Assembly: GCA_001949185.1 (NCBI GenBank)
Contig: BDGG01000009.1
Location: 1,787,624 to 1,851,623 of the forward strand
Origin: Ramazzottius varieornatus
Taxonomy: Eukaryota; Animalia; Tardigrada
Direction of reading: 5' to 3'
Length of the DNA: 64,000 bases
Positions 1 through 64,000 of the stretch are shown piece by piece. The notes under the pieces were generated by a model. That model did not search any database. It was not told the origin of the DNA and worked only from the letters and a program-made list of their open reading frames with translations. Made by a program: the position numbers and the translations under genes. Position 1 is the first letter of the stretch, and every line of letters starts with the position of its first letter.

Positions 1-3000
1 CTTGTTCTGCTTCTGTTCTTGCAGTATGACAATGTTGGCTGCTCGGCCAAGTCCTTTGGCCAGTATCGTTGCATTACCAATGCCGAACTTGTTTATCCGC
101 ATGATAGTCTTATTCTTTGACGTTGAAAGAAAGATTTGGTCCTCGAAGATGTCGATCTTGTAGGGCTCTTCTCTCTCTACATGATAAGAAGGGTTTGGTC
201 ATCCGGCCTTGCAAAGATAGATTGTCGAGGTTACCGAGGGAAAGATGCGTCACTCGCTGTCGGTCCTTTCCGTCGATGGTCATGGACTCAATGGCGGCTG
301 TTTTGGGGTCGGCCCAGTAGAGGCGCCGGTTTGCGTAGTCGATAGCCAGTCCCGTGGGATAGCGGATGTTCTGATTGACGAGAACCTTTCGCTCCGTCCC
401 GTCATACTTTGCTCGCTCTATCCGTGGCCTTCCGGAGATGTCCGTCCAGAAAATGTAACCTGACTCGGGATCCACTCTGATATCATAAGGCTCGGCAAGG
501 CCGCTCTTGATGACAGCGGTACGCGAAGACCCGTTCAGGTAGGCCATCTCGATCTGCTTCGTCTGACCGTCGATCCAGAATAAGCGCTCGTGGATCCACT
601 CTACTGCGATACCGCGCGGATCGTGCACGTTCGAAATCTGACAAAAAGCAAGTATTCAAACACCAATTGTCAATTTCCACTAAATGCTATATGGCAGCTC
701 GGCAAACTAACTGGACAAGATTCATTTTCCAAGTGGCGCACGCTCTCACCCAACAAGACCGAAAGTGTGCGCCACTTGAAAGAGGAGACTTTCCAGTCTG
801 ACTGTGTTTCCCCAACTGGCAGACGTTTCTAGTGTTGATGGATGCCTCCGTCGGGAAGAATAGGATCTTGTCGAGTTTGTTTGCCGTGCCTGCCATATCC
901 AGCAAAAGTATGTCCCGAGCGTTGCTCACCAATGGGATGGGCTCGCTTCGGTCAAAGTCGCCGCGTTCCTTTCTTTTCTTGGGCAAGGTCTGCTTGTAGA
1001 TGACATGGTTTTCGCGACTGCTCCAGTAGAGCGTGGCGTCACTGGGGTTCCTGAAGTTGACGTCGACAAAGTTGATGCGGTCGTCCTTTAGTTCCATCAG
1101 TTGTCGGTACTCTCCGCGGCGATGGTAGGGGTCTAGACTGCGCAGTTGATTCTGTTCGGCTACCAGCAGCGTAGCAGGCGCTCCAGCAGCCACACAGCTC
1201 TTCAGGCCGTTACGCCCATGCTGCTCAAGACGGTAGTCGCTGTCGCAGCTACAAGTGAAACGCTCCCTCTCACCATCCCAGGTGCAGCGTTGCGAGCAGT
1301 AACCGTACCGCTCACACGGATTCACATTACAGCTTTCTTCATCTGTGGAAAGTCAAACCTAGTCCACAAAATGCCTCTCCCTGATTGAAGGCCTGACAAA
1401 CAAGCTGAAGAAGAAGAAGATTCAAGTGGCGCACACTTTTAGCCAATGATACTGAAAATGTGCGCCACTTGAAAGAACAAGCTTGCCTATCGTCCATTTG
1501 AAGTGCGTAAAGTTTTAAGCTGTACTCGTACCCGAGTTGTCGCCGCAATTGTCGACGTTATTACAAAGGTCCTTCAGGGTGGTCAAACAGCGGCCATTCG
1601 TACAGCGGAAAGCGCATGTCGGTTGACAGTTCATCTCGTCACTAGCGTCGGCGCAGTCTTGGCGTTTGTCGCATCGTTGAGACTGCAGAATGCAAGCACC
1701 AGAGCCACATCGAAATCTGTCGGCCGTACAGGGAAGTGTGGCACACACTTCTCTTTGCTCGTCCGTTTTATCTCCGCAGTCATCTACCAAGCACAAACAT
1801 CATCATCCAAAGACTTTGCATTGCAGAGAGAGAGAGAGAGAGAGCTGACGAGAATTACCTTGACCATCGCACAGCCATGTTCGCGGCACACAGTGCTTGT
1901 TCTTGCATGTAAACTCGTCCGCTGCGCAAGCATGCTCACAGTGTACTTCGTCACTGGAGTCTCTACAAGCAGAAAGGGCCGATCAGAAGCCGCAGGGTAC
2001 ATGGAAGGCTGGTTTGGCCCAGTGTAGAGCGCACCTGCAGTCGAAGACGCCATCGCACAGAAACTTGTCAGGAATACAGCTGCTGTTGTCGGCACAGGGG
2101 CTGTAGCCTTCGGGACAGGCGCTGCTACAGTTCACCTCGTCGCTGCCATCCTGGCAGTTTGCTTCTATAGGAAATAGAAATACGGTCAGCAAGTGCTAGG
2201 GAAATGTCCAGGCTTCTTTTCTGACCTCCATCGCAGCGTAGTCTCATATCGAGACAGCGATCGCCACAAGCAAATTCCGTCGGCCCACAGGCAATGCCGC
2301 ACATCTGCTGCTTCTCGTCGCTGCAGTCCAAGCAGTCACCTGAGTAAAGAACGGCTTTTAGGTGAAGCCATGGGGTTGAAGGCTAATTGGCAAAAGGGAA
2401 CGTACATTCTTCATCGCAGGTCCATTTCTGCGAGATGCATTGGGAGTTGTTACACTGGAAGTGCGTCGCCAGATCGCATTTCTCCGACAGCTCTTGGCAC
2501 TTTCCCGCCGTACAGTTCCCAACCGTCTGCTCCATACTGGAGCAGTTCCGCTCGTCCTCAGTGTCAGCACAGTCAGCCTTGCCATCGCAAACCTGACTTC
2601 GTGGAATACAGCGGTTGGAATGCGGACACTTGAACTGGTTGGCCAGACATGAATAAGACGCTGCACACCAACAAAAATTAGCTGCTTATATCATCACATC
2701 GCATCACATCGCATCACATCAAAAGAAGGAAGCCTCCTTACAGCAATCGAGGAACGTCTCGTCGGAGCCATCCATGCATTCCTTCACACCGTTGCAAATA
2801 CTTGTTGGATGAAGGCACTTCCCTGTATCGTTTGTACATTGGAATTGGCCCGCAAGACAGGTGAAGTTCCGCCTGCAGCCCACTTCGTCCTCACCGTCTC
2901 CACAGTCATCCTGTAGGAAACGCAGCGAAGCTTGATTACTTCCGTTCTTTGACGAGCAAGTCGGACGCTGATTGGCAGGCCTGTAAACGGAACGTACCAC

Positions 3001-6000
3001 ATCGTTTTCCAAGTGAAGCACGTTTCCGGTTAGTAACAGGGAAAATGTGCGCCACTTAATACAACGATCTTGTACGTCTCGTTTGCCGACCACAGGATGA
3101 CAAACCTGTTTATCGCACTGCCACCATTTCGGTATACATTTGAACATATTCTTGCAGACAAAGTGTGCGTTGGAACAGTTTGGTTGACACTTTCTGCCGT
3201 CCTCGTCCAGGACAAAGTTCTCAGGGCAAGCACAGACACTGGTCACCGGGGTTCGCGAACTGTTGCTTGGTTTGAGCAAGCACAGGTTGCCACATTTTGC
3301 ACTGGAATTCCTTCCGCAAGGGTTGGGGTAACTTACTATAGTAGGGAAAAAACACAAAACTATGAAGGTAGGTACCGAGACAGGTTTGCCCGTGATGGAA
3401 AGCCAACTTACGAGGACTTTGTCGGTATGGATGGAAGACCTGAATGTCCATCGGACGATGGGCCGCAGCTTCTTGGACGTCGGTTAGCTCCATGCCAGAG
3501 AACTTGTTGGCCTTGTGGATCTGCTTGGTCTCCCAGTCTGTCCAAAAGAGGTAGTCTTCGAAGACCGACAGGGCGAAGACGTGGTGTAGATGATCGGGTC
3601 TTTGATGATCATTCTGCATGATGCGCCGACGATGCTGCAGGTTCAAGTCGGCCATGGCCATGTAGTCCAGCTTCGCATCGGCCCAGAAAATCGTGTTCGT
3701 AACGTAGTCAATAGCTGCAGAAAGTAGAAAAACCATTAAGCATTATTCTTTCGGATAATGAATGTCGGCAAATGAACTTTCCCAGTTCGTCTGCAAGTGG
3801 CGCACACTCCCAGTTAGTTACAGGGAAAACATGCGCCGCTTGTAATGACGATTTGGGCGAGATCATTTGTCGACGTCCCAAGTCTCTGGCCAAAGATTCT
3901 CACTGAGAGCGTTGGGCCAGCCCAGTTCTGTGCGATCCAGTTCAAGGCGGAAGACGTTGGAGCCGTCAAGGCCCATCTTGCCGATATGAGGCCTGCTTCC
4001 CCAGTCCGTCCAGTACAGGTATCCATGATGAGGGTCGACCACAACGGCTCGGGGCTCCTGCAGACCCTCTCGAAGAAGAATCTTCCTCGAGCCGCCATCC
4101 AATGTTGAGACTTCGATCGTGTCGGTTCCCTTGTCGCACCAGTAGAGGTTCTTGCCGATCCAGTCAACTGCGATACCATCAGGGTTGTGTACCGTCGTCG
4201 AGTGGAGAGTGTGAACTTTGTCTACTGCATCGGCCATGCACCACTTGTTGATGGAACTACCGGACGATGTCACATCTGCCCAAAGGAAATATTCCAAGGA
4301 ATATAAGCCCCAAAAACTCCTTTTCAGAAACTCATTTTAAAACAGCAGAAAATAGTACAGATGTTCTGATCAAATAGGAGCTCGGCTACGCATTCGACCA
4401 GATCGTCCCAAACTGGCGCACGCCTCCGGCCAATATCACAGTAAAACTTGCGCCACTAGGGAAAACGATTTGGGGAGAGCGTGTTTACCGACCATGTACA
4501 TATCAGCATACTATCTAGATTGCTGGCTGGTAAGTTATTCGTACCTGACCAGAAGAGGCACTGGGTGCTCCATTCAAAGTCCAGTGCGACGGCGTTTGTC
4601 AGGTTGGCCCTGACCACGCCCTTCTGGTTACCCGAGAAGCTGACGTTACGGATAAAGTGCTTGTTCGAGTAGATGAGTGTCGGTTGGATGTGGCTGCTTG
4701 CCTTGCAGGATCGTCCTCCGTTTATGGGACTGTAGCCGATGGCGCAAACACAGCGGAAACTTCCGATGGTATTGTAGCAGTAGTGACTGCATGGGAAGTC
4801 CGCACACTCGTTGTAATCAACGCACTCGCCCGACGTGTTGCTGATGGTGTAACCCCGGTCGCATTTGCACAAATGCCCTCTGGATTTCTCGATACACTTG
4901 CCGTAGGGCCCACAGGGGTTACTGGCGCAATCCCGAATGTCACACATGGTTTCCTACACAAAATTTTGGTGGTTATTCACGTCACGGCAACATTGATGGA
5001 TCATGAAAGCCTGGCAAACAAACTCGGCAAGAGTGGTTTTTTCAACTAGCGCCCATTTCTAGTGTTATTAACTGGAAGGGTGCGCAACTTGAAGAAGTAA
5101 CCCTGTAGCATTTGTTTGCCTAAATCGCCAATATCTTTCTTGATCTTCTGTCAATATCTACTTAATCGTATTCAGAGCGATTGATTTATTCAGTTTGTCC
5201 GAGCAAGAGAAGAGATTAGGGCGTACATCGGAAAGGTCACCACAGTCGTCGTTGTTATTACACAGCAGGGCGTCGTCGTCCAAGCACTTTCCGTTCTGGC
5301 ATCGGAAACTGGAGGATGGGCAGGTGGCGTTGAGCGCCTTCGGTAACTTGTTCTCCTCAGTGCTATTCTGCAGACTCCATGGGTCGTTTCCCTTCTCGGG
5401 AAACATTTCGTCGGAATTATCGCCTATCAAAACTTGACATCAGCCAAAAAGTATACAGAGAAAAATGACGAATTTGCAACGCTTACCGCAGTCGTCGTCC
5501 TTATCGAGAACAAATTCTTTCGGGATGCACCTAGAACCGTCCAAAATGTTTGGTGATGATTGGTTAATGTTATACGGTTGGTGATCCTTGCGAGTAAATG
5601 CAAGACTTGCCGATTGTTTTTACAGCGAAACTCGTTGAAGGAGCATCTGGAGATGGATTCACAGTGGTCAGTCTCGTCGGATGAGTCTGCAGGACCACAG
5701 TCGACCTCTGAAACGAGCATCCGACGATAATGAGCAATTTAAACCCTGCAATAACTAATCTTTAGTACTGTACCTCCATCACAGCGCCAGTCTGCGGGTA
5801 TGCATAAGCCGGAAATGCGGCAGCGGAAGTCCGATTGCGAACAATTGGTCTTTTGGCACAAGTCCAGTGCTTCGTCCTCTCCGCCTTCGCATTCGGGGTT
5901 GCCATCACACTTCCAGCTGGAAGGTATGCAGGAGCCGTCGAGGCACTGGAACGACTCTAAGGGACACTTTGTGGCACAGGCAGACTCGTCAGAGTTGTCG

Positions 6001-9000
6001 AAACAGTCTAGTTCGCCGTCGCATACCCATCTGCAAATGAGGCTATGAAGAATGCTGAGACAAATACAGCTGGACTTTACGTACATTTTTGGTATACATC
6101 CTTGGCCGTTCAGACATCGAAAGCTGTCGCTACTACAGGGCAAGGGTGTGGTCTTTTCCAGGTTGCTGCAGTTTGTCTCATCACTCCAGTCCCCGCAATC
6201 GTTATCTACAAACACAGAACTTGCACTTCATTTTCACTTCCATGTTGACTACACGAACCTGACTTACCTCCGTCGCATTTCCATTCCGGCAGGAAGCTAC
6301 AAAAGACCTTGAGTTAGGCCAAGCAAATAAAGTCAGAGTGGTCGGTGAAGAGCACTTTTATTCTTACCACATGGCAGAGTTAGGACAGGGAAGCATATCC
6401 CTTCCGTCGGGCGTCGTTTCGCACTTCCGGCCCTGGCATCCGACTTCATCACTGAAATCCCCACAGTCTTGTTCCCCTTAAAGACAAAATTCCTTGATGT
6501 CTCATTCGTTTGGAAAGCAGACAAAAAAAGACCAACCGCGACAAATGACTTCAGGCAGATCATTTTCTCTAGTGGCGCACACTTTCGGCACCACGAAGTA
6601 GGCAAAGGTGGGCCATAAGGATAAGGATCAAGGTGAAATCGTTTCGCAGATATTGCTTACCATCGCAGCGGTACTCAGACTTGATGCATTGTCCATTGCT
6701 CTTGCATCGGAACTCGTTGTCACTGCAGGTGCAGCCAGCTTCATCCGACCCGTCTGAGCAGTCTTGCAGCTTGTTACACCGACCTGCCTCCGATATGCAC
6801 ATTCCGCTGCTACAGCGGAACTGCTCTTTGGCACATCCAGGAGCCACGAGCCCGGCTTCGCAGTTGTGTCCATCGGCAAGTAGCTTACGGCTGTTGAAGC
6901 ATCGACAGGTGGTCCCTCGGCCATCTTCCGAGGGAAGACATATTTCAGCACAACCACCATGGGACTTGTGGCAGGGGTTCAAAGTGCAGTCTTGACTGCT
7001 GTCCGACACGGCGATGATGCCCATGGGCTGTCGACCCAGGTTCCCCTTGATCTTTGTTACATCTAGACCAGTGTACTTGTTGGCCCGAACTATGGCTCGT
7101 AATATCCAGTCCGTCCAGAAGATGTGCTCGCCGTAAACGGCTAAGGCAAAGGGATGCCGAACACTGTCCCACAACAAAACCTACAAATCGAACAAACTTG
7201 AAGAAACTATACAGGACCCTTGTCTCAAATGGCGCACGTTATCATTATTTTGGGCTGAAATTGTGCGTCACTTGAAAAGATTATTTAGAGAAGGAACAGA
7301 CTTTTCGTTCCGAGCCATCGAAGCGCGCCCGTTCGATCTTGTCCAGCAGAGCATCGGCCCAGAACAAAAACTGACTTCTGTGGTCTATGGTAATTGCATT
7401 GGGTGTCTTTATGTCTGTGAAGATGATCGTTTCTAAGTTCATCCCATCAAAGCTGGCTCGCTGAATGCATGGACGATCTTTGTTCCAGTTGGTCCAGTAT
7501 AGCTTCTGTGCACAGGCATCCAGCGCCAGGTTGCGCAACTTGTCTCCCGGGTCCAGCTGCAGCACTCGGTACGCAGACTGATGGGCCGACCGCGGACCCG
7601 CCAGAATACGGAAGAGCGAGGCGTTGTTATAACTTGTCCAGTACAGCTCTTGTCTTATGGGATCGAACGCTAACCCTTCCGCCGATCCAACGTCTGATAA
7701 GACACAAGTCAAACGAAATGGAAGCTTAGCGAACAGGCTTTACCACAGCCTTCTGCCAAGTGGCGCACGCTCCGAGCCAATAAAACTGGTAACGTGCGCC
7801 ACTTGGGAAAACAATCAAGCTTGACCAATGGTTTTTCCAAGTGGCACAGGCAGGCAGTCACACTGGAAACTTGCGTCACTTGGGGAAATTACTTTGTTAG
7901 GATTTATTTGCCGAGCTAGTAATATTTTAATGACATCGATGGAAATTTCTTACCGGCAGCGACTGTGCGATAGTCTGTTCCGTTGAAGAGGACGCTGAGA
8001 ATTTCCCCCTTCTGAATGTCGCTATAAAAGACTCGTGACGTTGCATAGTCAAAAGCTAGGCCGATGACATTGATCATGGCGGAAGAGTTGTGGAGTTTGG
8101 CAATGGGAGTATTCTTGTCAGAGTCAAGCAGTAGATGCGCGCTCTCGATACTACGACCTCGAGAGTACAGCAGGAAAGATGTGTGTGCGTCGCAGGAAGT
8201 ACCGTCAGGTGACAGGACACCATGAGCGCAAGCGCACCTTCTGCTACCGTTACCGTAAAAACATAATTCTTCACATCCGCCGTTGTTCTCCGAACAGAGG
8301 TTCCGCCCTTTCTGTCGCTCTTTGCTGAACACTGCTAAATCATTCACCGGCGAGTCAAGACTCTTGCGCATGACTGTCGGTGTTTTCAAGTCGGCCTTGT
8401 CAGCTCGGTAGATAATGCCTCGCTGAGGAAACCTACGCCACACAATCCATCAATCAAAGGACAAAATCTCGGACCTCAGCAAACAAACTCGAGCAGATTG
8501 CTTTTCCGAAGTGGCGCACGTTTTCATTGTTATCGGCAAAGAACGTGCGTCACTTGGGGAAAACGATCTGGTCGACTTCGATTGCCCGACTTGCATTTGG
8601 TCTATTGTCTGAGGAGACTTCTTTTACCTGTCGGACCAGTAGAGATGGTCCATGAAGACGACTAGCGAAAGAGGGTCCAGGAGAAACTTGGAGGCTGAGA
8701 GGAGGAGTGTACGGTTACTAAAATCCAAGTTGGAACGTTCGATCTTGTCCGAGGCGGCATCACACCAGTAAACTTGGTTTTCTTCATAGTCGATGGTGAT
8801 ATCCACTACTCGCTGTACTTCCTTCAAGGCTATCCGCTGCATACTGTTGAGCGAAAGTCGCTCGATTCTTGCGGTCTTGCTGAGGCCGCCATGGTCGCTC
8901 CAGAAAAGGAGGCCTTTGCCAGGGTGGTGGGCGATGGCTTTGGGCGATTCGATGTTCTCGTGTAGGAGAACATAGCGGGACGAGCCGTTCAGCCTGGCCA

Positions 9001-12000
9001 CCTCGATGGTCTTGCCCGTAGGGTTGGTCCAATAAATGTTACCAGCCATCCAATCCACCGCCATATTCTCCACCGAAGTCATGTCGTCTTCAACGATAAC
9101 CTGCCGACCTGTCAGATCGCGGCGGATACGATTCAACGAGGACGTCTTCGGGTCAACCCAGAATATAAAGGAGCTTTCTGCAAAAGAATCACATCCCTTA
9201 CACTCGGCTGACATCTTTTCCATCTTTGTTTTTCGCAATCTTCTTCGCTATAATTATTACAGATCAATAGTTTTATCAGTCCTATTTTCAAACAAATTTT
9301 CTACGTGCATTTCTATTTCCAGTTCATTTCTTGATGGGATGTCGGCAGCTCACTTGAACATGATGGTTTTTCAAGTAGCGCACAGTTTCGACTAACAAGA
9401 ATGTAAAAGTGCGCCACTTGAGATACGGACCATGGTCAAATTTACTGGCGGCAACCCCGCACTCTCTGCTTTTAAATATGATGGCTTACCTGCGTGGAAG
9501 TCGAGGGCAGTTGCCGTCTGGATACGTGAGACTCGGGGAAGTAACTCTTCGGTGTCAGCGGGATCCATTGCTATGCCATGGATCTGCGAGCCACTGGAGT
9601 ACAGCAAGGTGGAGTTGAGCGGAAGACAGGACAGCTCATCTTGGGGGTTCAGCACAAAGCCGGCGGTGCAGTTACAGGTCCGCGACATGTTGGGGGTGGG
9701 AAGGCACAACTGTAAGCAGTTTCCGTTGCGGACAGAGCAGGCGTTGGCTCCGCCCTGCACTTGCGGGCTGTACATCTTCAAACTGACCACCGATGGCGTG
9801 CTCCTTCTGATGACCGAATACGACAAGTTGTGCAGCGTGAGTAAGCCGATACCTGGATCGACATGATCAGCCGCTACCAGCAGCTGACCATCGAAGAAGG
9901 CGATGGCCAAGGGCGACAGGACGTCTTTGGCCTCTATGGCCTGTACAGACTTGCATGGAAACTTGTCTCTTAGATTGATGTCACAGTACTGTATCTTCTC
10001 CTGACCCTCACTGATCCAGAAAAGGTGTGACTGGTACTGAGGTCCATAACCGAAGCTTAGACTTCGGGGAGTGCGGAAGTGTGCAGTCGTTGATTCGTCA
10101 ACTGCCATGACGCGAGACCTTCCGTTAGTGCTGGACAGCTCGATGCGGTGTTTGCCATGGCCAATGTCCGACCAAGCAATGATACCCAAGACTGGGTTTA
10201 CAACGATTGAGATTGGTGTCTTGATCTCGCTTGTGGTGATTGCTTTGCGGAATTCACCCGACAGAGTACTAACGACGATTTCGCCGGCAGCTGAGGCACC
10301 CTCGCTGGCGAAAGCAATGAAGATGTTGCCTGATATCCAGTCGATGGAGATATCAGTCGGCTTTGGTCCGCCTGCAACACAAAATCCAACTGGTGCTGTA
10401 AGATAATCAATAAGAATAAATAATACCTTCAATAGTTGGCAGCACGGCAAGCAAAGTCGCCCAGATCGTTTTCCCAGGTGGCGCACGCTTCCAGCCCAAA
10501 CCAACGACAGCGTGCGCCACTTAGATTAACAATCTTGTCGAGTTTGATTGTTCCAGCAAGCGACGCCCGTGTCCTGTGATCTGGCTGGCAGCATGCGCCG
10601 CTGGCAAAAACGATCCGGCCGACCACCCAACTTGCTGGTAATTGCCTTACCTGGTGAGTCAATGACAGTTTCCATCAGCGACCCATTCAGGTTGGCCCGC
10701 ATAACGGACTTTGCCTTGGCGTCGACCCAATAGACATATTCCATACGGACATCAACGTCCATCGTAGTGGCGTTCTGGACATTAATGACTGCTGGGATGA
10801 AGTTGTGGTGAGCTTGGTCCAAAGTGACTCCTCGGATCTCCGTTGCCCGAGAAAACAACATGAATGTCCGAAAGGCTACAAGAGCGTAAGACAAAATCCT
10901 CATGCCCATGGAACTTCAAACTTGGCAGGATGATGCTCATCTTACGTTGACACTGCGTTGTACTTCCGGCTGTTAGCTGATAGAGATGAGGGCAACCGCA
11001 CTGATGCGTCCCCTTCCGCGAAATTAAGCACAGATGGGAGCAGCCGCCATTTCCGCTTCCACACGGATTGCTCACTGAAACATCATTATTACTTCCCAAG
11101 CTGTTCTTTGCAATACAACTAAGTAAAACCCATTCATCTGACTAACCCTTGGGCTGAATAGATGGATGCATGATGTGCAAGTCAAAGGGCTGGGTGGACA
11201 CTTGCACGATGGTTGTCACATCCGAGCCGTTCCATTTGTTTGCCTGGTAGGGGAAAAACCAGACAGAATTAGATACCGAAAATCTATTCTACAAATTTGC
11301 GGATTATATTCAATCAATGATACTTTGTGAACGGAATTGGTCCGCCAATCAGTCCAGTACACATGGGCGTCGTAGACAGCCACAGCAAAGGGATGCTGAA
11401 GGAAGTCGCCTCCACGAAGTACTTCTCGGAGGTCATTACCATGGATCGTCACTGTTTCGATCGCATCAGAGCTGCAGGAGGAAAGGGAAAATAACAATAG
11501 ATATTACGGATCACAAGCGCTTAACAATGATGAAGTATAGTAGTTACGGACTAGGCATCAATCCAGTATCTAATAAAGGAAAGTAAGGGTATATATTATG
11601 GATAATAATTGATTAAGTATGTCAATTACGTACAGGCGATGTGGAGAAGGGACAAAATCGATGGCAAGTCCGCTGGAAGAGAAATGCAAATTTGGGGTCA
11701 CAGATTGCGATGGCACAGATTATCGTTAGCTGTAGGCTACTTTACTTTGGCCACTTTCCTCCCTTCACAGCACTGATGTTCACCAAAACTTGCCGCTCTT
11801 CCCCGGCCATCGTGCAACTCTCGATGCGTGGGTAATCGGGATCCCAGTCTGTCCAGAACATCAACCTACGTACAAACTGTGAACTTTTCATTCAGCAAAA
11901 CTAGGACATATTTGGGAAGCCACAAAACGAAACCTGCAAGATCATTATCCCAAGTGGCGCACCATTCCAACTGATTAGCCTGATAACATGAACCACTTGA

Positions 12001-15000
12001 TACAGCGGTCAATATTTGATGTTAAAGTGGCGCACGCTTCCAGTTAATACACTAGGAACGTGCGCCAATTGTTACAGCGATCTTGCACATTTCGTTTAGC
12101 GGTCACCCACTTTTATATTACCCTTCTTCCGGGTCCAGAACGATTGCCCTAAAAGAAGAAAAAATGGCATGGAAATATTCCCAGCAATTAGTTTTGTAAT
12201 ATGGAACAAATTTCTGCTTGGACATACCGTGGGTTTGTCATGTTGCCGGCCACAACGGTGGAGCGGAATTGGCCATCAAGTCGAGATACTTCGATCTGAT
12301 CAAGGGTGCTTTCGACCTACGGGTAAACAAAGGAAGAAGAGGGGCGTTATGTGTGTCGTTCAATCAGCGACTGTATTGATCGCAAGTCCCAACGCGGGAT
12401 CTAACCCCTAGAAACCGCCTTAATACCCAATATAAATTCCATCCGATCCAGTCCACGGCGATTCCTTCAGCTGTTGGTAGCGAGTTCTCCACGACGTGTT
12501 TGATGCCGAAAACTTGAGCTAAAGAAGACACAAGTGGTATTGTTCACAGACACTTCTGGCTTCCGAGTAGAATGCAACCAACCAACCTTGGTCAACAAGG
12601 CTCCCAGAATATATCCTGTCGTCGACTACGTCGGTCCAAAAAATCTGTAAGGCGCATTAAAATTTAAAAGGTAAATTCACTCCTGCCTTCACTACGCCGA
12701 ATGGGTAATACGGAATATTATAATCATCGGTAGACTGAATACCAATTTTTATTTTTTATTGGGCGTGGTCGATTTACTAATGAGATAAGTCAAGTCGATC
12801 TGTATTAAAACTTTGTTGATAGGTTTATTAATTTGTCGAATATGGACAAGAAGTGGAAATACCAGATGTTTTCCGTATTCCCCAGCGTCCTGGAGGAAAT
12901 CGATGGCGATGGTGTTGCGCAATGAAGGGACGAGAATGGGTTGAATGAGAGGTTGGCTCAAGTCGATCATCCTAATCTCGTGTCGAGATGAGAATATAAG
13001 GCTGGCGCTTTGGTTGTCTGCACAAAGAAAGCCACAGTGATACCAAACGTCAAGTGAGACTAACCGACGGAGAAGGCGGACCCGGCTTACCCGCGGGTAA
13101 TCACTACGTACCCTGACTGTGGCAAGTAAAATGGTCCTCTGCCAATTGGAAGCCCGCATGGCACTCACATCGATATCCGATGGCTTCCGCCGTGCTTTGG
13201 CATATCTGGCTGCACAATCCCCAAGAACCGGCACATCGGTCAGTCTCTAAAACGCAAAACACTTGTTCTCAGTTTGCTTCCTACTTATGGGCTTACGGCC
13301 GACTGAACTTGAGGGTCGACTTACTCGAACAGGTCTTGTTGTCCGCCAAGTTCGGCGAGGATCCTGCCGGACACACACAGGCGAAACTTCCGTCGGGCAA
13401 CGGATGACACGTCCCATTGACGCACGGGTTTGGCCAACACTGACCCTTATCTGCAAAGTCGGACAGAAGTTTAGAGCATGTATCGACTTTTGCCCTCATA
13501 ATGTTTGACAAAAAATGGTTCAACCAAGAAGATACTGTAGTTCAAAAACTTTCTAGAAAATCCACAAAAGTTTCGGATTGATCAAAGTGGAAATATTTTT
13601 CTCCGACGGTTTTGTGATCCTTTGATCTGCGTAGATAGGTACAGCCTGGCGTGTTTTACGTCTTCAGTGTCAGATAAAGACCGGGTTGTAATAACGAGAC
13701 AAACTATGATCAATTTTGCAACAGTAGCTGACTGAGCTTGCTTTAATGGGCTTTTCGCACGTACCACATCCTGGTCCTTCATCCTGGCCAGCGCGGCAGT
13801 CGTTTTTCTTGTCGCAGAAACGACTTAACGTCACGCACTCTTTAACGCTGGCACTGGCATTGCACCAGCGATTAGGATAGTGGCATGTCAACACGCCGGC
13901 ATCTAGGGAGAGGAAGTAAGAACATTGTCCTACTCTGCTCTTAACCCCTCATCCATTTCAGCCGCTTTTAGGCCCACAAATAAACGATACCATATCACAT
14001 TACAATGATGTATGCAACCAACTGCAACCGCTGTAAAGTCGTCCGGAAACTAAAAGCCAGTCGGGCAAGGTGACTACATGGGCCACCCTGCCTTCTGCCT
14101 CCGCGATGACGTCATCGCTAAGGCGCGCTACAGGGTGGCCGACTCACTCTTCTTGCCCCGTACTTACCAGTCGGAAGTTCGACCGCATTCTCCTTTTCTT
14201 TGCATCTCCCGTCCGTAAAGGAGCAACGTGGGTTAGCTTTGCAATCGACTTCCGTTGCATTACCGCAATCCATAAACCCTGGGAAGAAAAGACGATGATA
14301 AGATGTAGATGGTCGTTAATGACGTTTACGCTCCCAACATCCAGGCCTATTCATACGTAATTGATGAGCCTGTTATGGTCCTTACCACAGTCGGCCAGTG
14401 TGGACAAACATCGGCCATCCGGACAGCGAAAATGATCCTTAGCACAGAAGGGATCATTCACTGAAACTGCAGAAATTTATCGTCAGAATCTAAACTAGCT
14501 CTTAAATCTTTTGGCGGTTATCTCAAATGGCCCATTAATCCGCCTGTCAAACGACGAGCTCGTAGCGTTCTCCATACAACGAGTTGAGTCGTTAACACTA
14601 AAAGTTCCGGCCAGAATACTTCCGTAGTATTTGAAGAAAAGTTCAAAATAGAAAAATGAACAATAAAATACCTGAAATCAAACCCAAACAATAATATCAA
14701 AAAAGTTATCATAATCGGATGTTGGCAAATGAATGCGCGCAGATCGTCTTCTGAGTGGCGCACGCCTTCAGTCAACAACAACAGAAACGTGCGCCACTGA
14801 AAATAACGATGTGGGTAAATTGATTTCCCACGTCCCAAATGACCAAAGTGACATTCTCAAGAAAAATGAACAAATTACCTAATGAAACTGCACTTTCCGC
14901 TATTTGCGAGAAAAATGAGGTTTGAAATAGTGTGGAGCGAAGTTCAAGTGGCACGTACCGCAGTCAACTTCATCCCGACCGTCGACACAATCGAATATTC

Positions 15001-15861
15001 CATCGCATCTCTAACAGCAATTTTTCGATTAAAAAGAGTGGCGGTTTCCGGTTTAAGTGTTAGGGATGGGGAACTACTTTGCTTAGTGGGAAGCAGGAGT
15101 TGTTCCTTGTGTTGGCCGGACAATGGAGCTCGATTGTGGCATGACATGGACTGCTGCAGTTGATATGCCCCACTTCATCACTTCCATCTCGGCAGTGGTT
15201 CTGCAAACAAAGACTTGGATAAATAAACATCAGCGCAACGACGGTAAAAAGCTTTCTGAATTTATAACTCAATCCCATCAGTTGGTCCAAGAAGTAGTAA
15301 TTCAACTTTCAGCTTCAACGAGCACTACCGATATCACCTGGCCATCACAGATGAGCTGTAACGGAATGCATTTGCCGTTCTTGCAACGAAATTCCACGAT
15401 GGTACAAGGACGGTTGCCAATGATGGCTACAAGAAAGCACTATATTAAGGGAAGAAATAGGAATGGGCATTGACTGAAGCTTACCACAAATTTCCGGTCT
15501 TTCGTCGGCACCGGAAGTGCAATCGGCCAGGCCATCGCAAACGAAATCCTTGGGAATGCACTTGGAATCGTCACACAGAAACTCTGCTTCGCTGCAATTG
15601 CTGGTTGGGATAGAGGCGGTGCTGGAACCTGCCAAAGAGAAGTCCTTGTAATGGTTAAATGCTCAAGCAAGGTGGCCATTGGTCAAGCCTGGAGATAATT
15701 ATCCATAGTGAATTTGCTACATAATGGTAACCGATATGGATATGCTTTCACGCTTGAGTGAATGCAAAAGTACTACCTGTGGTTTGTGCTGCAGCGGTTT
15801 TGATATCCACAACTAGCATGGCAGCGATCAGTAACAGTAACAAGTGCCGCCAGAAAATCAT
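1..15861 (-). CDS. LRP1: LRP1-like LDL-receptor-related protein (multi-exon, 3' end beyond window start)
   Basis: Signal peptide [19 protein letters not shown] from ATG 15861. Many LDLa (CxxxxDCxDGSDE), EGF and YWTD beta-propeller exons, e.g. [27 protein letters not shown] and [23 protein letters not shown], resembling vertebrate LRP1. GT-AG introns throughout. Confidence 0.9.
730..778. repeat. Intronic palindrome core (LRP1 intron 638-929)
   Basis: CAAGTGGCGCAC-N25-GTGCGCCACTTG; outer arms from ~697 to ~886 with a degenerate second unit. Confidence 0.92.
1423..1471. repeat. Intronic palindrome core (LRP1)
   Basis: CAAGTGGCGCAC-N25-GTGCGCCACTTG. Confidence 0.92.
3010..3058. repeat. Intronic palindrome core (LRP1)
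   Basis: CAAGTGAAGCAC-N25-GTGCGCCACTTA. Confidence 0.88.
3794..3842. repeat. Intronic palindrome core (LRP1)
   Basis: CAAGTGGCGCAC-N25-ATGCGCCGCTTG. Confidence 0.88.
4410..4459. repeat. Intronic palindrome core (LRP1)
   Basis: AAACTGGCGCAC-N26-TTGCGCCACTAG. Confidence 0.85.
5043..5091. repeat. Intronic palindrome core (LRP1)
   Basis: CAACTAGCGCCC-N25-GTGCGCAACTTG with GGCAAACAAACTC..TTTGTTTGCC arms. Confidence 0.85.
7226..7274. repeat. Intronic palindrome core (LRP1)
   Basis: CAAATGGCGCAC-N25-GTGCGTCACTTG. Confidence 0.88.
7757..7882. repeat. Intronic palindrome tandem dimer (LRP1)
   Basis: Cores 7757-7805 (N25) and 7838-7882 (N21). Confidence 0.88.
8508..8556. repeat. Intronic palindrome core (LRP1)
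   Basis: GAAGTGGCGCAC-N25-GTGCGTCACTTG with well-preserved arms ~8479-8586. Confidence 0.9.
9372..9420. repeat. Intronic palindrome core (LRP1)
   Basis: CAAGTAGCGCAC-N25-GTGCGCCACTTG. Confidence 0.9.
10475..10523. repeat. Intronic palindrome core (LRP1)
   Basis: CAGGTGGCGCAC-N25-GTGCGCCACTTA. Confidence 0.9.
11951..12071. repeat. Intronic palindrome tandem dimer (LRP1)
   Basis: Cores 11951-11999 (N25) and 12024-12071 (N24). Confidence 0.88.
14752..14800. repeat. Intronic palindrome core (LRP1)
   Basis: TGAGTGGCGCAC-N25-GTGCGCCACTGA. Confidence 0.9.
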
Positions 15862-17680
15862 GGTGAATGCTGGCTGATATTTAAAGTCAGTGCGGCAAAT
15901 GCGCGGCGGTAGGTATATATGGCAGCTGATGGATGAGGGAATACTTGATGTCGCACATCTCCATCTCAAAGATAACTGCGCTTAAATGCCTAATTGGTTG
16001 GCCAGCATCGACCTCCACATCCAGAAGTAGCAACATACAGTGACAGGCCTTCTCTCCACTCCAGCCGATGGAGCGCTTCTACAAGAGAAGAATGGCAGCA
16101 GCGACCTAACTTAGCAGCTTCTCTTGGGCAGGAGTGCACACACTGACAGATGCATCATAGACTGCATGTGATTGATTTTCCAACACAACCATGCACACAT
16201 TGACAATGTTACAGAAGCCGTAGTAATGAATGGAAGGCATAGAATGCCCTAAATGAAACATATTTCTGGCCGCGCAATTCAATGGGAAGCCATAGGAGCA
16301 TTCCCTCACATCACCAGCAACATAGATCTTGGACCATTTCCACCCCTCTTCCTCTCCATGCCCCATGCAAGCCCCATGATGCAAGCCCCATCCCCTCATC
16401 ATCAGTCTTGCTATATATGCATGTCAAATGGGCGTTGATACTTCCTTTCTTTCTACTGTCGGCCACCAATAGCATTTCCTGCAACTAAAGTTCTTTCACT
16501 GTAGCACAAAGTATGGCATATCGCCTTTTCACTTGGCACTGTATGTATGTAAGTGCCCTACCTCAACTGGTACTTTCCTACCTGTTCCTACCTGTTCCTA
16601 CCTGTTCCTTAAGTGCAGCAATTTGTCCAAGCTACAGGTGAGCCAGACACAGAGGAAGGCAACTGATAAGAGCCTGGGGCAAAATAGCAACACCTGAAGT
16701 TGCGATCTAGCCCACTTCAATGTCACTTCTGGCTGGCTGGCTAGGCTACCTTTAGGCTGCGACAGAGGCCAGTCTTGTCTGTGCGGTTCCACCTTGGCCA
16801 TATCACCGTGGTTTGGACTAAAAGCACAACAAGATTCAGTGTTGAAGAGTGAGCTTCGTGCCGAGGAGGAGAGGAAAGGACTCAAGTTCCGTCGAGGACC
16901 TCATGAGATCGGGTACGCGGGGTGGCGCTGCTGGACTACACCTAAAGTTGCTTCTTCCATCCTTCCCTCGACTTTCTTGTAGAGCATTGGCATTTTTGCC
17001 AGACGATGCGCCCATTGTCTGAAAAGAAAAAGCCAAAGTATTTAGAACATCGGACGTCGATATTTTGACAAGTGGCATAGATGGTGGAACTAGTGCACTG
17101 TGCGCACTGTTGGTATACAGCTTGTCAGAATAATTTACGACTTGGACACTCTTGTGGCCAACACCATCATCGGAATAAGCAGTTACAGCTCTCTAAGGTG
17201 CCTACATCATGTTCTGCTAATTGCAAATGATCAAGAAGGAAGCTTGAATGGAGGCGGTTAAGCGTCGCAACCGTGACTCTAGGTCCACCGTTCCGCTGTG
17301 ACGTCAGAGTGGCCAAATTCCTACAGGACCTGCACAATGTAGGCTCAAAGACACAGCCAAGCATCTAATGAATACTGGATCACCCATCCAGCCAGCATAT
17401 CATCCTCTCATAAGCGGGCAAGACTTGGTTGAGGGCTCTACTTCCGCTCCTGATCCTGGGAACGTCAAGGAAGGCCCAAGGCTTGTGCAAGGCCTGGGGC
17501 CAGACTTTGGCTGGTTGCTGCGCGACAGGCGTTCCGCCGCCTTTACCGTACCCACAGCTCTCGAGTGTCCGGACATCCAGTGCAAAAAGGGATGGATGGC
17601 GTGCTGAAAAGACTGTGTGTGTAGGTGCTGCTGTCAGCCTGCGCCTGCCTGCCTGCCAGACAGCGGAGTAACTTGCCATT

Positions 17681-20600
17681 ATGTCCAATCGAAAGGATAA
17701 GGCTTACCAAAGGATGGGCCATAACGAGACGAGCGACGAGGAAAATGATGCCATCTACAGCACACCTCGACGCCCCAAGGGGACAGGCGGCAGGAAGGGC
17801 AGTGTGGCCAGTGATGGCGCAAGTCAGCAGCTGCTGCAGCTGACAGCCAAGAGGTCCTTATCCTCCGTCAGCGTCACCCTAGCCAATCTGCCCCTCGACG
17901 AGCGCAACTTCCTTGTCCTAGTCGAAGATGGCAGCGTTTCTGCCGTCGACAGATTCCTGGAGGTAAGTTCCCTTCTCTTGCCGACCTGCGTCACATCTTC
18001 TTGTCAGTGCATTAGGCAAAGTTGTAGGATCATCCTTACGTCAACGTCAACTGCCGCGATATCCATGGCATCAGCGCTCTACACCGGGCCGTTCGCAGCG
18101 AGGACTTTGAGATGATTGGCTTCTTGATCAATCGGCCCAACGTCTACGCCGGCGATACGACATTGCACGCCGTCGAGCTGGGCAACACCGAAGTGGTCAC
18201 TCTTCTCCTGGAAGGCTTGAGGTAATGAAGAGCTGACACAGGGCCATGTGCCCCCATGCCACTTGGCCCTTCTCTCTGTCAGCTCTGACAAGTTAGTTCC
18301 CCATCATCGTCCTGTAATTCCTTTCTGACCGTCGACAGGAAGAGAGATAAGCGACTGGAATTTCATGGCGTGCAGGACAGCGTCGACTTCACACCGGATA
18401 TCACCCCTTTAATGTTGGCGGCTCACCTCAGTAAGTAAGTTCCATTCATTCACCACTTTGCGATGTCGCTTGCTTCCATTGAGACAGGACCACCCTACGG
18501 TCTGCGCCCTCTCCTTTGATGGGCATGTCCAGCCTGCTGGCGCGCCATCAGGTGCCTGAGCTCAGCTAGGCCTCCCTGCCGCTTGGTAAACCAGTGGTCA
18601 GCTTGTACAGCCACCACAATGCATGCCTGCGCGCTCTTCCATCCGCCTTTTCTGCCCGCTTTCCACTTGGAGTTGCGGCTGCTTAGTCGGTATTGCGGTC
18701 TGCAAGCCGCCAAAAAGAGAGACATGGGCGAGCGTGCAGTGGATGCAAACCTTCCCAAGCCAAGTAGTATATGTGTATTTCCAAGCAGTCAAGGATTGCT
18801 GCATGAATTGACGGGCTTTGTGCCTATATAGATGACTTCAACATGGTCAAGTTGCTGGTCGATCGGGGACACAGCATTGTCCGTCCGCATCCTCCCGGTT
18901 GTTTGTGCGGTCGAGCCGAATGCAGCGGTAACAAGAGCAAAGAGTTTGCCAAGTTGGAATACAGCAAGCGACGCTACAACTCCTACCAAGCCCTCTGCAG
19001 TCCCGCCTACCTCAGCCAGACCAGCAAAGATGTCATCAAGACCTGCTTTAAACTTTGCTCCGAACTCTATAGCTGCTCTAAGAAGGAAGCTGAATTCGCG
19101 TACGTAAGTACAAGAAGCCTTATATAGGGACATTTGGCGCCATGAAGTTTCAGTCCATCATCGAGACAAGGATGGTAAGTAAATGTAAGCATGGGAGGAT
19201 TGATTATATGTAGGGAAAAGTACCTTGAGCTATCGGCCAAGTTGAAGGAATTTGTCAAGCAGTTACTGGAGCAGTGCAGCACGACGGAGGAAGTGGAGTT
19301 GATCCTGAAGCAGCGCCATATGGGCGCTCCCTGCAACGCCATCTTCCCGCGCATCTACCTGGCTCTTCAGTGTCGGCAGCGAGAGTTTATCGCCCATGAG
19401 AATTGCCAGCAAGTGCTGCAAGCAGCCTGGCTGGACGAATGGCAAGACTGGCGGGGCATGTCCGTACTGTCCAAGCTGTTGCGCCTGCTGATGCGCCTCA
19501 TCCTCTTCCCCTTTCTGGCCCTGGTCTACATCCTGATGCCGCGGCCCATCCAATGGCTGGAACGCTACATGCGGCCGCCCATCCACCGTTACTTGCTCAG
19601 TACCAGCTCCTACCTGGCCTTCCTCATCCTCGTCTTCATTGTCATCAGCCATGACCGGGAAGCCAAGTACCGCGGCCCGCCCCAATCCGGCCTAGAATGG
19701 GGCATCATTGTCTACGTCCTGGGCTACAGCTGGGACGCCTTCAAGAGATTTCAGCTGCAGCGAGCTCATACCTTCTTCGCCAGCTGGTGGAACATTTACG
19801 ACCTGCTCGACCTCTTGCTCTTTTACTGTACTTTCGGCATCTGGTACGAACTGTGGCAGCGCCAAGCCACCGTCCCTCCCAAAGACCGCATGGAGTGGGA
19901 ATGGGACGACCCTGTCCTGGTCGCCGAAAGCTTGTTCGCCTTCGCCACTATCCTGGCCTTTGGCAAGCTGCTGCAGATATTCCGGGTAAGGTACAGACCT
20001 CTTGACTACAGCAGCAAAAGATATGCTGCTAACTTACATGCCTTTCTTGGCCTGCAGGTCGATCGCCGAATGGGGCCTCTTCTCATCTCGCTGGGCAAAA
20101 TGGTCTTTGACATGATTCGCTTCCTGGTCGTTTATGTCTGCGTCGTCTTGTCCTTCTCCACCGGCCTGAGCAACATGTACGAGACATACCACGATCAGGT
20201 AATTTCTCCTTCTGTGGCGCTCGCCATATGCTGCACCATGCTGCAGTGATCAATGGTATCAATAGATCAAAGCCAATGCTGATGGAACCAACACAACCCA
20301 AAGCGACGCTTTCATGACCTTCCCCAAGACAGCCAAGACGCTCTTCTGGGCCTTATTCGGCTTGGCACCGGCCGAAGGGCCCGACGTCATCATCGGCAAT
20401 CGCCACCCCAATGGCTCCATCTGGAAGGACTACCAGGCTCGTGAGCACTCCTTCACCCAAGCCTCCGGTTACATCATGTTCGGCATGTACCAAGTCATCG
20501 GTATCCTCATTCTCCTCAACACTCTCATCGCCGTCATGAGTAACACCTACCAGAAAGTAGCCGACAACTCCGATGCCGAATGGAAGTTTGCCCGAACGCA

Positions 20601-20874
20601 GATATGGGTCAATTACTTTGACCACAGCCATTCGCTACCCACTCCCTTCAACATGATACCCACAGTTCGCACTGTCACAGCTATTATTGCCACTATTCTA
20701 CGCAAAGACCAGCTGGATACAAAAGAAGCGCTGCTTATGCGCCAAATGTCCCTTCGCTACTCCGAACTGCAAGGCAGACTTACCAAAACTATCTTTAGTA
20801 AAATCGAACGAGAAAAGGCCACAGAACAGCTGGCTAACCTGCAGAAAGATGTGCAGAGACTACTGGACAAATAA
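17681..20874 (+). CDS. TRPC-family cation channel (multi-exon)
   Basis: N-terminal ankyrin-repeat exons (DITPLMLAAH), six-TM region, pore motif LFWALFG, TRP box EWKFAR, LPTPFNMIP motif. Confidence 0.9.
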
Positions 20875-21074
20875 AGCCACTTAAAACTCCTTTCCGCTTC
20901 CCCATACTTATATATTCACAGTACCTCCTACCACAATCGCTCCTTCTACCAGTACTGAACAGCAGACAGAAATCAAAGCAAGTACGAATCGCTTTTCAAA
21001 TAAAAGATAATATAAAAGGTCTTTCGAGATTAGATGGAGCAGAATACTACGGGCGAAAGACTTCAACTGGGACT

Positions 21075-24000
21075 TTAGCTTTCTGACTCTTCTTGGGCAT
21101 TGAGGGCGCCTTTACCATCGACAAACTCTTGGTAGATTTCATCGGCGTTCTTGCGGATGAAAGGCCAACTTTTTTTCTTGGCCCGCTGGCGTTCTTTCCA
21201 TTGGGCCAGCAGCTCTTTTCGTTCATCGAGGCTCTTCTTGCCTTCTCCCCGCAGACTAGCCAGCTCTTTGGGCAGCGGGTATCCGCTACGTCGGAAGAAG
21301 TCAAGCTGCTTGGCGGTCAGTCGTTGCGGGCGCGGAGTCAGGCTGGTCCACTCCAACAGGTTCAAACACTCTTCCAACTGCGCCTCTAGGGTGGAGGGAA
21401 CAGCACTGTCAAACATGCCCTTCATCCTGCCCTGTCTTTCGCGTCCAGCACAAACCGCCTCCATCTCCTTCAAGTCACCCTCGGCCTGACGTTCTACAAA
21501 AGACACATTGACGTACGAAAAAGTCACCTCTGAGGAGAGATTAAAGTTCAAATGTCATTTCTGGCAAAGTTGCGGAATGTTGAATTATATGTGAATTTGG
21601 TTGGAAAAGACTCAGGCCTGTCCTTACTTGCAGGAGGTTTTGCTACGGCTGAAGAGTCAATCTGGATGGCTTCCGTCGGGAAAAGCATGAAAGGTTCCGC
21701 CTCCTTTCTCAGATCTTTGATCATTGCCGGAATGAGATCATCCCGATAAACTGTTTACACAGAACGGACTTAGGACAAGCGGAAACGATACATAAGATTC
21801 TCCAGCGCAGTTTCACTGAACGTGCTATTTGCCACGTAAATTTCTTTTCCTCGAACTTTCATCCCCAAATGGGAGCTGGCCACACAGACCCAATAAGATC
21901 TTTTACCCCACTGGCGCACTTTTTCCATGGTCAATGCCACGTAGCGTGCGCCACTGAAAGAAGGAGCGTCTGGAGTTTGTATTTTCAAGTGGCACACGTC
22001 TACCGTGTTGTTGGCTAGGAAAGAGTGCTCCGCTTGGAGAAATGTTTGCTGCTGCTTTCATTCCTTCACTCAGGTACGAAATTCTGCACCTACCGAGCAT
22101 CTGCTTGATGGAGGCTACGGTCAGATAGCAATGGAGCATATGCAGGCGCATACTGTGGGTGGCGATGGCATCATTGGGGAACCAGGTATCCATATCGGGT
22201 TTGGCGATTCGGTTCTGGCTGGGTGTAGGGAAGACGGGCTTGTGGTGGACCATGTGAGTCAGGCCGTTGATCATGAATACGCCACAGTCCACCCCGTTCT
22301 GCTGTTGCGGCGACTTGGGGACGAAGCGAGCGAACCTGCCGCCGTCCAGCTGCCACTCATCACAGCCCGACTTGGCGTTGCGACAAGCCACTTCGCTCTT
22401 GGCTTCGGCTTCCAGCCAACGCTGCAGAAGGTTGAAAGTGAACTTGTGGCGATCGGCGCTGCCCAGAGAGTGAAGAGAGTCGAAGAGCACCATCAGCGTC
22501 TTCGGACTGCTCTTTGCGTCACTGGGGCAATTCTTTGACATCAAGCAAGCACCGGGCTGGTAGATGACGGCCAAGTACCAATGTTGTCTGCCAAAAAGAC
22601 AATACATGAGCTAGCGTCAAACCTAAACTCCAACGGCCACACTGGGAGGCTAGCAAACCAAGCGTAACCCATTGCCCGTACAAGTGGCGCACCTTATCAG
22701 TATCATTAGGTGCAAGAATGCGCCACCTGAGACGAAACGTACAACATTACTGTTGAAGTGGCGTACTGGTCGATTGTTCTTGGCCGACAGAGTGCGCCAC
22801 TCAAGCCGAACTTACTCGTTCAAGACTGGTACGACCAAGTATTGCTTCTTGAAGATGTCGATCTTCCTGGTGTGTTCTCGCAACCGCGAGCGAACCTTCT
22901 CCGGGAGTTCTTTCATTTTCAACCCGTCGATGTCTCGGATGGTTCCGAGGTAGGTTTGAAAGAAGTAGTAGGAAAAGAGGTGGAAACGATCGTCGTCCTC
23001 TTTACACAGTCTCAACCTGATAAACTCTATCATGAACTGCACGATACCGTCGCCCAACTGCTGGCCAGTGGCCAACTGGTAGATGTCTCCCGCTGCGATG
23101 GAAGAGTTGCCCAAGATGACTTCTTCGAAGATGGGCACACTGCGGAAGGCCGGATGGCAGTCTTCCGGCAAATCTAGTTCCGTATTCTGGAAAGAATCAC
23201 ACGTCACCAACTTCTTAATCTGCGGTATGTCTTCCGGATTTGCAGTTCAGTAGATCAAATGGCAGCCCGGAAAAGCCGGCCTGAAAAAAACACTTCCCAA
23301 AGTGGCGCACGTTCGTCATGTTAATAGACGCCAGCGTGCGCCACTTGAGAAGAGCGATTTTGTCGAGTTTGTTTGACGAGCTGCCTAATCACAGTTCTTA
23401 CCACATTGGTGTTATTGGGTCTAGGCGCTTGTTTCTCCACATGTCGTTCTTCTTCTTCTTCGTTGTCCGAGTCCACCAGGACGATGCAGTCTTCTTCGGC
23501 GGTGGAGATACTGGTGCTGGCTGCAGCAGCGTCGGTCGTTGCGGTAGTACGCTGGCCGTTCCGCGACTGTGCTCGTTTAGAGAAGTCTTCGGCCTGCTTG
23601 GCAGCCTGCTTCCTCTTCTCTCTTCGTTCCTCCCAATCTTCCAAAACACTCTTGATTTTCGGGAAGACGGTGTGCTGTCGAAAACATAGAAACACATTAC
23701 AACCAGGAAAGAAGGGGAGGCATGCTGAGATAACCACCTACATACACTAGTTGGCGGTCGACTGAAGACGGATAGTGTATGCAGGTGTCAATCTGGTCAG
23801 CAACCATTGGAAAGGCATGCGAGTATACCTTGATGCGTGGGTTGGGATTGTTGGAAGTAAGTGGCGTTGCCGGGTGAGCTGACTGTCCGTTGAGTATGTG
23901 AGGAGCTGCAGTTGCCTTGAGGGAGGCGTTAGTCAGGGAGGAAGTCTGGAGTTTGGGGCGTTGGCTGCGACTTTTGGCCAGGATGCTTTCATCGGCCCCA

Positions 24001-26014
24001 GCCATATTCTCGTCGCCGTCCATGTCGACCCAGGCCGGGTCATCTTGGTCAGTGGTGGGTACATGTCGGCAGCAATCGGCCTTGGCTCTCTTGTTGGCAG
24101 CAGCATTGACAAGATCTGTCTTGTTGGCTGGACCATCGACTTTAGTGGGGCGTTTCTGTTGTGGTCGCGGAGTGGCCGGAAGGTTGCTGAGTGAGAACAG
24201 GCTGCAGTTGCTATCATCAGGCGCTGGCTCCTCCATGACCGAAGCGTACTTGCTCTTGTTGGAAGGGGCTTTGTTCAGACCGAGAAGACGCGTCTTGGAG
24301 ACGGCAGACATGGAGCTTTCAATGGTACTTCGCTCTTGCGAGGGCCGAGCAAACTTCTTGAAGGTGTTGGGGAAGACGGAATAAGCGAAAGCTTGAGGAT
24401 GAGGAAAAGAAGTTGCCTGCCAGCCCACCAGTTTCAGACGGTCAGCCAGAGCTGTCTTTCGGCCCTGCTCTTCCACGTCGCTAAAGTGCAGGCGGAGAAG
24501 CTTGACGCTGTTGCTTTCCTGTGTCTTGCTCTTCTGAATGTCTCGCCGTAACCCACCGGAATCGGTCATCCTCTCCAAGGCCTGCGCTACGTCCTTGGCG
24601 AAGGCCGACTGCAACTCGAAGGTGGCGATCTGATACTGCAGACAGTAGCGACACTTCCGAAGCTCGCTCCACGGTACAGCAACGTTACCAACTTCACCGG
24701 AAGTCTCCAGGTCACAACAAACGTATAAGAAGAAGCTCTGCCGGCTGATACTGACTTCCAACAGACAGTGCTTCTTTTCAAAGATGCCCAAGCCCAAGCA
24801 TTCGATGGGGAAGAACATTTGATCGTCCATCATGTCGGCAACGGCCGAAAAGTCCTGCGACTGTAGGGCCTGCTCAATGACCATGTTCTTCTTGGCGTTC
24901 TCCGCCGCCTCCAGTCGTTCGCTGGCCTCTTCTTCTTCCATCGTTTTGACTTGAATTGCGTTGTTTTGAGCATTCTGCCATCGCTCAAAGTTGGCCACAA
25001 AGTGAGACTTGTGCGGCGAATCAGCCAAGTTAAGGCACAGAAACTTATGAGCTGCGCAGGCACTCTCCACATCGAAGACGTCCAGCATGTGCAGCTGCAG
25101 CAGCAGCTGGCGCCTGACCATAGAGCAAAAGTGGCGAGTGGGAAGAATGAGCAAGAGTGGTCGGTGGTGCGACAAGCATGTGCTGATGTCAGCGATATCC
25201 TGCCGTCGCAGGCTGAAGCTATGGCCGCCCTCCAGCTCAGAGACAGTCAGCTTCCACAGCTTGGGCTCGTCCACCCTCCAAGCAAAGGCCACCCTGCCAG
25301 TCGTAGCTGCCAGGTACGAGCCAAACCTACAAAAGGCACCACCATGTCAAGACTGGACAGCCTCCTCCAGCTACCATCAGCTACCCCCACCTCCTCCTAC
25401 CTCCTTACCAAACTTGTACTCCACTGGCGCTGACTGAAGTGGCAGAAGGGAAATACTCCTCCCCTTCCGTTGAGGCCTGCTGTCTGCTGCCATCCACCTT
25501 GGAGCTGCCTGCTCCACCACCCATGTGGACGACAGGCTTGTAATTCGACTGAATGGTGCTGCTTCGCAGGGCTTTGCCCAGCCTTGAACTGAAATCGTTG
25601 GTCCACCTGCCACCCGACGGCCCTTTCGATTCTGCACTGCGATGGCGACAACGATCGGAGCTTGCAGCCAGGGACGCTAATGGGGACCAGCGCTGCAACT
25701 CCTTCCTAGCTTGACGCTTCCCAGCAGACAGCGCTGGAGCTGCAATCTCAGGACTCGTAGAGCGCCTCCCGATAATGCTGCATTTGTTCGTCTGAGCGCT
25801 ACAAAGACAACCCCATATTTACAATCACAAAAAAGACCACCAAAACTAAATAAATAGAGGTTTCAGGGGAGGAAGAAAAAGACACGAACAAGTTGAGTTT
25901 CGCGGAATGCTACTAGCGATACACAAGAAGAATAATGACTAACTATTCGGCTATCGTCCGTCGACCACCGATAGGCGAGCGCGACTGAGCAGCTCTGTCC
26001 ATAAGATCTTCCAT
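21075..26014 (-). CDS. Ulp1/C48 SUMO-specific protease, SENP6/7-like (multi-exon)
   Basis: Catalytic motifs DIFKKQYLVVPVLNE, HWYLAVI, FDSL, QQQNGVDCGVF; long N-terminal region. Start inferred by splicing from ATG 26014 (less certain). Confidence 0.82.
21908..22036. repeat. Intronic palindrome tandem dimer (SENP intron 21751-22093)
   Basis: Cores 21908-21957 (N26) and 21986-22036 (N27). Confidence 0.85.
22681..22803. repeat. Intronic palindrome tandem dimer (SENP)
   Basis: Cores 22681-22729 (N25) and 22755-22803 (N25). Confidence 0.88.
23299..23347. repeat. Intronic palindrome core (SENP)
   Basis: AAAGTGGCGCAC-N25-GTGCGCCACTTG. Confidence 0.9.
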
Positions 26015-26487
26015 TCAAAGATAAGAAGCCATTGTTACCACCTCCGCAAAGACGAGGGAATTCTTTTGTTATTCGTAGCGAAGACAGCGAAGTAGATTGA
26101 AGAAACGAGAAGAAACAATTGGGATTTGGGAATGAACAATCACTGACAATCTCCGACTCCCGGGCGCCCTTCGACAGTCACCGGGCGGTTCTGACGAGTT
26201 ACTACCATTGATGGTTTGATTGAGCCAGAGATTCCAAGGACTTTTCGATATCTGTTGCAAAAGAGTAAGTCGCAGTTCCCACAAAGGCGCCAATACCATC
26301 AAATCGTCAGAAAGTTCTAAAACTTTAACTACTAACAAAATTTCGTCAAGCTCGTCGCAGTGGTTCTTCGTGTGGAAGATCATCGAAATTTTCCGAAAGC
26401 TGTTCGCAGGAGATCCTAAGTGGATTTCGAGTGCGATCCCGCTTGGTCAAGCCGTAGCCTGTGCCTTCTGACAGGCCAGTCGACAAG

Positions 26488-28190
26488 ATGCCGTTCCTGT
26501 GTAAGCGATGCTCGCGGAAAGCCATTCTGAAACGTCCAAAGACGGTAAGTGGTATTCAACAGTATTCTACTGGTCTGCTGCAGAACATGCGAGATGGATG
26601 ACGGTACACGAAGTATTGGTACGTGGATAGTGTTGCGGCACGGTGTGGTTAAGGTTAGTTTCTTTCAGGGAGATACTCTATGCAAAGAATGTTTCTTCGA
26701 GCTTTTCGAACTAGAAATCCACGAAACGATCATATGTGCGAAGCTCTTCAAGCCCGGGCTGAAAGTAGCTGTGGGCGCGTCTGGCGGAAAAGGTACGTAG
26801 GGCTCATATCTGTACGATGCGCGGACGACTTGGCCAACGATATACTATGAACTTTGGGTTTGACAGATTCGACGGTTCTTGCTCATGTGATGAAAGTTCT
26901 CAACGAGAAATACCATTACGGCATCCACTTAACCTTACTGTCCGTGGACGAGGGTATTACGGGCTATCGGGACGACTCGCTGGAAACGGTGAAGAGGAAC
27001 GAGCAACAGTACGAACTGCCGTTGAAGATCGTATCTTACAAGGTTCGCCGCCTGTCTCTGTGTCAATCTTGTGCAGTTTTTTCCTCTTTTTTTCCTGCAG
27101 GGAGAAACAAGTATGCTGACATGAATTGTCTTTGTAGGATCTGTACGGATGGAGTATGGACGACATCGTGAAGCAGATCGGGCTAAAGAACAACTGCACA
27201 TTCTGCGGGGTTTTCCGACGACAAGCGCTGGACCGTGGGGCGACAATGACGGCAGTAGATATGATCCTCACCGGACATAATGCCGACGACATTGCCGAAA
27301 CTGTCCTCATGAACCGTTAGTTGCAATCCACTTGTTCTTATCTAGTTACCATTCGATCCTCAAACCGGCAGCGAGATGTCAGTTGGGCGTAAGCGAAAGA
27401 ATGGCCGAGCAAGCATGTGCTTCTGTTTTAGTTCTCCGCGGTGACATCGCCCGGCTGAGTCGCTGTACGGCAATAATCACCGGAGCCGAAGGTTCGCTTC
27501 CACGAGCCAAGCCTCTGAAGTACGCCTACGAGAAGGAGATTGTCATGTACGCGTACTTCAAGAAGCTGGACTACTTTTCGACCGAGTGCGTGTACTCTCC
27601 AAACGCTTACAGGTAGGAAGTCCGAACCGCGTACCACCAGTTCCGCCTTACCAATTAATTCACGTATTTTCAGTAAGGTTCAATGATGAAATATGAGGCT
27701 TTTTTCATAGGGGCTACGCAAGAACATTTTTGAAAGATTTGGAATCGATAAGGCCGAGATGCATAATCGACATCATACACTCTGGCGAAAACTTTGCCAT
27801 CAAGTCTTCGGTCAAGATGGCTGCGCAAGGTACGGTATATTGAGGACTGACAGGGTTCATCGCTCACCGCTCACCGCTCACCATCGCTCACCAGTCTTAC
27901 AAAAATGCAAAATTCATCTTGTTTGTTATTAGGTAGTTGTTCTCGTTGTGGATTCATATCTAGTCAGGAAGTGTGCAAGGCGTGCATCTTGCTCGATGGT
28001 CTCAATCGGGGTTTGCCACGGCTGACGACGGGGAAGATGAAAAAAGCGCATCGAAGTTTTGCTCAAGTAGGTCCGCTTTAGCGTTTTGGCTTCTGTCAGG
28101 GATATGTTTTGTGGAATCCCAAAGTCTGACGTCATCCTTTTTTAGAACAACAAGCAAGAAAATGGCGAAGTCACGTCGCCGGCCGATTAA
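26488..28190 (+). CDS. CTU1: Cytoplasmic tRNA 2-thiolation protein 1
   Basis: PP-loop [69 protein letters not shown] motifs across spliced exons. Confidence 0.93.
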
Positions 28191-28951
28191 ATGGTCCACA
28201 TTGGGACCACCGCAGCCATCGTTCGGCGCAAGTATCAGCGACCATTGATGTCTTGATGGCGGAAACCGTCGAAAGTCTCCAGGAGCTGGCTCAAGAACAT
28301 CTGTGAACATCTTTCGAGGTCTTTCTTATCAAATACTTGGTGCGGCGTATCTGCGATGTTACTCTGAAATTAGTTTTAAACCAAGAAGTTTCGGCTCCAC
28401 GACTTGATCAGTTCCTCGATGGTCTCGAATTAAGGGATGTTGGAAGAAGATATTTGCGACCGCGCGAACTCGTCAACGTTGCATCGTTTCCTTTGCTAGC
28501 AGAGCTGGAGAAGCTGATGTTTTCCTGTTCGTTGTTCGGTCACTTAGGTCAATCATTCTGGAGTACGTCTTTCGCAGAATCTAGAGTTCCCGGTTCTAGA
28601 GCTGGACTCTGTCATTCCTGTGACCGTCTTGCGTCACTCTGTGTTATGTAATGTGACATAAGATCTCTTAGCCACAAAGTAGTCAATAATCAACGCATCA
28701 AATTGGTGACACGTAGCGGCTCAGCTGTTTCCGGTAGTTTCCGCAAATCACGGATTCACCTATGAATCACCTTTTCAAGCTTCCCTCCGCCGCAGCTTTC
28801 TTTCTGGATCAACGGCAATATCAGGCGCAATCGGTAAGTTGCTCTTGCCTGAAAGTGTATCGTATGTGTAGTGCATGCTGCGTGTCGATATTCACAGATG
28901 CTTATATTCCGTTTGTTTCTAGACTAGCAAAAGACGAGCAACTCCAGAAAC

Positions 28952-29735
28952 ATGTCGGACCAACAGGACCATACCGATGTTGAAAAGGAATTGACCAAGG
29001 CTGGCCATTCTCCAGCAGGTATATGCTCGTGCAACGCAGTCTTGCGAAGTTGGTTTGTACATGGCATTGTTGCAAGGTGGGCTTTGCAGTGAAAGTAGGG
29101 GGCATGCGAGTTACTCAACGTGGAGCTCACCATCCTGAGGGCACTAGCCATGATCCCGAAAACCCACAAATGCCACCGCAAGATACCGCTGCCGGTGACA
29201 ATGCCGTCCACGGAATCGGTGGTCTGCATAACCAGTAAGTTCGCATCCGCCGTTTCTAGTTAGTGTGCTACAGAATCTGCTGACCACCATGTCTCATGCA
29301 CCTGCGTACCGCAGGCCTGGTATTTTGCTGCGTCGCGAGTGCATGCATCTGAGTCTTAGTGTTTCCTCCCTTTGTGTCTAGGCCGAAGGATCTGCTGGTG
29401 ACTGGCAGCATGGGGGTTCCGGTGACTGCTAAGGTAAATTGGGATTCACAACCAGACAAAAATCCAGAGAGAAGCTTAGCGAAGCCTTTCATGGCCCGGG
29501 TTATCTGGGTTCCGGGATCAAAGGGAGCTACTACAGTACTGTACTGTGTGCGGCAATCGTCTGACTGGCCTTCTTGTTTCAGGACTTGGGCATCCATGAG
29601 GAAGCAGTGCGCCACACTCACGACAAGAAAATGGAGCACATCAAGCACGATAAGCGAGACAATAAACCAGCTCGGGAGAGCGCGGGGTCGATTATCCAGG
29701 TTGATCAACCCCGAAACCACGGCGCCAACCACTAA
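28952..29735 (+). CDS. DAP: Death-associated protein 1 (DAP/DAPL1 family), 4 coding exons
   Basis: Spliced translation MSDQQDHTDVEKELTKAGHSPA|VKVGGMRVTQR...IIQVDQPRNHGANH*. Matches the DAP1 hallmark KAGHPPAVKAGGMR and C-terminal QPR. Not visible as a single ORF. Confidence 0.82.
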
Positions 29736-30348
29736 GGCAAAGATATCCCGAACTTTTTCATGTGTACGGTGACTATTCCGAAATAACTGTCACATCCGCA
29801 CCTTCTAACCACTTGTAGACCTAGATTTGACCCTTTGATTACCGAAAACCAGTCTGTTAAGAACTCTTGACTAACTTGATGGGAACGAAATTGAAAAGCT
29901 ACACAGTCCGGTCGCACTTCCGCTTGCACGGTAAACATCTTTCGTCTACGGTTCGAAACTGGCGATAAAATTTCACGATCAACGGGAAAATAGTCAACTA
30001 ACGCGTACTCCATTAGGGTTCTTGATTTTCGCATATATGAATGCGCACTGGGAAGGGACTAGCTTCACTGCAGTAGGGAAATTAGACGAGTGATCGTAGT
30101 ACTTCTGGCTTCGAGATCCAGGCAAGTGACAAGTCCCCAAACCAAGTTTGCCCAAACTCAAGTTTAAACTTGAAGTTCGTCAAAAAAACGGAAAAGGCTA
30201 AAAAGCACCCCGGGCAAATCTCTTAACCTATGAGGGGCGACAGTCCGAACAGTGAAGGGGACCAAGGGGTACAGGAGTCACTGGCCCGAGCATTGCAGGG
30301 TCAAGGCACACGACGACTCAAGTTTTCGACCATGTTGATTCTTCTTGA

Positions 30349-31190
30349 ATACCCAAGGGGACTAGGAATCGTAAACTCATCAGAGGGAGCTCGACCTCCA
30401 GACAGCACGATCCTTTTCTCAGGATGATTCCCCGTTTTTTTCCCTGATTTTTCCAAGTTTTTTAGTTTTTGCTGAATTATGACTTTGTGTCTGATCGATC
30501 AAATTTGTACGAATCAACTGGCGAAAACAGTAAGTTGATCAACAAAGAATTGATTACTCTCAGGACTCTGCCGGTCGGACAATGGTACGACCGACAGGGT
30601 ATGACGTAACTCGTACTGCCTACTGTACGATCGGCAGCGACGCGGCTGGGTAACTAGGTAGGAAGGTAGATGATCGTACAATGGTACCATCGCCAGGGTG
30701 GGTGGGTAGGTTGGTTGACCACTAGTGGCTAACCATTGGTCTTGCTGTCTTAACCACTAGTGATTGACCATTGCTCTTTCTAGGTTGGGCACTAGAGGTC
30801 GGCCATTGGTTTTACTATGTTTGACCACCGATACTAGCCATTGGCATTGATAGGTCGACCGCCCAGTCGCAGCTGGTTTATTGGCCCGTCCTTTCTGTCT
30901 ATTAATTGGTCAAGGGCCGTGGTAACCGGTCTGGACGGAACCGCAGTTTACTTGAGTTGATTATTTGACTGAAAGACGCTTTTTATTACGTCAGATGTGC
31001 ATGAACCTTAGTTCCCATCCTTTGATCTTTCCGTCATAGGCTCAGGTTTGCCATAGTTTCCCCAATTTAAGGGCTTTGGGATGCCTGAACAGCTTTCTGC
31101 TATGACTCAAGCGGTCTATGATTCATCCTGAAGCTCCGCTAGAAGGCCGGCCTTTTGGGCGGAGCTCTCGCAAAACCAGCGTAAAGCTGC
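30349..31190. repeat. Interspersed non-autonomous repeat, copy A (with internal 35-bp minisatellite)
   Basis: 30349-30520 resembles 56012-56200, and 31021-31190 resembles 56358-56418 + 56836-56942, in direct orientation. Confidence 0.8.
30715..30870. repeat. Degenerate 35-bp tandem repeat (~4.5 units)
   Basis: Units start at 30715, 30750, 30785, ~30821, ~30855; consensus approx TTGACCACTAGTGGCTAACCATTGGTCTTGCTAGG. Confidence 0.7.
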
Positions 31191-31810
31191 AGTACCTCGC
31201 TGTCTTCACAGAACGGTGGGCCAAAATGCGAGCTGACTCAGCAGCCGCCGTAGACAGGTGGAGAACAACCATCAGTATGACGCTGAAGGTCCAGAGATCA
31301 AATCATGGTTTAATTTTCTGCGAATTACAAAATGCAGAAACATTCTAATCTGCATCGCGGAAGACATTATCCTCAGATTTCCAGAGCTTTAACACATTCG
31401 AAAAATGTTTCCCCATGTAACGGTTTGCTTGTAAGAGGAAAGGTTTGTTCGATTAATTTTATTGATTTATTCATTTGGTTCAATGGGCGGTGACGCACAG
31501 AGTATTCGCTCCGCCTCGATATTCGCATGATACAATCAATCGATCGCTTAAACCTATTTCACACTCTCCGGCAAGGCAAGGTACACTGGTACGGCAGCTC
31601 ATCAGTGCATTGAAAACCCTTCATCTTCCCAGGTGTTTCAGAAAGCGACTTGCGGAAGTCGAGGAATACACCTTAATTGTGGGCGCTAGTTAACGGTGAG
31701 CTAGGTAGTGCTTCCGAGGCAAGCATCGGGGGAGAAGACTTTGCGTCGGCATATTGTGGATCAGCTCGCTGGCTCAGAAGTTTGCTTGTGGATAACTGAG
31801 CGTCGCAGCA

Positions 31811-33586
31811 ATGAGCAGCAGCAGTCAACTACTGATCGGTGGCGACGATGTCAACGCCGTGGTGGTGGACTATGGAAGCGCCTCATTCCGATATGGCCAT
31901 GCCGGGGAAGATGCTCCATCCTTGGTTATCCCCAACTCTATCGGATACCTTGACGAAGTCGCAAAAGCAGTTGGTAAGTGTGGCCATCGATCTGTTGTAA
32001 TTACTGCTATATCAGCCTATATGTACATATGTGCGGCTTATCATAAAGTGCAAACGGTTGCTGGTTGCAGAGTCGATGGAAGTAGACGATGCATCCGGAG
32101 ACAAGACTATCAGGGACAGCAACAATGAGAACTCATTGACGAATGGGTCAGCAGACAGCTCCATGCTGTCGAACCAAGGGAAGAAAAGTAGGACTTACTT
32201 CATCGATCCTCTCACCTTAACCAATCCTAAAGACGGTCTGGAAATCGAAAGGTATGTCGTAAAGGCCAACGTCGTGCAGTTAGCGCTCAAGGTGAATGTC
32301 CATGTCCAGAAGAGAATGGAATATCATGGTGGTTGCAGTGATCTCACCCACGACGGCATGATTGAGAACTGGGATGCTTTTGAAGCCGTGATGGAATTTG
32401 CTCTGCGGAAACATCGGCCTGTCGATCCCTCACAACATCCGCTCCTCTTCTCCGAACCTCTAGTAAGTTCTGACACAAACACTATCGAATAAGGAAGCGT
32501 GCGCCGCTTGCTAAAAAGATGTTGTCCAGTTTGCTTGTTTTCCCAAGTGGCGCACATTTATATTGTCAATATTTGGAAGCGTGCGCCATTGAAGATGACG
32601 AATTTGTCGACTGTGTTTGACGAGCTGCGAAATGATGAGATTGGGTTTGGTAGTGGAACAGTGCGAAGAAGAGGGAGCAGCTGTGCGAGCTGGTCTTTGA
32701 AAAGTTCAAGTCGTCGGCCTTCTTCACGGTCAAGTCGCCTGTTCTTACCTGTTTCGCCCACGGGAAGAGCAGCGGCCTGGTGCTGGACAGTGGCAAGATA
32801 CACACGACTGCCGTCGCTGTCCACGAAGGCTTCTGCCTAGTGCCCACCGGCGCCGCCAAGAGCCTCCTGGGCGGCGACTTCATCACCAACGAATGTCGCA
32901 AAGAGCTCGATCGACTGAAGATCGATCTGACTCCGCAGTACATGATCAAGAGTAAAGAAGCCGTGGAGTTGGACCAACCACCTAAATACACCAAGAAGGC
33001 CATTGTGCCTAAAGTTTCTCCATCTTTCCACAATGTCAAAACTCGAGCTGTAGTAGAAGATTTCAAGCAGATCGTGGCCGTCTCTGACAGCCCACTAGGC
33101 GAAGTCAATCAAGACAACCTGGACTCCAGAGAGTACGAGTTCCCTACAGGCTATCATACCTTGTTCGGTATTGAACGCTACCAAATAGCCGAGCTACTCT
33201 TCGATCCTTCCTTGATCCGTACGGCGCCGTCGCACAATCTCAACTCCATGCTGGGTGTCAGCAATCTCATTCACAACTGCCTGTCCTTGACGGACCAAGA
33301 TATTCGTCCCCAGTTGTGGGGCAACGTCATCGTCTCGGGCGGCAATAGCTGCATACACGGCTTCCTGGAACGGGTGACGGCCGACTGTACGCGCCGCAGC
33401 ACCTCCTCGGCCAAACTGAAAGTAGTAGCCAGTACGGGCGGACCTGAACGAGCCTCGGAAAGGATGTTTGCCCCCTGGACGGGAGGCTCCATCCTGGGCT
33501 CTCTAGGTACCTTCCAGAACATGTGGATCTCCAGAAGCGACTATGAAGAAACGGGCAAGATCATCGTGGCCAAGAAATGCCCTTGA
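31811..33586 (+). CDS. ACTL6A: Nuclear actin-related protein ARP4/BAF53
   Basis: GGDDVNAVVVDYGS..GHAGEDAP start, HPLLFSEP|WN, ERMFAPWTGGSILGSLGTFQNMWISRSDYEETGK..KKCP end typical of ARP4/BAF53. Confidence 0.88.
32499..32592. repeat. Intronic palindrome, half unit plus full unit (ACTL6)
   Basis: GTGCGCCGCTTG at 32499, then CAAGTGGCGCAC-N25-GTGCGCCATTGA at 32544-32592. Confidence 0.88.
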
Positions 33587-33915
33587 AGGGCCCACAAGTA
33601 GCACCGGACAGGTTTTTTTGCTTCTTTATCATCTCTTTTTTATTTTGACATCCAGTCTGACATTAAACAGTTGCTGTCTCCTCCTTCTCACTTTACCTAC
33701 CATCAATTTTGTAACTCTTGTTTGCGCATTAATTTCTTGGGTGGCAGTTTGTTGTCCCATGCGCCGCGGCAACCCCCCTGGACTGTATCATAATTATGTT
33801 GTATATGCTGCTCTTGCAGTGGTCTGGTACATCCGTAGCCGTTATGACAGTAGAAATTAACCAGTAGAGGTGATGATTGTTGTCGACAGCTTAGGTTGTG
33901 AGTATGGGAGGTTAA

Positions 33916-35812
33916 TTACTGCAGTGGCAGGTGGGCTTTCTCCGAGAAGCTGGTCTTTGTCGTGTCCTGGAAGATATCGGTCGGCTGTGGGTACTGCAGA
34001 TGGCGTTTTCTCTTGAGGTCAGGCAGGCTGCCGGCACTGTGCCAACTGTCCATCTCTGACAGCGGAAGAACGTAAGCTCTTCCAGCCATACTGCTCAATG
34101 ACAAAGTGGAAGGCCAGAGATTGACGCTGACATAGTCTTGGGGAAGAACCATGACCATGAAGGAGATGGCCACCAGTACGGTGCCGACGATTTGGGCGTT
34201 GGCCAGCGTGAAGCCTCTGGCCGTGTCCAGCACTATGGAAAGAAGCAGCAAGTCTTAAGAAGCATGCTAGCCGCCGGGGACAGGCAGGCAGGCAATGTGC
34301 CTTGCAGCCAACCTGTGTTGAGAGCCAGCACCAGCAGTTCGCCGATGGACATGAAGAAGGGCGTGGAGACCACCAAGCCGTAACCGTAAATAATGGCGGC
34401 GCTGCCGAAGGCTATCCATGAGGGCACCGCGTACTGATAAGGCAATTCCTCAATGTCGTATATCTCCACACCCGTCAACTTTAAGATTAGTGGGACGGGC
34501 CAGAAGGTTAGACACTGGATAATGTACATCATCTACCAACACAAAGAAATAATTAAGCGCTCTCTTGCCAGAAGGGAACACTCGTCGAATATAGAGGCGG
34601 ACTTTGTGCCTTTACCGTTATGGCAAAAGCCGTCTGCCCAAAATCGGCCCTGGGGAAAGCCCGTTTGAAGGCAATCTGCAAGATGTAGTCAGAATGATGT
34701 ACAGTTAATACAAGGGCGACCTGCCTACAGCTGCAGGAAGATGGGCCTTGTCCCAGTCTAGACAAGGAAGCGATAAAGGTCGGCGATGGAGCTGTCAGCT
34801 GACCTGATGGAGGGACAAGGCTATAGCTGAAACCAGGCCGCATCCCACTCCCACGTAGACCTGCTCTCTCGACATGTCGTTATTCTTCGAGGAAAGAACT
34901 GCTCCGTAAGAGATGAGGCTCACTCCGCAGAAGGATATGACAACAAAGAGGCTCTGTAAGAGATATATGAGGAGATTCATGTCTAGAAGTTTGCTGTCTG
35001 GGCGGTCTGCTGCTTCAGCCAGCTTCAAGGTATGCAAATTGAGGTAGGCCTACTTTTAGAACAAGCGGCCGATGTCCAAGTACCAGCCAGCCCAGAAGAT
35101 AGGACCACTCCACGCCCATGGAATACAAGGCGGTGGCCACCGCAGTTGGGATACTGGCCGACGCCTAATCCATTGCGTGACATGACAAAGACGTCCATTC
35201 GTACAATTCTCAGGACCGAAGTCAACACAAACCATGGTTTGACATGTAGGAATTAAATTGCCTACCATTGTGTAGGTTATCTGGATGACGACGACGGTGC
35301 TGATGGGAGCCCAAAACTGGCGGAAGATGCCCAGTACACTCCAGTCGGGACAGGCCATCTTGCAGCGGCTACCCCAAATGACAAGAGATTGAGCCAGCTT
35401 TTGCCATGTATCGGTACAGTGTAAAAAATGCATCCTTACTCCTGTCAATTATAGTTTGGCAGTTGTCTCCTCAAGACGACAGGGCACGCATCTCAGTCTC
35501 ACTTCCAAACCAATAAACGAACCACAACGTTGCACGAGGAGCGATGCATTTTCTACACACTGTTGTATAGCAGAGGGCACCTGACGGTACGGACCTTATG
35601 GTTGCTGGCAGATTGACCGGACAACCCTTTATACGTTGGATGAGGGCGTTGATGAGGAGGTAGATGGGGAAGGTGCTGGCTCGGGTGATCATTTTGAACA
35701 TGACGAAGAGGAAGGGCGCTTTGAAGTGACTAGTCAGGAAGGCTATGCTGGACAGTTGGGAGGCCACAACCAGCAGAGCCACGTACATCATCAACAATAA
35801 AAAGGCCGTCAT
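33916..35812 (-). CDS. SLC35F-like / DMT-EamA multi-pass transporter (multi-exon; 5' end probably further upstream)
   Basis: Series of hydrophobic exons (FKAPFLFVMF; VVISFCGVSLISYG; GLVVSTPFFMSIGELLVLALNTVLD..GFTLANAQIVG), resembling SLC35F3/F4/F5. Confidence 0.65.
35415..35562. repeat. Intronic inverted-repeat element family 2 (CAGTGTAAAAAATGCAT ends)
   Basis: TACAGTGTAAAAAATGCAT (35415-35433) ... ATGCATTTTCTACACACTG (35544-35562) inside an intron of the SLC35F-like gene. Confidence 0.6.
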
Positions 35813-36871
35813 CCATTTCGTCGCAGGTTGTGCCAGTATTAGCGATCCCCCTGACCCACTTCCAGCCTTGGCGGAACTTCTGCCTACCGCAATATCCCTG
35901 CTTTTACCCTCCTAAATGCAAAAGCACCATCAAGGAACCAGATGATATACCCCTCGGCCCATACAAAAGGAAACGCAAATTTTTTGACAGTATCAGTTGA
36001 CGTACCATTCAGAAGCAGAAGAGGATGAAAATCGACTTGCGCCAGATCGAAACATTCCTCTGCGGAAACATGCAGCATTCTTTTCCTGTTGACAAAAAGG
36101 CCCTTCCATTTCATAACATAATTAATCAGTGGCCAAAGTTTCTGATTGAGCCTTTATCACCGAGTACTGTGCTTATCTGGACGCCAGCCATGCACATTCC
36201 CCCTGACACTGACACATGCACTGACTTGGTTCCATGACAGATCGCAGAACCCCATGATGAAAAATTAACCATTCAGCTTTCAGGAATAAATTATCGGATT
36301 TATTTTTGCTTGCACGTTGAGTTTTGTAAAGTCGAACTTCTGACTTGCATGCGTCTTCCCGCAAAATGTAAAGCCAGGGTAATATCTGAGCTGTTGGATG
36401 GAGAAACTGAGGGACGGTGGAAGCTGAAGTCGAGAGAGATTCGAGAGTCGAGAGTATAGGTGGTCGGTGGTCACAAATTAGTACAGAAGGCTTGCCGAAG
36501 CGAAAATAGGAATTTTCGTGTCTTTCGCCGTGACGAAAATAACTTTTGGCCACGAGGAAGTCTGGAAGATCGACAAAAATCTTTCGCCGAGGCGAAAAAA
36601 GCACTGCGTGTTCGACTGACTGATTGATTGATTAAACAAGCTTTTGTCGCAGCTAAAAAGGGCGAAAAATCTTATTTTGGCTTGGCCGAGCCTTATCTAC
36701 AAATTAGCGGTAACGTTTTGTTTCTTTGCTTGGGAACAAGTGCGGGCCGGGAACGAGACATGGCATACATCCGGGTTGAAAAGACTGGCTGTCCGTCAGG
36801 ACGAAAATACAGAGTGTCTTGAAGGCGATTATCAGATTTGCGACTGTTGAATAGCGTCATGTTTGTTTACT

Positions 36872-37480
36872 ATGCCTGTTGTCAGCCTGAAGAAGAGCGT
36901 GATTCCAAGCTACAAACGCCACCCGGATCATGGCGACTCTGCCAGCATCGAACGTCTACTGGCCACCAATTTGTCCATCGAAGACTTTTCCCACGTGCAG
37001 CGTCATGACCCACGGCGTCCCACTCGTCATAAAGGCAGCGAGGAAGTCATGGGCCTGGCCCCACCACCCAAGAGGAAGAAACACAAGCGAGCAAAGTTCC
37101 GCGACGAAGTCGTGCAGGTGACCATGGTCGATCAGGAGAAGAAGATGAAACAGCAACAGATGATATTGAAGAAGATGGCGCAGGACAATGTCAAGCTAGA
37201 AACGCAGGTCAGGACCTACGAGCAACGGCTGAAAGAGATGAGGCAGGATGCCGTCTATCGCGACCTCTCTGGCAAAGAGCCGCAAAGGGAGGGCCTTTGC
37301 ATGCCTGTCCGCCAAGCTATCCGCTCCCTCCGTAACCTCATACGCACCGGCTGGTTCCGTTTTTGGCTGAAGCTGCAAATCAAACTGGAAGAAAAGCATC
37401 GTCGCATCACCAAAGAGGATATCCTCGATCCGCCACTTGCCATTTCCAACTTTCAACTTGATGGCATTTCCGCCAGTTGA
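36872..37480 (+). CDS. Hypothetical protein with basic NLS-like and coiled-coil segments
   Basis: Uninterrupted ~200-codon ORF, PPPKRKKHKR, heptad-like QEKKMKQQQMILKKMAQDNVKLETQVRTYEQRLKEMR; no recognised family. Confidence 0.5.
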   Translation: MPVVSLKKSVIPSYKRHPDHGDSASIERLLATNLSIEDFSHVQRHDPRRPTRHKGSEEVMGLAPPPKRKKHKRAKFRDEVVQVTMVDQEKKMKQQQMILKKMAQDNVKLETQVRTYEQRLKEMRQDAVYRDLSGKEPQREGLCMPVRQAIRSLRNLIRTGWFRFWLKLQIKLEEKHRRITKEDILDPPLAISNFQLDGISAS

Positions 37481-37835
37481 TGCCAGCAGCCACATCACCA
37501 AGTACCCATCCTTCAAAAGTCCCACAACAACATCAAACCGACCAACCAGACACATTGTTTTTACTGATTCACGGACCGTAGTCACCTTAGGAGCAGAGGA
37601 CAAAAGTAAAACTCGGCGTAAAACAAATGTCAAGTATTTTCAATACCTTCGACACTTCGCATCACAATCTCTGAGTGATCCCAATATTGTCGGAGCGCTT
37701 CATACAGGTGTAGCGACAGTGGCTAAAATCCCGAAAGGTGGTCTCAAAGATTGGGCCGACCAATATAGACAGCTGGTCAGATCAGTACAAACTAGAAGCA
37801 ACATGGTCGATTAGTTCAGCTGACTCAATTACAGC

Positions 37836-38750
37836 CTAGACGACTTTATCAAACTTCTCTCGGACTCCCGCCACCGAGCGACCCTTCATCGATTCTTGAA
37901 CTTGCTGAGCAAACTGAACCGAGTTTCGGACCATGAGATCGGCAGCCTCCTTGTTCAGCGGATCGTCGGCATTGGGTTCTAGTAAGAGAAACTGCAAGCC
38001 ATACAAGATGGCACTGAGAGTCAAGACAGGCTTCCAGTCTTCTCGTAAAATATTCAGGCAGACGTTGCCCTCATAGTCAATGTTGGGATGGTAGATCTTT
38101 GGAATACACTTCACCTTGGGCGCTTCATGTGGATAGTTGTTGGAAATCTTGATGGAGAATGTGAAGGTCCCGCCTTTGTATAAACCCTGCAGATATCAAC
38201 TCTACAAAATCAACACGATCCATCTCAGAGCTGCGCAAACAAAGTCAACCAAGTCCTTTTTCCACGTGGCGTACCTTCTCGAAGTTATCAGCTGCAAGCG
38301 TGCGCCGCTTGGGAAAACGATCTAGTCGACTTTGTCTATCAAGCTCCCATTCGATAAACTAGAACCCTGTCAACAATGTAATCGGTCATACCTCATCCGG
38401 AGTGATCACCAAGCTCAGGTTCTGTAAATCATCTTTGTCGGGAACATCCAGCTTCAAAGTTCGTGGTAACTGAAGTTCACTCAAATCTACAACAAATACA
38501 TAACGCGGTAACTTCTTCCACTTCCGAGACGAGACATTTGATCTGTAGCACTATAACGAGAGGCTAAACTAATGATCACCCCATACCCGTCACTCATGAT
38601 TGCCATGGATTACGAACCCAAAAGTATTAGAATGTGGGAGAGGATACCTTTATTGATCCGTAATTCGGCGGCGGAAGTCTTCTTCGTAGTTTTACCACTA
38701 GTACTTTCCTGAGCCTTCGCCTGGTCCTTCAAGGTAAACAATTTGATCAT
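37836..38750 (-). CDS. UBE2M: NEDD8-conjugating enzyme Ubc12
   Basis: [20 protein letters not shown]-terminus; [25 protein letters not shown] active site; 3 exons. Confidence 0.95.
38263..38311. repeat. Intronic palindrome core (UBE2M)
   Basis: CACGTGGCGTAC-N25-GTGCGCCGCTTG with arms ~38228-38346. Confidence 0.88.
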
Positions 38751-40879
38751 CTTGAAAGGGTAAAACGCTCCCGCCTGCTAAGCAAGGATTTCTTTGCAGC
38801 AAGACAGCAGCAATCGATGGTCCCCTGGTTCTCCTGATGATGAGAACACTAGGAAGTCGTCGCAAGGAGGCAGACTGTCCAAGTCGAGGCTCAGCAATCC
38901 GTCGACGGCGCGTGTATGGCCATGGTATCTGTAAGTTATAACATCGTCCACCCACCGGGTTCTGTATTACAAAGCGGGGCTACTAGAAGTCAGCAGGATG
39001 ACTGGATGAGGAATAAAGATCGTGAGACAGAATATAATCTTGGATCCGGAAGCAGACGATACAACTCGTATTCCGCAGTGCTTTACCACAGGTCACGGTC
39101 GCTCCCGGGTAGTGATGTTCTAATATGGGATAATGACATCTAATATAATAAAAATAAATATCCGCCGTCTGCTAAAGTCTTACTAACTCCGAACTGCTAT
39201 AGTAAAACCTCTGCCTGACTTACTAAAATATTACTATAGTAGAAGCTTTGGAGGTTCGTTATTAAAATATATTTTAATATCGGAGAGCTCGACAGAAGAT
39301 CTAAAGAATCAGAATCACATCAATCAGGCCAGCAAGAATGCTCCCAGTATTTGCTCGGACCGTCTAAAGTGCTTAATCGTCAAGATCGGGCAAGTAATCG
39401 AATTTCGGAGACAGAGAATTTTTCTTTCGAGATTGTGACCAGCTAGTCTGTTTCCCTTCCCCATAGTCGCCGCCGATGCGATAGAGAAGACTCTTTCGGG
39501 CGCACTCGAAGCAGCGGGAATGGCCAGGATGTCCAAAGCGAGACGACTCAACAGAGGGAACTTATCAGCATTCTGTATCCAGAAGACTTCCGGGTTGTCT
39601 TCAACGTTGTCGTCGGAGCCGATAGGAAGGCTTACGTAGGTCCGAACTTCCAAGTCAAATGGAGATTTCTGTTGCGTGACTTCTGAACTTGCATCGATGA
39701 AGAAACCCAAGTCGTCCATACCATCTGGATTACTGTTCGCATTCAGTGCAGTCGATTCTGGCAATGTTTCTGAAAAGCAGCGAGGTGCTACGTTTTTCAC
39801 CCCCATAGAAACTAGGTATGACATGTGACCGGTATGTGTTTACCTTGCGTGGGCTCCTCATACCGCTCAATGTTTTTCAATGACAGCCATCTCGAAGCAA
39901 GACTAGACAGTCGCTGTGGCAATGTAAGTCTCAGTTTCTTACGGAGAAATGTGCTCGCAATGTAGACAGCATCGAACTTTGGGTTGCAATCATCTATCAC
40001 ATATCCCAGCACGCGCAACAGCTCTGAATCCATGGCAAGAATGACCTGAACGACAAACACGATCACCGTACACCACCATAAGTAAGATAGATTTCGATTG
40101 TAGTTCTTAGTAAGAATTAAATGTTGAAGTGACATACCACAGCACATTTTGTTATTTTTCTGAGTTGGCGCTAATTACCTCATCGAATGGGTTCTCAATA
40201 TGGAAGCTTGAAAAGTCGAGCTTGAGAAGAGCATCGCGAACTCACTCCAAATGCCTGACTAGTCCGTTCATGTAAAAGTGAACTGGGTGGATGGTCGCTT
40301 CCTTATCCGCGCTGAGTTTGTCCGTAACCTGTGAATACTCAATACATACGACATCGAACCAAAAATTTCTGACTTCATCAGAAATTAAAATGAGCTCAAA
40401 GACTTGCTGACCGTATTACACTTCTCCAGTAGACGTATGATAAATTTTATGATGAGCCATTCACCAGGAGTTAAACCAGGGATCTTCAAGTGACGAGCCA
40501 TGATCTCTTTCACGGGTTCTCGTACTTCATCAAGTCGTCGCAGAGAGAGCAGAGTAGAATTCCATCGGGTTGAGACATCTGCTATTAATGTCAGCCCGGT
40601 AGCTTTGAGAAGTTCACCCGTGGCTACGTGAGACATTCGGAAAGTCCTGACTATAATTCTGGCCCAGTTGATGATCGACTTCAGCTTTTCATCCTTCTCG
40701 AATGCTCGAACCGCGGTCTGCAGTCGATGGATGGTACAACTGTGACGCTTGATTCTGCAACAGAAAAGAATTCACACTGATGTGCGGTTGACCGTAATGC
40801 TCGAAAAGCAGAACATTCATTTATTCCATATGGACGTGATGTTGAAGCTCGGCAAACAAACTAGACAAAAAGGTTTTCT

Positions 40880-40928
40880 TCTGTCGCGCAGTTTGACAGT
40901 GTTATCGCCTGAAAGTGTGCGCCACTCC
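40880..40928. repeat. Intronic palindrome core (hAT transposase intron)
   Basis: AGCTCGGCAAACAAACTAGACAA arm, degenerate left core, N25, GTGCGCCACTCC. Confidence 0.8.
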
Positions 40929-41517
40929 AAGATCCATCTTGTCAATTTTTGGAATTATATATGGACAAAGCCTAGGAATTATATATGGACAAAGCGCAGT
41001 AAGAGAAAATTACCTTCCGTCGAACTCGGTCTCGCATTCACTCTCGAACCTCATGTACTCATTGACCTCTTGCTGCGTGTTCGCGTCTTCTATTTGAGCT
41101 GAAACTACGCTCAGCTGTGCTTCTTCCTCCTCTGACTCGTCAGGATTTACCGGACTATTCGACTGAACGAGGGCTTTGAAAGCGGCCACCATGCTTGAAC
41201 CGCTGTCTGTCACTACGGCGGATATCTTCTACGAAGGAATCTCCCACCCAGCCAAAATCTCCCTCGTAAGCGTGAATAATCGAGCGGCACTGTGTGGACT
41301 CGGAAAAGTGCGACATGCCAGGGTCACCCTTCGCATCGTCTTCGTGAGATGATCATACATCCGCGCCGTTACCGCCAGCTTCGACTCAGACATTCCGCGT
41401 TTAGTCCAGATGTCTACAAATAAATAACACTAAACGTCAATCTCAGTCAAAATAGTAACCGCTCAAGATTGAAAATAACTGTCATGTCAGTGAGAAATTT
41501 GGACGACATCATTTTTC

Positions 41518-41647
41518 CATCTGGCGCACACTTTCAGCCAAAAACACCGGAGCAGGCGCCACTTGGGACAACAGTTAATGTCATTAAGTCTGCTCGTCAT
41601 AATGGCGCAGACTTTCAGCAAATAACAGTGAAAATGTGCGCCACGTA
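41518..41647. repeat. Intronic palindrome tandem dimer (hAT transposase intron)
   Basis: Cores 41518-41565 (N24) and 41599-41647 (N25). Confidence 0.85.
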
Positions 41648-43250
41648 ACGAATAGTCTTGCAAATTTGTTTGCAGCCGTGCTAATTCCGATTCACCTGTA
41701 GAGAGAGATATCTTGGTGGCACGACAAAGCACTGCCTTCATGTTACCAAGCTTCTGTTCATAGACCTTATCCATTTCCGTATTCAGGGCTTTCCTTCCAA
41801 AAGCAGGGGAACGAGGATCATGCTTCACGAAAGCACGTTGGGTAGCCGGATTCGCGCATAAGGATGGAGTCGCCGTTGTCCGTAAAACCTACAAGGCCCG
41901 TTCGCGCAGGATCGTTCGATATCTACAGTCAGAAAGCACAACTAATTAGCCTGGAGTAGATCGACGGAGGGAGCAGAAAGAAACAGCAACAAGCAACAGC
42001 AAAGGCCGACTTAACTCAAACTTCCCTGCTCGTACGGGTTTGATGGTTCAAATTTCAGCTTGGACTGGATCATGGCAATGCCTGTGGCTGGCTTGTCCTG
42101 CTTCTTCTTCTTGAGGTCTTTACGAAGCTCTTCCTGCTCTTCATACTTGGCAAATGCGTCGGGGTGACGGTTCTTCAGATGGGACACAGCGTTTCCGATG
42201 TTGCCAGCAGGCTTCGCTTCATGGTTACAGGATTCACACGTTGACGTACCCGTCTCAGCATCCTCAGTATAGTACTGCCATACTGCAGAAGCTTTCTTTT
42301 GACCATCAGGTAGTTTGCGCTTTTGGGAAAATCGACTGGAAGACGATGTCGAAGGCGGTCGAGACGACTCATCTTCGGAGTCAACCGTCGTCGGTTTCCG
42401 CAATGACGATTACTGGTGGGCTTGCTGCTATTGCAGCTGCTACAGGAACTTTCCCTCTTTCCGGTGGTAGCTTCTTCTTTGCGCCTTTTATAGGCTTTGT
42501 CCGCCACGGTGGTCTCATGACTCTCTGACAATCTAGCAGTTCTTTGCAAATAAGAGGAGGACAGACAAACAATTTGTCGAAGGCAGTAGGCCAGTAGCAA
42601 CACCTGTAGTACAGCTTGCATCCTGCAACCTACACTCTCTAATATGGCCGGTTAAAGTGTCGCACCGTATGCAGCTGCATGATATTCTACGGTATTCATT
42701 CGCAATTTCGCAGTACGGCGGTAGCCCTACTGTGCCGCTGTAGAGGCATCGGTATGGTGTGGCGCATTTTATAGGGCGTGGTCGCACATTAGGCAACCAG
42801 CGCACAGGCAGTTTTTTGAACCAGCGGTGCCGTTAACCGGATAGTAAAATATATTTTACTACAGATGATGAACAGCTTAATAATAATAAAATATCGCACT
42901 TCTACTTTCAAGCTACTAAAATATTAATATCGGGTTCCGGAGCCTAAACCTGTTTACTAAATGTTACTAAATATAGTAGATGCTCAAACCATCTACTATC
43001 ATCTACTTTAAGATAATATTACTATATTAGAACATCACTACTCCCGGGGCCGTTTTCTTCCCAAGGGTAGGTCTGTTTTAGTTCGATTGATTTGATTGCG
43101 TCATTCCCGTTTCCATGTTCTGATAAGTTTAATAATATTTTAATTTTAATAATTGAAATTCGTCAGCGATTTTACTTACAGTCAGCTGATCACGTAGACT
43201 TAACATCAGCACGTAACTTTTAATAATTTTAATTGCATAGTAAAATAACA

Positions 43251-43781
43251 CTGGTTTCATGTACCGGTGGATGGTACTTTTAGCCTCCTGGCCAACCCAT
43301 CCAACATTTTTTATGGATTCTTCTACGGCCATAGTTCCTAGTTCGCGAGGCGGGTCAACTTGGCCGTTTTAGAAAGTCAAGATCAGCTCTTGATCATCCC
43401 GCTACGGGGGAAGATCAACCGGTAGGATCTCTGATCCTCAGTACGTACGATCCTCCACACAGCCGTAGGCGTGAATCCGTCCCGGGTAGTGAGCACGCAC
43501 CAGACCAGCCAATCAACGGTCAGCTGTTAATCAGTCGAACAGATCTGCGCCATGAGTACATANNNNNNNNNNNNNNNNNNNNNNNNNNNNNNNNNNNNNN
43601 NNNNNNNNNNNNGGTTGATCTTCCCCCGTAGCGGGATGATCAAGAGCTGATCTTGACTTTCTAAAACGGCCAAGTTGACCCGCCGCGCGAACTAGGAACT
43701 ATGGCTGTAAAAGAATCCATAAAAAATGTTGGATGGGTTGGCCAGGAGGCTAAAAGTACCACCCATCGGTAGATGAAACAG
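43251..43781. mobile_element. Long-inverted-repeat (foldback/MITE-like) element spanning an assembly gap
   Basis: 43251-43420 is a near-identical reverse complement of 43613-43781; 50 Ns at 43563-43612 lie between the arms. Confidence 0.7.
43563..43612. other. Assembly gap (50 N)
   Basis: Run of N characters. Confidence 1.
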
Positions 43782-43964
43782 AATTTAATCAGCAATCACC
43801 CATGGTCCCACTCCCATACGATTAACTCACAAGTTAGTGTCTTGACTGTCTTCTGGAATCCATCGCCAATCTGCCATCTCCGAATCGTGCGGTGACCCTG
43901 ATCCACCGGTACCGATTGTCCTGTGTGTTTTCGCCTTGTCTCTAGAAGCTGTGGTGAGCGAGAC

Positions 43965-44498
43965 ATGGCCTTCCACGACGAAATTGAGATTGAGGATTTC
44001 GAGTACGACGATGAAACGGAGACATATACGTGAGTTAGATATCTTCCTTTTTTGGTTAGATAGTGGCGAGTAGGCACGTCATTGTTGATCACAACTTAGT
44101 TGTTGCTGCTTTCTATAGGTACCCCTGTCCTTGCGGAGATCTGTTCACAGTCACGAAGGTAGCGCCAGATAGCCACTGTTCTGTCCGGTGATCTGTTATG
44201 CAGAGCAGAGATGATGTCATTTGTAAACAGTCAGCACTAGACACTCACAAGGATGCATGATATATCTTCATTTACTTTTGTCCTTGCAGACCGAACTGAT
44301 AGCCGGAGAGGAGATTGCAAGGTGTCCGAGCTGTTCGCTCATTATCAAAGTTATTTACAACTTGGCAAGCACAACGCACTTCCGGTACGTTCATGAACAT
44401 GAAACGCTAATTCAGTATTCCTCTCTGTTTTGCAGGAGGACTTCCGGAAGACGCAGGTTGGACTAGCTGAAGCGTCCGGACAGAGGGTGGCAGTTTAA
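43965..44498 (+). CDS. DPH3: Diphthamide biosynthesis protein 3 (CSL zinc finger), 4 exons
   Basis: MAFHDEIEIEDFEYDDETETYT|YPCPCGDLF..|..ARCPSCSLIIKVIY. Confidence 0.92.
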
Positions 44499-44820
44499 GT
44501 CGACGAGAGGCCACAAAGATGTTCAAGTGCATAAGACATTCTCTTGGCGTTACTGTCATGGTTTCTGAAAGGACTTTGATACCAGAGTTTCAACCTCCTA
44601 GCCGCTCTAGCTGTATTGTTACGTTGCCCTAATCAAGACAACGGCATTTCGAACAGACTGTGCGAAGCGACATCGTCTACTCCCAGCGAGCTTGCGTTCG
44701 CTCGAGCCTCACCTCGGAAATTGTCAGGTTAACGGTAAAACACGAAAGTGACAGACAGGGTTCAAACTTTTAAAGAATCTGTAGAATAAAAAATAAAAGA
44801 GCAGAGGGGATTTCTGCATT

Positions 44821-46691
44821 TCATTTGATCACAACGACGAACGGTTTCCACGGATCTTCAACTGCCTGAGACTTTTCCAGCGCTTTCTTCAATCGCGCCA
44901 CGTCGATTGACGGATTCCTTACTGGCAAAGGCGGGCAGTTGCATTCCGCACGAAGCCGAATAGCCTAGGAAGCAAATATTGGACAAAGTGGAAAACTTAC
45001 AGTGACATTAGAGAATGAGTCCTTGATGACATACCTCTGGAACTTCCACCTCCAGCTGCTTTGCGCGTGACTCGTGGGTCGGGTGAGTACTGAGAAACTC
45101 GGGGACTTGAGCGGATATGTCGCCCTCGTACTGGCTGACAATGTTCATTCGCTCCCAGAAAGCAGTGCTTTCTCGAACATCGAAGCATGCCTTGGCCGAC
45201 AGCCGAAGGCCGACACTATCGGCCTCCCCTTCCAGAAGGCGGCTGTATGGCAAGTTGAGCATTAACTGCAAAGACGCTTTATGAACACAGAGACGTTAAC
45301 GATGCAGCACAAATACATTTTTCTCTTACCTCGACAATCTTGTTTATAACGTAGGTGGTAAAGCCCGATAAAACATCGGAAGGTAATACGGCCCATAGCG
45401 CACTCATCACCTAAAGACACTTTGTCAGAGGAGCGCGCCGCACATTATTCGAGAAAGAACTTACTATGATGACAAGGTAGTCGATGAAGTAGGTTAGGCT
45501 CACTTGCTCTGACTACAAAGAGTAAGGGATGAAGTAGAGACTGGGATGTACTGATATAACATGTCTATTAGGCATCAGTATTTTACCCCGTGACCCAAGA
45601 TCGTATGGGCCATTTCGTGGCCAAGAACGATGCCAAGCTGGTCATCGTTAGCGATCATCTCTAGCATACCCAGGAAGACAAAAATATGACCTGTCTGCCA
45701 GAAAGCGATAATCGTTAGACTTGGGCAAGTGACGAGGAGCCAAAGGCCGGAAACGGACAAACTTACAGGTAGGACAAATGCATTCTTCTGTTTGTCACCG
45801 ACGACTGTCACTGCCCAGTCTTGATCCTTGATTATAGCTATGTCCTGGTTTGCGTGGATCAAGCGTCTGGCTAAAGAGCATCAAACGATGCATAAAATAT
45901 CTGCAGTAAGGTATATGTAAAGGCTTGGCCTTACCGACACGGTTCACTTGGACGTATGCAGGGTGCATTGAAGGTAGCAGCTGATCTTTCATGGCTTCGA
46001 ATAACTGCAAACAACAGCTATTGCAACTACGGTGACTGGGACAAATTTAGGGAAACCTACCATGTCTCGTTGTTGGTTTGAAATTTCTTTAAACTGTTGT
46101 TGGCTGAAAACGACAAAGCGCTTTCGTTTTGTGAAGGGCGTTTCCTCTAGGTGCATCTCGTAGTACAGAAGACAGAAAAGCGCCACCGCAGCTGCGGCAT
46201 CTGCAACACAGTTAACCATCAGACCAGTCTTTCTGGACGAAACATGCTCAGTCTAACACGAAGATTAACAGGTCTGGCTAGATGAACTTGTCAGGGCGGG
46301 AGAGCTGGCAGAACTCACATAGTAATTTCCGGTTATGCGTCCTGAAGAGCTGCTTCCGTTCGTGTGCTGGAACAGCCGCCCATCTTTGCCTCAAAAACCT
46401 AAGGCCATAAACCTTACGTCTATTTCGTACTTTGATATACTGAGAGCCGAGGAGAAGATAACGGAAAGCTGGGACGTACCTTCCTACTACGACGGCAGCA
46501 GGCTTGCCAACAAGGCGTATCGCAGCTGCAATGAGAGGAGGAAATGCCCACTGCACGCGCTGACTCGTTCGCAATCCGCGACGGCTCGAAAGGTGCAATG
46601 AAGTCCATCCCAAGGCTGACGTTGGGGTGGTGACAATACCACAGCGAGGAAGAAGATGAATCCTCCCGCAGAACGTACTGCATGACTTCAC
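44821..46691 (-). CDS. OMA1: Mitochondrial metalloendopeptidase OMA1 (M48), multi-exon, start uncertain
   Basis: HLEETPFTKRKRF, NAFVLP|TGHIFVF, LGHEMAH zinc motif, LPYSRLLEGEAD, FLSTHP, C-terminal CNCPPLP. Confidence 0.88.
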
Positions 46692-47302
46692 CTTGAATGC
46701 TTTTGTCGTCCTGCAGCAACAAGAATGGACGTGTTATTGTGCGAACTTTGTACTGTCCTGAGGACTCATGTCCCTCAATCCTTTACCTATACGTCATGAC
46801 GCCAGCCGCCTGCTGCGATGGCTTGGGCAAGGTAGAAGGTCTTGGAGAACCATTAACTTCACTTACCACAGATACTTTACGGAGCTAGTGGGCCATCTTC
46901 CAGACGATTTAATCGCGACAATCAGGCAGCGCAACGGATCCATCCTCACTCTTTCGCAGAAGCATCGGTGGGAAAGGATGAACAAGCACCGTCGCCTACA
47001 ATCTCGGACATGTAGATCATCAGTATGAACGTGGTCGTGGTCTTCTCCAGAGTAACAAGAACGAAGGATCAACAACTTACTTAATTAGGGAAAAAAGCAG
47101 ACAAAATAAGATGATTCAATTTGACACGCTTAGCCGACACTGCATAGATCGTGCTTTCAGGGCCGACAACGAAACTGCGATTGGCAAGAAAACCATCTCG
47201 GTCACGCCCCTCCATACGAATGAAATCTGGAAAATCATTCAGTGCCATTTCCGTCTGCTCCTTAGCTGACCTTAATGTCGTTGCTGCTCTTGTGGATCAA
47301 CG

Positions 47303-48644
47303 ATGGAAGCCAAACTAGAGCCAGTGGCCAAGAAGGTGAAGCAGGAGGACTGGTGTGAAGACGGAGCGGGACATGCCCAGTCGGGAGAGAATGTCGATCC
47401 AGGCCAACCAGCTACTGACCGCTTTCGCGCTACCAACTTGTATGATCGCCAGATCCGCCTGTGGGGATGGGATGCTCAGCAGCGGCTGATGAAGAGTAAA
47501 TTGTTGATGTACGGACTAGACGGAGTCGGCGCCGAGGTGTTGAAGAATCTGATGCTGGGTGGAATCAGGCAGATCACGATTATGGATTGGCAAATAGCAG
47601 CCGAGTCGGATCTCACGACCAACTTCTTCCTTCGACGTCAGGATGTCGGACAACTGAACCGCGCCACAGCCACGGCAGAACGGGCCAAATCTCTCAACAT
47701 CACCTGCGCTCTCACCGCCATGGAAGCTCAAACGTCCGACGTTACCGTCGACCTGGTGAAAGACTATGATCTGGTCGTACTGAACGGCGTTTCCCACCAA
47801 GAAGCTGTCCGCATCGGAAATGCCTGTCGCATCCTCGGCATCCCTATCTTCCTTTCACAGATTTGCGGCTTCCATGCCTTCTTCGCCAATGATCTCAACG
47901 GGCTAAAGTTCGAAATACCTCCTTTGAAGTCCTTCCAGCCAGGTATGCGTTCCGTAGTGCGGCAGTATGGCACGTTAGTCGGCCATCCCCATATTTTGCC
48001 CTTAGTTCCATCATTTCCTTGGGGTGGCCGACTTGTTCGCGATGGCCCAGTAGTCAATAAGTTAAATCCTGTTGATCAACAGACTTCTTTCTTCTGTTGC
48101 AGGGAATACGGCAAAGACGCAAAGCAGCAGGGCCAGTCTTCCTTCGACTAGCAGTGGGAAGAGGGACAACAAGGAGCTGAAACTGATGGGGAGCAGTCAA
48201 GGAGAAAGCTGCGAAATACAAGAATTGACTATAAGCAGTCCCGATCTGTCCGTCGTTCTGGACGTGAAAGCCGTCAGACGGTCCGGACTGGCATCGCCCG
48301 TTCCCCGACGCGGCTATGGGCTGAAAAAGATGGATCCGTACCTGAACCTGGAACTCATCTTGACATTCGCTGGCCGTAAAGGGAGGTACCCCACTTATGG
48401 TCACTCGGAGGATGACTTTAAGGATCTGAAGCATGTTTTGGCTGAGATACGGCCCGAAGGTGACAGCCGGGTCGTCGAGCCGGAGGAAATGGTAACAGCC
48501 GAGGCCAACTTCACTTGTGCCATTCTAGGAGGTACGTTAGCCCAGGAAGTCATCACGGTTCTGACACGTCGTAACTACCCCATCTACAACTTGTACTACT
48601 TGGCGGCAAACGACGCCTGTGGAAGTCGAGAATACGTTGAATGA
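47303..48644 (+). CDS. SAE1: SUMO-activating enzyme subunit 1 (Aos1), 2 exons
   Basis: LYDRQIRLWGWDAQQRL..GVGAEVLKNLMLGGI; C-terminal CAILGGTLAQEVI..PIYN; intron ~47943-48102. Confidence 0.85.
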
Positions 48645-49025
48645 GCCCAACGGACAGCAGTCACCCGACATTTCCATGCACTTTCCTTTCCATGTAATCT
48701 ACACAGTACTTTTTTTCCCACCGGGAGAAGTGTTACTTGACAGAGCTCCAACCACTGCTTTTTCTAGTATTTTTCAACAGAGTAACATCAGCCATTTTCT
48801 AGCTGCTGCGTAAATTCTTGATGTTACTCATGTTGCAGATAAACGAAATGAAAGACCAGAAAAAAACTAGGTACAGTATAAACTTGTCGTATTGTACTGA
48901 TCAACTGTCTCAGGTAACCTGTAGTAGAAAGCGAAACAGTGCGTTGGGTTCTGTCTCGACGATTTAGGCAACGAAAGTGCCTCGGCTTGGCTAAAAGATC
49001 ATGTAAAGTTTGTAAGAGGAGAAGA

Positions 49026-50443
49026 TTAGGAGGCAATGGTGCTCTCGTACCACTGGGGATGGCGTGTGGCGATAGCTTCGACGGCACGATTGACTTGAGC
49101 GCAGATACTTTCCAGCTTCTTGTCCCAAATGTTTAGCGCATGTTCTTGGTCAAAAGTGACAGAGTTGGTAATGTGGTTGATGCGCACCTTCAGACGATCT
49201 TCAGCCACCATGTGGACAATGATCTTTTCCACTTTGTCGACGGGGATGTCCAACAGACGAGACAGTGCTTGGAAGCTGGCCACTCGGAAGTACTTCTTGG
49301 TGGACAGGATGTTGTGCTCCAGAACGTTGCGTTCCAGCAGAGAAGTCCCATCGGCTGTCAGAGCCTCTCGCTGGTGAGGCTGAAGGTTCTGGGCAAAGAG
49401 ATCAATCTCTGCTCGTTTGATGGTCTTACCATCCAGGACCTTGCGAAGGAAACCGTACTGGGCAAGTGTGAAGGTTCGTTCGTCCTTGAGAAGGACAGCC
49501 AAGAAGCGGGAGCGTTGCGGTGTGGAAGGAGCCAGAAGCACACAGTTGACGGCGCTCTTCAAGGCTTGCGTACGCTCGCTTTCCGCCACCAGTTTCTCAC
49601 TTGAAAGACGATGATATCTCTGCAACGGCAAATTCCTGTCTATTAACCAGCATTTCTGACGAGCCTATAATCCTTACAGAAGACAATTGAAACTCGTAGG
49701 CAAACAAACTCGGACAGATTGCTTTTCCAAGTGGCGGACGCTTCCAGCCGTAACACCGAAGAGGTGCGCCACTTGGGCCAACAATCTGTCTGGTTTGTTT
49801 TGCCATCTGCCAATGTTGTTACCTGCGCTGCTTCGATGTACTTTCGGCGGTAGTCCTGGATGCGAGCAAAAGCCGCCGAGTGCTGAATACGAAACTCTTC
49901 GGGAGTGGCTTCGTCAATGAGCATACCCACTCGCTGAATGTAGTTTTCCGCTTCGACATATTCTTCGGCCGTCAGGTACAACCGACCAATCTTCATATTG
50001 ATTTCCTGCTTCGTATCTTTGCCATACTGCTTCTGCCCGCTGTCCAGGGGAATCTGCGACAGAACCTTAGCTGCAGCCACCCATTCTTGATCATTCTCCA
50101 GTTCCTCTGCTAGGCGCATACGAAGGACGTAGGTCTGCTCCTCGAAGGAGATGCGGTTCTGAATCTTGTCCAGTGCATAGCTGATCATCTGCTTCTGCAC
50201 ACTGGGAGACATGCTTAAGACGGCAGTGACAAACTCGGAGCAGTACTGACGGGCAGCCACGATGTTGAAATTCTCCCGCAGAATGACTTCCAGGTAGGCA
50301 CGCAGGCATTCTAGCTGCTGCTCTTCAGGCAACTGCCGACACATATCCATCAAGACTTTACCTTGCTCGCCGGATTCCCGAAATGTCCCTTGTCCTCCCG
50401 ACACCAGCGCCAGATACTCTTTGAAGGTATTCACTTCATCCAT
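49026..50443 (-). CDS. COPS4: COP9 signalosome subunit 4, 2 exons
   Basis: RISFEEQ, IPLDSGQKQY, ARIQDYRRKYIEAAQ|RYHRLS, DGTSLLERNVLEHNILS PCI domain; intron 49620-49822. Confidence 0.93.
49728..49775. repeat. Intronic palindrome core (COPS4)
   Basis: CAAGTGGCGGAC-N24-GTGCGCCACTTG; arms GGCAAACAAACTCGGACAGATT..AATCTGTCTGGTTTGTTTTGCC (49699-49804). Confidence 0.92.
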
Positions 50444-50871
50444 GTTAGCTGCCGCGGAGGACGCGGGTAGTCCACAGAAGCCTCAGGTACTACAACAACA
50501 CGGAGGTATGAAACCAGTCCACGAGTGCTTAAGCACATGAAATTATCGGGAGGGGAGCCAGCTTTCAGAGGGCACAAGTTGCAGCAATTGGCACCGGAAG
50601 CTCGGAACTAACTTGTAAGAGACGTCGATCGTATTTCCATTCTGTTCATCGCACGGATGGGCGGACTTCAGACCTGCGCACCTTACTTGGGTGGTCTGTA
50701 TTTGGCAGTGAGCTGGTGCGCTCGTCCGATATCGCAATGTACCGGGTGTAACCAAAGCAGAGCGAATTAGCGTTCCGCAGACCGCACTGTTTCGGTTTTC
50801 CTTTACTCCTAATCGTGATCTCGTTCATAATTGTCGTTTGCTACTGACCCAACTCCTTGGAGAGCTCAGCC

Positions 50872-53666
50872 ATGTCCGACCCATCGAGTTACAACTTCGA
50901 CGAGGATGGATATCGCTTGCTGTTTCTGGACTGGCTCAAGGAATGGAAGGCCGAAGCAGCCACCGTGCAGAGCAAGATCCAGTACACGTACGCCAACGTA
51001 TGGAGACCCTACTGCGTTATCGCAACCTTCTCCATCTAATTAGAACAACTCTGTTTGCAGGCTATCAAGTCTCTGAAGAACTATCCGCTTCCTGTGTACA
51101 GTGGACATGGATGTATTAAGTTGAGCTTTTTCGGCAAGTGATCACCTATCGTGCCTTCTGTTGCCGCTTTTTTAGCTATGCACTGTACGTGAACTACAGT
51201 GTTGACAATGCGAATACAGTGTCAAAAATGCATTCCATCCGGCGGTCAGGTGATGCCGCCTACGATCAACCGATATTATGGGACCACGCGACCACCGGAT
51301 GGAATGCATTTTTTACACTGCATTTGCAGTCAGTAATTTGATACTGGATGTGGTTATGGGATGTCGCCGCATTTTGCATGAAAATCAATCTTATTGATTC
51401 CTGATTCAAGAAAATACTTCATCTTTCAGGCGACCACACATGCAAGAAACTGGACAAGAAGCTGACATCTTACTTGAAAGAACATAAGCTGCAAAGTAAG
51501 CGGAATATTTGGTGATACTTTCCGCTAGCTCTTCGAAGTTGACGCGAGAACCCTTGCGTTGTTCAAGTGCTTCAACTGTGTTTAGGATTTTCGAAAAGTG
51601 GTTGTTGTCGTGTCGGGATTCTTGCTAGAAACCTGGGTTTTTGTTGACAGGACTTGGCGGGCCTGATCCGTTCACTGTTCTAACCTCGTCATCCAGCAGC
51701 GACAAGGTAAGAAAAGGCGCCAAGAAGTCATCATCTGAACTGCCTGAGAAGGACGATATCGATGGCACTGATGTGAAAGCGGATGGCCCACAAGCTAAAG
51801 AGAAAGCGAAAGGGGGTCACCGAAAGAAAGGGCCGAAATCAAAGCTCGAAGACGACGAAGTTAAGGGACAAGCTGCGACAGATGCCTCTCCACGGCCCAA
51901 CAACACCGACCGCCCGGCTTTAGCTTCGAAGTCCGTAGAAGGTACGTTGACTTTAGTTGCCGGTGTGTACGAGCTTAATAGTGTGCTGACATGGGAATGA
52001 TTGTTGTGTGGCACGCAGATGCGCCACTGAGGAGGCGATGCATAATCACAACGGGCAGTAGCACCGTCTTGACGCTTGGAGGTGGTGGTGGCTTCATGGC
52101 TAGAACCGCTTCGACCACTGAGATGGCCGACAGGATAGCGCAGCAGTCCATAGCTGCACGCTTCAAGAATATCCCCTACGAGGAGTACACAATGCAGCCG
52201 GGAACCTTCAACGTGGTACTTTGTGTCGACAACCAGGAAATACATGGCAAAGGGTGGGGACATGTATGCTGTACTTTCTCGATACTCACAATCTTGGCTG
52301 ACTGGTTGTTTCCCTCTGTTAGTAACATATGCAGCAAGTTGGACGTCATCGCCGAACTGAAGAAGCACGAGCTGGACTTTGACGTTCGTGGTTTGAAAGT
52401 GGGGGACTTTCTGTGGATTGCCCGCGAGAAGAGCGAATATGCTGGGGGAAGGAAGCCTCGAGAGCTGGTACTGGACTTCATAGCAGAAAGGAAGAGAGGC
52501 GATGACCTGGCTATCAGTATCAAAGATGGTCGATATACCTGTCAAAAGGTAGTATGCAAAGCCAAAGTTTATAGCTGGCAAAGCCTGTATATTTTGGCCG
52601 TCGGCAAATGAAGTAAACCTGATGGTTTCCCATGTGGCGTGCTCTTGCAGTCACTAAGAATGGAAAGCTGCGCCACTTGATATAAGGTGCGATCTTATTT
52701 GCCGACGTGTCAAATTCCTTGATGAGTCTAACGGATGATGGTTGGTGCATTCAAAAATAGTTCCGAATGAAGATGGCGGGTTTGCGTCGGCTGATCTACA
52801 TCATTGAGGACAGCCAGCGCTTTCAGCATAAAGGCCTGAAGGATGGCGCTTTCGATCAGGCTGTGACCAATCTGGCAGTGCAAGACGGCTTCATAGTCAA
52901 GGAAACGGACAGTTTACGGAAAACCGCCGAGTACTTGTTGTCGATGACCATGTTCCTACAACGTAGCTACACGGTACAAACTGCCTTGCCTTTACCGCAA
53001 ACTTTGGCATCTCCTCTTTTGACTGCTTTTGTCCTTTTGCAGACCAAGACTTTGAGAAGCCTGGCCTTTGCCGAAAGATGGGCAAAAAGCCAAGAGGAGT
53101 TTAATGTCAATCTGCCTGTCCACGGTCTGCTTACTTATAGCGCTTTTTCCGCCGTAGCCAAAACCAACCAGGTTCGACTGTAGCCCTCTTTCTCTCTTCG
53201 AGATGAATCGATACCTTGTCCGACGGATGTCTGTCCACCGTCTGTGTCATTTCTTTCAGACCAAGAATGTCTCTCAAGCATTCCTCCTTCAGTTGCTGGC
53301 TCTCGATGGAGTGTCGCCGGCCAAGGCTTCCGCCATTGTAACCAAGTATCCCACCCTCAAAAGGTAAGGTTGTGGACGACCTAGTGGTCGATGGCCATGG
53401 TTAGAAGCCAGGTAGATGTGACGGAAACCCACTGTTTTAGATTATTGAATGCCTACGACGCTCTGGCTACGGAAGACGAAAAGAAAATGATGCTTCGGGA
53501 CATTAAGTTTGGAAGCGGCATAACGTCAGTCTCTTCCCTTTGACCATCAATGCCTCGCAGATCACAACTGCGTTTTATGGTGCTTTTCTGCTATTGCAGG
53601 AGTATTGGTCCCGCAATCAGCAAGCGACTGTACAAACTTTACTGCACCAATGGACCTCTTCGATGA
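50872..53666 (+). CDS. MUS81: Crossover junction endonuclease MUS81 (multi-exon)
   Basis: N-terminal HhH (AIKSLKNYPLPV..FFG|DHTC), ERCC4 domain VVLCVDNQE, VGDFLWIA, FIAERKRGDDLAISIKDGRY, C-terminal HhH (GVSPAKA..YPT; IGPAISKRLY). Confidence 0.92.
51203..51332. repeat. Intronic inverted-repeat element family 2
   Basis: ~43-bp arms 51203-51247 / 51290-51332 containing CAGTGTCAAAAATGCATTCCATCCGG, in MUS81 intron 51134-51429. Confidence 0.75.
52631..52679. repeat. Intronic palindrome core (MUS81)
   Basis: CATGTGGCGTGC-N25-CTGCGCCACTTG. Confidence 0.82.
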
Positions 53667-53978
53667 ATGAAACGGCAAAGAATTTGACTAGTAATCTTTC
53701 ACAATATCCTTTACATCATTTTTGATCTGCTCGATCCGCACACAAGCTAGGTTTTTCACTTTGTTGTGTGCCAGATACCTCTTTTACAGAAGTTTTAACG
53801 GAAACAGACAATGCCCATCCCAAGATGAAAGTCTTCCACACATAACCGTCGGTCCAGCAAAGTTTATCCATCAAGATCTTCCTTCAACTTTTCGAAGCTT
53901 TTTGACAAAGAAAGAAGAATAAAATCAGCGTCTGAAGCAACAAATGCACTGTACACTTTCATAGCAAGGAATACTTTT

Positions 53979-55252
53979 CTAGCTCCAGTCCATCTGTTTG
54001 TCCTGATCGGCCATCTGACCTGCCAGTTGGCCCACCACATTGTCTTCAGCGTCTTCCTCCGACACAGCCGCCCTTTCCGCCATGCTGTCTTCCATCAGCG
54101 CCGCTTTCTCACTACTGTCATGTACTTTGGAAGAAGCTCCAGCAGGCTGAGTATTGGACGCCTCCGCAGCTGGTCCGCTTTCTCGGGCGACCTGACTGAA
54201 GGCACCTTCGCCATTGTCTTCTGCGGCCATCCCCTCCTGTTCCGGTGCCGAGACTTCTTCGCCGTTCTCGCCTCTCATCTTTCTCAGCTTGAGGCGCAAA
54301 TCAGTAGTCTTGTCAACGTCTTCGCCCTCTTGGGATTCCGAGTCGTTTCGTTCTTCCCACTTGCGCTTGCCGAAGGAGCGCCGTTGGTTGGTTCCTCCTG
54401 CCATGGCAAAGTCGCCTGCTTGGATTCTCTCCATACGGTTCTGGATCATCTTGCCGAAGCCTCCTCGCCCACCGTCGTAGTCTGTACGGAACTCGTCGCG
54501 TACTTGCCCACCAGACTTGCCCCGACCGTACTGTCGTCCTTCGATAAAGCCAGCGTCCCAGTCACAGCGGATGACACGCTCGTCTAGCCGTGTCCCGTTC
54601 ACGTATCGAAGTGCATCTTCGGCATCTGCACGTCTGTAGTACCTGCAAGACATTTCCATCATCTTACTTCAACCTTTAAACAATCTAATTGGGCCTAAGT
54701 TAGGCAACTCAACTTGACAAGAAGGCATTACCCAGATGCGCCTAAGTGGCGCATACTTCCAGCCAAAACACCAAGCTGGCGCGCCACTCGGGGAAACAAT
54801 CAAACCTGTCAAGATCGTTATTCCAAGCGGCGCACACTACCATCCAATAACAATGGTAACGTGCGCCACTTTCGAAAACACTCTTGCACAGTTTCCATTA
54901 GTCCTTTATAAGGACGTTCATAGTCTTCGTACTCAACAAAGCAAAATCCGCAAGGTGTTTTGGTGAAGCGATCCAGCCCGATGATACATCGTTTGACGTC
55001 TCCACTCTTAGAGAACAAGTGATGAATTTGATCCTCTGTCGTAAAGAAGGACAGGTTACCGACGTAGAGAGTGGTACTGGCCCGTAGCTTGTCTTCTTGC
55101 TCCTTCATCGACCCCTAAGAGCGAGACGGACAGCATGTCAGCCAGCCTGAAGATCGGCCGTGTGTCATGTGCAAGCCTAGCGATCGTTCTATTACCTGGA
55201 ACTGCTGGTCTCGATAAGCGCTGAGTGAGCCATTCCTCTTTGAAGCGGACAT
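53979..55252 (-). CDS. NCBP2: Nuclear cap-binding protein subunit 2 (CBP20) with long C-terminal extension
   Basis: [10 protein letters not shown]|[28 protein letters not shown]|[28 protein letters not shown]. Confidence 0.93.
54743..54872. repeat. Intronic palindrome tandem dimer (NCBP2)
   Basis: Cores 54743-54790 (N24) and 54824-54872 (N25). Confidence 0.88.
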
Positions 55253-56011
55253 GCTGCTGCATCCGAGTGGATCGGACGATGTGGCTGCTGCCTTCAATGA
55301 GGCCTTCACTCCCAACGCACACACAACAACTTGACGTTACTGCTGGCGATGGGATTCAATAATCCGATGATTCCCACCAACAGACTTCCGCAGTGAGAGT
55401 GATCCGCGATGGCAAAGTTCTGAAGTTATCACTTGCAAAAAAATCCCGTATTAAACTGGAATATTCAGTACAGAAGTGGGCCAAGTGGCCACCCCGGTGG
55501 CGGTGGGGTCCCCGTGGGATATCCCTCTTTCCGTCAGCCCTCGGGGCAGGCCTGGTCCATAATTAAGGGCCTTCAAAGACAGACCCGGGTCTGGTGGTGT
55601 GATTATCCTGTCTGCTCTGGTGGATACCTCCATAAATCAAACAGACCAACCACAGAGCCCCTCAATCTGCTGACTTCGAGCGCCCCGTTTCGCCACCGCA
55701 CAGTAGTGCTGGCAAAAATACGATGAAATTCGATACAATATTTCTCCGTTACCGTATTTTCGATATATCATATCATATCGCAGCGACATATCGATATTTC
55801 TGGAATTTTAGTTTTCCGGAATTTCACTGGTTCAAGCCCAAAACTTAAGAAGCCGATGGCCACATAAAGTATCAGTAAGATTGAAAGCGTCGGGTGCAGC
55901 GAAGACAGGATTATACCAAGACTTCGAACACATGAAAACTCGGAAAGAATTAGTACCAGAACCGAATGGGCGGAATGTGCTCGGTAAACCATGGCCAGAA
56001 ACAAGTTTTTG

Positions 56012-56942
56012 ATACCCAAGGGACTCCGAATCGCAAACTCATTAGAGGACGCTCGCGCTCCAGACAGCACGATCCTTTACGCAGGTTGATTCCCCGATAT
56101 CTTCTGATTTTTCTGATTTTTTTGACGAATTGTTCCAAGTTTTCGATGAGTCATGAGTCGTGATTCCGGATTTAATCAATCAATTTTGCACTAATCATTC
56201 GAAGATGTTGGCGTATTGCTTAATACGGAATTGATAACCCGGTTGATAGTACCACTTGACGGCACTGCACGATCAACAGTGTATAATAATGCCCTATGCC
56301 TGTACGTACAACAGATGACTCATGGTAGGGACACCTTTCGGTGCCAAGAAATTTCTCTTTGATCTTCCGCCATAAGCTCAGGCTTGCCGTAGTTTGCTCC
56401 AATTCAAAGGCTTTAGAATAGAGCCCTGCAGCAGCAGCAGCTGAAACCATTGCTGCTTCTGCACTGCATCCGGTTTCCACGAACTGCAACTGCACTGCAA
56501 TTCTGCTGTTTTCTAAACTGCAACTGCACTGCACCTCATTCGAAAATTAAGAGTTTCTGCCCACCAACGGAAATGCATGTCAAACACAACGTAATCGTCG
56601 TTGTTTCACGGAGATTCAACCGAAAAACGGTAGGATCCGGCCAGAAAATGAAAAAAACCCGATCGTACTACTGTTTCTAAGCCCACATCAGTATACTGCG
56701 ATGAACGGTGCTCACATTTCCAAAACTGCAACTGCACTGCAACTGCATTTTTTTACCATTTCGGCGACTGCGACTGCACTGCATTGCAGTAAAATGCAGT
56801 GCAGTGCAGAACGTGCTGCATGTTGCAGGGCTCCACTTTAGAATGCCTGAACAGCTTTCTACAAAAACTCAAGTGGTCTATGGTTCATTCTTAAGTTCTG
56901 CTGGAAGGCCAGCCTTTTGGGCGGAGCTCTCGCAAAACCAAC
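56012..56942. repeat. Interspersed non-autonomous repeat, copy B (interrupted by hAT MITE)
   Basis: Homologous to 30349-31190, including the terminal GGCC.GCCTTTTGGGCGGAGCTCTCGCAAAACCA. Confidence 0.8.
56419..56835. mobile_element. hAT-family MITE (417 bp)
   Basis: TIRs TAGAGCCCTGCA / TGCAGGGCTCCA (1 mismatch); 8-bp TSD CTTTAGAA at 56411-56418 and 56836-56843; many ACTGCA subterminal repeats; paralogous empty site at ~31074. Confidence 0.9.
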
Positions 56943-58566
56943 CTTGGTCTTCCGTCAACGAGATATCACTGGCGAGTTTGCCATTCAGCAGAATACCGAT
57001 ATATCGAAAATATATCGATATGGCGCGATACAATATCGCCGAATATTTTATTGCGTTATTCGATACGAATTTCATATCGATATTTTCCATACGATATCTG
57101 CCGCATATTTTAGCGCAAAGATTCGATATATTTCGCTACCCTTCTCTTGAGAATCTGGATCTCAGAATGAAGTTGTCTCGTGTCGGTTTCCGTTTATTCG
57201 GCAAGTGGACGAACCCTGAAGTGTTTATTTAGCCGTGGAATAGAACATAGGAAGAAAAGCCTTTTCGAACAAGTAAATAACGTCTTTGATAAGAGACAAG
57301 CCTCGTTGAAAGTGTTTGGCAATCATACCCGAACTGGTTTTGATAAAGACAGATCTGAAATCTTCGGCCGCGTCACAACCATCGTCTTCCCGATGGCGGT
57401 GCTAGACTTGGCACCGTGTCCGTCCACTTGCTGTTATCAGTGTCAATGGTTAGAAGTAATAGACGTTTCCGACAGGGACATATCCATCGACATTAGCTGG
57501 AAACAAGACACAGTATTCTAGACAGGTGAAAGGGAAAGTGGTGGAACTTGGATTTGTTAACGACGTGAGTCTAGAGGTGATGGAAAAATCTAACTTTCGT
57601 AACTTGACATTACCTACCAACAAACCAACTATCAACAACGAACAACCCTTTTTCAGTAGACAAGTTGATTGGCTGATGACACTTCCATAGGAAAGCCTGG
57701 TCAGTACCGCTTGGTCAGCTTGCTTACCATGGTGTTCAACGATCCTCCGCAGCACTGTCATCGTGGTGTCTTGGGCACCTCTGAATTTGCTAGTTCAGAC
57801 CGAATAGGCAGTGAAGTAGAATCACTATTCGGCATCAGAAAGGAAAGTTAAGACTGAAGTAAAGAAGGGAAGATTTAGCCAGGGACGAGGTACACCGAGA
57901 TGACTCTGGCAAAGCGAAATAGAAGCTGAAAATTTCATCAGCTGGTGGGATTACGAGTCGGTCCCGAGTAGGTAGTAATTACACCGAAAAAACGGTGAAT
58001 TTCGTTTTCGGTGGAACGAATAGCCCAATCGTGTCGTGAGGGTGGAGCCAATTACACCAGTGCTGTAATCCCACCAGCGGTGTAATCAGTCTTTGAAGGC
58101 CCTTATTGATAAATCTTACTGGCCCATAACTAAATGATAACTTTCTGACAGAAAGTTTCTGTATCGCGTGTACAGTGTATGTGTGACGTCATCGCGGACG
58201 GTATCCTGGAAAGGTTCCTGAGACTCTCACAGTCCGGTACCTAAGAATCGGATATGTGCAAGTGCAGCATCAGCTAGCCATTGTACTGATTCTATACCAG
58301 AACGAGTATTCAGTGATATTATCTGGTCAGAAACCTAATGTCGAAGCGGGAAGGACTATGAACTGCAGAAAACAACTTGGCCAGAAATATCTCCCACACA
58401 GAATACAGGAATAAAAGCGTAGAAAAACGACTCGCTGACTATATACCAGATCTGCAGCATTACCTAGAGGAAAAATTCCTTAAATCCAACCCTCGATGGG
58501 CTTCAACCAGACAAGTAAGATGCGAGGCAGCTATTGCCAAGTGGGGAAATGTCGATATGGCCCCAT

Positions 58567-61500
58567 TCAGCTGGTTGCTGCAGTTGGACAATAGGTGATT
58601 TCAAGATGGTTGGTGCTGGGGCCGGCGGTCAGCGCAGGCGAGCATTTTTCAATGGCCAATTGTTTCATAGACTGTAAGTTGTCGGCCAGAAGCAGTTGGT
58701 CGCATAACCTTTTGTCAAGAGAATCATCTTAACAGCGGATAAGCACATAAGAGATGCTGGAGGAGGCTGTAATTATGACAGCAAGTGTACACTGCGTACG
58801 TCGATTGGGCCCTTACCGTTTTCGGGCGGCAGAAACATCGAGGAGGGCCAGCTTTGCCTGTCGCTCAAGCCTTGCGGCTTTTGCTCTGACCGTCAGTCGC
58901 TGCTGGGTACTTGGCAGGACTTGGACCTTGCGACTCTCCAGTGCCTTCTGCATGCCCTGGCACAGACTGTTCAGCAGTGACAGGCGGACAGAAAGCTGAA
59001 AAAGGCGCTCTTCCATGGTGATCAGCATCTGGCTGAGCTAGAGGAGGGACCACAAAGTTGAAAACCTTGGCGCCGACGAAAAGCTTCGTCAGTCTTACTG
59101 CACTAACCATTCCTTCCCTGTGTTGAAGGTCCGTCATGTTAAGGGTTGGAGACGTCAGTTTCTGCAAAGTTTCCTTCTTGCACTGCACGACCTGCCTGGT
59201 CAAGGCAAGGCGACGTTCCACGGCTTTGACCAGCTAAAGGACAAGAGCGATGCATGACATGTCGACCAATAACTTGAATAATGCAGCAGATATTTGTACC
59301 TGCTTCCCTAGTTCTTTCCTGGTCTTGACATAGGTGGTTAGCAGAGAATCGTGCCACTTCAGTCGCTTATAAAGCAGCTTGATGTCCGTGTCGGCACTTT
59401 TGTGTAGCCATTCAACGTAAGAATCGAGAGCTCGATGTCGCAGCTCGATTTCGTGGCTGGCTTTTACTGCGACGAAAGAACAATCATTTCCATATTTTGT
59501 CGTCACAATTCCTCTCAGTAGAGCTCTGTCAGAGGTTGGTTGGTTAATGATGATGAACCTACCGACTTGATTCTGTTCCACATGCTTCAGCATGTATTGA
59601 GTGGTGATATCGATCAGCAGCGACGCTCCACAAGCTCGAAGTTCCGATACCAGCTCGAATGTTTCCGTGAAAGTTTCGCATTTCAGTAAGTAAACATCCA
59701 AATCTTTGCGCAACCTATACACATACTCAAGTCGACATCGACATCAAAACCTACTTGAAATTAGAATTTGGCCAGATTCAAGGCCTTACATCAGAACTCG
59801 CGCAAATCCTCGCTCGTATTCTTCTTCGAGGTCTTTCATCTTTTGGCGCTCTTCAAAATGAGCTTTGCGAAGGCGCGATAACGACGTCCATAAACTTGAT
59901 TTGCCATGCTGCGCGTTCTCCAATTGCCTGGCAAAAACATTGAATAAAGTTACACTTTTCCCCCGCAAAGTCAATGCTGTGGGGGTTTACAGGGAGACAA
60001 TGGGCGAAACGGACCTGACTTTATGCCGATACTCTTCCTTCTTGCGCTTGAGCTGGTCGTTGAGGCAAGTCGTCCGGTCCCTGTGCTCATGCATCCCACC
60101 CTGGCTGAAACTAAGTAGCTTGCGCAGCTCTTGTCGATGACGATCCAAAGCGTAGTATTCAGATTGCATCTCCTCGACTTTCCTGCTCTTCTCCAACAGC
60201 TCGGCCGCGGCGTACCGGTGGGCAGCCTCATTCTGTTGACATTCCTCTTGCAGCTGCCGCTCTTTCTGTCGGACCTTCCTACGCTCCAGGCTCTGAGAGC
60301 GCTGCTCGACATGCTGAAGTAACACAGCAAGGTTATCGCTACAAAGCCTACAAATTGTCACAATCGGGACGTCAGCAGATGGACTCATCCGTATCCTTCT
60401 TATCAAGCGACGCACGCTTCATGCAATGATCGATAGAAGCCTCCGCCTCTTAGGAAGGCGATCTGGATAAAATCAGCTGCCAAAGTCCCAGATGGCTTTC
60501 TTTGGTATCATGGATTGAGCTGTAGATTTTGTGCCAAAGCTTACCATACGCTCGACTTTTCCTTCGAGCTTTCTATATGCTTCAGCTCCCTTCCTCAGGC
60601 GCATGAATATGGAGAACCTTTCTTTGAACTTCTGCCTTGCTTGGCGATACAGTACCGTGTTCTTGTCCCGCCGTTGGCTGCCTCGCGAACCGTAGGTGTT
60701 AATGAGCTTTCCCAGGGTGATAATCTGTTGGCGATGCTGATCTGCTTCGTACTCGTACTCGGTTGCCTAAAGAACATTATCAATTCTCTACCGATGGTTG
60801 GACGAATGGGGGAGGCAGGTAGACGAAGCGTACAAGACAGATCTCTGAGTGGCGCATTTTTCCGTGGTTAGTGGTTGAAAGCGCGCGCCACTTCAGGCTA
60901 TGAACTTGTATGTTTGGCTTGCCCGCCTGTCATCTTTCTCTCTCGAGGGCTATATGGTCAAAGACCTACCTGTTCGAGCAGTTTCTCGGTAAAGTCTCGG
61001 TCGCTCCTGTTCTGCCCCGTCACACGGCGGGTCTCCAGGTCCAGGTTCCTCTTGAGCGCGCTTAGTCGATCCCGCTCCCGCAGATGGCTCACTCGCTGGC
61101 ACGAAGCTGCCCGCACAAGGGCTTCGGCCTCGCCCAGCTTCTGTTGTAGCGACAGTCTGAAATACAAACCGACATTTGAGAGGAAACGTTGCCAGAGCGG
61201 ACGACCTTACTTTTCCTCTTTAGTCTGAACTTCCGCCTCCAGCTCGCTCCTCATACTTTGAGCTAGGCTCTTGTAGCTTTCAAACAAGGTTGCGAGCTCG
61301 CCTTCAGCCCTTTCTCGGTTCTGCAGGACTAGGCGTATGTCTTTGTCAAGCTCGTCGTTGGCGGCGCAGTTTGCCTGCCAATGTTGCTGAAGACGAGTAA
61401 TAATGGCAGCCAACGCTTGAGCTTCTTCCGCACTTTTCCTACCAAAGCAAGGAAAGAGAAACTATAGCTCTAAGGCTAGCAGTACTTACCACGGTAAAGA

Positions 61501-62691
61501 GCCTTTTGATTACCCGTTGTCGATTTCCAGCTGTGCACACTCCCTTTGGATACGCGGTATGCGATTGCTGATGGATAGCAGTTCCTGCTCTTCTGCCCGT
61601 ATGTCCACTTGCGCGTTCCTTATACGATCGTGGATTTTGAGCATCATGACTTCGTTCTCCTGCATATGCTTGGAGGTGTTGTCGATTGTTGTTTGGTAGT
61701 GCTCGGCTTGCTGGGAAAGAACTTGTCCTTCCAAGATCCAGCAAGTGACCAGATGTCGCAGCTCTGGCTCTGTTGGGATCTTTTCCAGTGTAGAGCAGAG
61801 CTGGTTCTTGTCGACCTCCAATCTGCACAAGCCAACTGAAACATATATCTATCTCAAAACCTGTGCGTGGCAATCTCCAATAAATAGATACTCGGCACAT
61901 CCAGATACAGTAAGGGAGACTGGCAGACGAAATGTCCAACATCTGTCTCAAGTGGCGCATATTTCCCTTATTAATAGCCAGAGGAGTGCGCCACTGGAAA
62001 CGACGATCCTGGACGTCTCCTTTGCCGCATTCCTGCAGGCACTCTTGGTGGCGACCTACTTGTCGATTTCTTTATTCAGTCGTAGCAGATGGAAGCGGGA
62101 TTTCTCCAGCTCGTCATTGAGTCTTCTGGCATCTCCTCGAAGGCCTTGCAACTGCTGTTTGAGCTTCCTGGGTAGGGCATCAGCTTCGGCGACTTCTTCG
62201 GCATGATCCAGGCAGTAGCGAATCTGATCGACAACGAGGTCGTGCAGAGTTCGCTGCTGCTGGAACTTCTGGCTATACCTCTGGATAACTGATGTTATTC
62301 TCCGCCGTAGGTCGCTGGCTTGGCCGTATGTGACCACCTTGTGTTCAAAGGCGCTATCAAGGGCACTGTTGATCGGAAAAGTATCCAGTCGAGCTTCGAT
62401 GCGGTGGAGGTCCTTGGAGAAGGATGACCGGTCTTCGGCCAACTCGGCCAGAACGCCGTTTATCGAATCCGGCTTCCAGTTGGATTGGTAGAAAATATCC
62501 AAGGCTACGTTTTTGAAGGTTGCAGTTTTCGTTCCATAGCCCTCTGTGAAGATGGGATTCTCCTTTTCCGAGCGACTCGCGGGAACATAGCTTTGTAGTT
62601 CGTCCAGCGGATCATGATCAGAACCGATCCTGTCGTGTTGGTGACAGCCGGTGCGGTCGGCAGCAGGAACCGGCAACGATACATACTCCAT
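58567..62691 (-). CDS. Large coiled-coil protein of unknown family (multi-exon)
   Basis: About 10 exons with heptad-rich E/Q/K/R/L translations joined by plausible GT-AG junctions; family not recognised. Confidence 0.6.
60846..60894. repeat. Intronic palindrome core (coiled-coil gene)
   Basis: TGAGTGGCGCAT-N25-GCGCGCCACTTC. Confidence 0.85.
61949..61997. repeat. Intronic palindrome core (coiled-coil gene)
   Basis: CAAGTGGCGCAT-N25-GTGCGCCACTGG with GGCAG..TTTGCC arms. Confidence 0.88.
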
Positions 62692-64000
62692 CACAAGCAA
62701 AATATGAAGAGTGTTATTTAGCCATCTAGATCTCCCAGAACTGAAACCAGCAAATCCTACAAGTTTACTTTACGTACGCTAGTTCCGCTAAGTCAGGTTC
62801 GTGCTGATGAGTTGCTGAGGATGGTTTGCCACGTGACCTTGTTCATCGGATATCAGTGACGGCTCCGCATACCTTTTCCATCATCAAATTTATGGGATTC
62901 AAAGAAATTAAAAGCGATGAAGTCCAGAAACGGCACTGGGGCAGTAAGAAGAACGACGAACACTGCTGTGCTGCTGAAGCGCGCGTTGCTGGAAGGAAGG
63001 ACACCGTAAAGTATCCTTGACGTCATGCGTCAAAGCATAATGCGGGGCAGATTTTAGTCATGACGTAACCATTCTTTGACCTACAAGATTGTTAATGTGA
63101 CCGAAAAGTAAGATCATTCAATGAACCTCCACCACAGCTTGGGTGAAAAAGAAACAAAACCGCACTTCGGTTGATTGACTGCACCTGTTAGCTCAATGTT
63201 TGAAAAAGCACTTCTACCGATATTCGATGCTAAGATTTCCTAGATACGAGACCTGGCTCCGGTAAATTTATAGCCGACCATTTTGATTTTGCGCGTTTTC
63301 GCTTGCCATGCTCCAACAGACGCGCGCTTCAGAAGCACATCAGTGACGACGAATAGAAACGCCAGCGGAAGAGATTGACAAGGGAATTATGCCTGTCCCT
63401 ATCTGTCCAGGACCAAACTGTTCTGGCGACTTTAGAGCAGAGTCTCTTCTGGAAACTGAGCCAGAGAGTGAGATCGTGCGACGATTATGGAATGAGCCAC
63501 AGGATTCGAAGCCGCCGACGTAAATTTCGGGTAAATTCGGGCGAAATTGACCATTGCCCGAAGTCAATTGCCTTAGATTGCCTTGCCTGCTCCAAGCCTA
63601 CTACAAAGTTCACGTACGAGTCCCCGTCTCGTAGTTTATCTAAGATCGTCGCCGGATCCAGCTTCCTGGCTCAATTTGTAGAAAAGACTGCACCTTATCG
63701 TAAATGAGTATCGTTTCGCCAGAACAGTTCGGTCGTGGAACGGTGGAAGATGAGGATGGGCATAATTCCCTTGTGAGATTACTTCCGAATAATAACGCAG
63801 CGGTGCGGCACAAAAGTTCGGCATCGACCTGCGTCCACCAGTCCTCTCCGGGAAAACCATCAGCTGAGTCCTGTATTGATTGATTTATGTTAAAATATCG
63901 GTTATGGAGTGCATGGTGGGGCGCATGGGAAGAATACCCCGCTTTTCCTATTTGTTAGCGGTAGTGCTACGACAGGAGGGGCCAGGTGTACGATGCGCAT

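Follow-up and report, generated by a model that had tools for sequence, protein, structure and literature searches.

A palindromic repeat family with a strong intron bias, probably an old MITE, in the tardigrade Ramazzottius varieornatus

The window of Ramazzottius varieornatus DNA analysed here (the whole stretch of 64,000 nucleotides) carries a family of palindromic elements in the introns of its genes, which raises the question of whether these are mobile DNA tolerated within introns or a domesticated cis-element. The core 12-mer of the family, with one mismatch allowed, occurred 35 times in the window versus 0.33 expected; the strict paired pattern was found 3 times versus 0 expected, and paired cores with up to two mismatches per arm 24 times. 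Each of the two nhmmer profiles built on the copies gave 36 matches in the window, which correspond to 35 loci, since one copy is interrupted (Table 1). This number is consistent with the 31 pairs and additional half-sites counted by eye in the sequence-only reading, among which the half-sites at about 6569 and at 32499 proved to be partial copies and that at about 14950 a short fragment adjacent to a 5' splice site. An assembly gap (43563-43612) falls in the middle of a 167-nt inverted repeat that is unrelated to the family; with about 1.9 kb between the gap and the closest copy, the finding is independent of it.

Table 1. Copies of the palindromic family in the window, with their host introns and the basis of placement where recorded.
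Positions	Copy	Host intron or gene	Basis
687..894	Copy interrupted by ~70 nt of extra sequence	LRP-like gene intron, gene on - strand	
1387..1487	Core and inner arms only	LRP-like intron	
2969..3095	Full	LRP-like intron	
3757..3884	Full	LRP-like intron	
4371..4502	Full	LRP-like intron	
5003..5134	Full, core degraded	LRP-like intron	
6539..6647	Partial	Intron ending 6659	RNA exon boundary at 6660
7202..7281	Copy occupying nearly all of the intron	121-nt intron 7179-7299	RNA
7716..7817	Two-core form, unit 1	Intron 7694-7953	RNA
7812..7922	Two-core form, unit 2	Intron 7694-7953	RNA
8464..8599	Full, good family representative	Intron 8431-8625	RNA
9332..9462	Full	Intron 9178-9489	RNA
10432..10552	Full	Intron 10371-10649	RNA
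10546..10621	Partial, adjoining 10432..10552	Intron 10371-10649	RNA
11909..12010	Two-core form, unit 1	Intron 11864-12119	RNA
12023..12112	Two-core form, unit 2	Intron 11864-12119	RNA
14712..14838	Full, mid-intron	Intron (~490 nt) separating two LDL-A exons	Flanking exons read
21866..21979	Two-core form, unit 1	SENP-like gene intron, gene on - strand	
21982..22044	Two-core form, unit 2	SENP-like intron shared with 21866..21979	
22642..22732	Two-core form, one unit	SENP-like intron	
22732..22805	Two-core form, unit 2, core 13 nt from 5' splice site	SENP-like intron	
23256..23389	Full, ~12-16 nt past 5' splice site	SENP-like intron	
32492..32538	Half copy	ACTL6-like intron, gene on + strand	
32536..32634	Copy	ACTL6-like intron, exons 32070-32456 and 32654-33577	
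38221..38353	Full	UBE2M-like gene intron, gene on - strand	
40839..40948	Copy	Intron of multi-copy hAT transposase gene, - strand	
41475..41577	Two-core form, unit 1	Second intron-borne site within that hAT gene, in a further intron	
41576..41684	Two-core form, unit 2	hAT intron shared with 41475..41577	
49697..49816	Full, 9 nt past 5' splice site	COPS4 intron ~49620-49821	
52599..52717	Copy	MUS81-like gene intron, gene on + strand	
54698..54801	Two-core form, unit 1	NCBP2 intron ~54645-54931	
54797..54894	Two-core form, unit 2	NCBP2 intron ~54645-54931	
60360..60495	Full	Intron of gene at 58.8-62.7 kb, - strand	
60805..60937	Full	Next intron, gene at 58.8-62.7 kb	
61911..62038	Full	Intron, gene at 58.8-62.7 kb	

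The consensus of the family is a palindrome of about 125 nt, consisting of a 58-bp stem around a 9-nt loop, with termini that begin TGGGAGCTCGGC... Full copies are 120-128 nt long and possess no coding capacity, in keeping with the small size (under about 600 bp) and non-coding nature of MITEs, and the complementarity of the consensus arms over 58 positions provides the terminal inverted repeats. Individual full copies fold as a single hairpin of -47 to -58 kcal/mol (z -3.2 to -6.1). The copies are considerably diverged, with about 75% identity to the consensus and, between copies, a mean identity of about 60% and a maximum of 81%; the spacing varies among them from 44 to 50 nt, and many are truncated or doubled (two-core forms). 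Subfamilies are distinguished by 14 diagnostic columns, and covariation between the arms is limited to those columns. Matches to the core pattern in metagenomes (9 loci) were rejected as unrelated GC-rich hairpins without the arms. Neither the motifs nor an intron-biased tardigrade MITE is mentioned in any paper that we found. The repeats of R. varieornatus were recently described as mainly DNA transposons, many of them non-autonomous and of complex internal structure, with 15% of the repeat library curated and 651 consensus sequences classified as 'Unknown'; MITEs and introns receive no mention in the text of that paper (Peona et al., 2024, PMC11071193).

In the window, every one of the 35 loci is located in an intron, the intron calls outside positions 6500-12400 being based on reading frames and not on RNA or annotation, and no copy was found in the approximately 21 kb of the window outside gene bodies, where the chance of zero copies under length-proportional placement is 3e-12 to 5e-15. 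Within the window, the initial impression that the paired copies are intronic and the intergenic tracts empty thus holds. RNA contigs from four runs skip six element-bearing introns (Table 1), which between them account for nine loci; a further locus, the tenth, is situated immediately upstream of an RNA-supported exon boundary. In one gene, half of the RNA-verified introns carry the element. The remaining loci were placed via flanking exons with GT..AG sites, or via same-strand coding segments on both sides. A splice-site inference script, which returned overlong introns in three of five test cases, was used as support only. A coding-potential classifier labelled 12 of the window copies 'other', and those among them that were re-read by eye or covered by RNA turned out to be intronic; the classifier undercounts intronic copies because small or atypical exons are missed. 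The names proposed earlier for the host genes agree with the Pfam domains recognized in them (LDL-receptor A/B repeats, Peptidase_C48, UQ_con, Actin, CSN4, ERCC4, and zf-BED with the hAT dimerisation domain), the exons having been searched individually. A protein search with the ACTL6 exon recovered close relatives, namely P0001 (89% identity) and P0002, a protein of Paramacrobiotus; a search with the 549-codon SENP exon gave no match, probably owing to the length window of the search.

Outside the window, the family was followed in a genome sample of 20 evenly spaced 10-kb pieces (200 kb). This sample contained 33 copies, which corresponds to about 9,200 copies genome-wide (6,300-12,900), or 1.9% of the 56-Mb genome; exact 10+10 cores occur 1,106 times in the genome, versus 0 for the reversed control pattern. 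A second palindrome type, present in the window at 51209-51328, is seldom met in this sample. Of the 33 sample copies, 23 or more are intronic, versus 34% expected by length (p=3e-5) on the genome fractions of PMC5531438, and at most 6 look non-intronic. Several copies were reassigned as intronic by hand, namely those at L037:6499 (SLC5-like gene) and L034:2674 (intron 1 of an integrin-alpha gene) and those in glycogen-debranching-enzyme, trehalase and actin-related genes. The intron bias of the family is real, and the length-normalised comparison suggested in the sequence-only reading bears it out; its statement that the elements occur only in introns is correct for the window, whereas genome-wide it has to be softened to 'mostly', with up to 6 of the 33 sample copies perhaps lying outside.

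According to the RNA contigs, element-free introns are 70, 72, 80, 73 and 79 nt long and element-bearing ones 121-312 nt; subtraction of the element leaves host introns of mostly 53-104 nt, the exceptions being 181 nt in one case and about 0 in another. Introns of 195-312 nt that contain decayed copies are still spliced, according to the RNA data. The idea, raised in the sequence-only reading, that the RNA hairpin might loop the element out of the intron would agree with the stable folding of full copies and with the normal length of the intron remainder; the splicing of introns with decayed copies, however, speaks less in its favour. The element mostly lies 7-54 nt past the 5' splice site and never in the last 17-22 nt. 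In 10 of the 11 introns examined it is situated mid-intron, preceded by 7-54 nt and followed by 17-154 nt of non-element sequence (53-181 nt in sum) at variable offsets, and the in-intron sequence beside it is not conserved among copies. In distant hAT paralogs (70-76% identity), for which coordinates only were compared, the homologous exons are separated by 67-88 nt in three cases out of four and by 205 nt in the remaining one; at the corresponding palindrome-bearing intron in the window the exons are 242 nt apart. In general, the copies entered existing introns, and the element is therefore not an introner. The opposite scheme, in which each copy made its own intron by insertion into an exon, supplying or recruiting the splice sites, would suit the 121-nt intron 7179-7299, which is almost wholly element, has its 3' splice site in the terminal arm and possesses a weak donor (AAA/GTCTGT), and such families are often MITE-like and gene-enriched (PMC9860276). 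As a general rule, however, it is largely refuted by the mid-intron position of the element in 10 of 11 introns with a remainder of normal intron length, by the non-conserved flanks and by the hAT paralogs with the same intron but, judging from coordinates, without the element, and we regard it as highly improbable for the family. Intron 7179-7299 taken by itself fits intron creation better than insertion.

The copies are flanked by an A/T-rich AWWT target, A-W-W preceding the element and W-W-T following it. Of 45 copies, 13 carry the same dinucleotide on both flanks, versus 5.6 expected (p=0.002); among the 21 copies with canonical ends there are 9 such cases. The mirror-image control gave 2 versus 4.7 expected. 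The earlier remark that no consistent target-site duplication is visible is thereby corrected in one respect, as a weak signal of a 2-bp duplication is detectable; nothing longer than 2 bp was found at the copy flanks.

Since insertion, the copies have decayed nearly neutrally. Outside the 14 diagnostic columns, arm pairing is 68.1%, versus 67.1% for arms shuffled between copies (z=2), and the loop, already noticed to occur in both orientations relative to the gene, lies in the same orientation as the gene strand in 32 copies and in the opposite one in 42. Given this near-independent decay of the arms and the absence of a loop orientation bias, nothing indicates domestication. The sequence-only reading had considered a domesticated cis-element marking gene bodies, and, more broadly, selection might be supposed to keep the hairpin or the GC-rich core for a shorter effective intron, for protein binding or as a gene-body mark. 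The near-exclusive intron location and the stable folding of full copies would agree with such a role, as would the approximately 92% conservation of the core columns in copies found through the core. The latter falls to 77-85% in copies found by the arms alone, so that the hyper-conservation of the core is largely an artefact of copy finding; the arms pair scarcely better than shuffled ones and covary in the subfamily-diagnostic columns only, the loop shows no preferred orientation, and the variable spacing and the many truncated or doubled copies likewise argue against a maintained structure. Considering these facts, we find domestication very unlikely.

It is also conceivable that the intronic hairpins persist because they are processed to siRNA or miRNA-like RNAs. 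MITE hairpins do yield small RNAs in other organisms, and the stems of about 58 bp within transcribed introns would be in keeping with such a role. Against this stand the lack of visible constraint on pairing and the absence of any Rfam miRNA family match in the window, where a search of Rfam at the gathering score gave 0 matches altogether; a small-RNA source appears hardly credible.

The bias towards introns could also result from retention only, i.e., from uniform insertion into non-coding DNA followed by deletion or overwriting of the intergenic copies through rapid intergenic turnover in a compact genome, with the introns of conserved genes keeping theirs. The family is old, as its divergence indicates, shrinkage of the R. 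varieornatus genome has been suggested (PMC5531438), and some intergenic tracts are indeed rich in repeats: the one at 55.3-58.8 kb consists of about 70% nested repeats that are 83-92% identical, and that at 27.6-31.75 kb contains an 830-bp repeat at 78-90%. Intergenic absence could therefore be due in part to the turnover of repeat-rich tracts. However, unique sequence that is devoid of copies makes up the tract at 43.8-47.25 kb and the greater part of 27.6-31.75 kb, and the short introns of the window hold 8.7 copies per kb of element-free intron, a density at which uniform insertion would exceed the available DNA. Retention alone likewise leaves the approximately 10-fold difference in density between genes unaccounted for, and we consider it unlikely as the whole explanation. 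In the LRP-like gene, the copy density per kb of intron is about 10 times the average, and comparison of its copies gave 0.564 among themselves versus 0.596 with copies elsewhere. Local hopping inside this gene was rejected, because the copies in it are not more closely related among themselves than to others; together with the approximately 10-fold density, this lack of closer kinship calls for a gene-level preference.

Taken together, these results make it probable that the family is an old, very abundant palindromic MITE (a non-autonomous DNA transposon) that landed in existing introns and decayed near-neutrally, with a bias arising from insertion preference plus selection; the suggestion of a palindromic mobile family tolerated in introns is supported, as are its strong enrichment there and its occurrence in both orientations. 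According to this MITE interpretation, the transposase of a putative partner would have inserted copies at AWWT sites, probably with duplication of the central dinucleotide. The copies landed in pre-existing introns of about 70-80 nt each and lengthened them to 195-312 nt, with splicing retained according to the RNA contigs. As our best guess, one part of the bias would be an insertion preference for transcribed gene bodies, to which the copy densities point, and the other part selection purging insertions in exons, UTRs, promoters and splice signals; quicker turnover of intergenic DNA may add to it. The fold-back shape may render fresh insertions harmless to short introns.

An autonomous partner sharing the arm termini, for which a search had been proposed, was not found in 420 kb: no long element bounded by the arms was present there, and 3 of the 108 strong arm matches lacked the core. 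The hAT transposase of the window was rejected as the partner, the copies being located within its introns, not at its ends, and duplicated along with it. In one sample piece (L031, positions 6363-7922), a DUF4218 transposase-like ORF with a chromodomain adjoins copies of the family. Active direction of the putative transposase to transcribed gene bodies, e.g., via a chromatin-reading domain such as that of this ORF, is a tentative idea, which we presently doubt more than we favour. If gene-body targeting were true, the family would represent an animal case of intron-directed DNA transposition that reshapes intron lengths genome-wide, with an element that occasionally created an intron (7179-7299).

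The family, if mostly intronic, constitutes roughly 8-9% of all intron DNA, and whether an intron of the window is 'long' (195-312 nt) or of the usual 70-80 nt depends largely on its presence. It thus bears on the differences in intron span between tardigrade species, on the insertion tolerance of short-intron genomes and on a possible steering of DNA transposons to gene bodies. For repeat masking and gene finding in tardigrades, a model of the family should be included, because the coding scan read through several copies. As matters stand, the element is of an ordinary kind; what is unusual is the sharpness of its distribution, and no new mechanism is implied.

MITEs are non-autonomous class II transposons, of the Stowaway and Tourist types for example, and fully palindromic MITEs occur in nematodes, fish and mosquitoes. 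The tardigrade family shares with them the short non-coding sequence with inverted-repeat arms, the thousands of copies commonly found in or near genes, the A/T-rich target, probably with a short duplication, and the subfamilies with symmetrical arm variants. It differs from usual MITEs in that the whole element is one hairpin, in that the putative duplication, located within AWWT, spans no more than about 2 bp, and in its stronger intron bias (all 35 loci of the window). With introners it has in common a MITE-like structure, enrichment in genes and removal by splicing as intron sequence (Gozashti et al., 2022, PMC9860276). Introner ends, however, coincide with or supply the splice sites, whereas the tardigrade element lies inside an otherwise normal intron at variable offsets, only intron 7179-7299 looking introner-like in that its boundaries approximate those of the element; introner copies are also usually near-identical, in contrast to the approximately 60% identity among the tardigrade copies. 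In fungi, van der Burgt et al. reportedly described, in 2012, introner-like elements with a predicted stable secondary structure. These fungal elements and the tardigrade family both involve longer-than-normal introns with a strongly folding repeat, but the former multiply as whole introns, whereas the latter is a transposon embedded in older ones.

All 35 loci of the palindromic family in the window lie in introns, 10 of them as defined by RNA and the others by their flanking exons, with the identities of the host genes confirmed by Pfam and the exons searched singly. No copy was found in the approximately 21 kb of the window outside gene bodies, an outcome with a probability of 3e-12 to 5e-15 under length-proportional placement. 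The loci were delimited by profile searches with profiles built from the window copies (36 hits, one copy being interrupted), and their number agrees with the 31 pairs and additional half-sites counted in the sequence-only reading. The 12-nt core, with no more than one mismatch, matched the window 35 times (0.33 expected), the strict paired pattern matched 3 times (0 expected), and 24 paired cores recognized at 2 mismatches per arm were alignable across ~125 nt.

The consensus is a single long palindrome of ~125 nt in total with a 58-bp stem. Its arm termini start with TGGGAGCTCGGC and proceed inward to the conserved AAGTGGCGCAC, inside which 8 further paired positions are followed by a 9-nt loop centred on CCAATAAC. 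Full copies are 120-128 nt long and fold as RNA into single hairpins (-47 to -58 kcal/mol, z-scores -3.2 to -6.1), and no Rfam family matches the element. About 18% of all the sampled loci are two-core forms with a period of 72-85 nt and a linker that is a short palindrome built from the inner arms, suggesting a dimer subfamily. A second, rarer palindromic type with termini like ACAGTGT(C/A)AAAAATGCAT was also observed in the window; both its copies are flanked by same-strand coding segments and are thus probably intronic too. The assembly gap in the window falls midway between the arms of a 167-nt inverted repeat (96% complementary) that is unrelated to the family; a fold-back formed by this repeat may have interrupted the assembly. 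Since the nearest family copies are located at 41684 and 49697, our findings are independent of continuity across this gap.

Coordinates of the features discussed in the text (positions without a prefix refer to the window; L021, L031, L033, L034, L040, L043 and L050 are sampled genome pieces outside it; G000 is the R. varieornatus assembly)
Feature	Location	Strand	Remark
Family copy	8464-8599		good representative
Two-core form	54746-54869		example
Two-core form	L021:1524-1646		example
Second palindromic type	51209-51328		
Second palindromic type	35419-35558		
Assembly gap	43563-43612		
Inverted repeat around gap	43254-43420 / 43613-43779		
Stretch with RNA support	6500-12400		
158-nt skip	11472-11629		LRP-like gene
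121-nt intron	7179-7299		RNA-supported
hAT transposase gene	39324-42400	-	in-frame TAG near 41232
DUF4218 ORF	L031:6363-7922 = G000:C1:406363-407922	+	520 codons
Sample copy, possibly non-intronic	L034:5695		hand inspection
Sample copy, possibly non-intronic	L040:6807		hand inspection
Sample copy, possibly non-intronic	L043:2747		hand inspection
Sample copy, possibly non-intronic	L050:3531		hand inspection
Sample copy, possibly non-intronic	L033:5373		hand inspection
Sample copy, possibly non-intronic	L031:7952		hand inspection

The genome-wide distribution was assessed in a sample of twenty evenly spaced 10-kb pieces from four large contigs of the assembly (55,842,812 bases, 200 contigs), with two rougher measures of intron status, a coding-potential map and hand inspection. 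The self-trained map, which misses small exons, gave 0.77 copies/kb in short same-strand gaps vs 0.21 copies/kb between opposite-strand coding segments. After the hand check of doubtful copies, at least 23 of the 33 were intronic, about 4 lay at piece edges and could not be judged, and up to 6 are possibly non-intronic. Introns comprise 22.2% and intergenic DNA 42.8% of the R. varieornatus genome (PMC5531438), that is, introns account for 34% of the non-coding DNA, and the intronic excess over this expectation by length is strong (p=3e-5). The length-normalized comparison proposed in the sequence-only reading revealed, in this sample, enrichment rather than proportionality to length, while the statement that the copies occur only inside introns holds as a property of the window, not of the genome.

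RNA contigs from four runs of one study, placed on the single 5.9-kb stretch of the window with RNA support, revealed twelve minus-strand joints of the GT..AG type. The RNA-defined introns lacking the element (n=5) were 70, 72, 80, 73 and 79 nt long, and those bearing it (n=6) were 121, 260, 195, 312, 279 and 256 nt long; the 158-nt skip includes a 14-nt microexon, present in the RNA contigs as 14 letters between the joint sides. RNA runs X7-X10, which are labelled as four other organisms and all come from one study, contained 13-14% of the sampled 31-mers of the same stretch, which could reflect related tardigrades or common repeat cores. [quoted passage not shown] The intron sequence around the element displayed no conservation between copies. 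A candidate natural empty site is offered by the hAT transposase gene (domains: zf-BED and hAT dimerisation), itself a multi-copy transposon. Elsewhere in the genome, 4-5 copies of this gene at 92-95% identity carry the intronic palindromes as well. In its distant paralogs (70-76% identity), the exons around one palindrome-bearing intron are separated by 67-88 nt in three cases and by 205 nt in the fourth, vs 242 nt in the window, the comparison being of exon distances from coordinates only. The ordinary size of the intron remainder and the shorter paralog intron together indicate that the element was inserted into existing short introns.

The genome contains 1,106 exact matches to the 10+10 core pattern (reversed control pattern, 0), and the 33 sampled copies correspond to ~9,200 genome-wide (95% interval 6,300-12,900), or 1.9% of the DNA. 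As the copies are only ~75% identical to the consensus and on average 60% identical to each other, the family is old; no young copies were seen among those compared, pairwise identity never exceeding 81%. The elements are flanked as A-W-W / element / W-W-T, and 13 of 45 copies have the same dinucleotide touching both ends vs 5.6 expected (p=0.002), as do 9 of 21 copies with canonical ends, whereas the mirror-image control was not enriched (2 vs 4.7 expected). This would fit a genuine 2-bp duplication within an AWWT target, allowing for ~25% decay per site. The earlier remark that no consistent target site duplication is visible holds for anything longer than 2 bp, of which no example is present at the flanks, but needs correcting for a weak signal at the dinucleotide. 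A duplication of 2 bp would presumably be compatible with a CMC-type transposon, for instance Mirage. The search for an autonomous partner sharing the arm termini, suggested in the same reading, yielded none in 420 kb of sequence: only 3 of 108 strong arm hits lacked the core, and none bounded a longer element. The hAT transposase was rejected as a partner, as copies sit within hAT introns. A candidate lead is the DUF4218 ORF with a C-terminal chromodomain, which would make it a CMC/KDZ-like transposase equipped with a chromatin reader. One copy of the family begins 30 nt downstream of this ORF and three lie ~3 kb upstream.

The proposal that the hairpin is a domesticated cis-element found no support. 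Arm pairing outside 14 diagnostic columns amounted to 68.1% of cells vs 67.1% with arms shuffled between copies (z=2), and covarying paired columns were limited to these 14 positions (e.g., C-G or A-T at columns 33/107), which mark subfamilies that had become symmetrical before their insertion. The loop was oriented as the host gene in 32 cases and oppositely in 42, both orientations having been noticed earlier; core conservation was ~92% in copies found by the core vs 77-85% in those found via the arms alone; the spacing between the arms ranged within 44-50 nt. None of these four features gave a sign of function, and the copies look like neutral relics.

Turnover of intergenic DNA explains a part of the intron bias: ~70% of the intergenic 55.3-58.8 kb tract consists of nested interspersed repeats of 83-92% identity (among them a ~408-bp unit in at least 35 copies as well as one of ~970 bp), younger than the palindromic family, and the 27.6-31.75 kb tract carries one repeat of this kind. 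It cannot explain all, as most of the latter tract and the 43.8-47.25 kb tract are unique sequence, yet contain no copy. Moreover, the short introns of the window reach 8.7 copies per kb of intron sequence (elements excluded), a density not attainable by uniform insertion. The LRP-like gene exceeds the average density in introns about tenfold, with an element in half of those introns that RNA verified. Local duplication within this gene was rejected, its copies being no more alike (0.564) than those of other contigs (0.596). Considering these facts, we infer that the element inserted preferentially into the bodies of certain transcribed genes and that selection acted as well, presumably removing copies that hit exons, splice signals, UTRs and promoters; in introns of 70 nt, new copies may have been rendered harmless by their fold-back shape.

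Introners, whose ends coincide with or supply splice sites (PMC9860276), differ from the element of R. varieornatus, which lies inside existing introns with its ends away from the splice sites, and this reading was rejected as a general rule. The exception is the 121-nt intron, almost wholly composed of one element, with a weak donor AAA|GTCTGT and the acceptor within the terminal arm; it may be a rare intron gain or, alternatively, an old intron that has been trimmed. A full-text literature search retrieved no paper with the element motifs or an intron-biased tardigrade MITE, and a curated tardigrade repeat study, in which 15% of the R. varieornatus library was curated and 651 consensus sequences were left unknown, mentions neither MITEs nor introns (PMC11071193). 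Judged against the full-text literature, the element is filed as a MITE family, i.e., as a member of an already known kind, from which it differs by its unusually sharp intron distribution.
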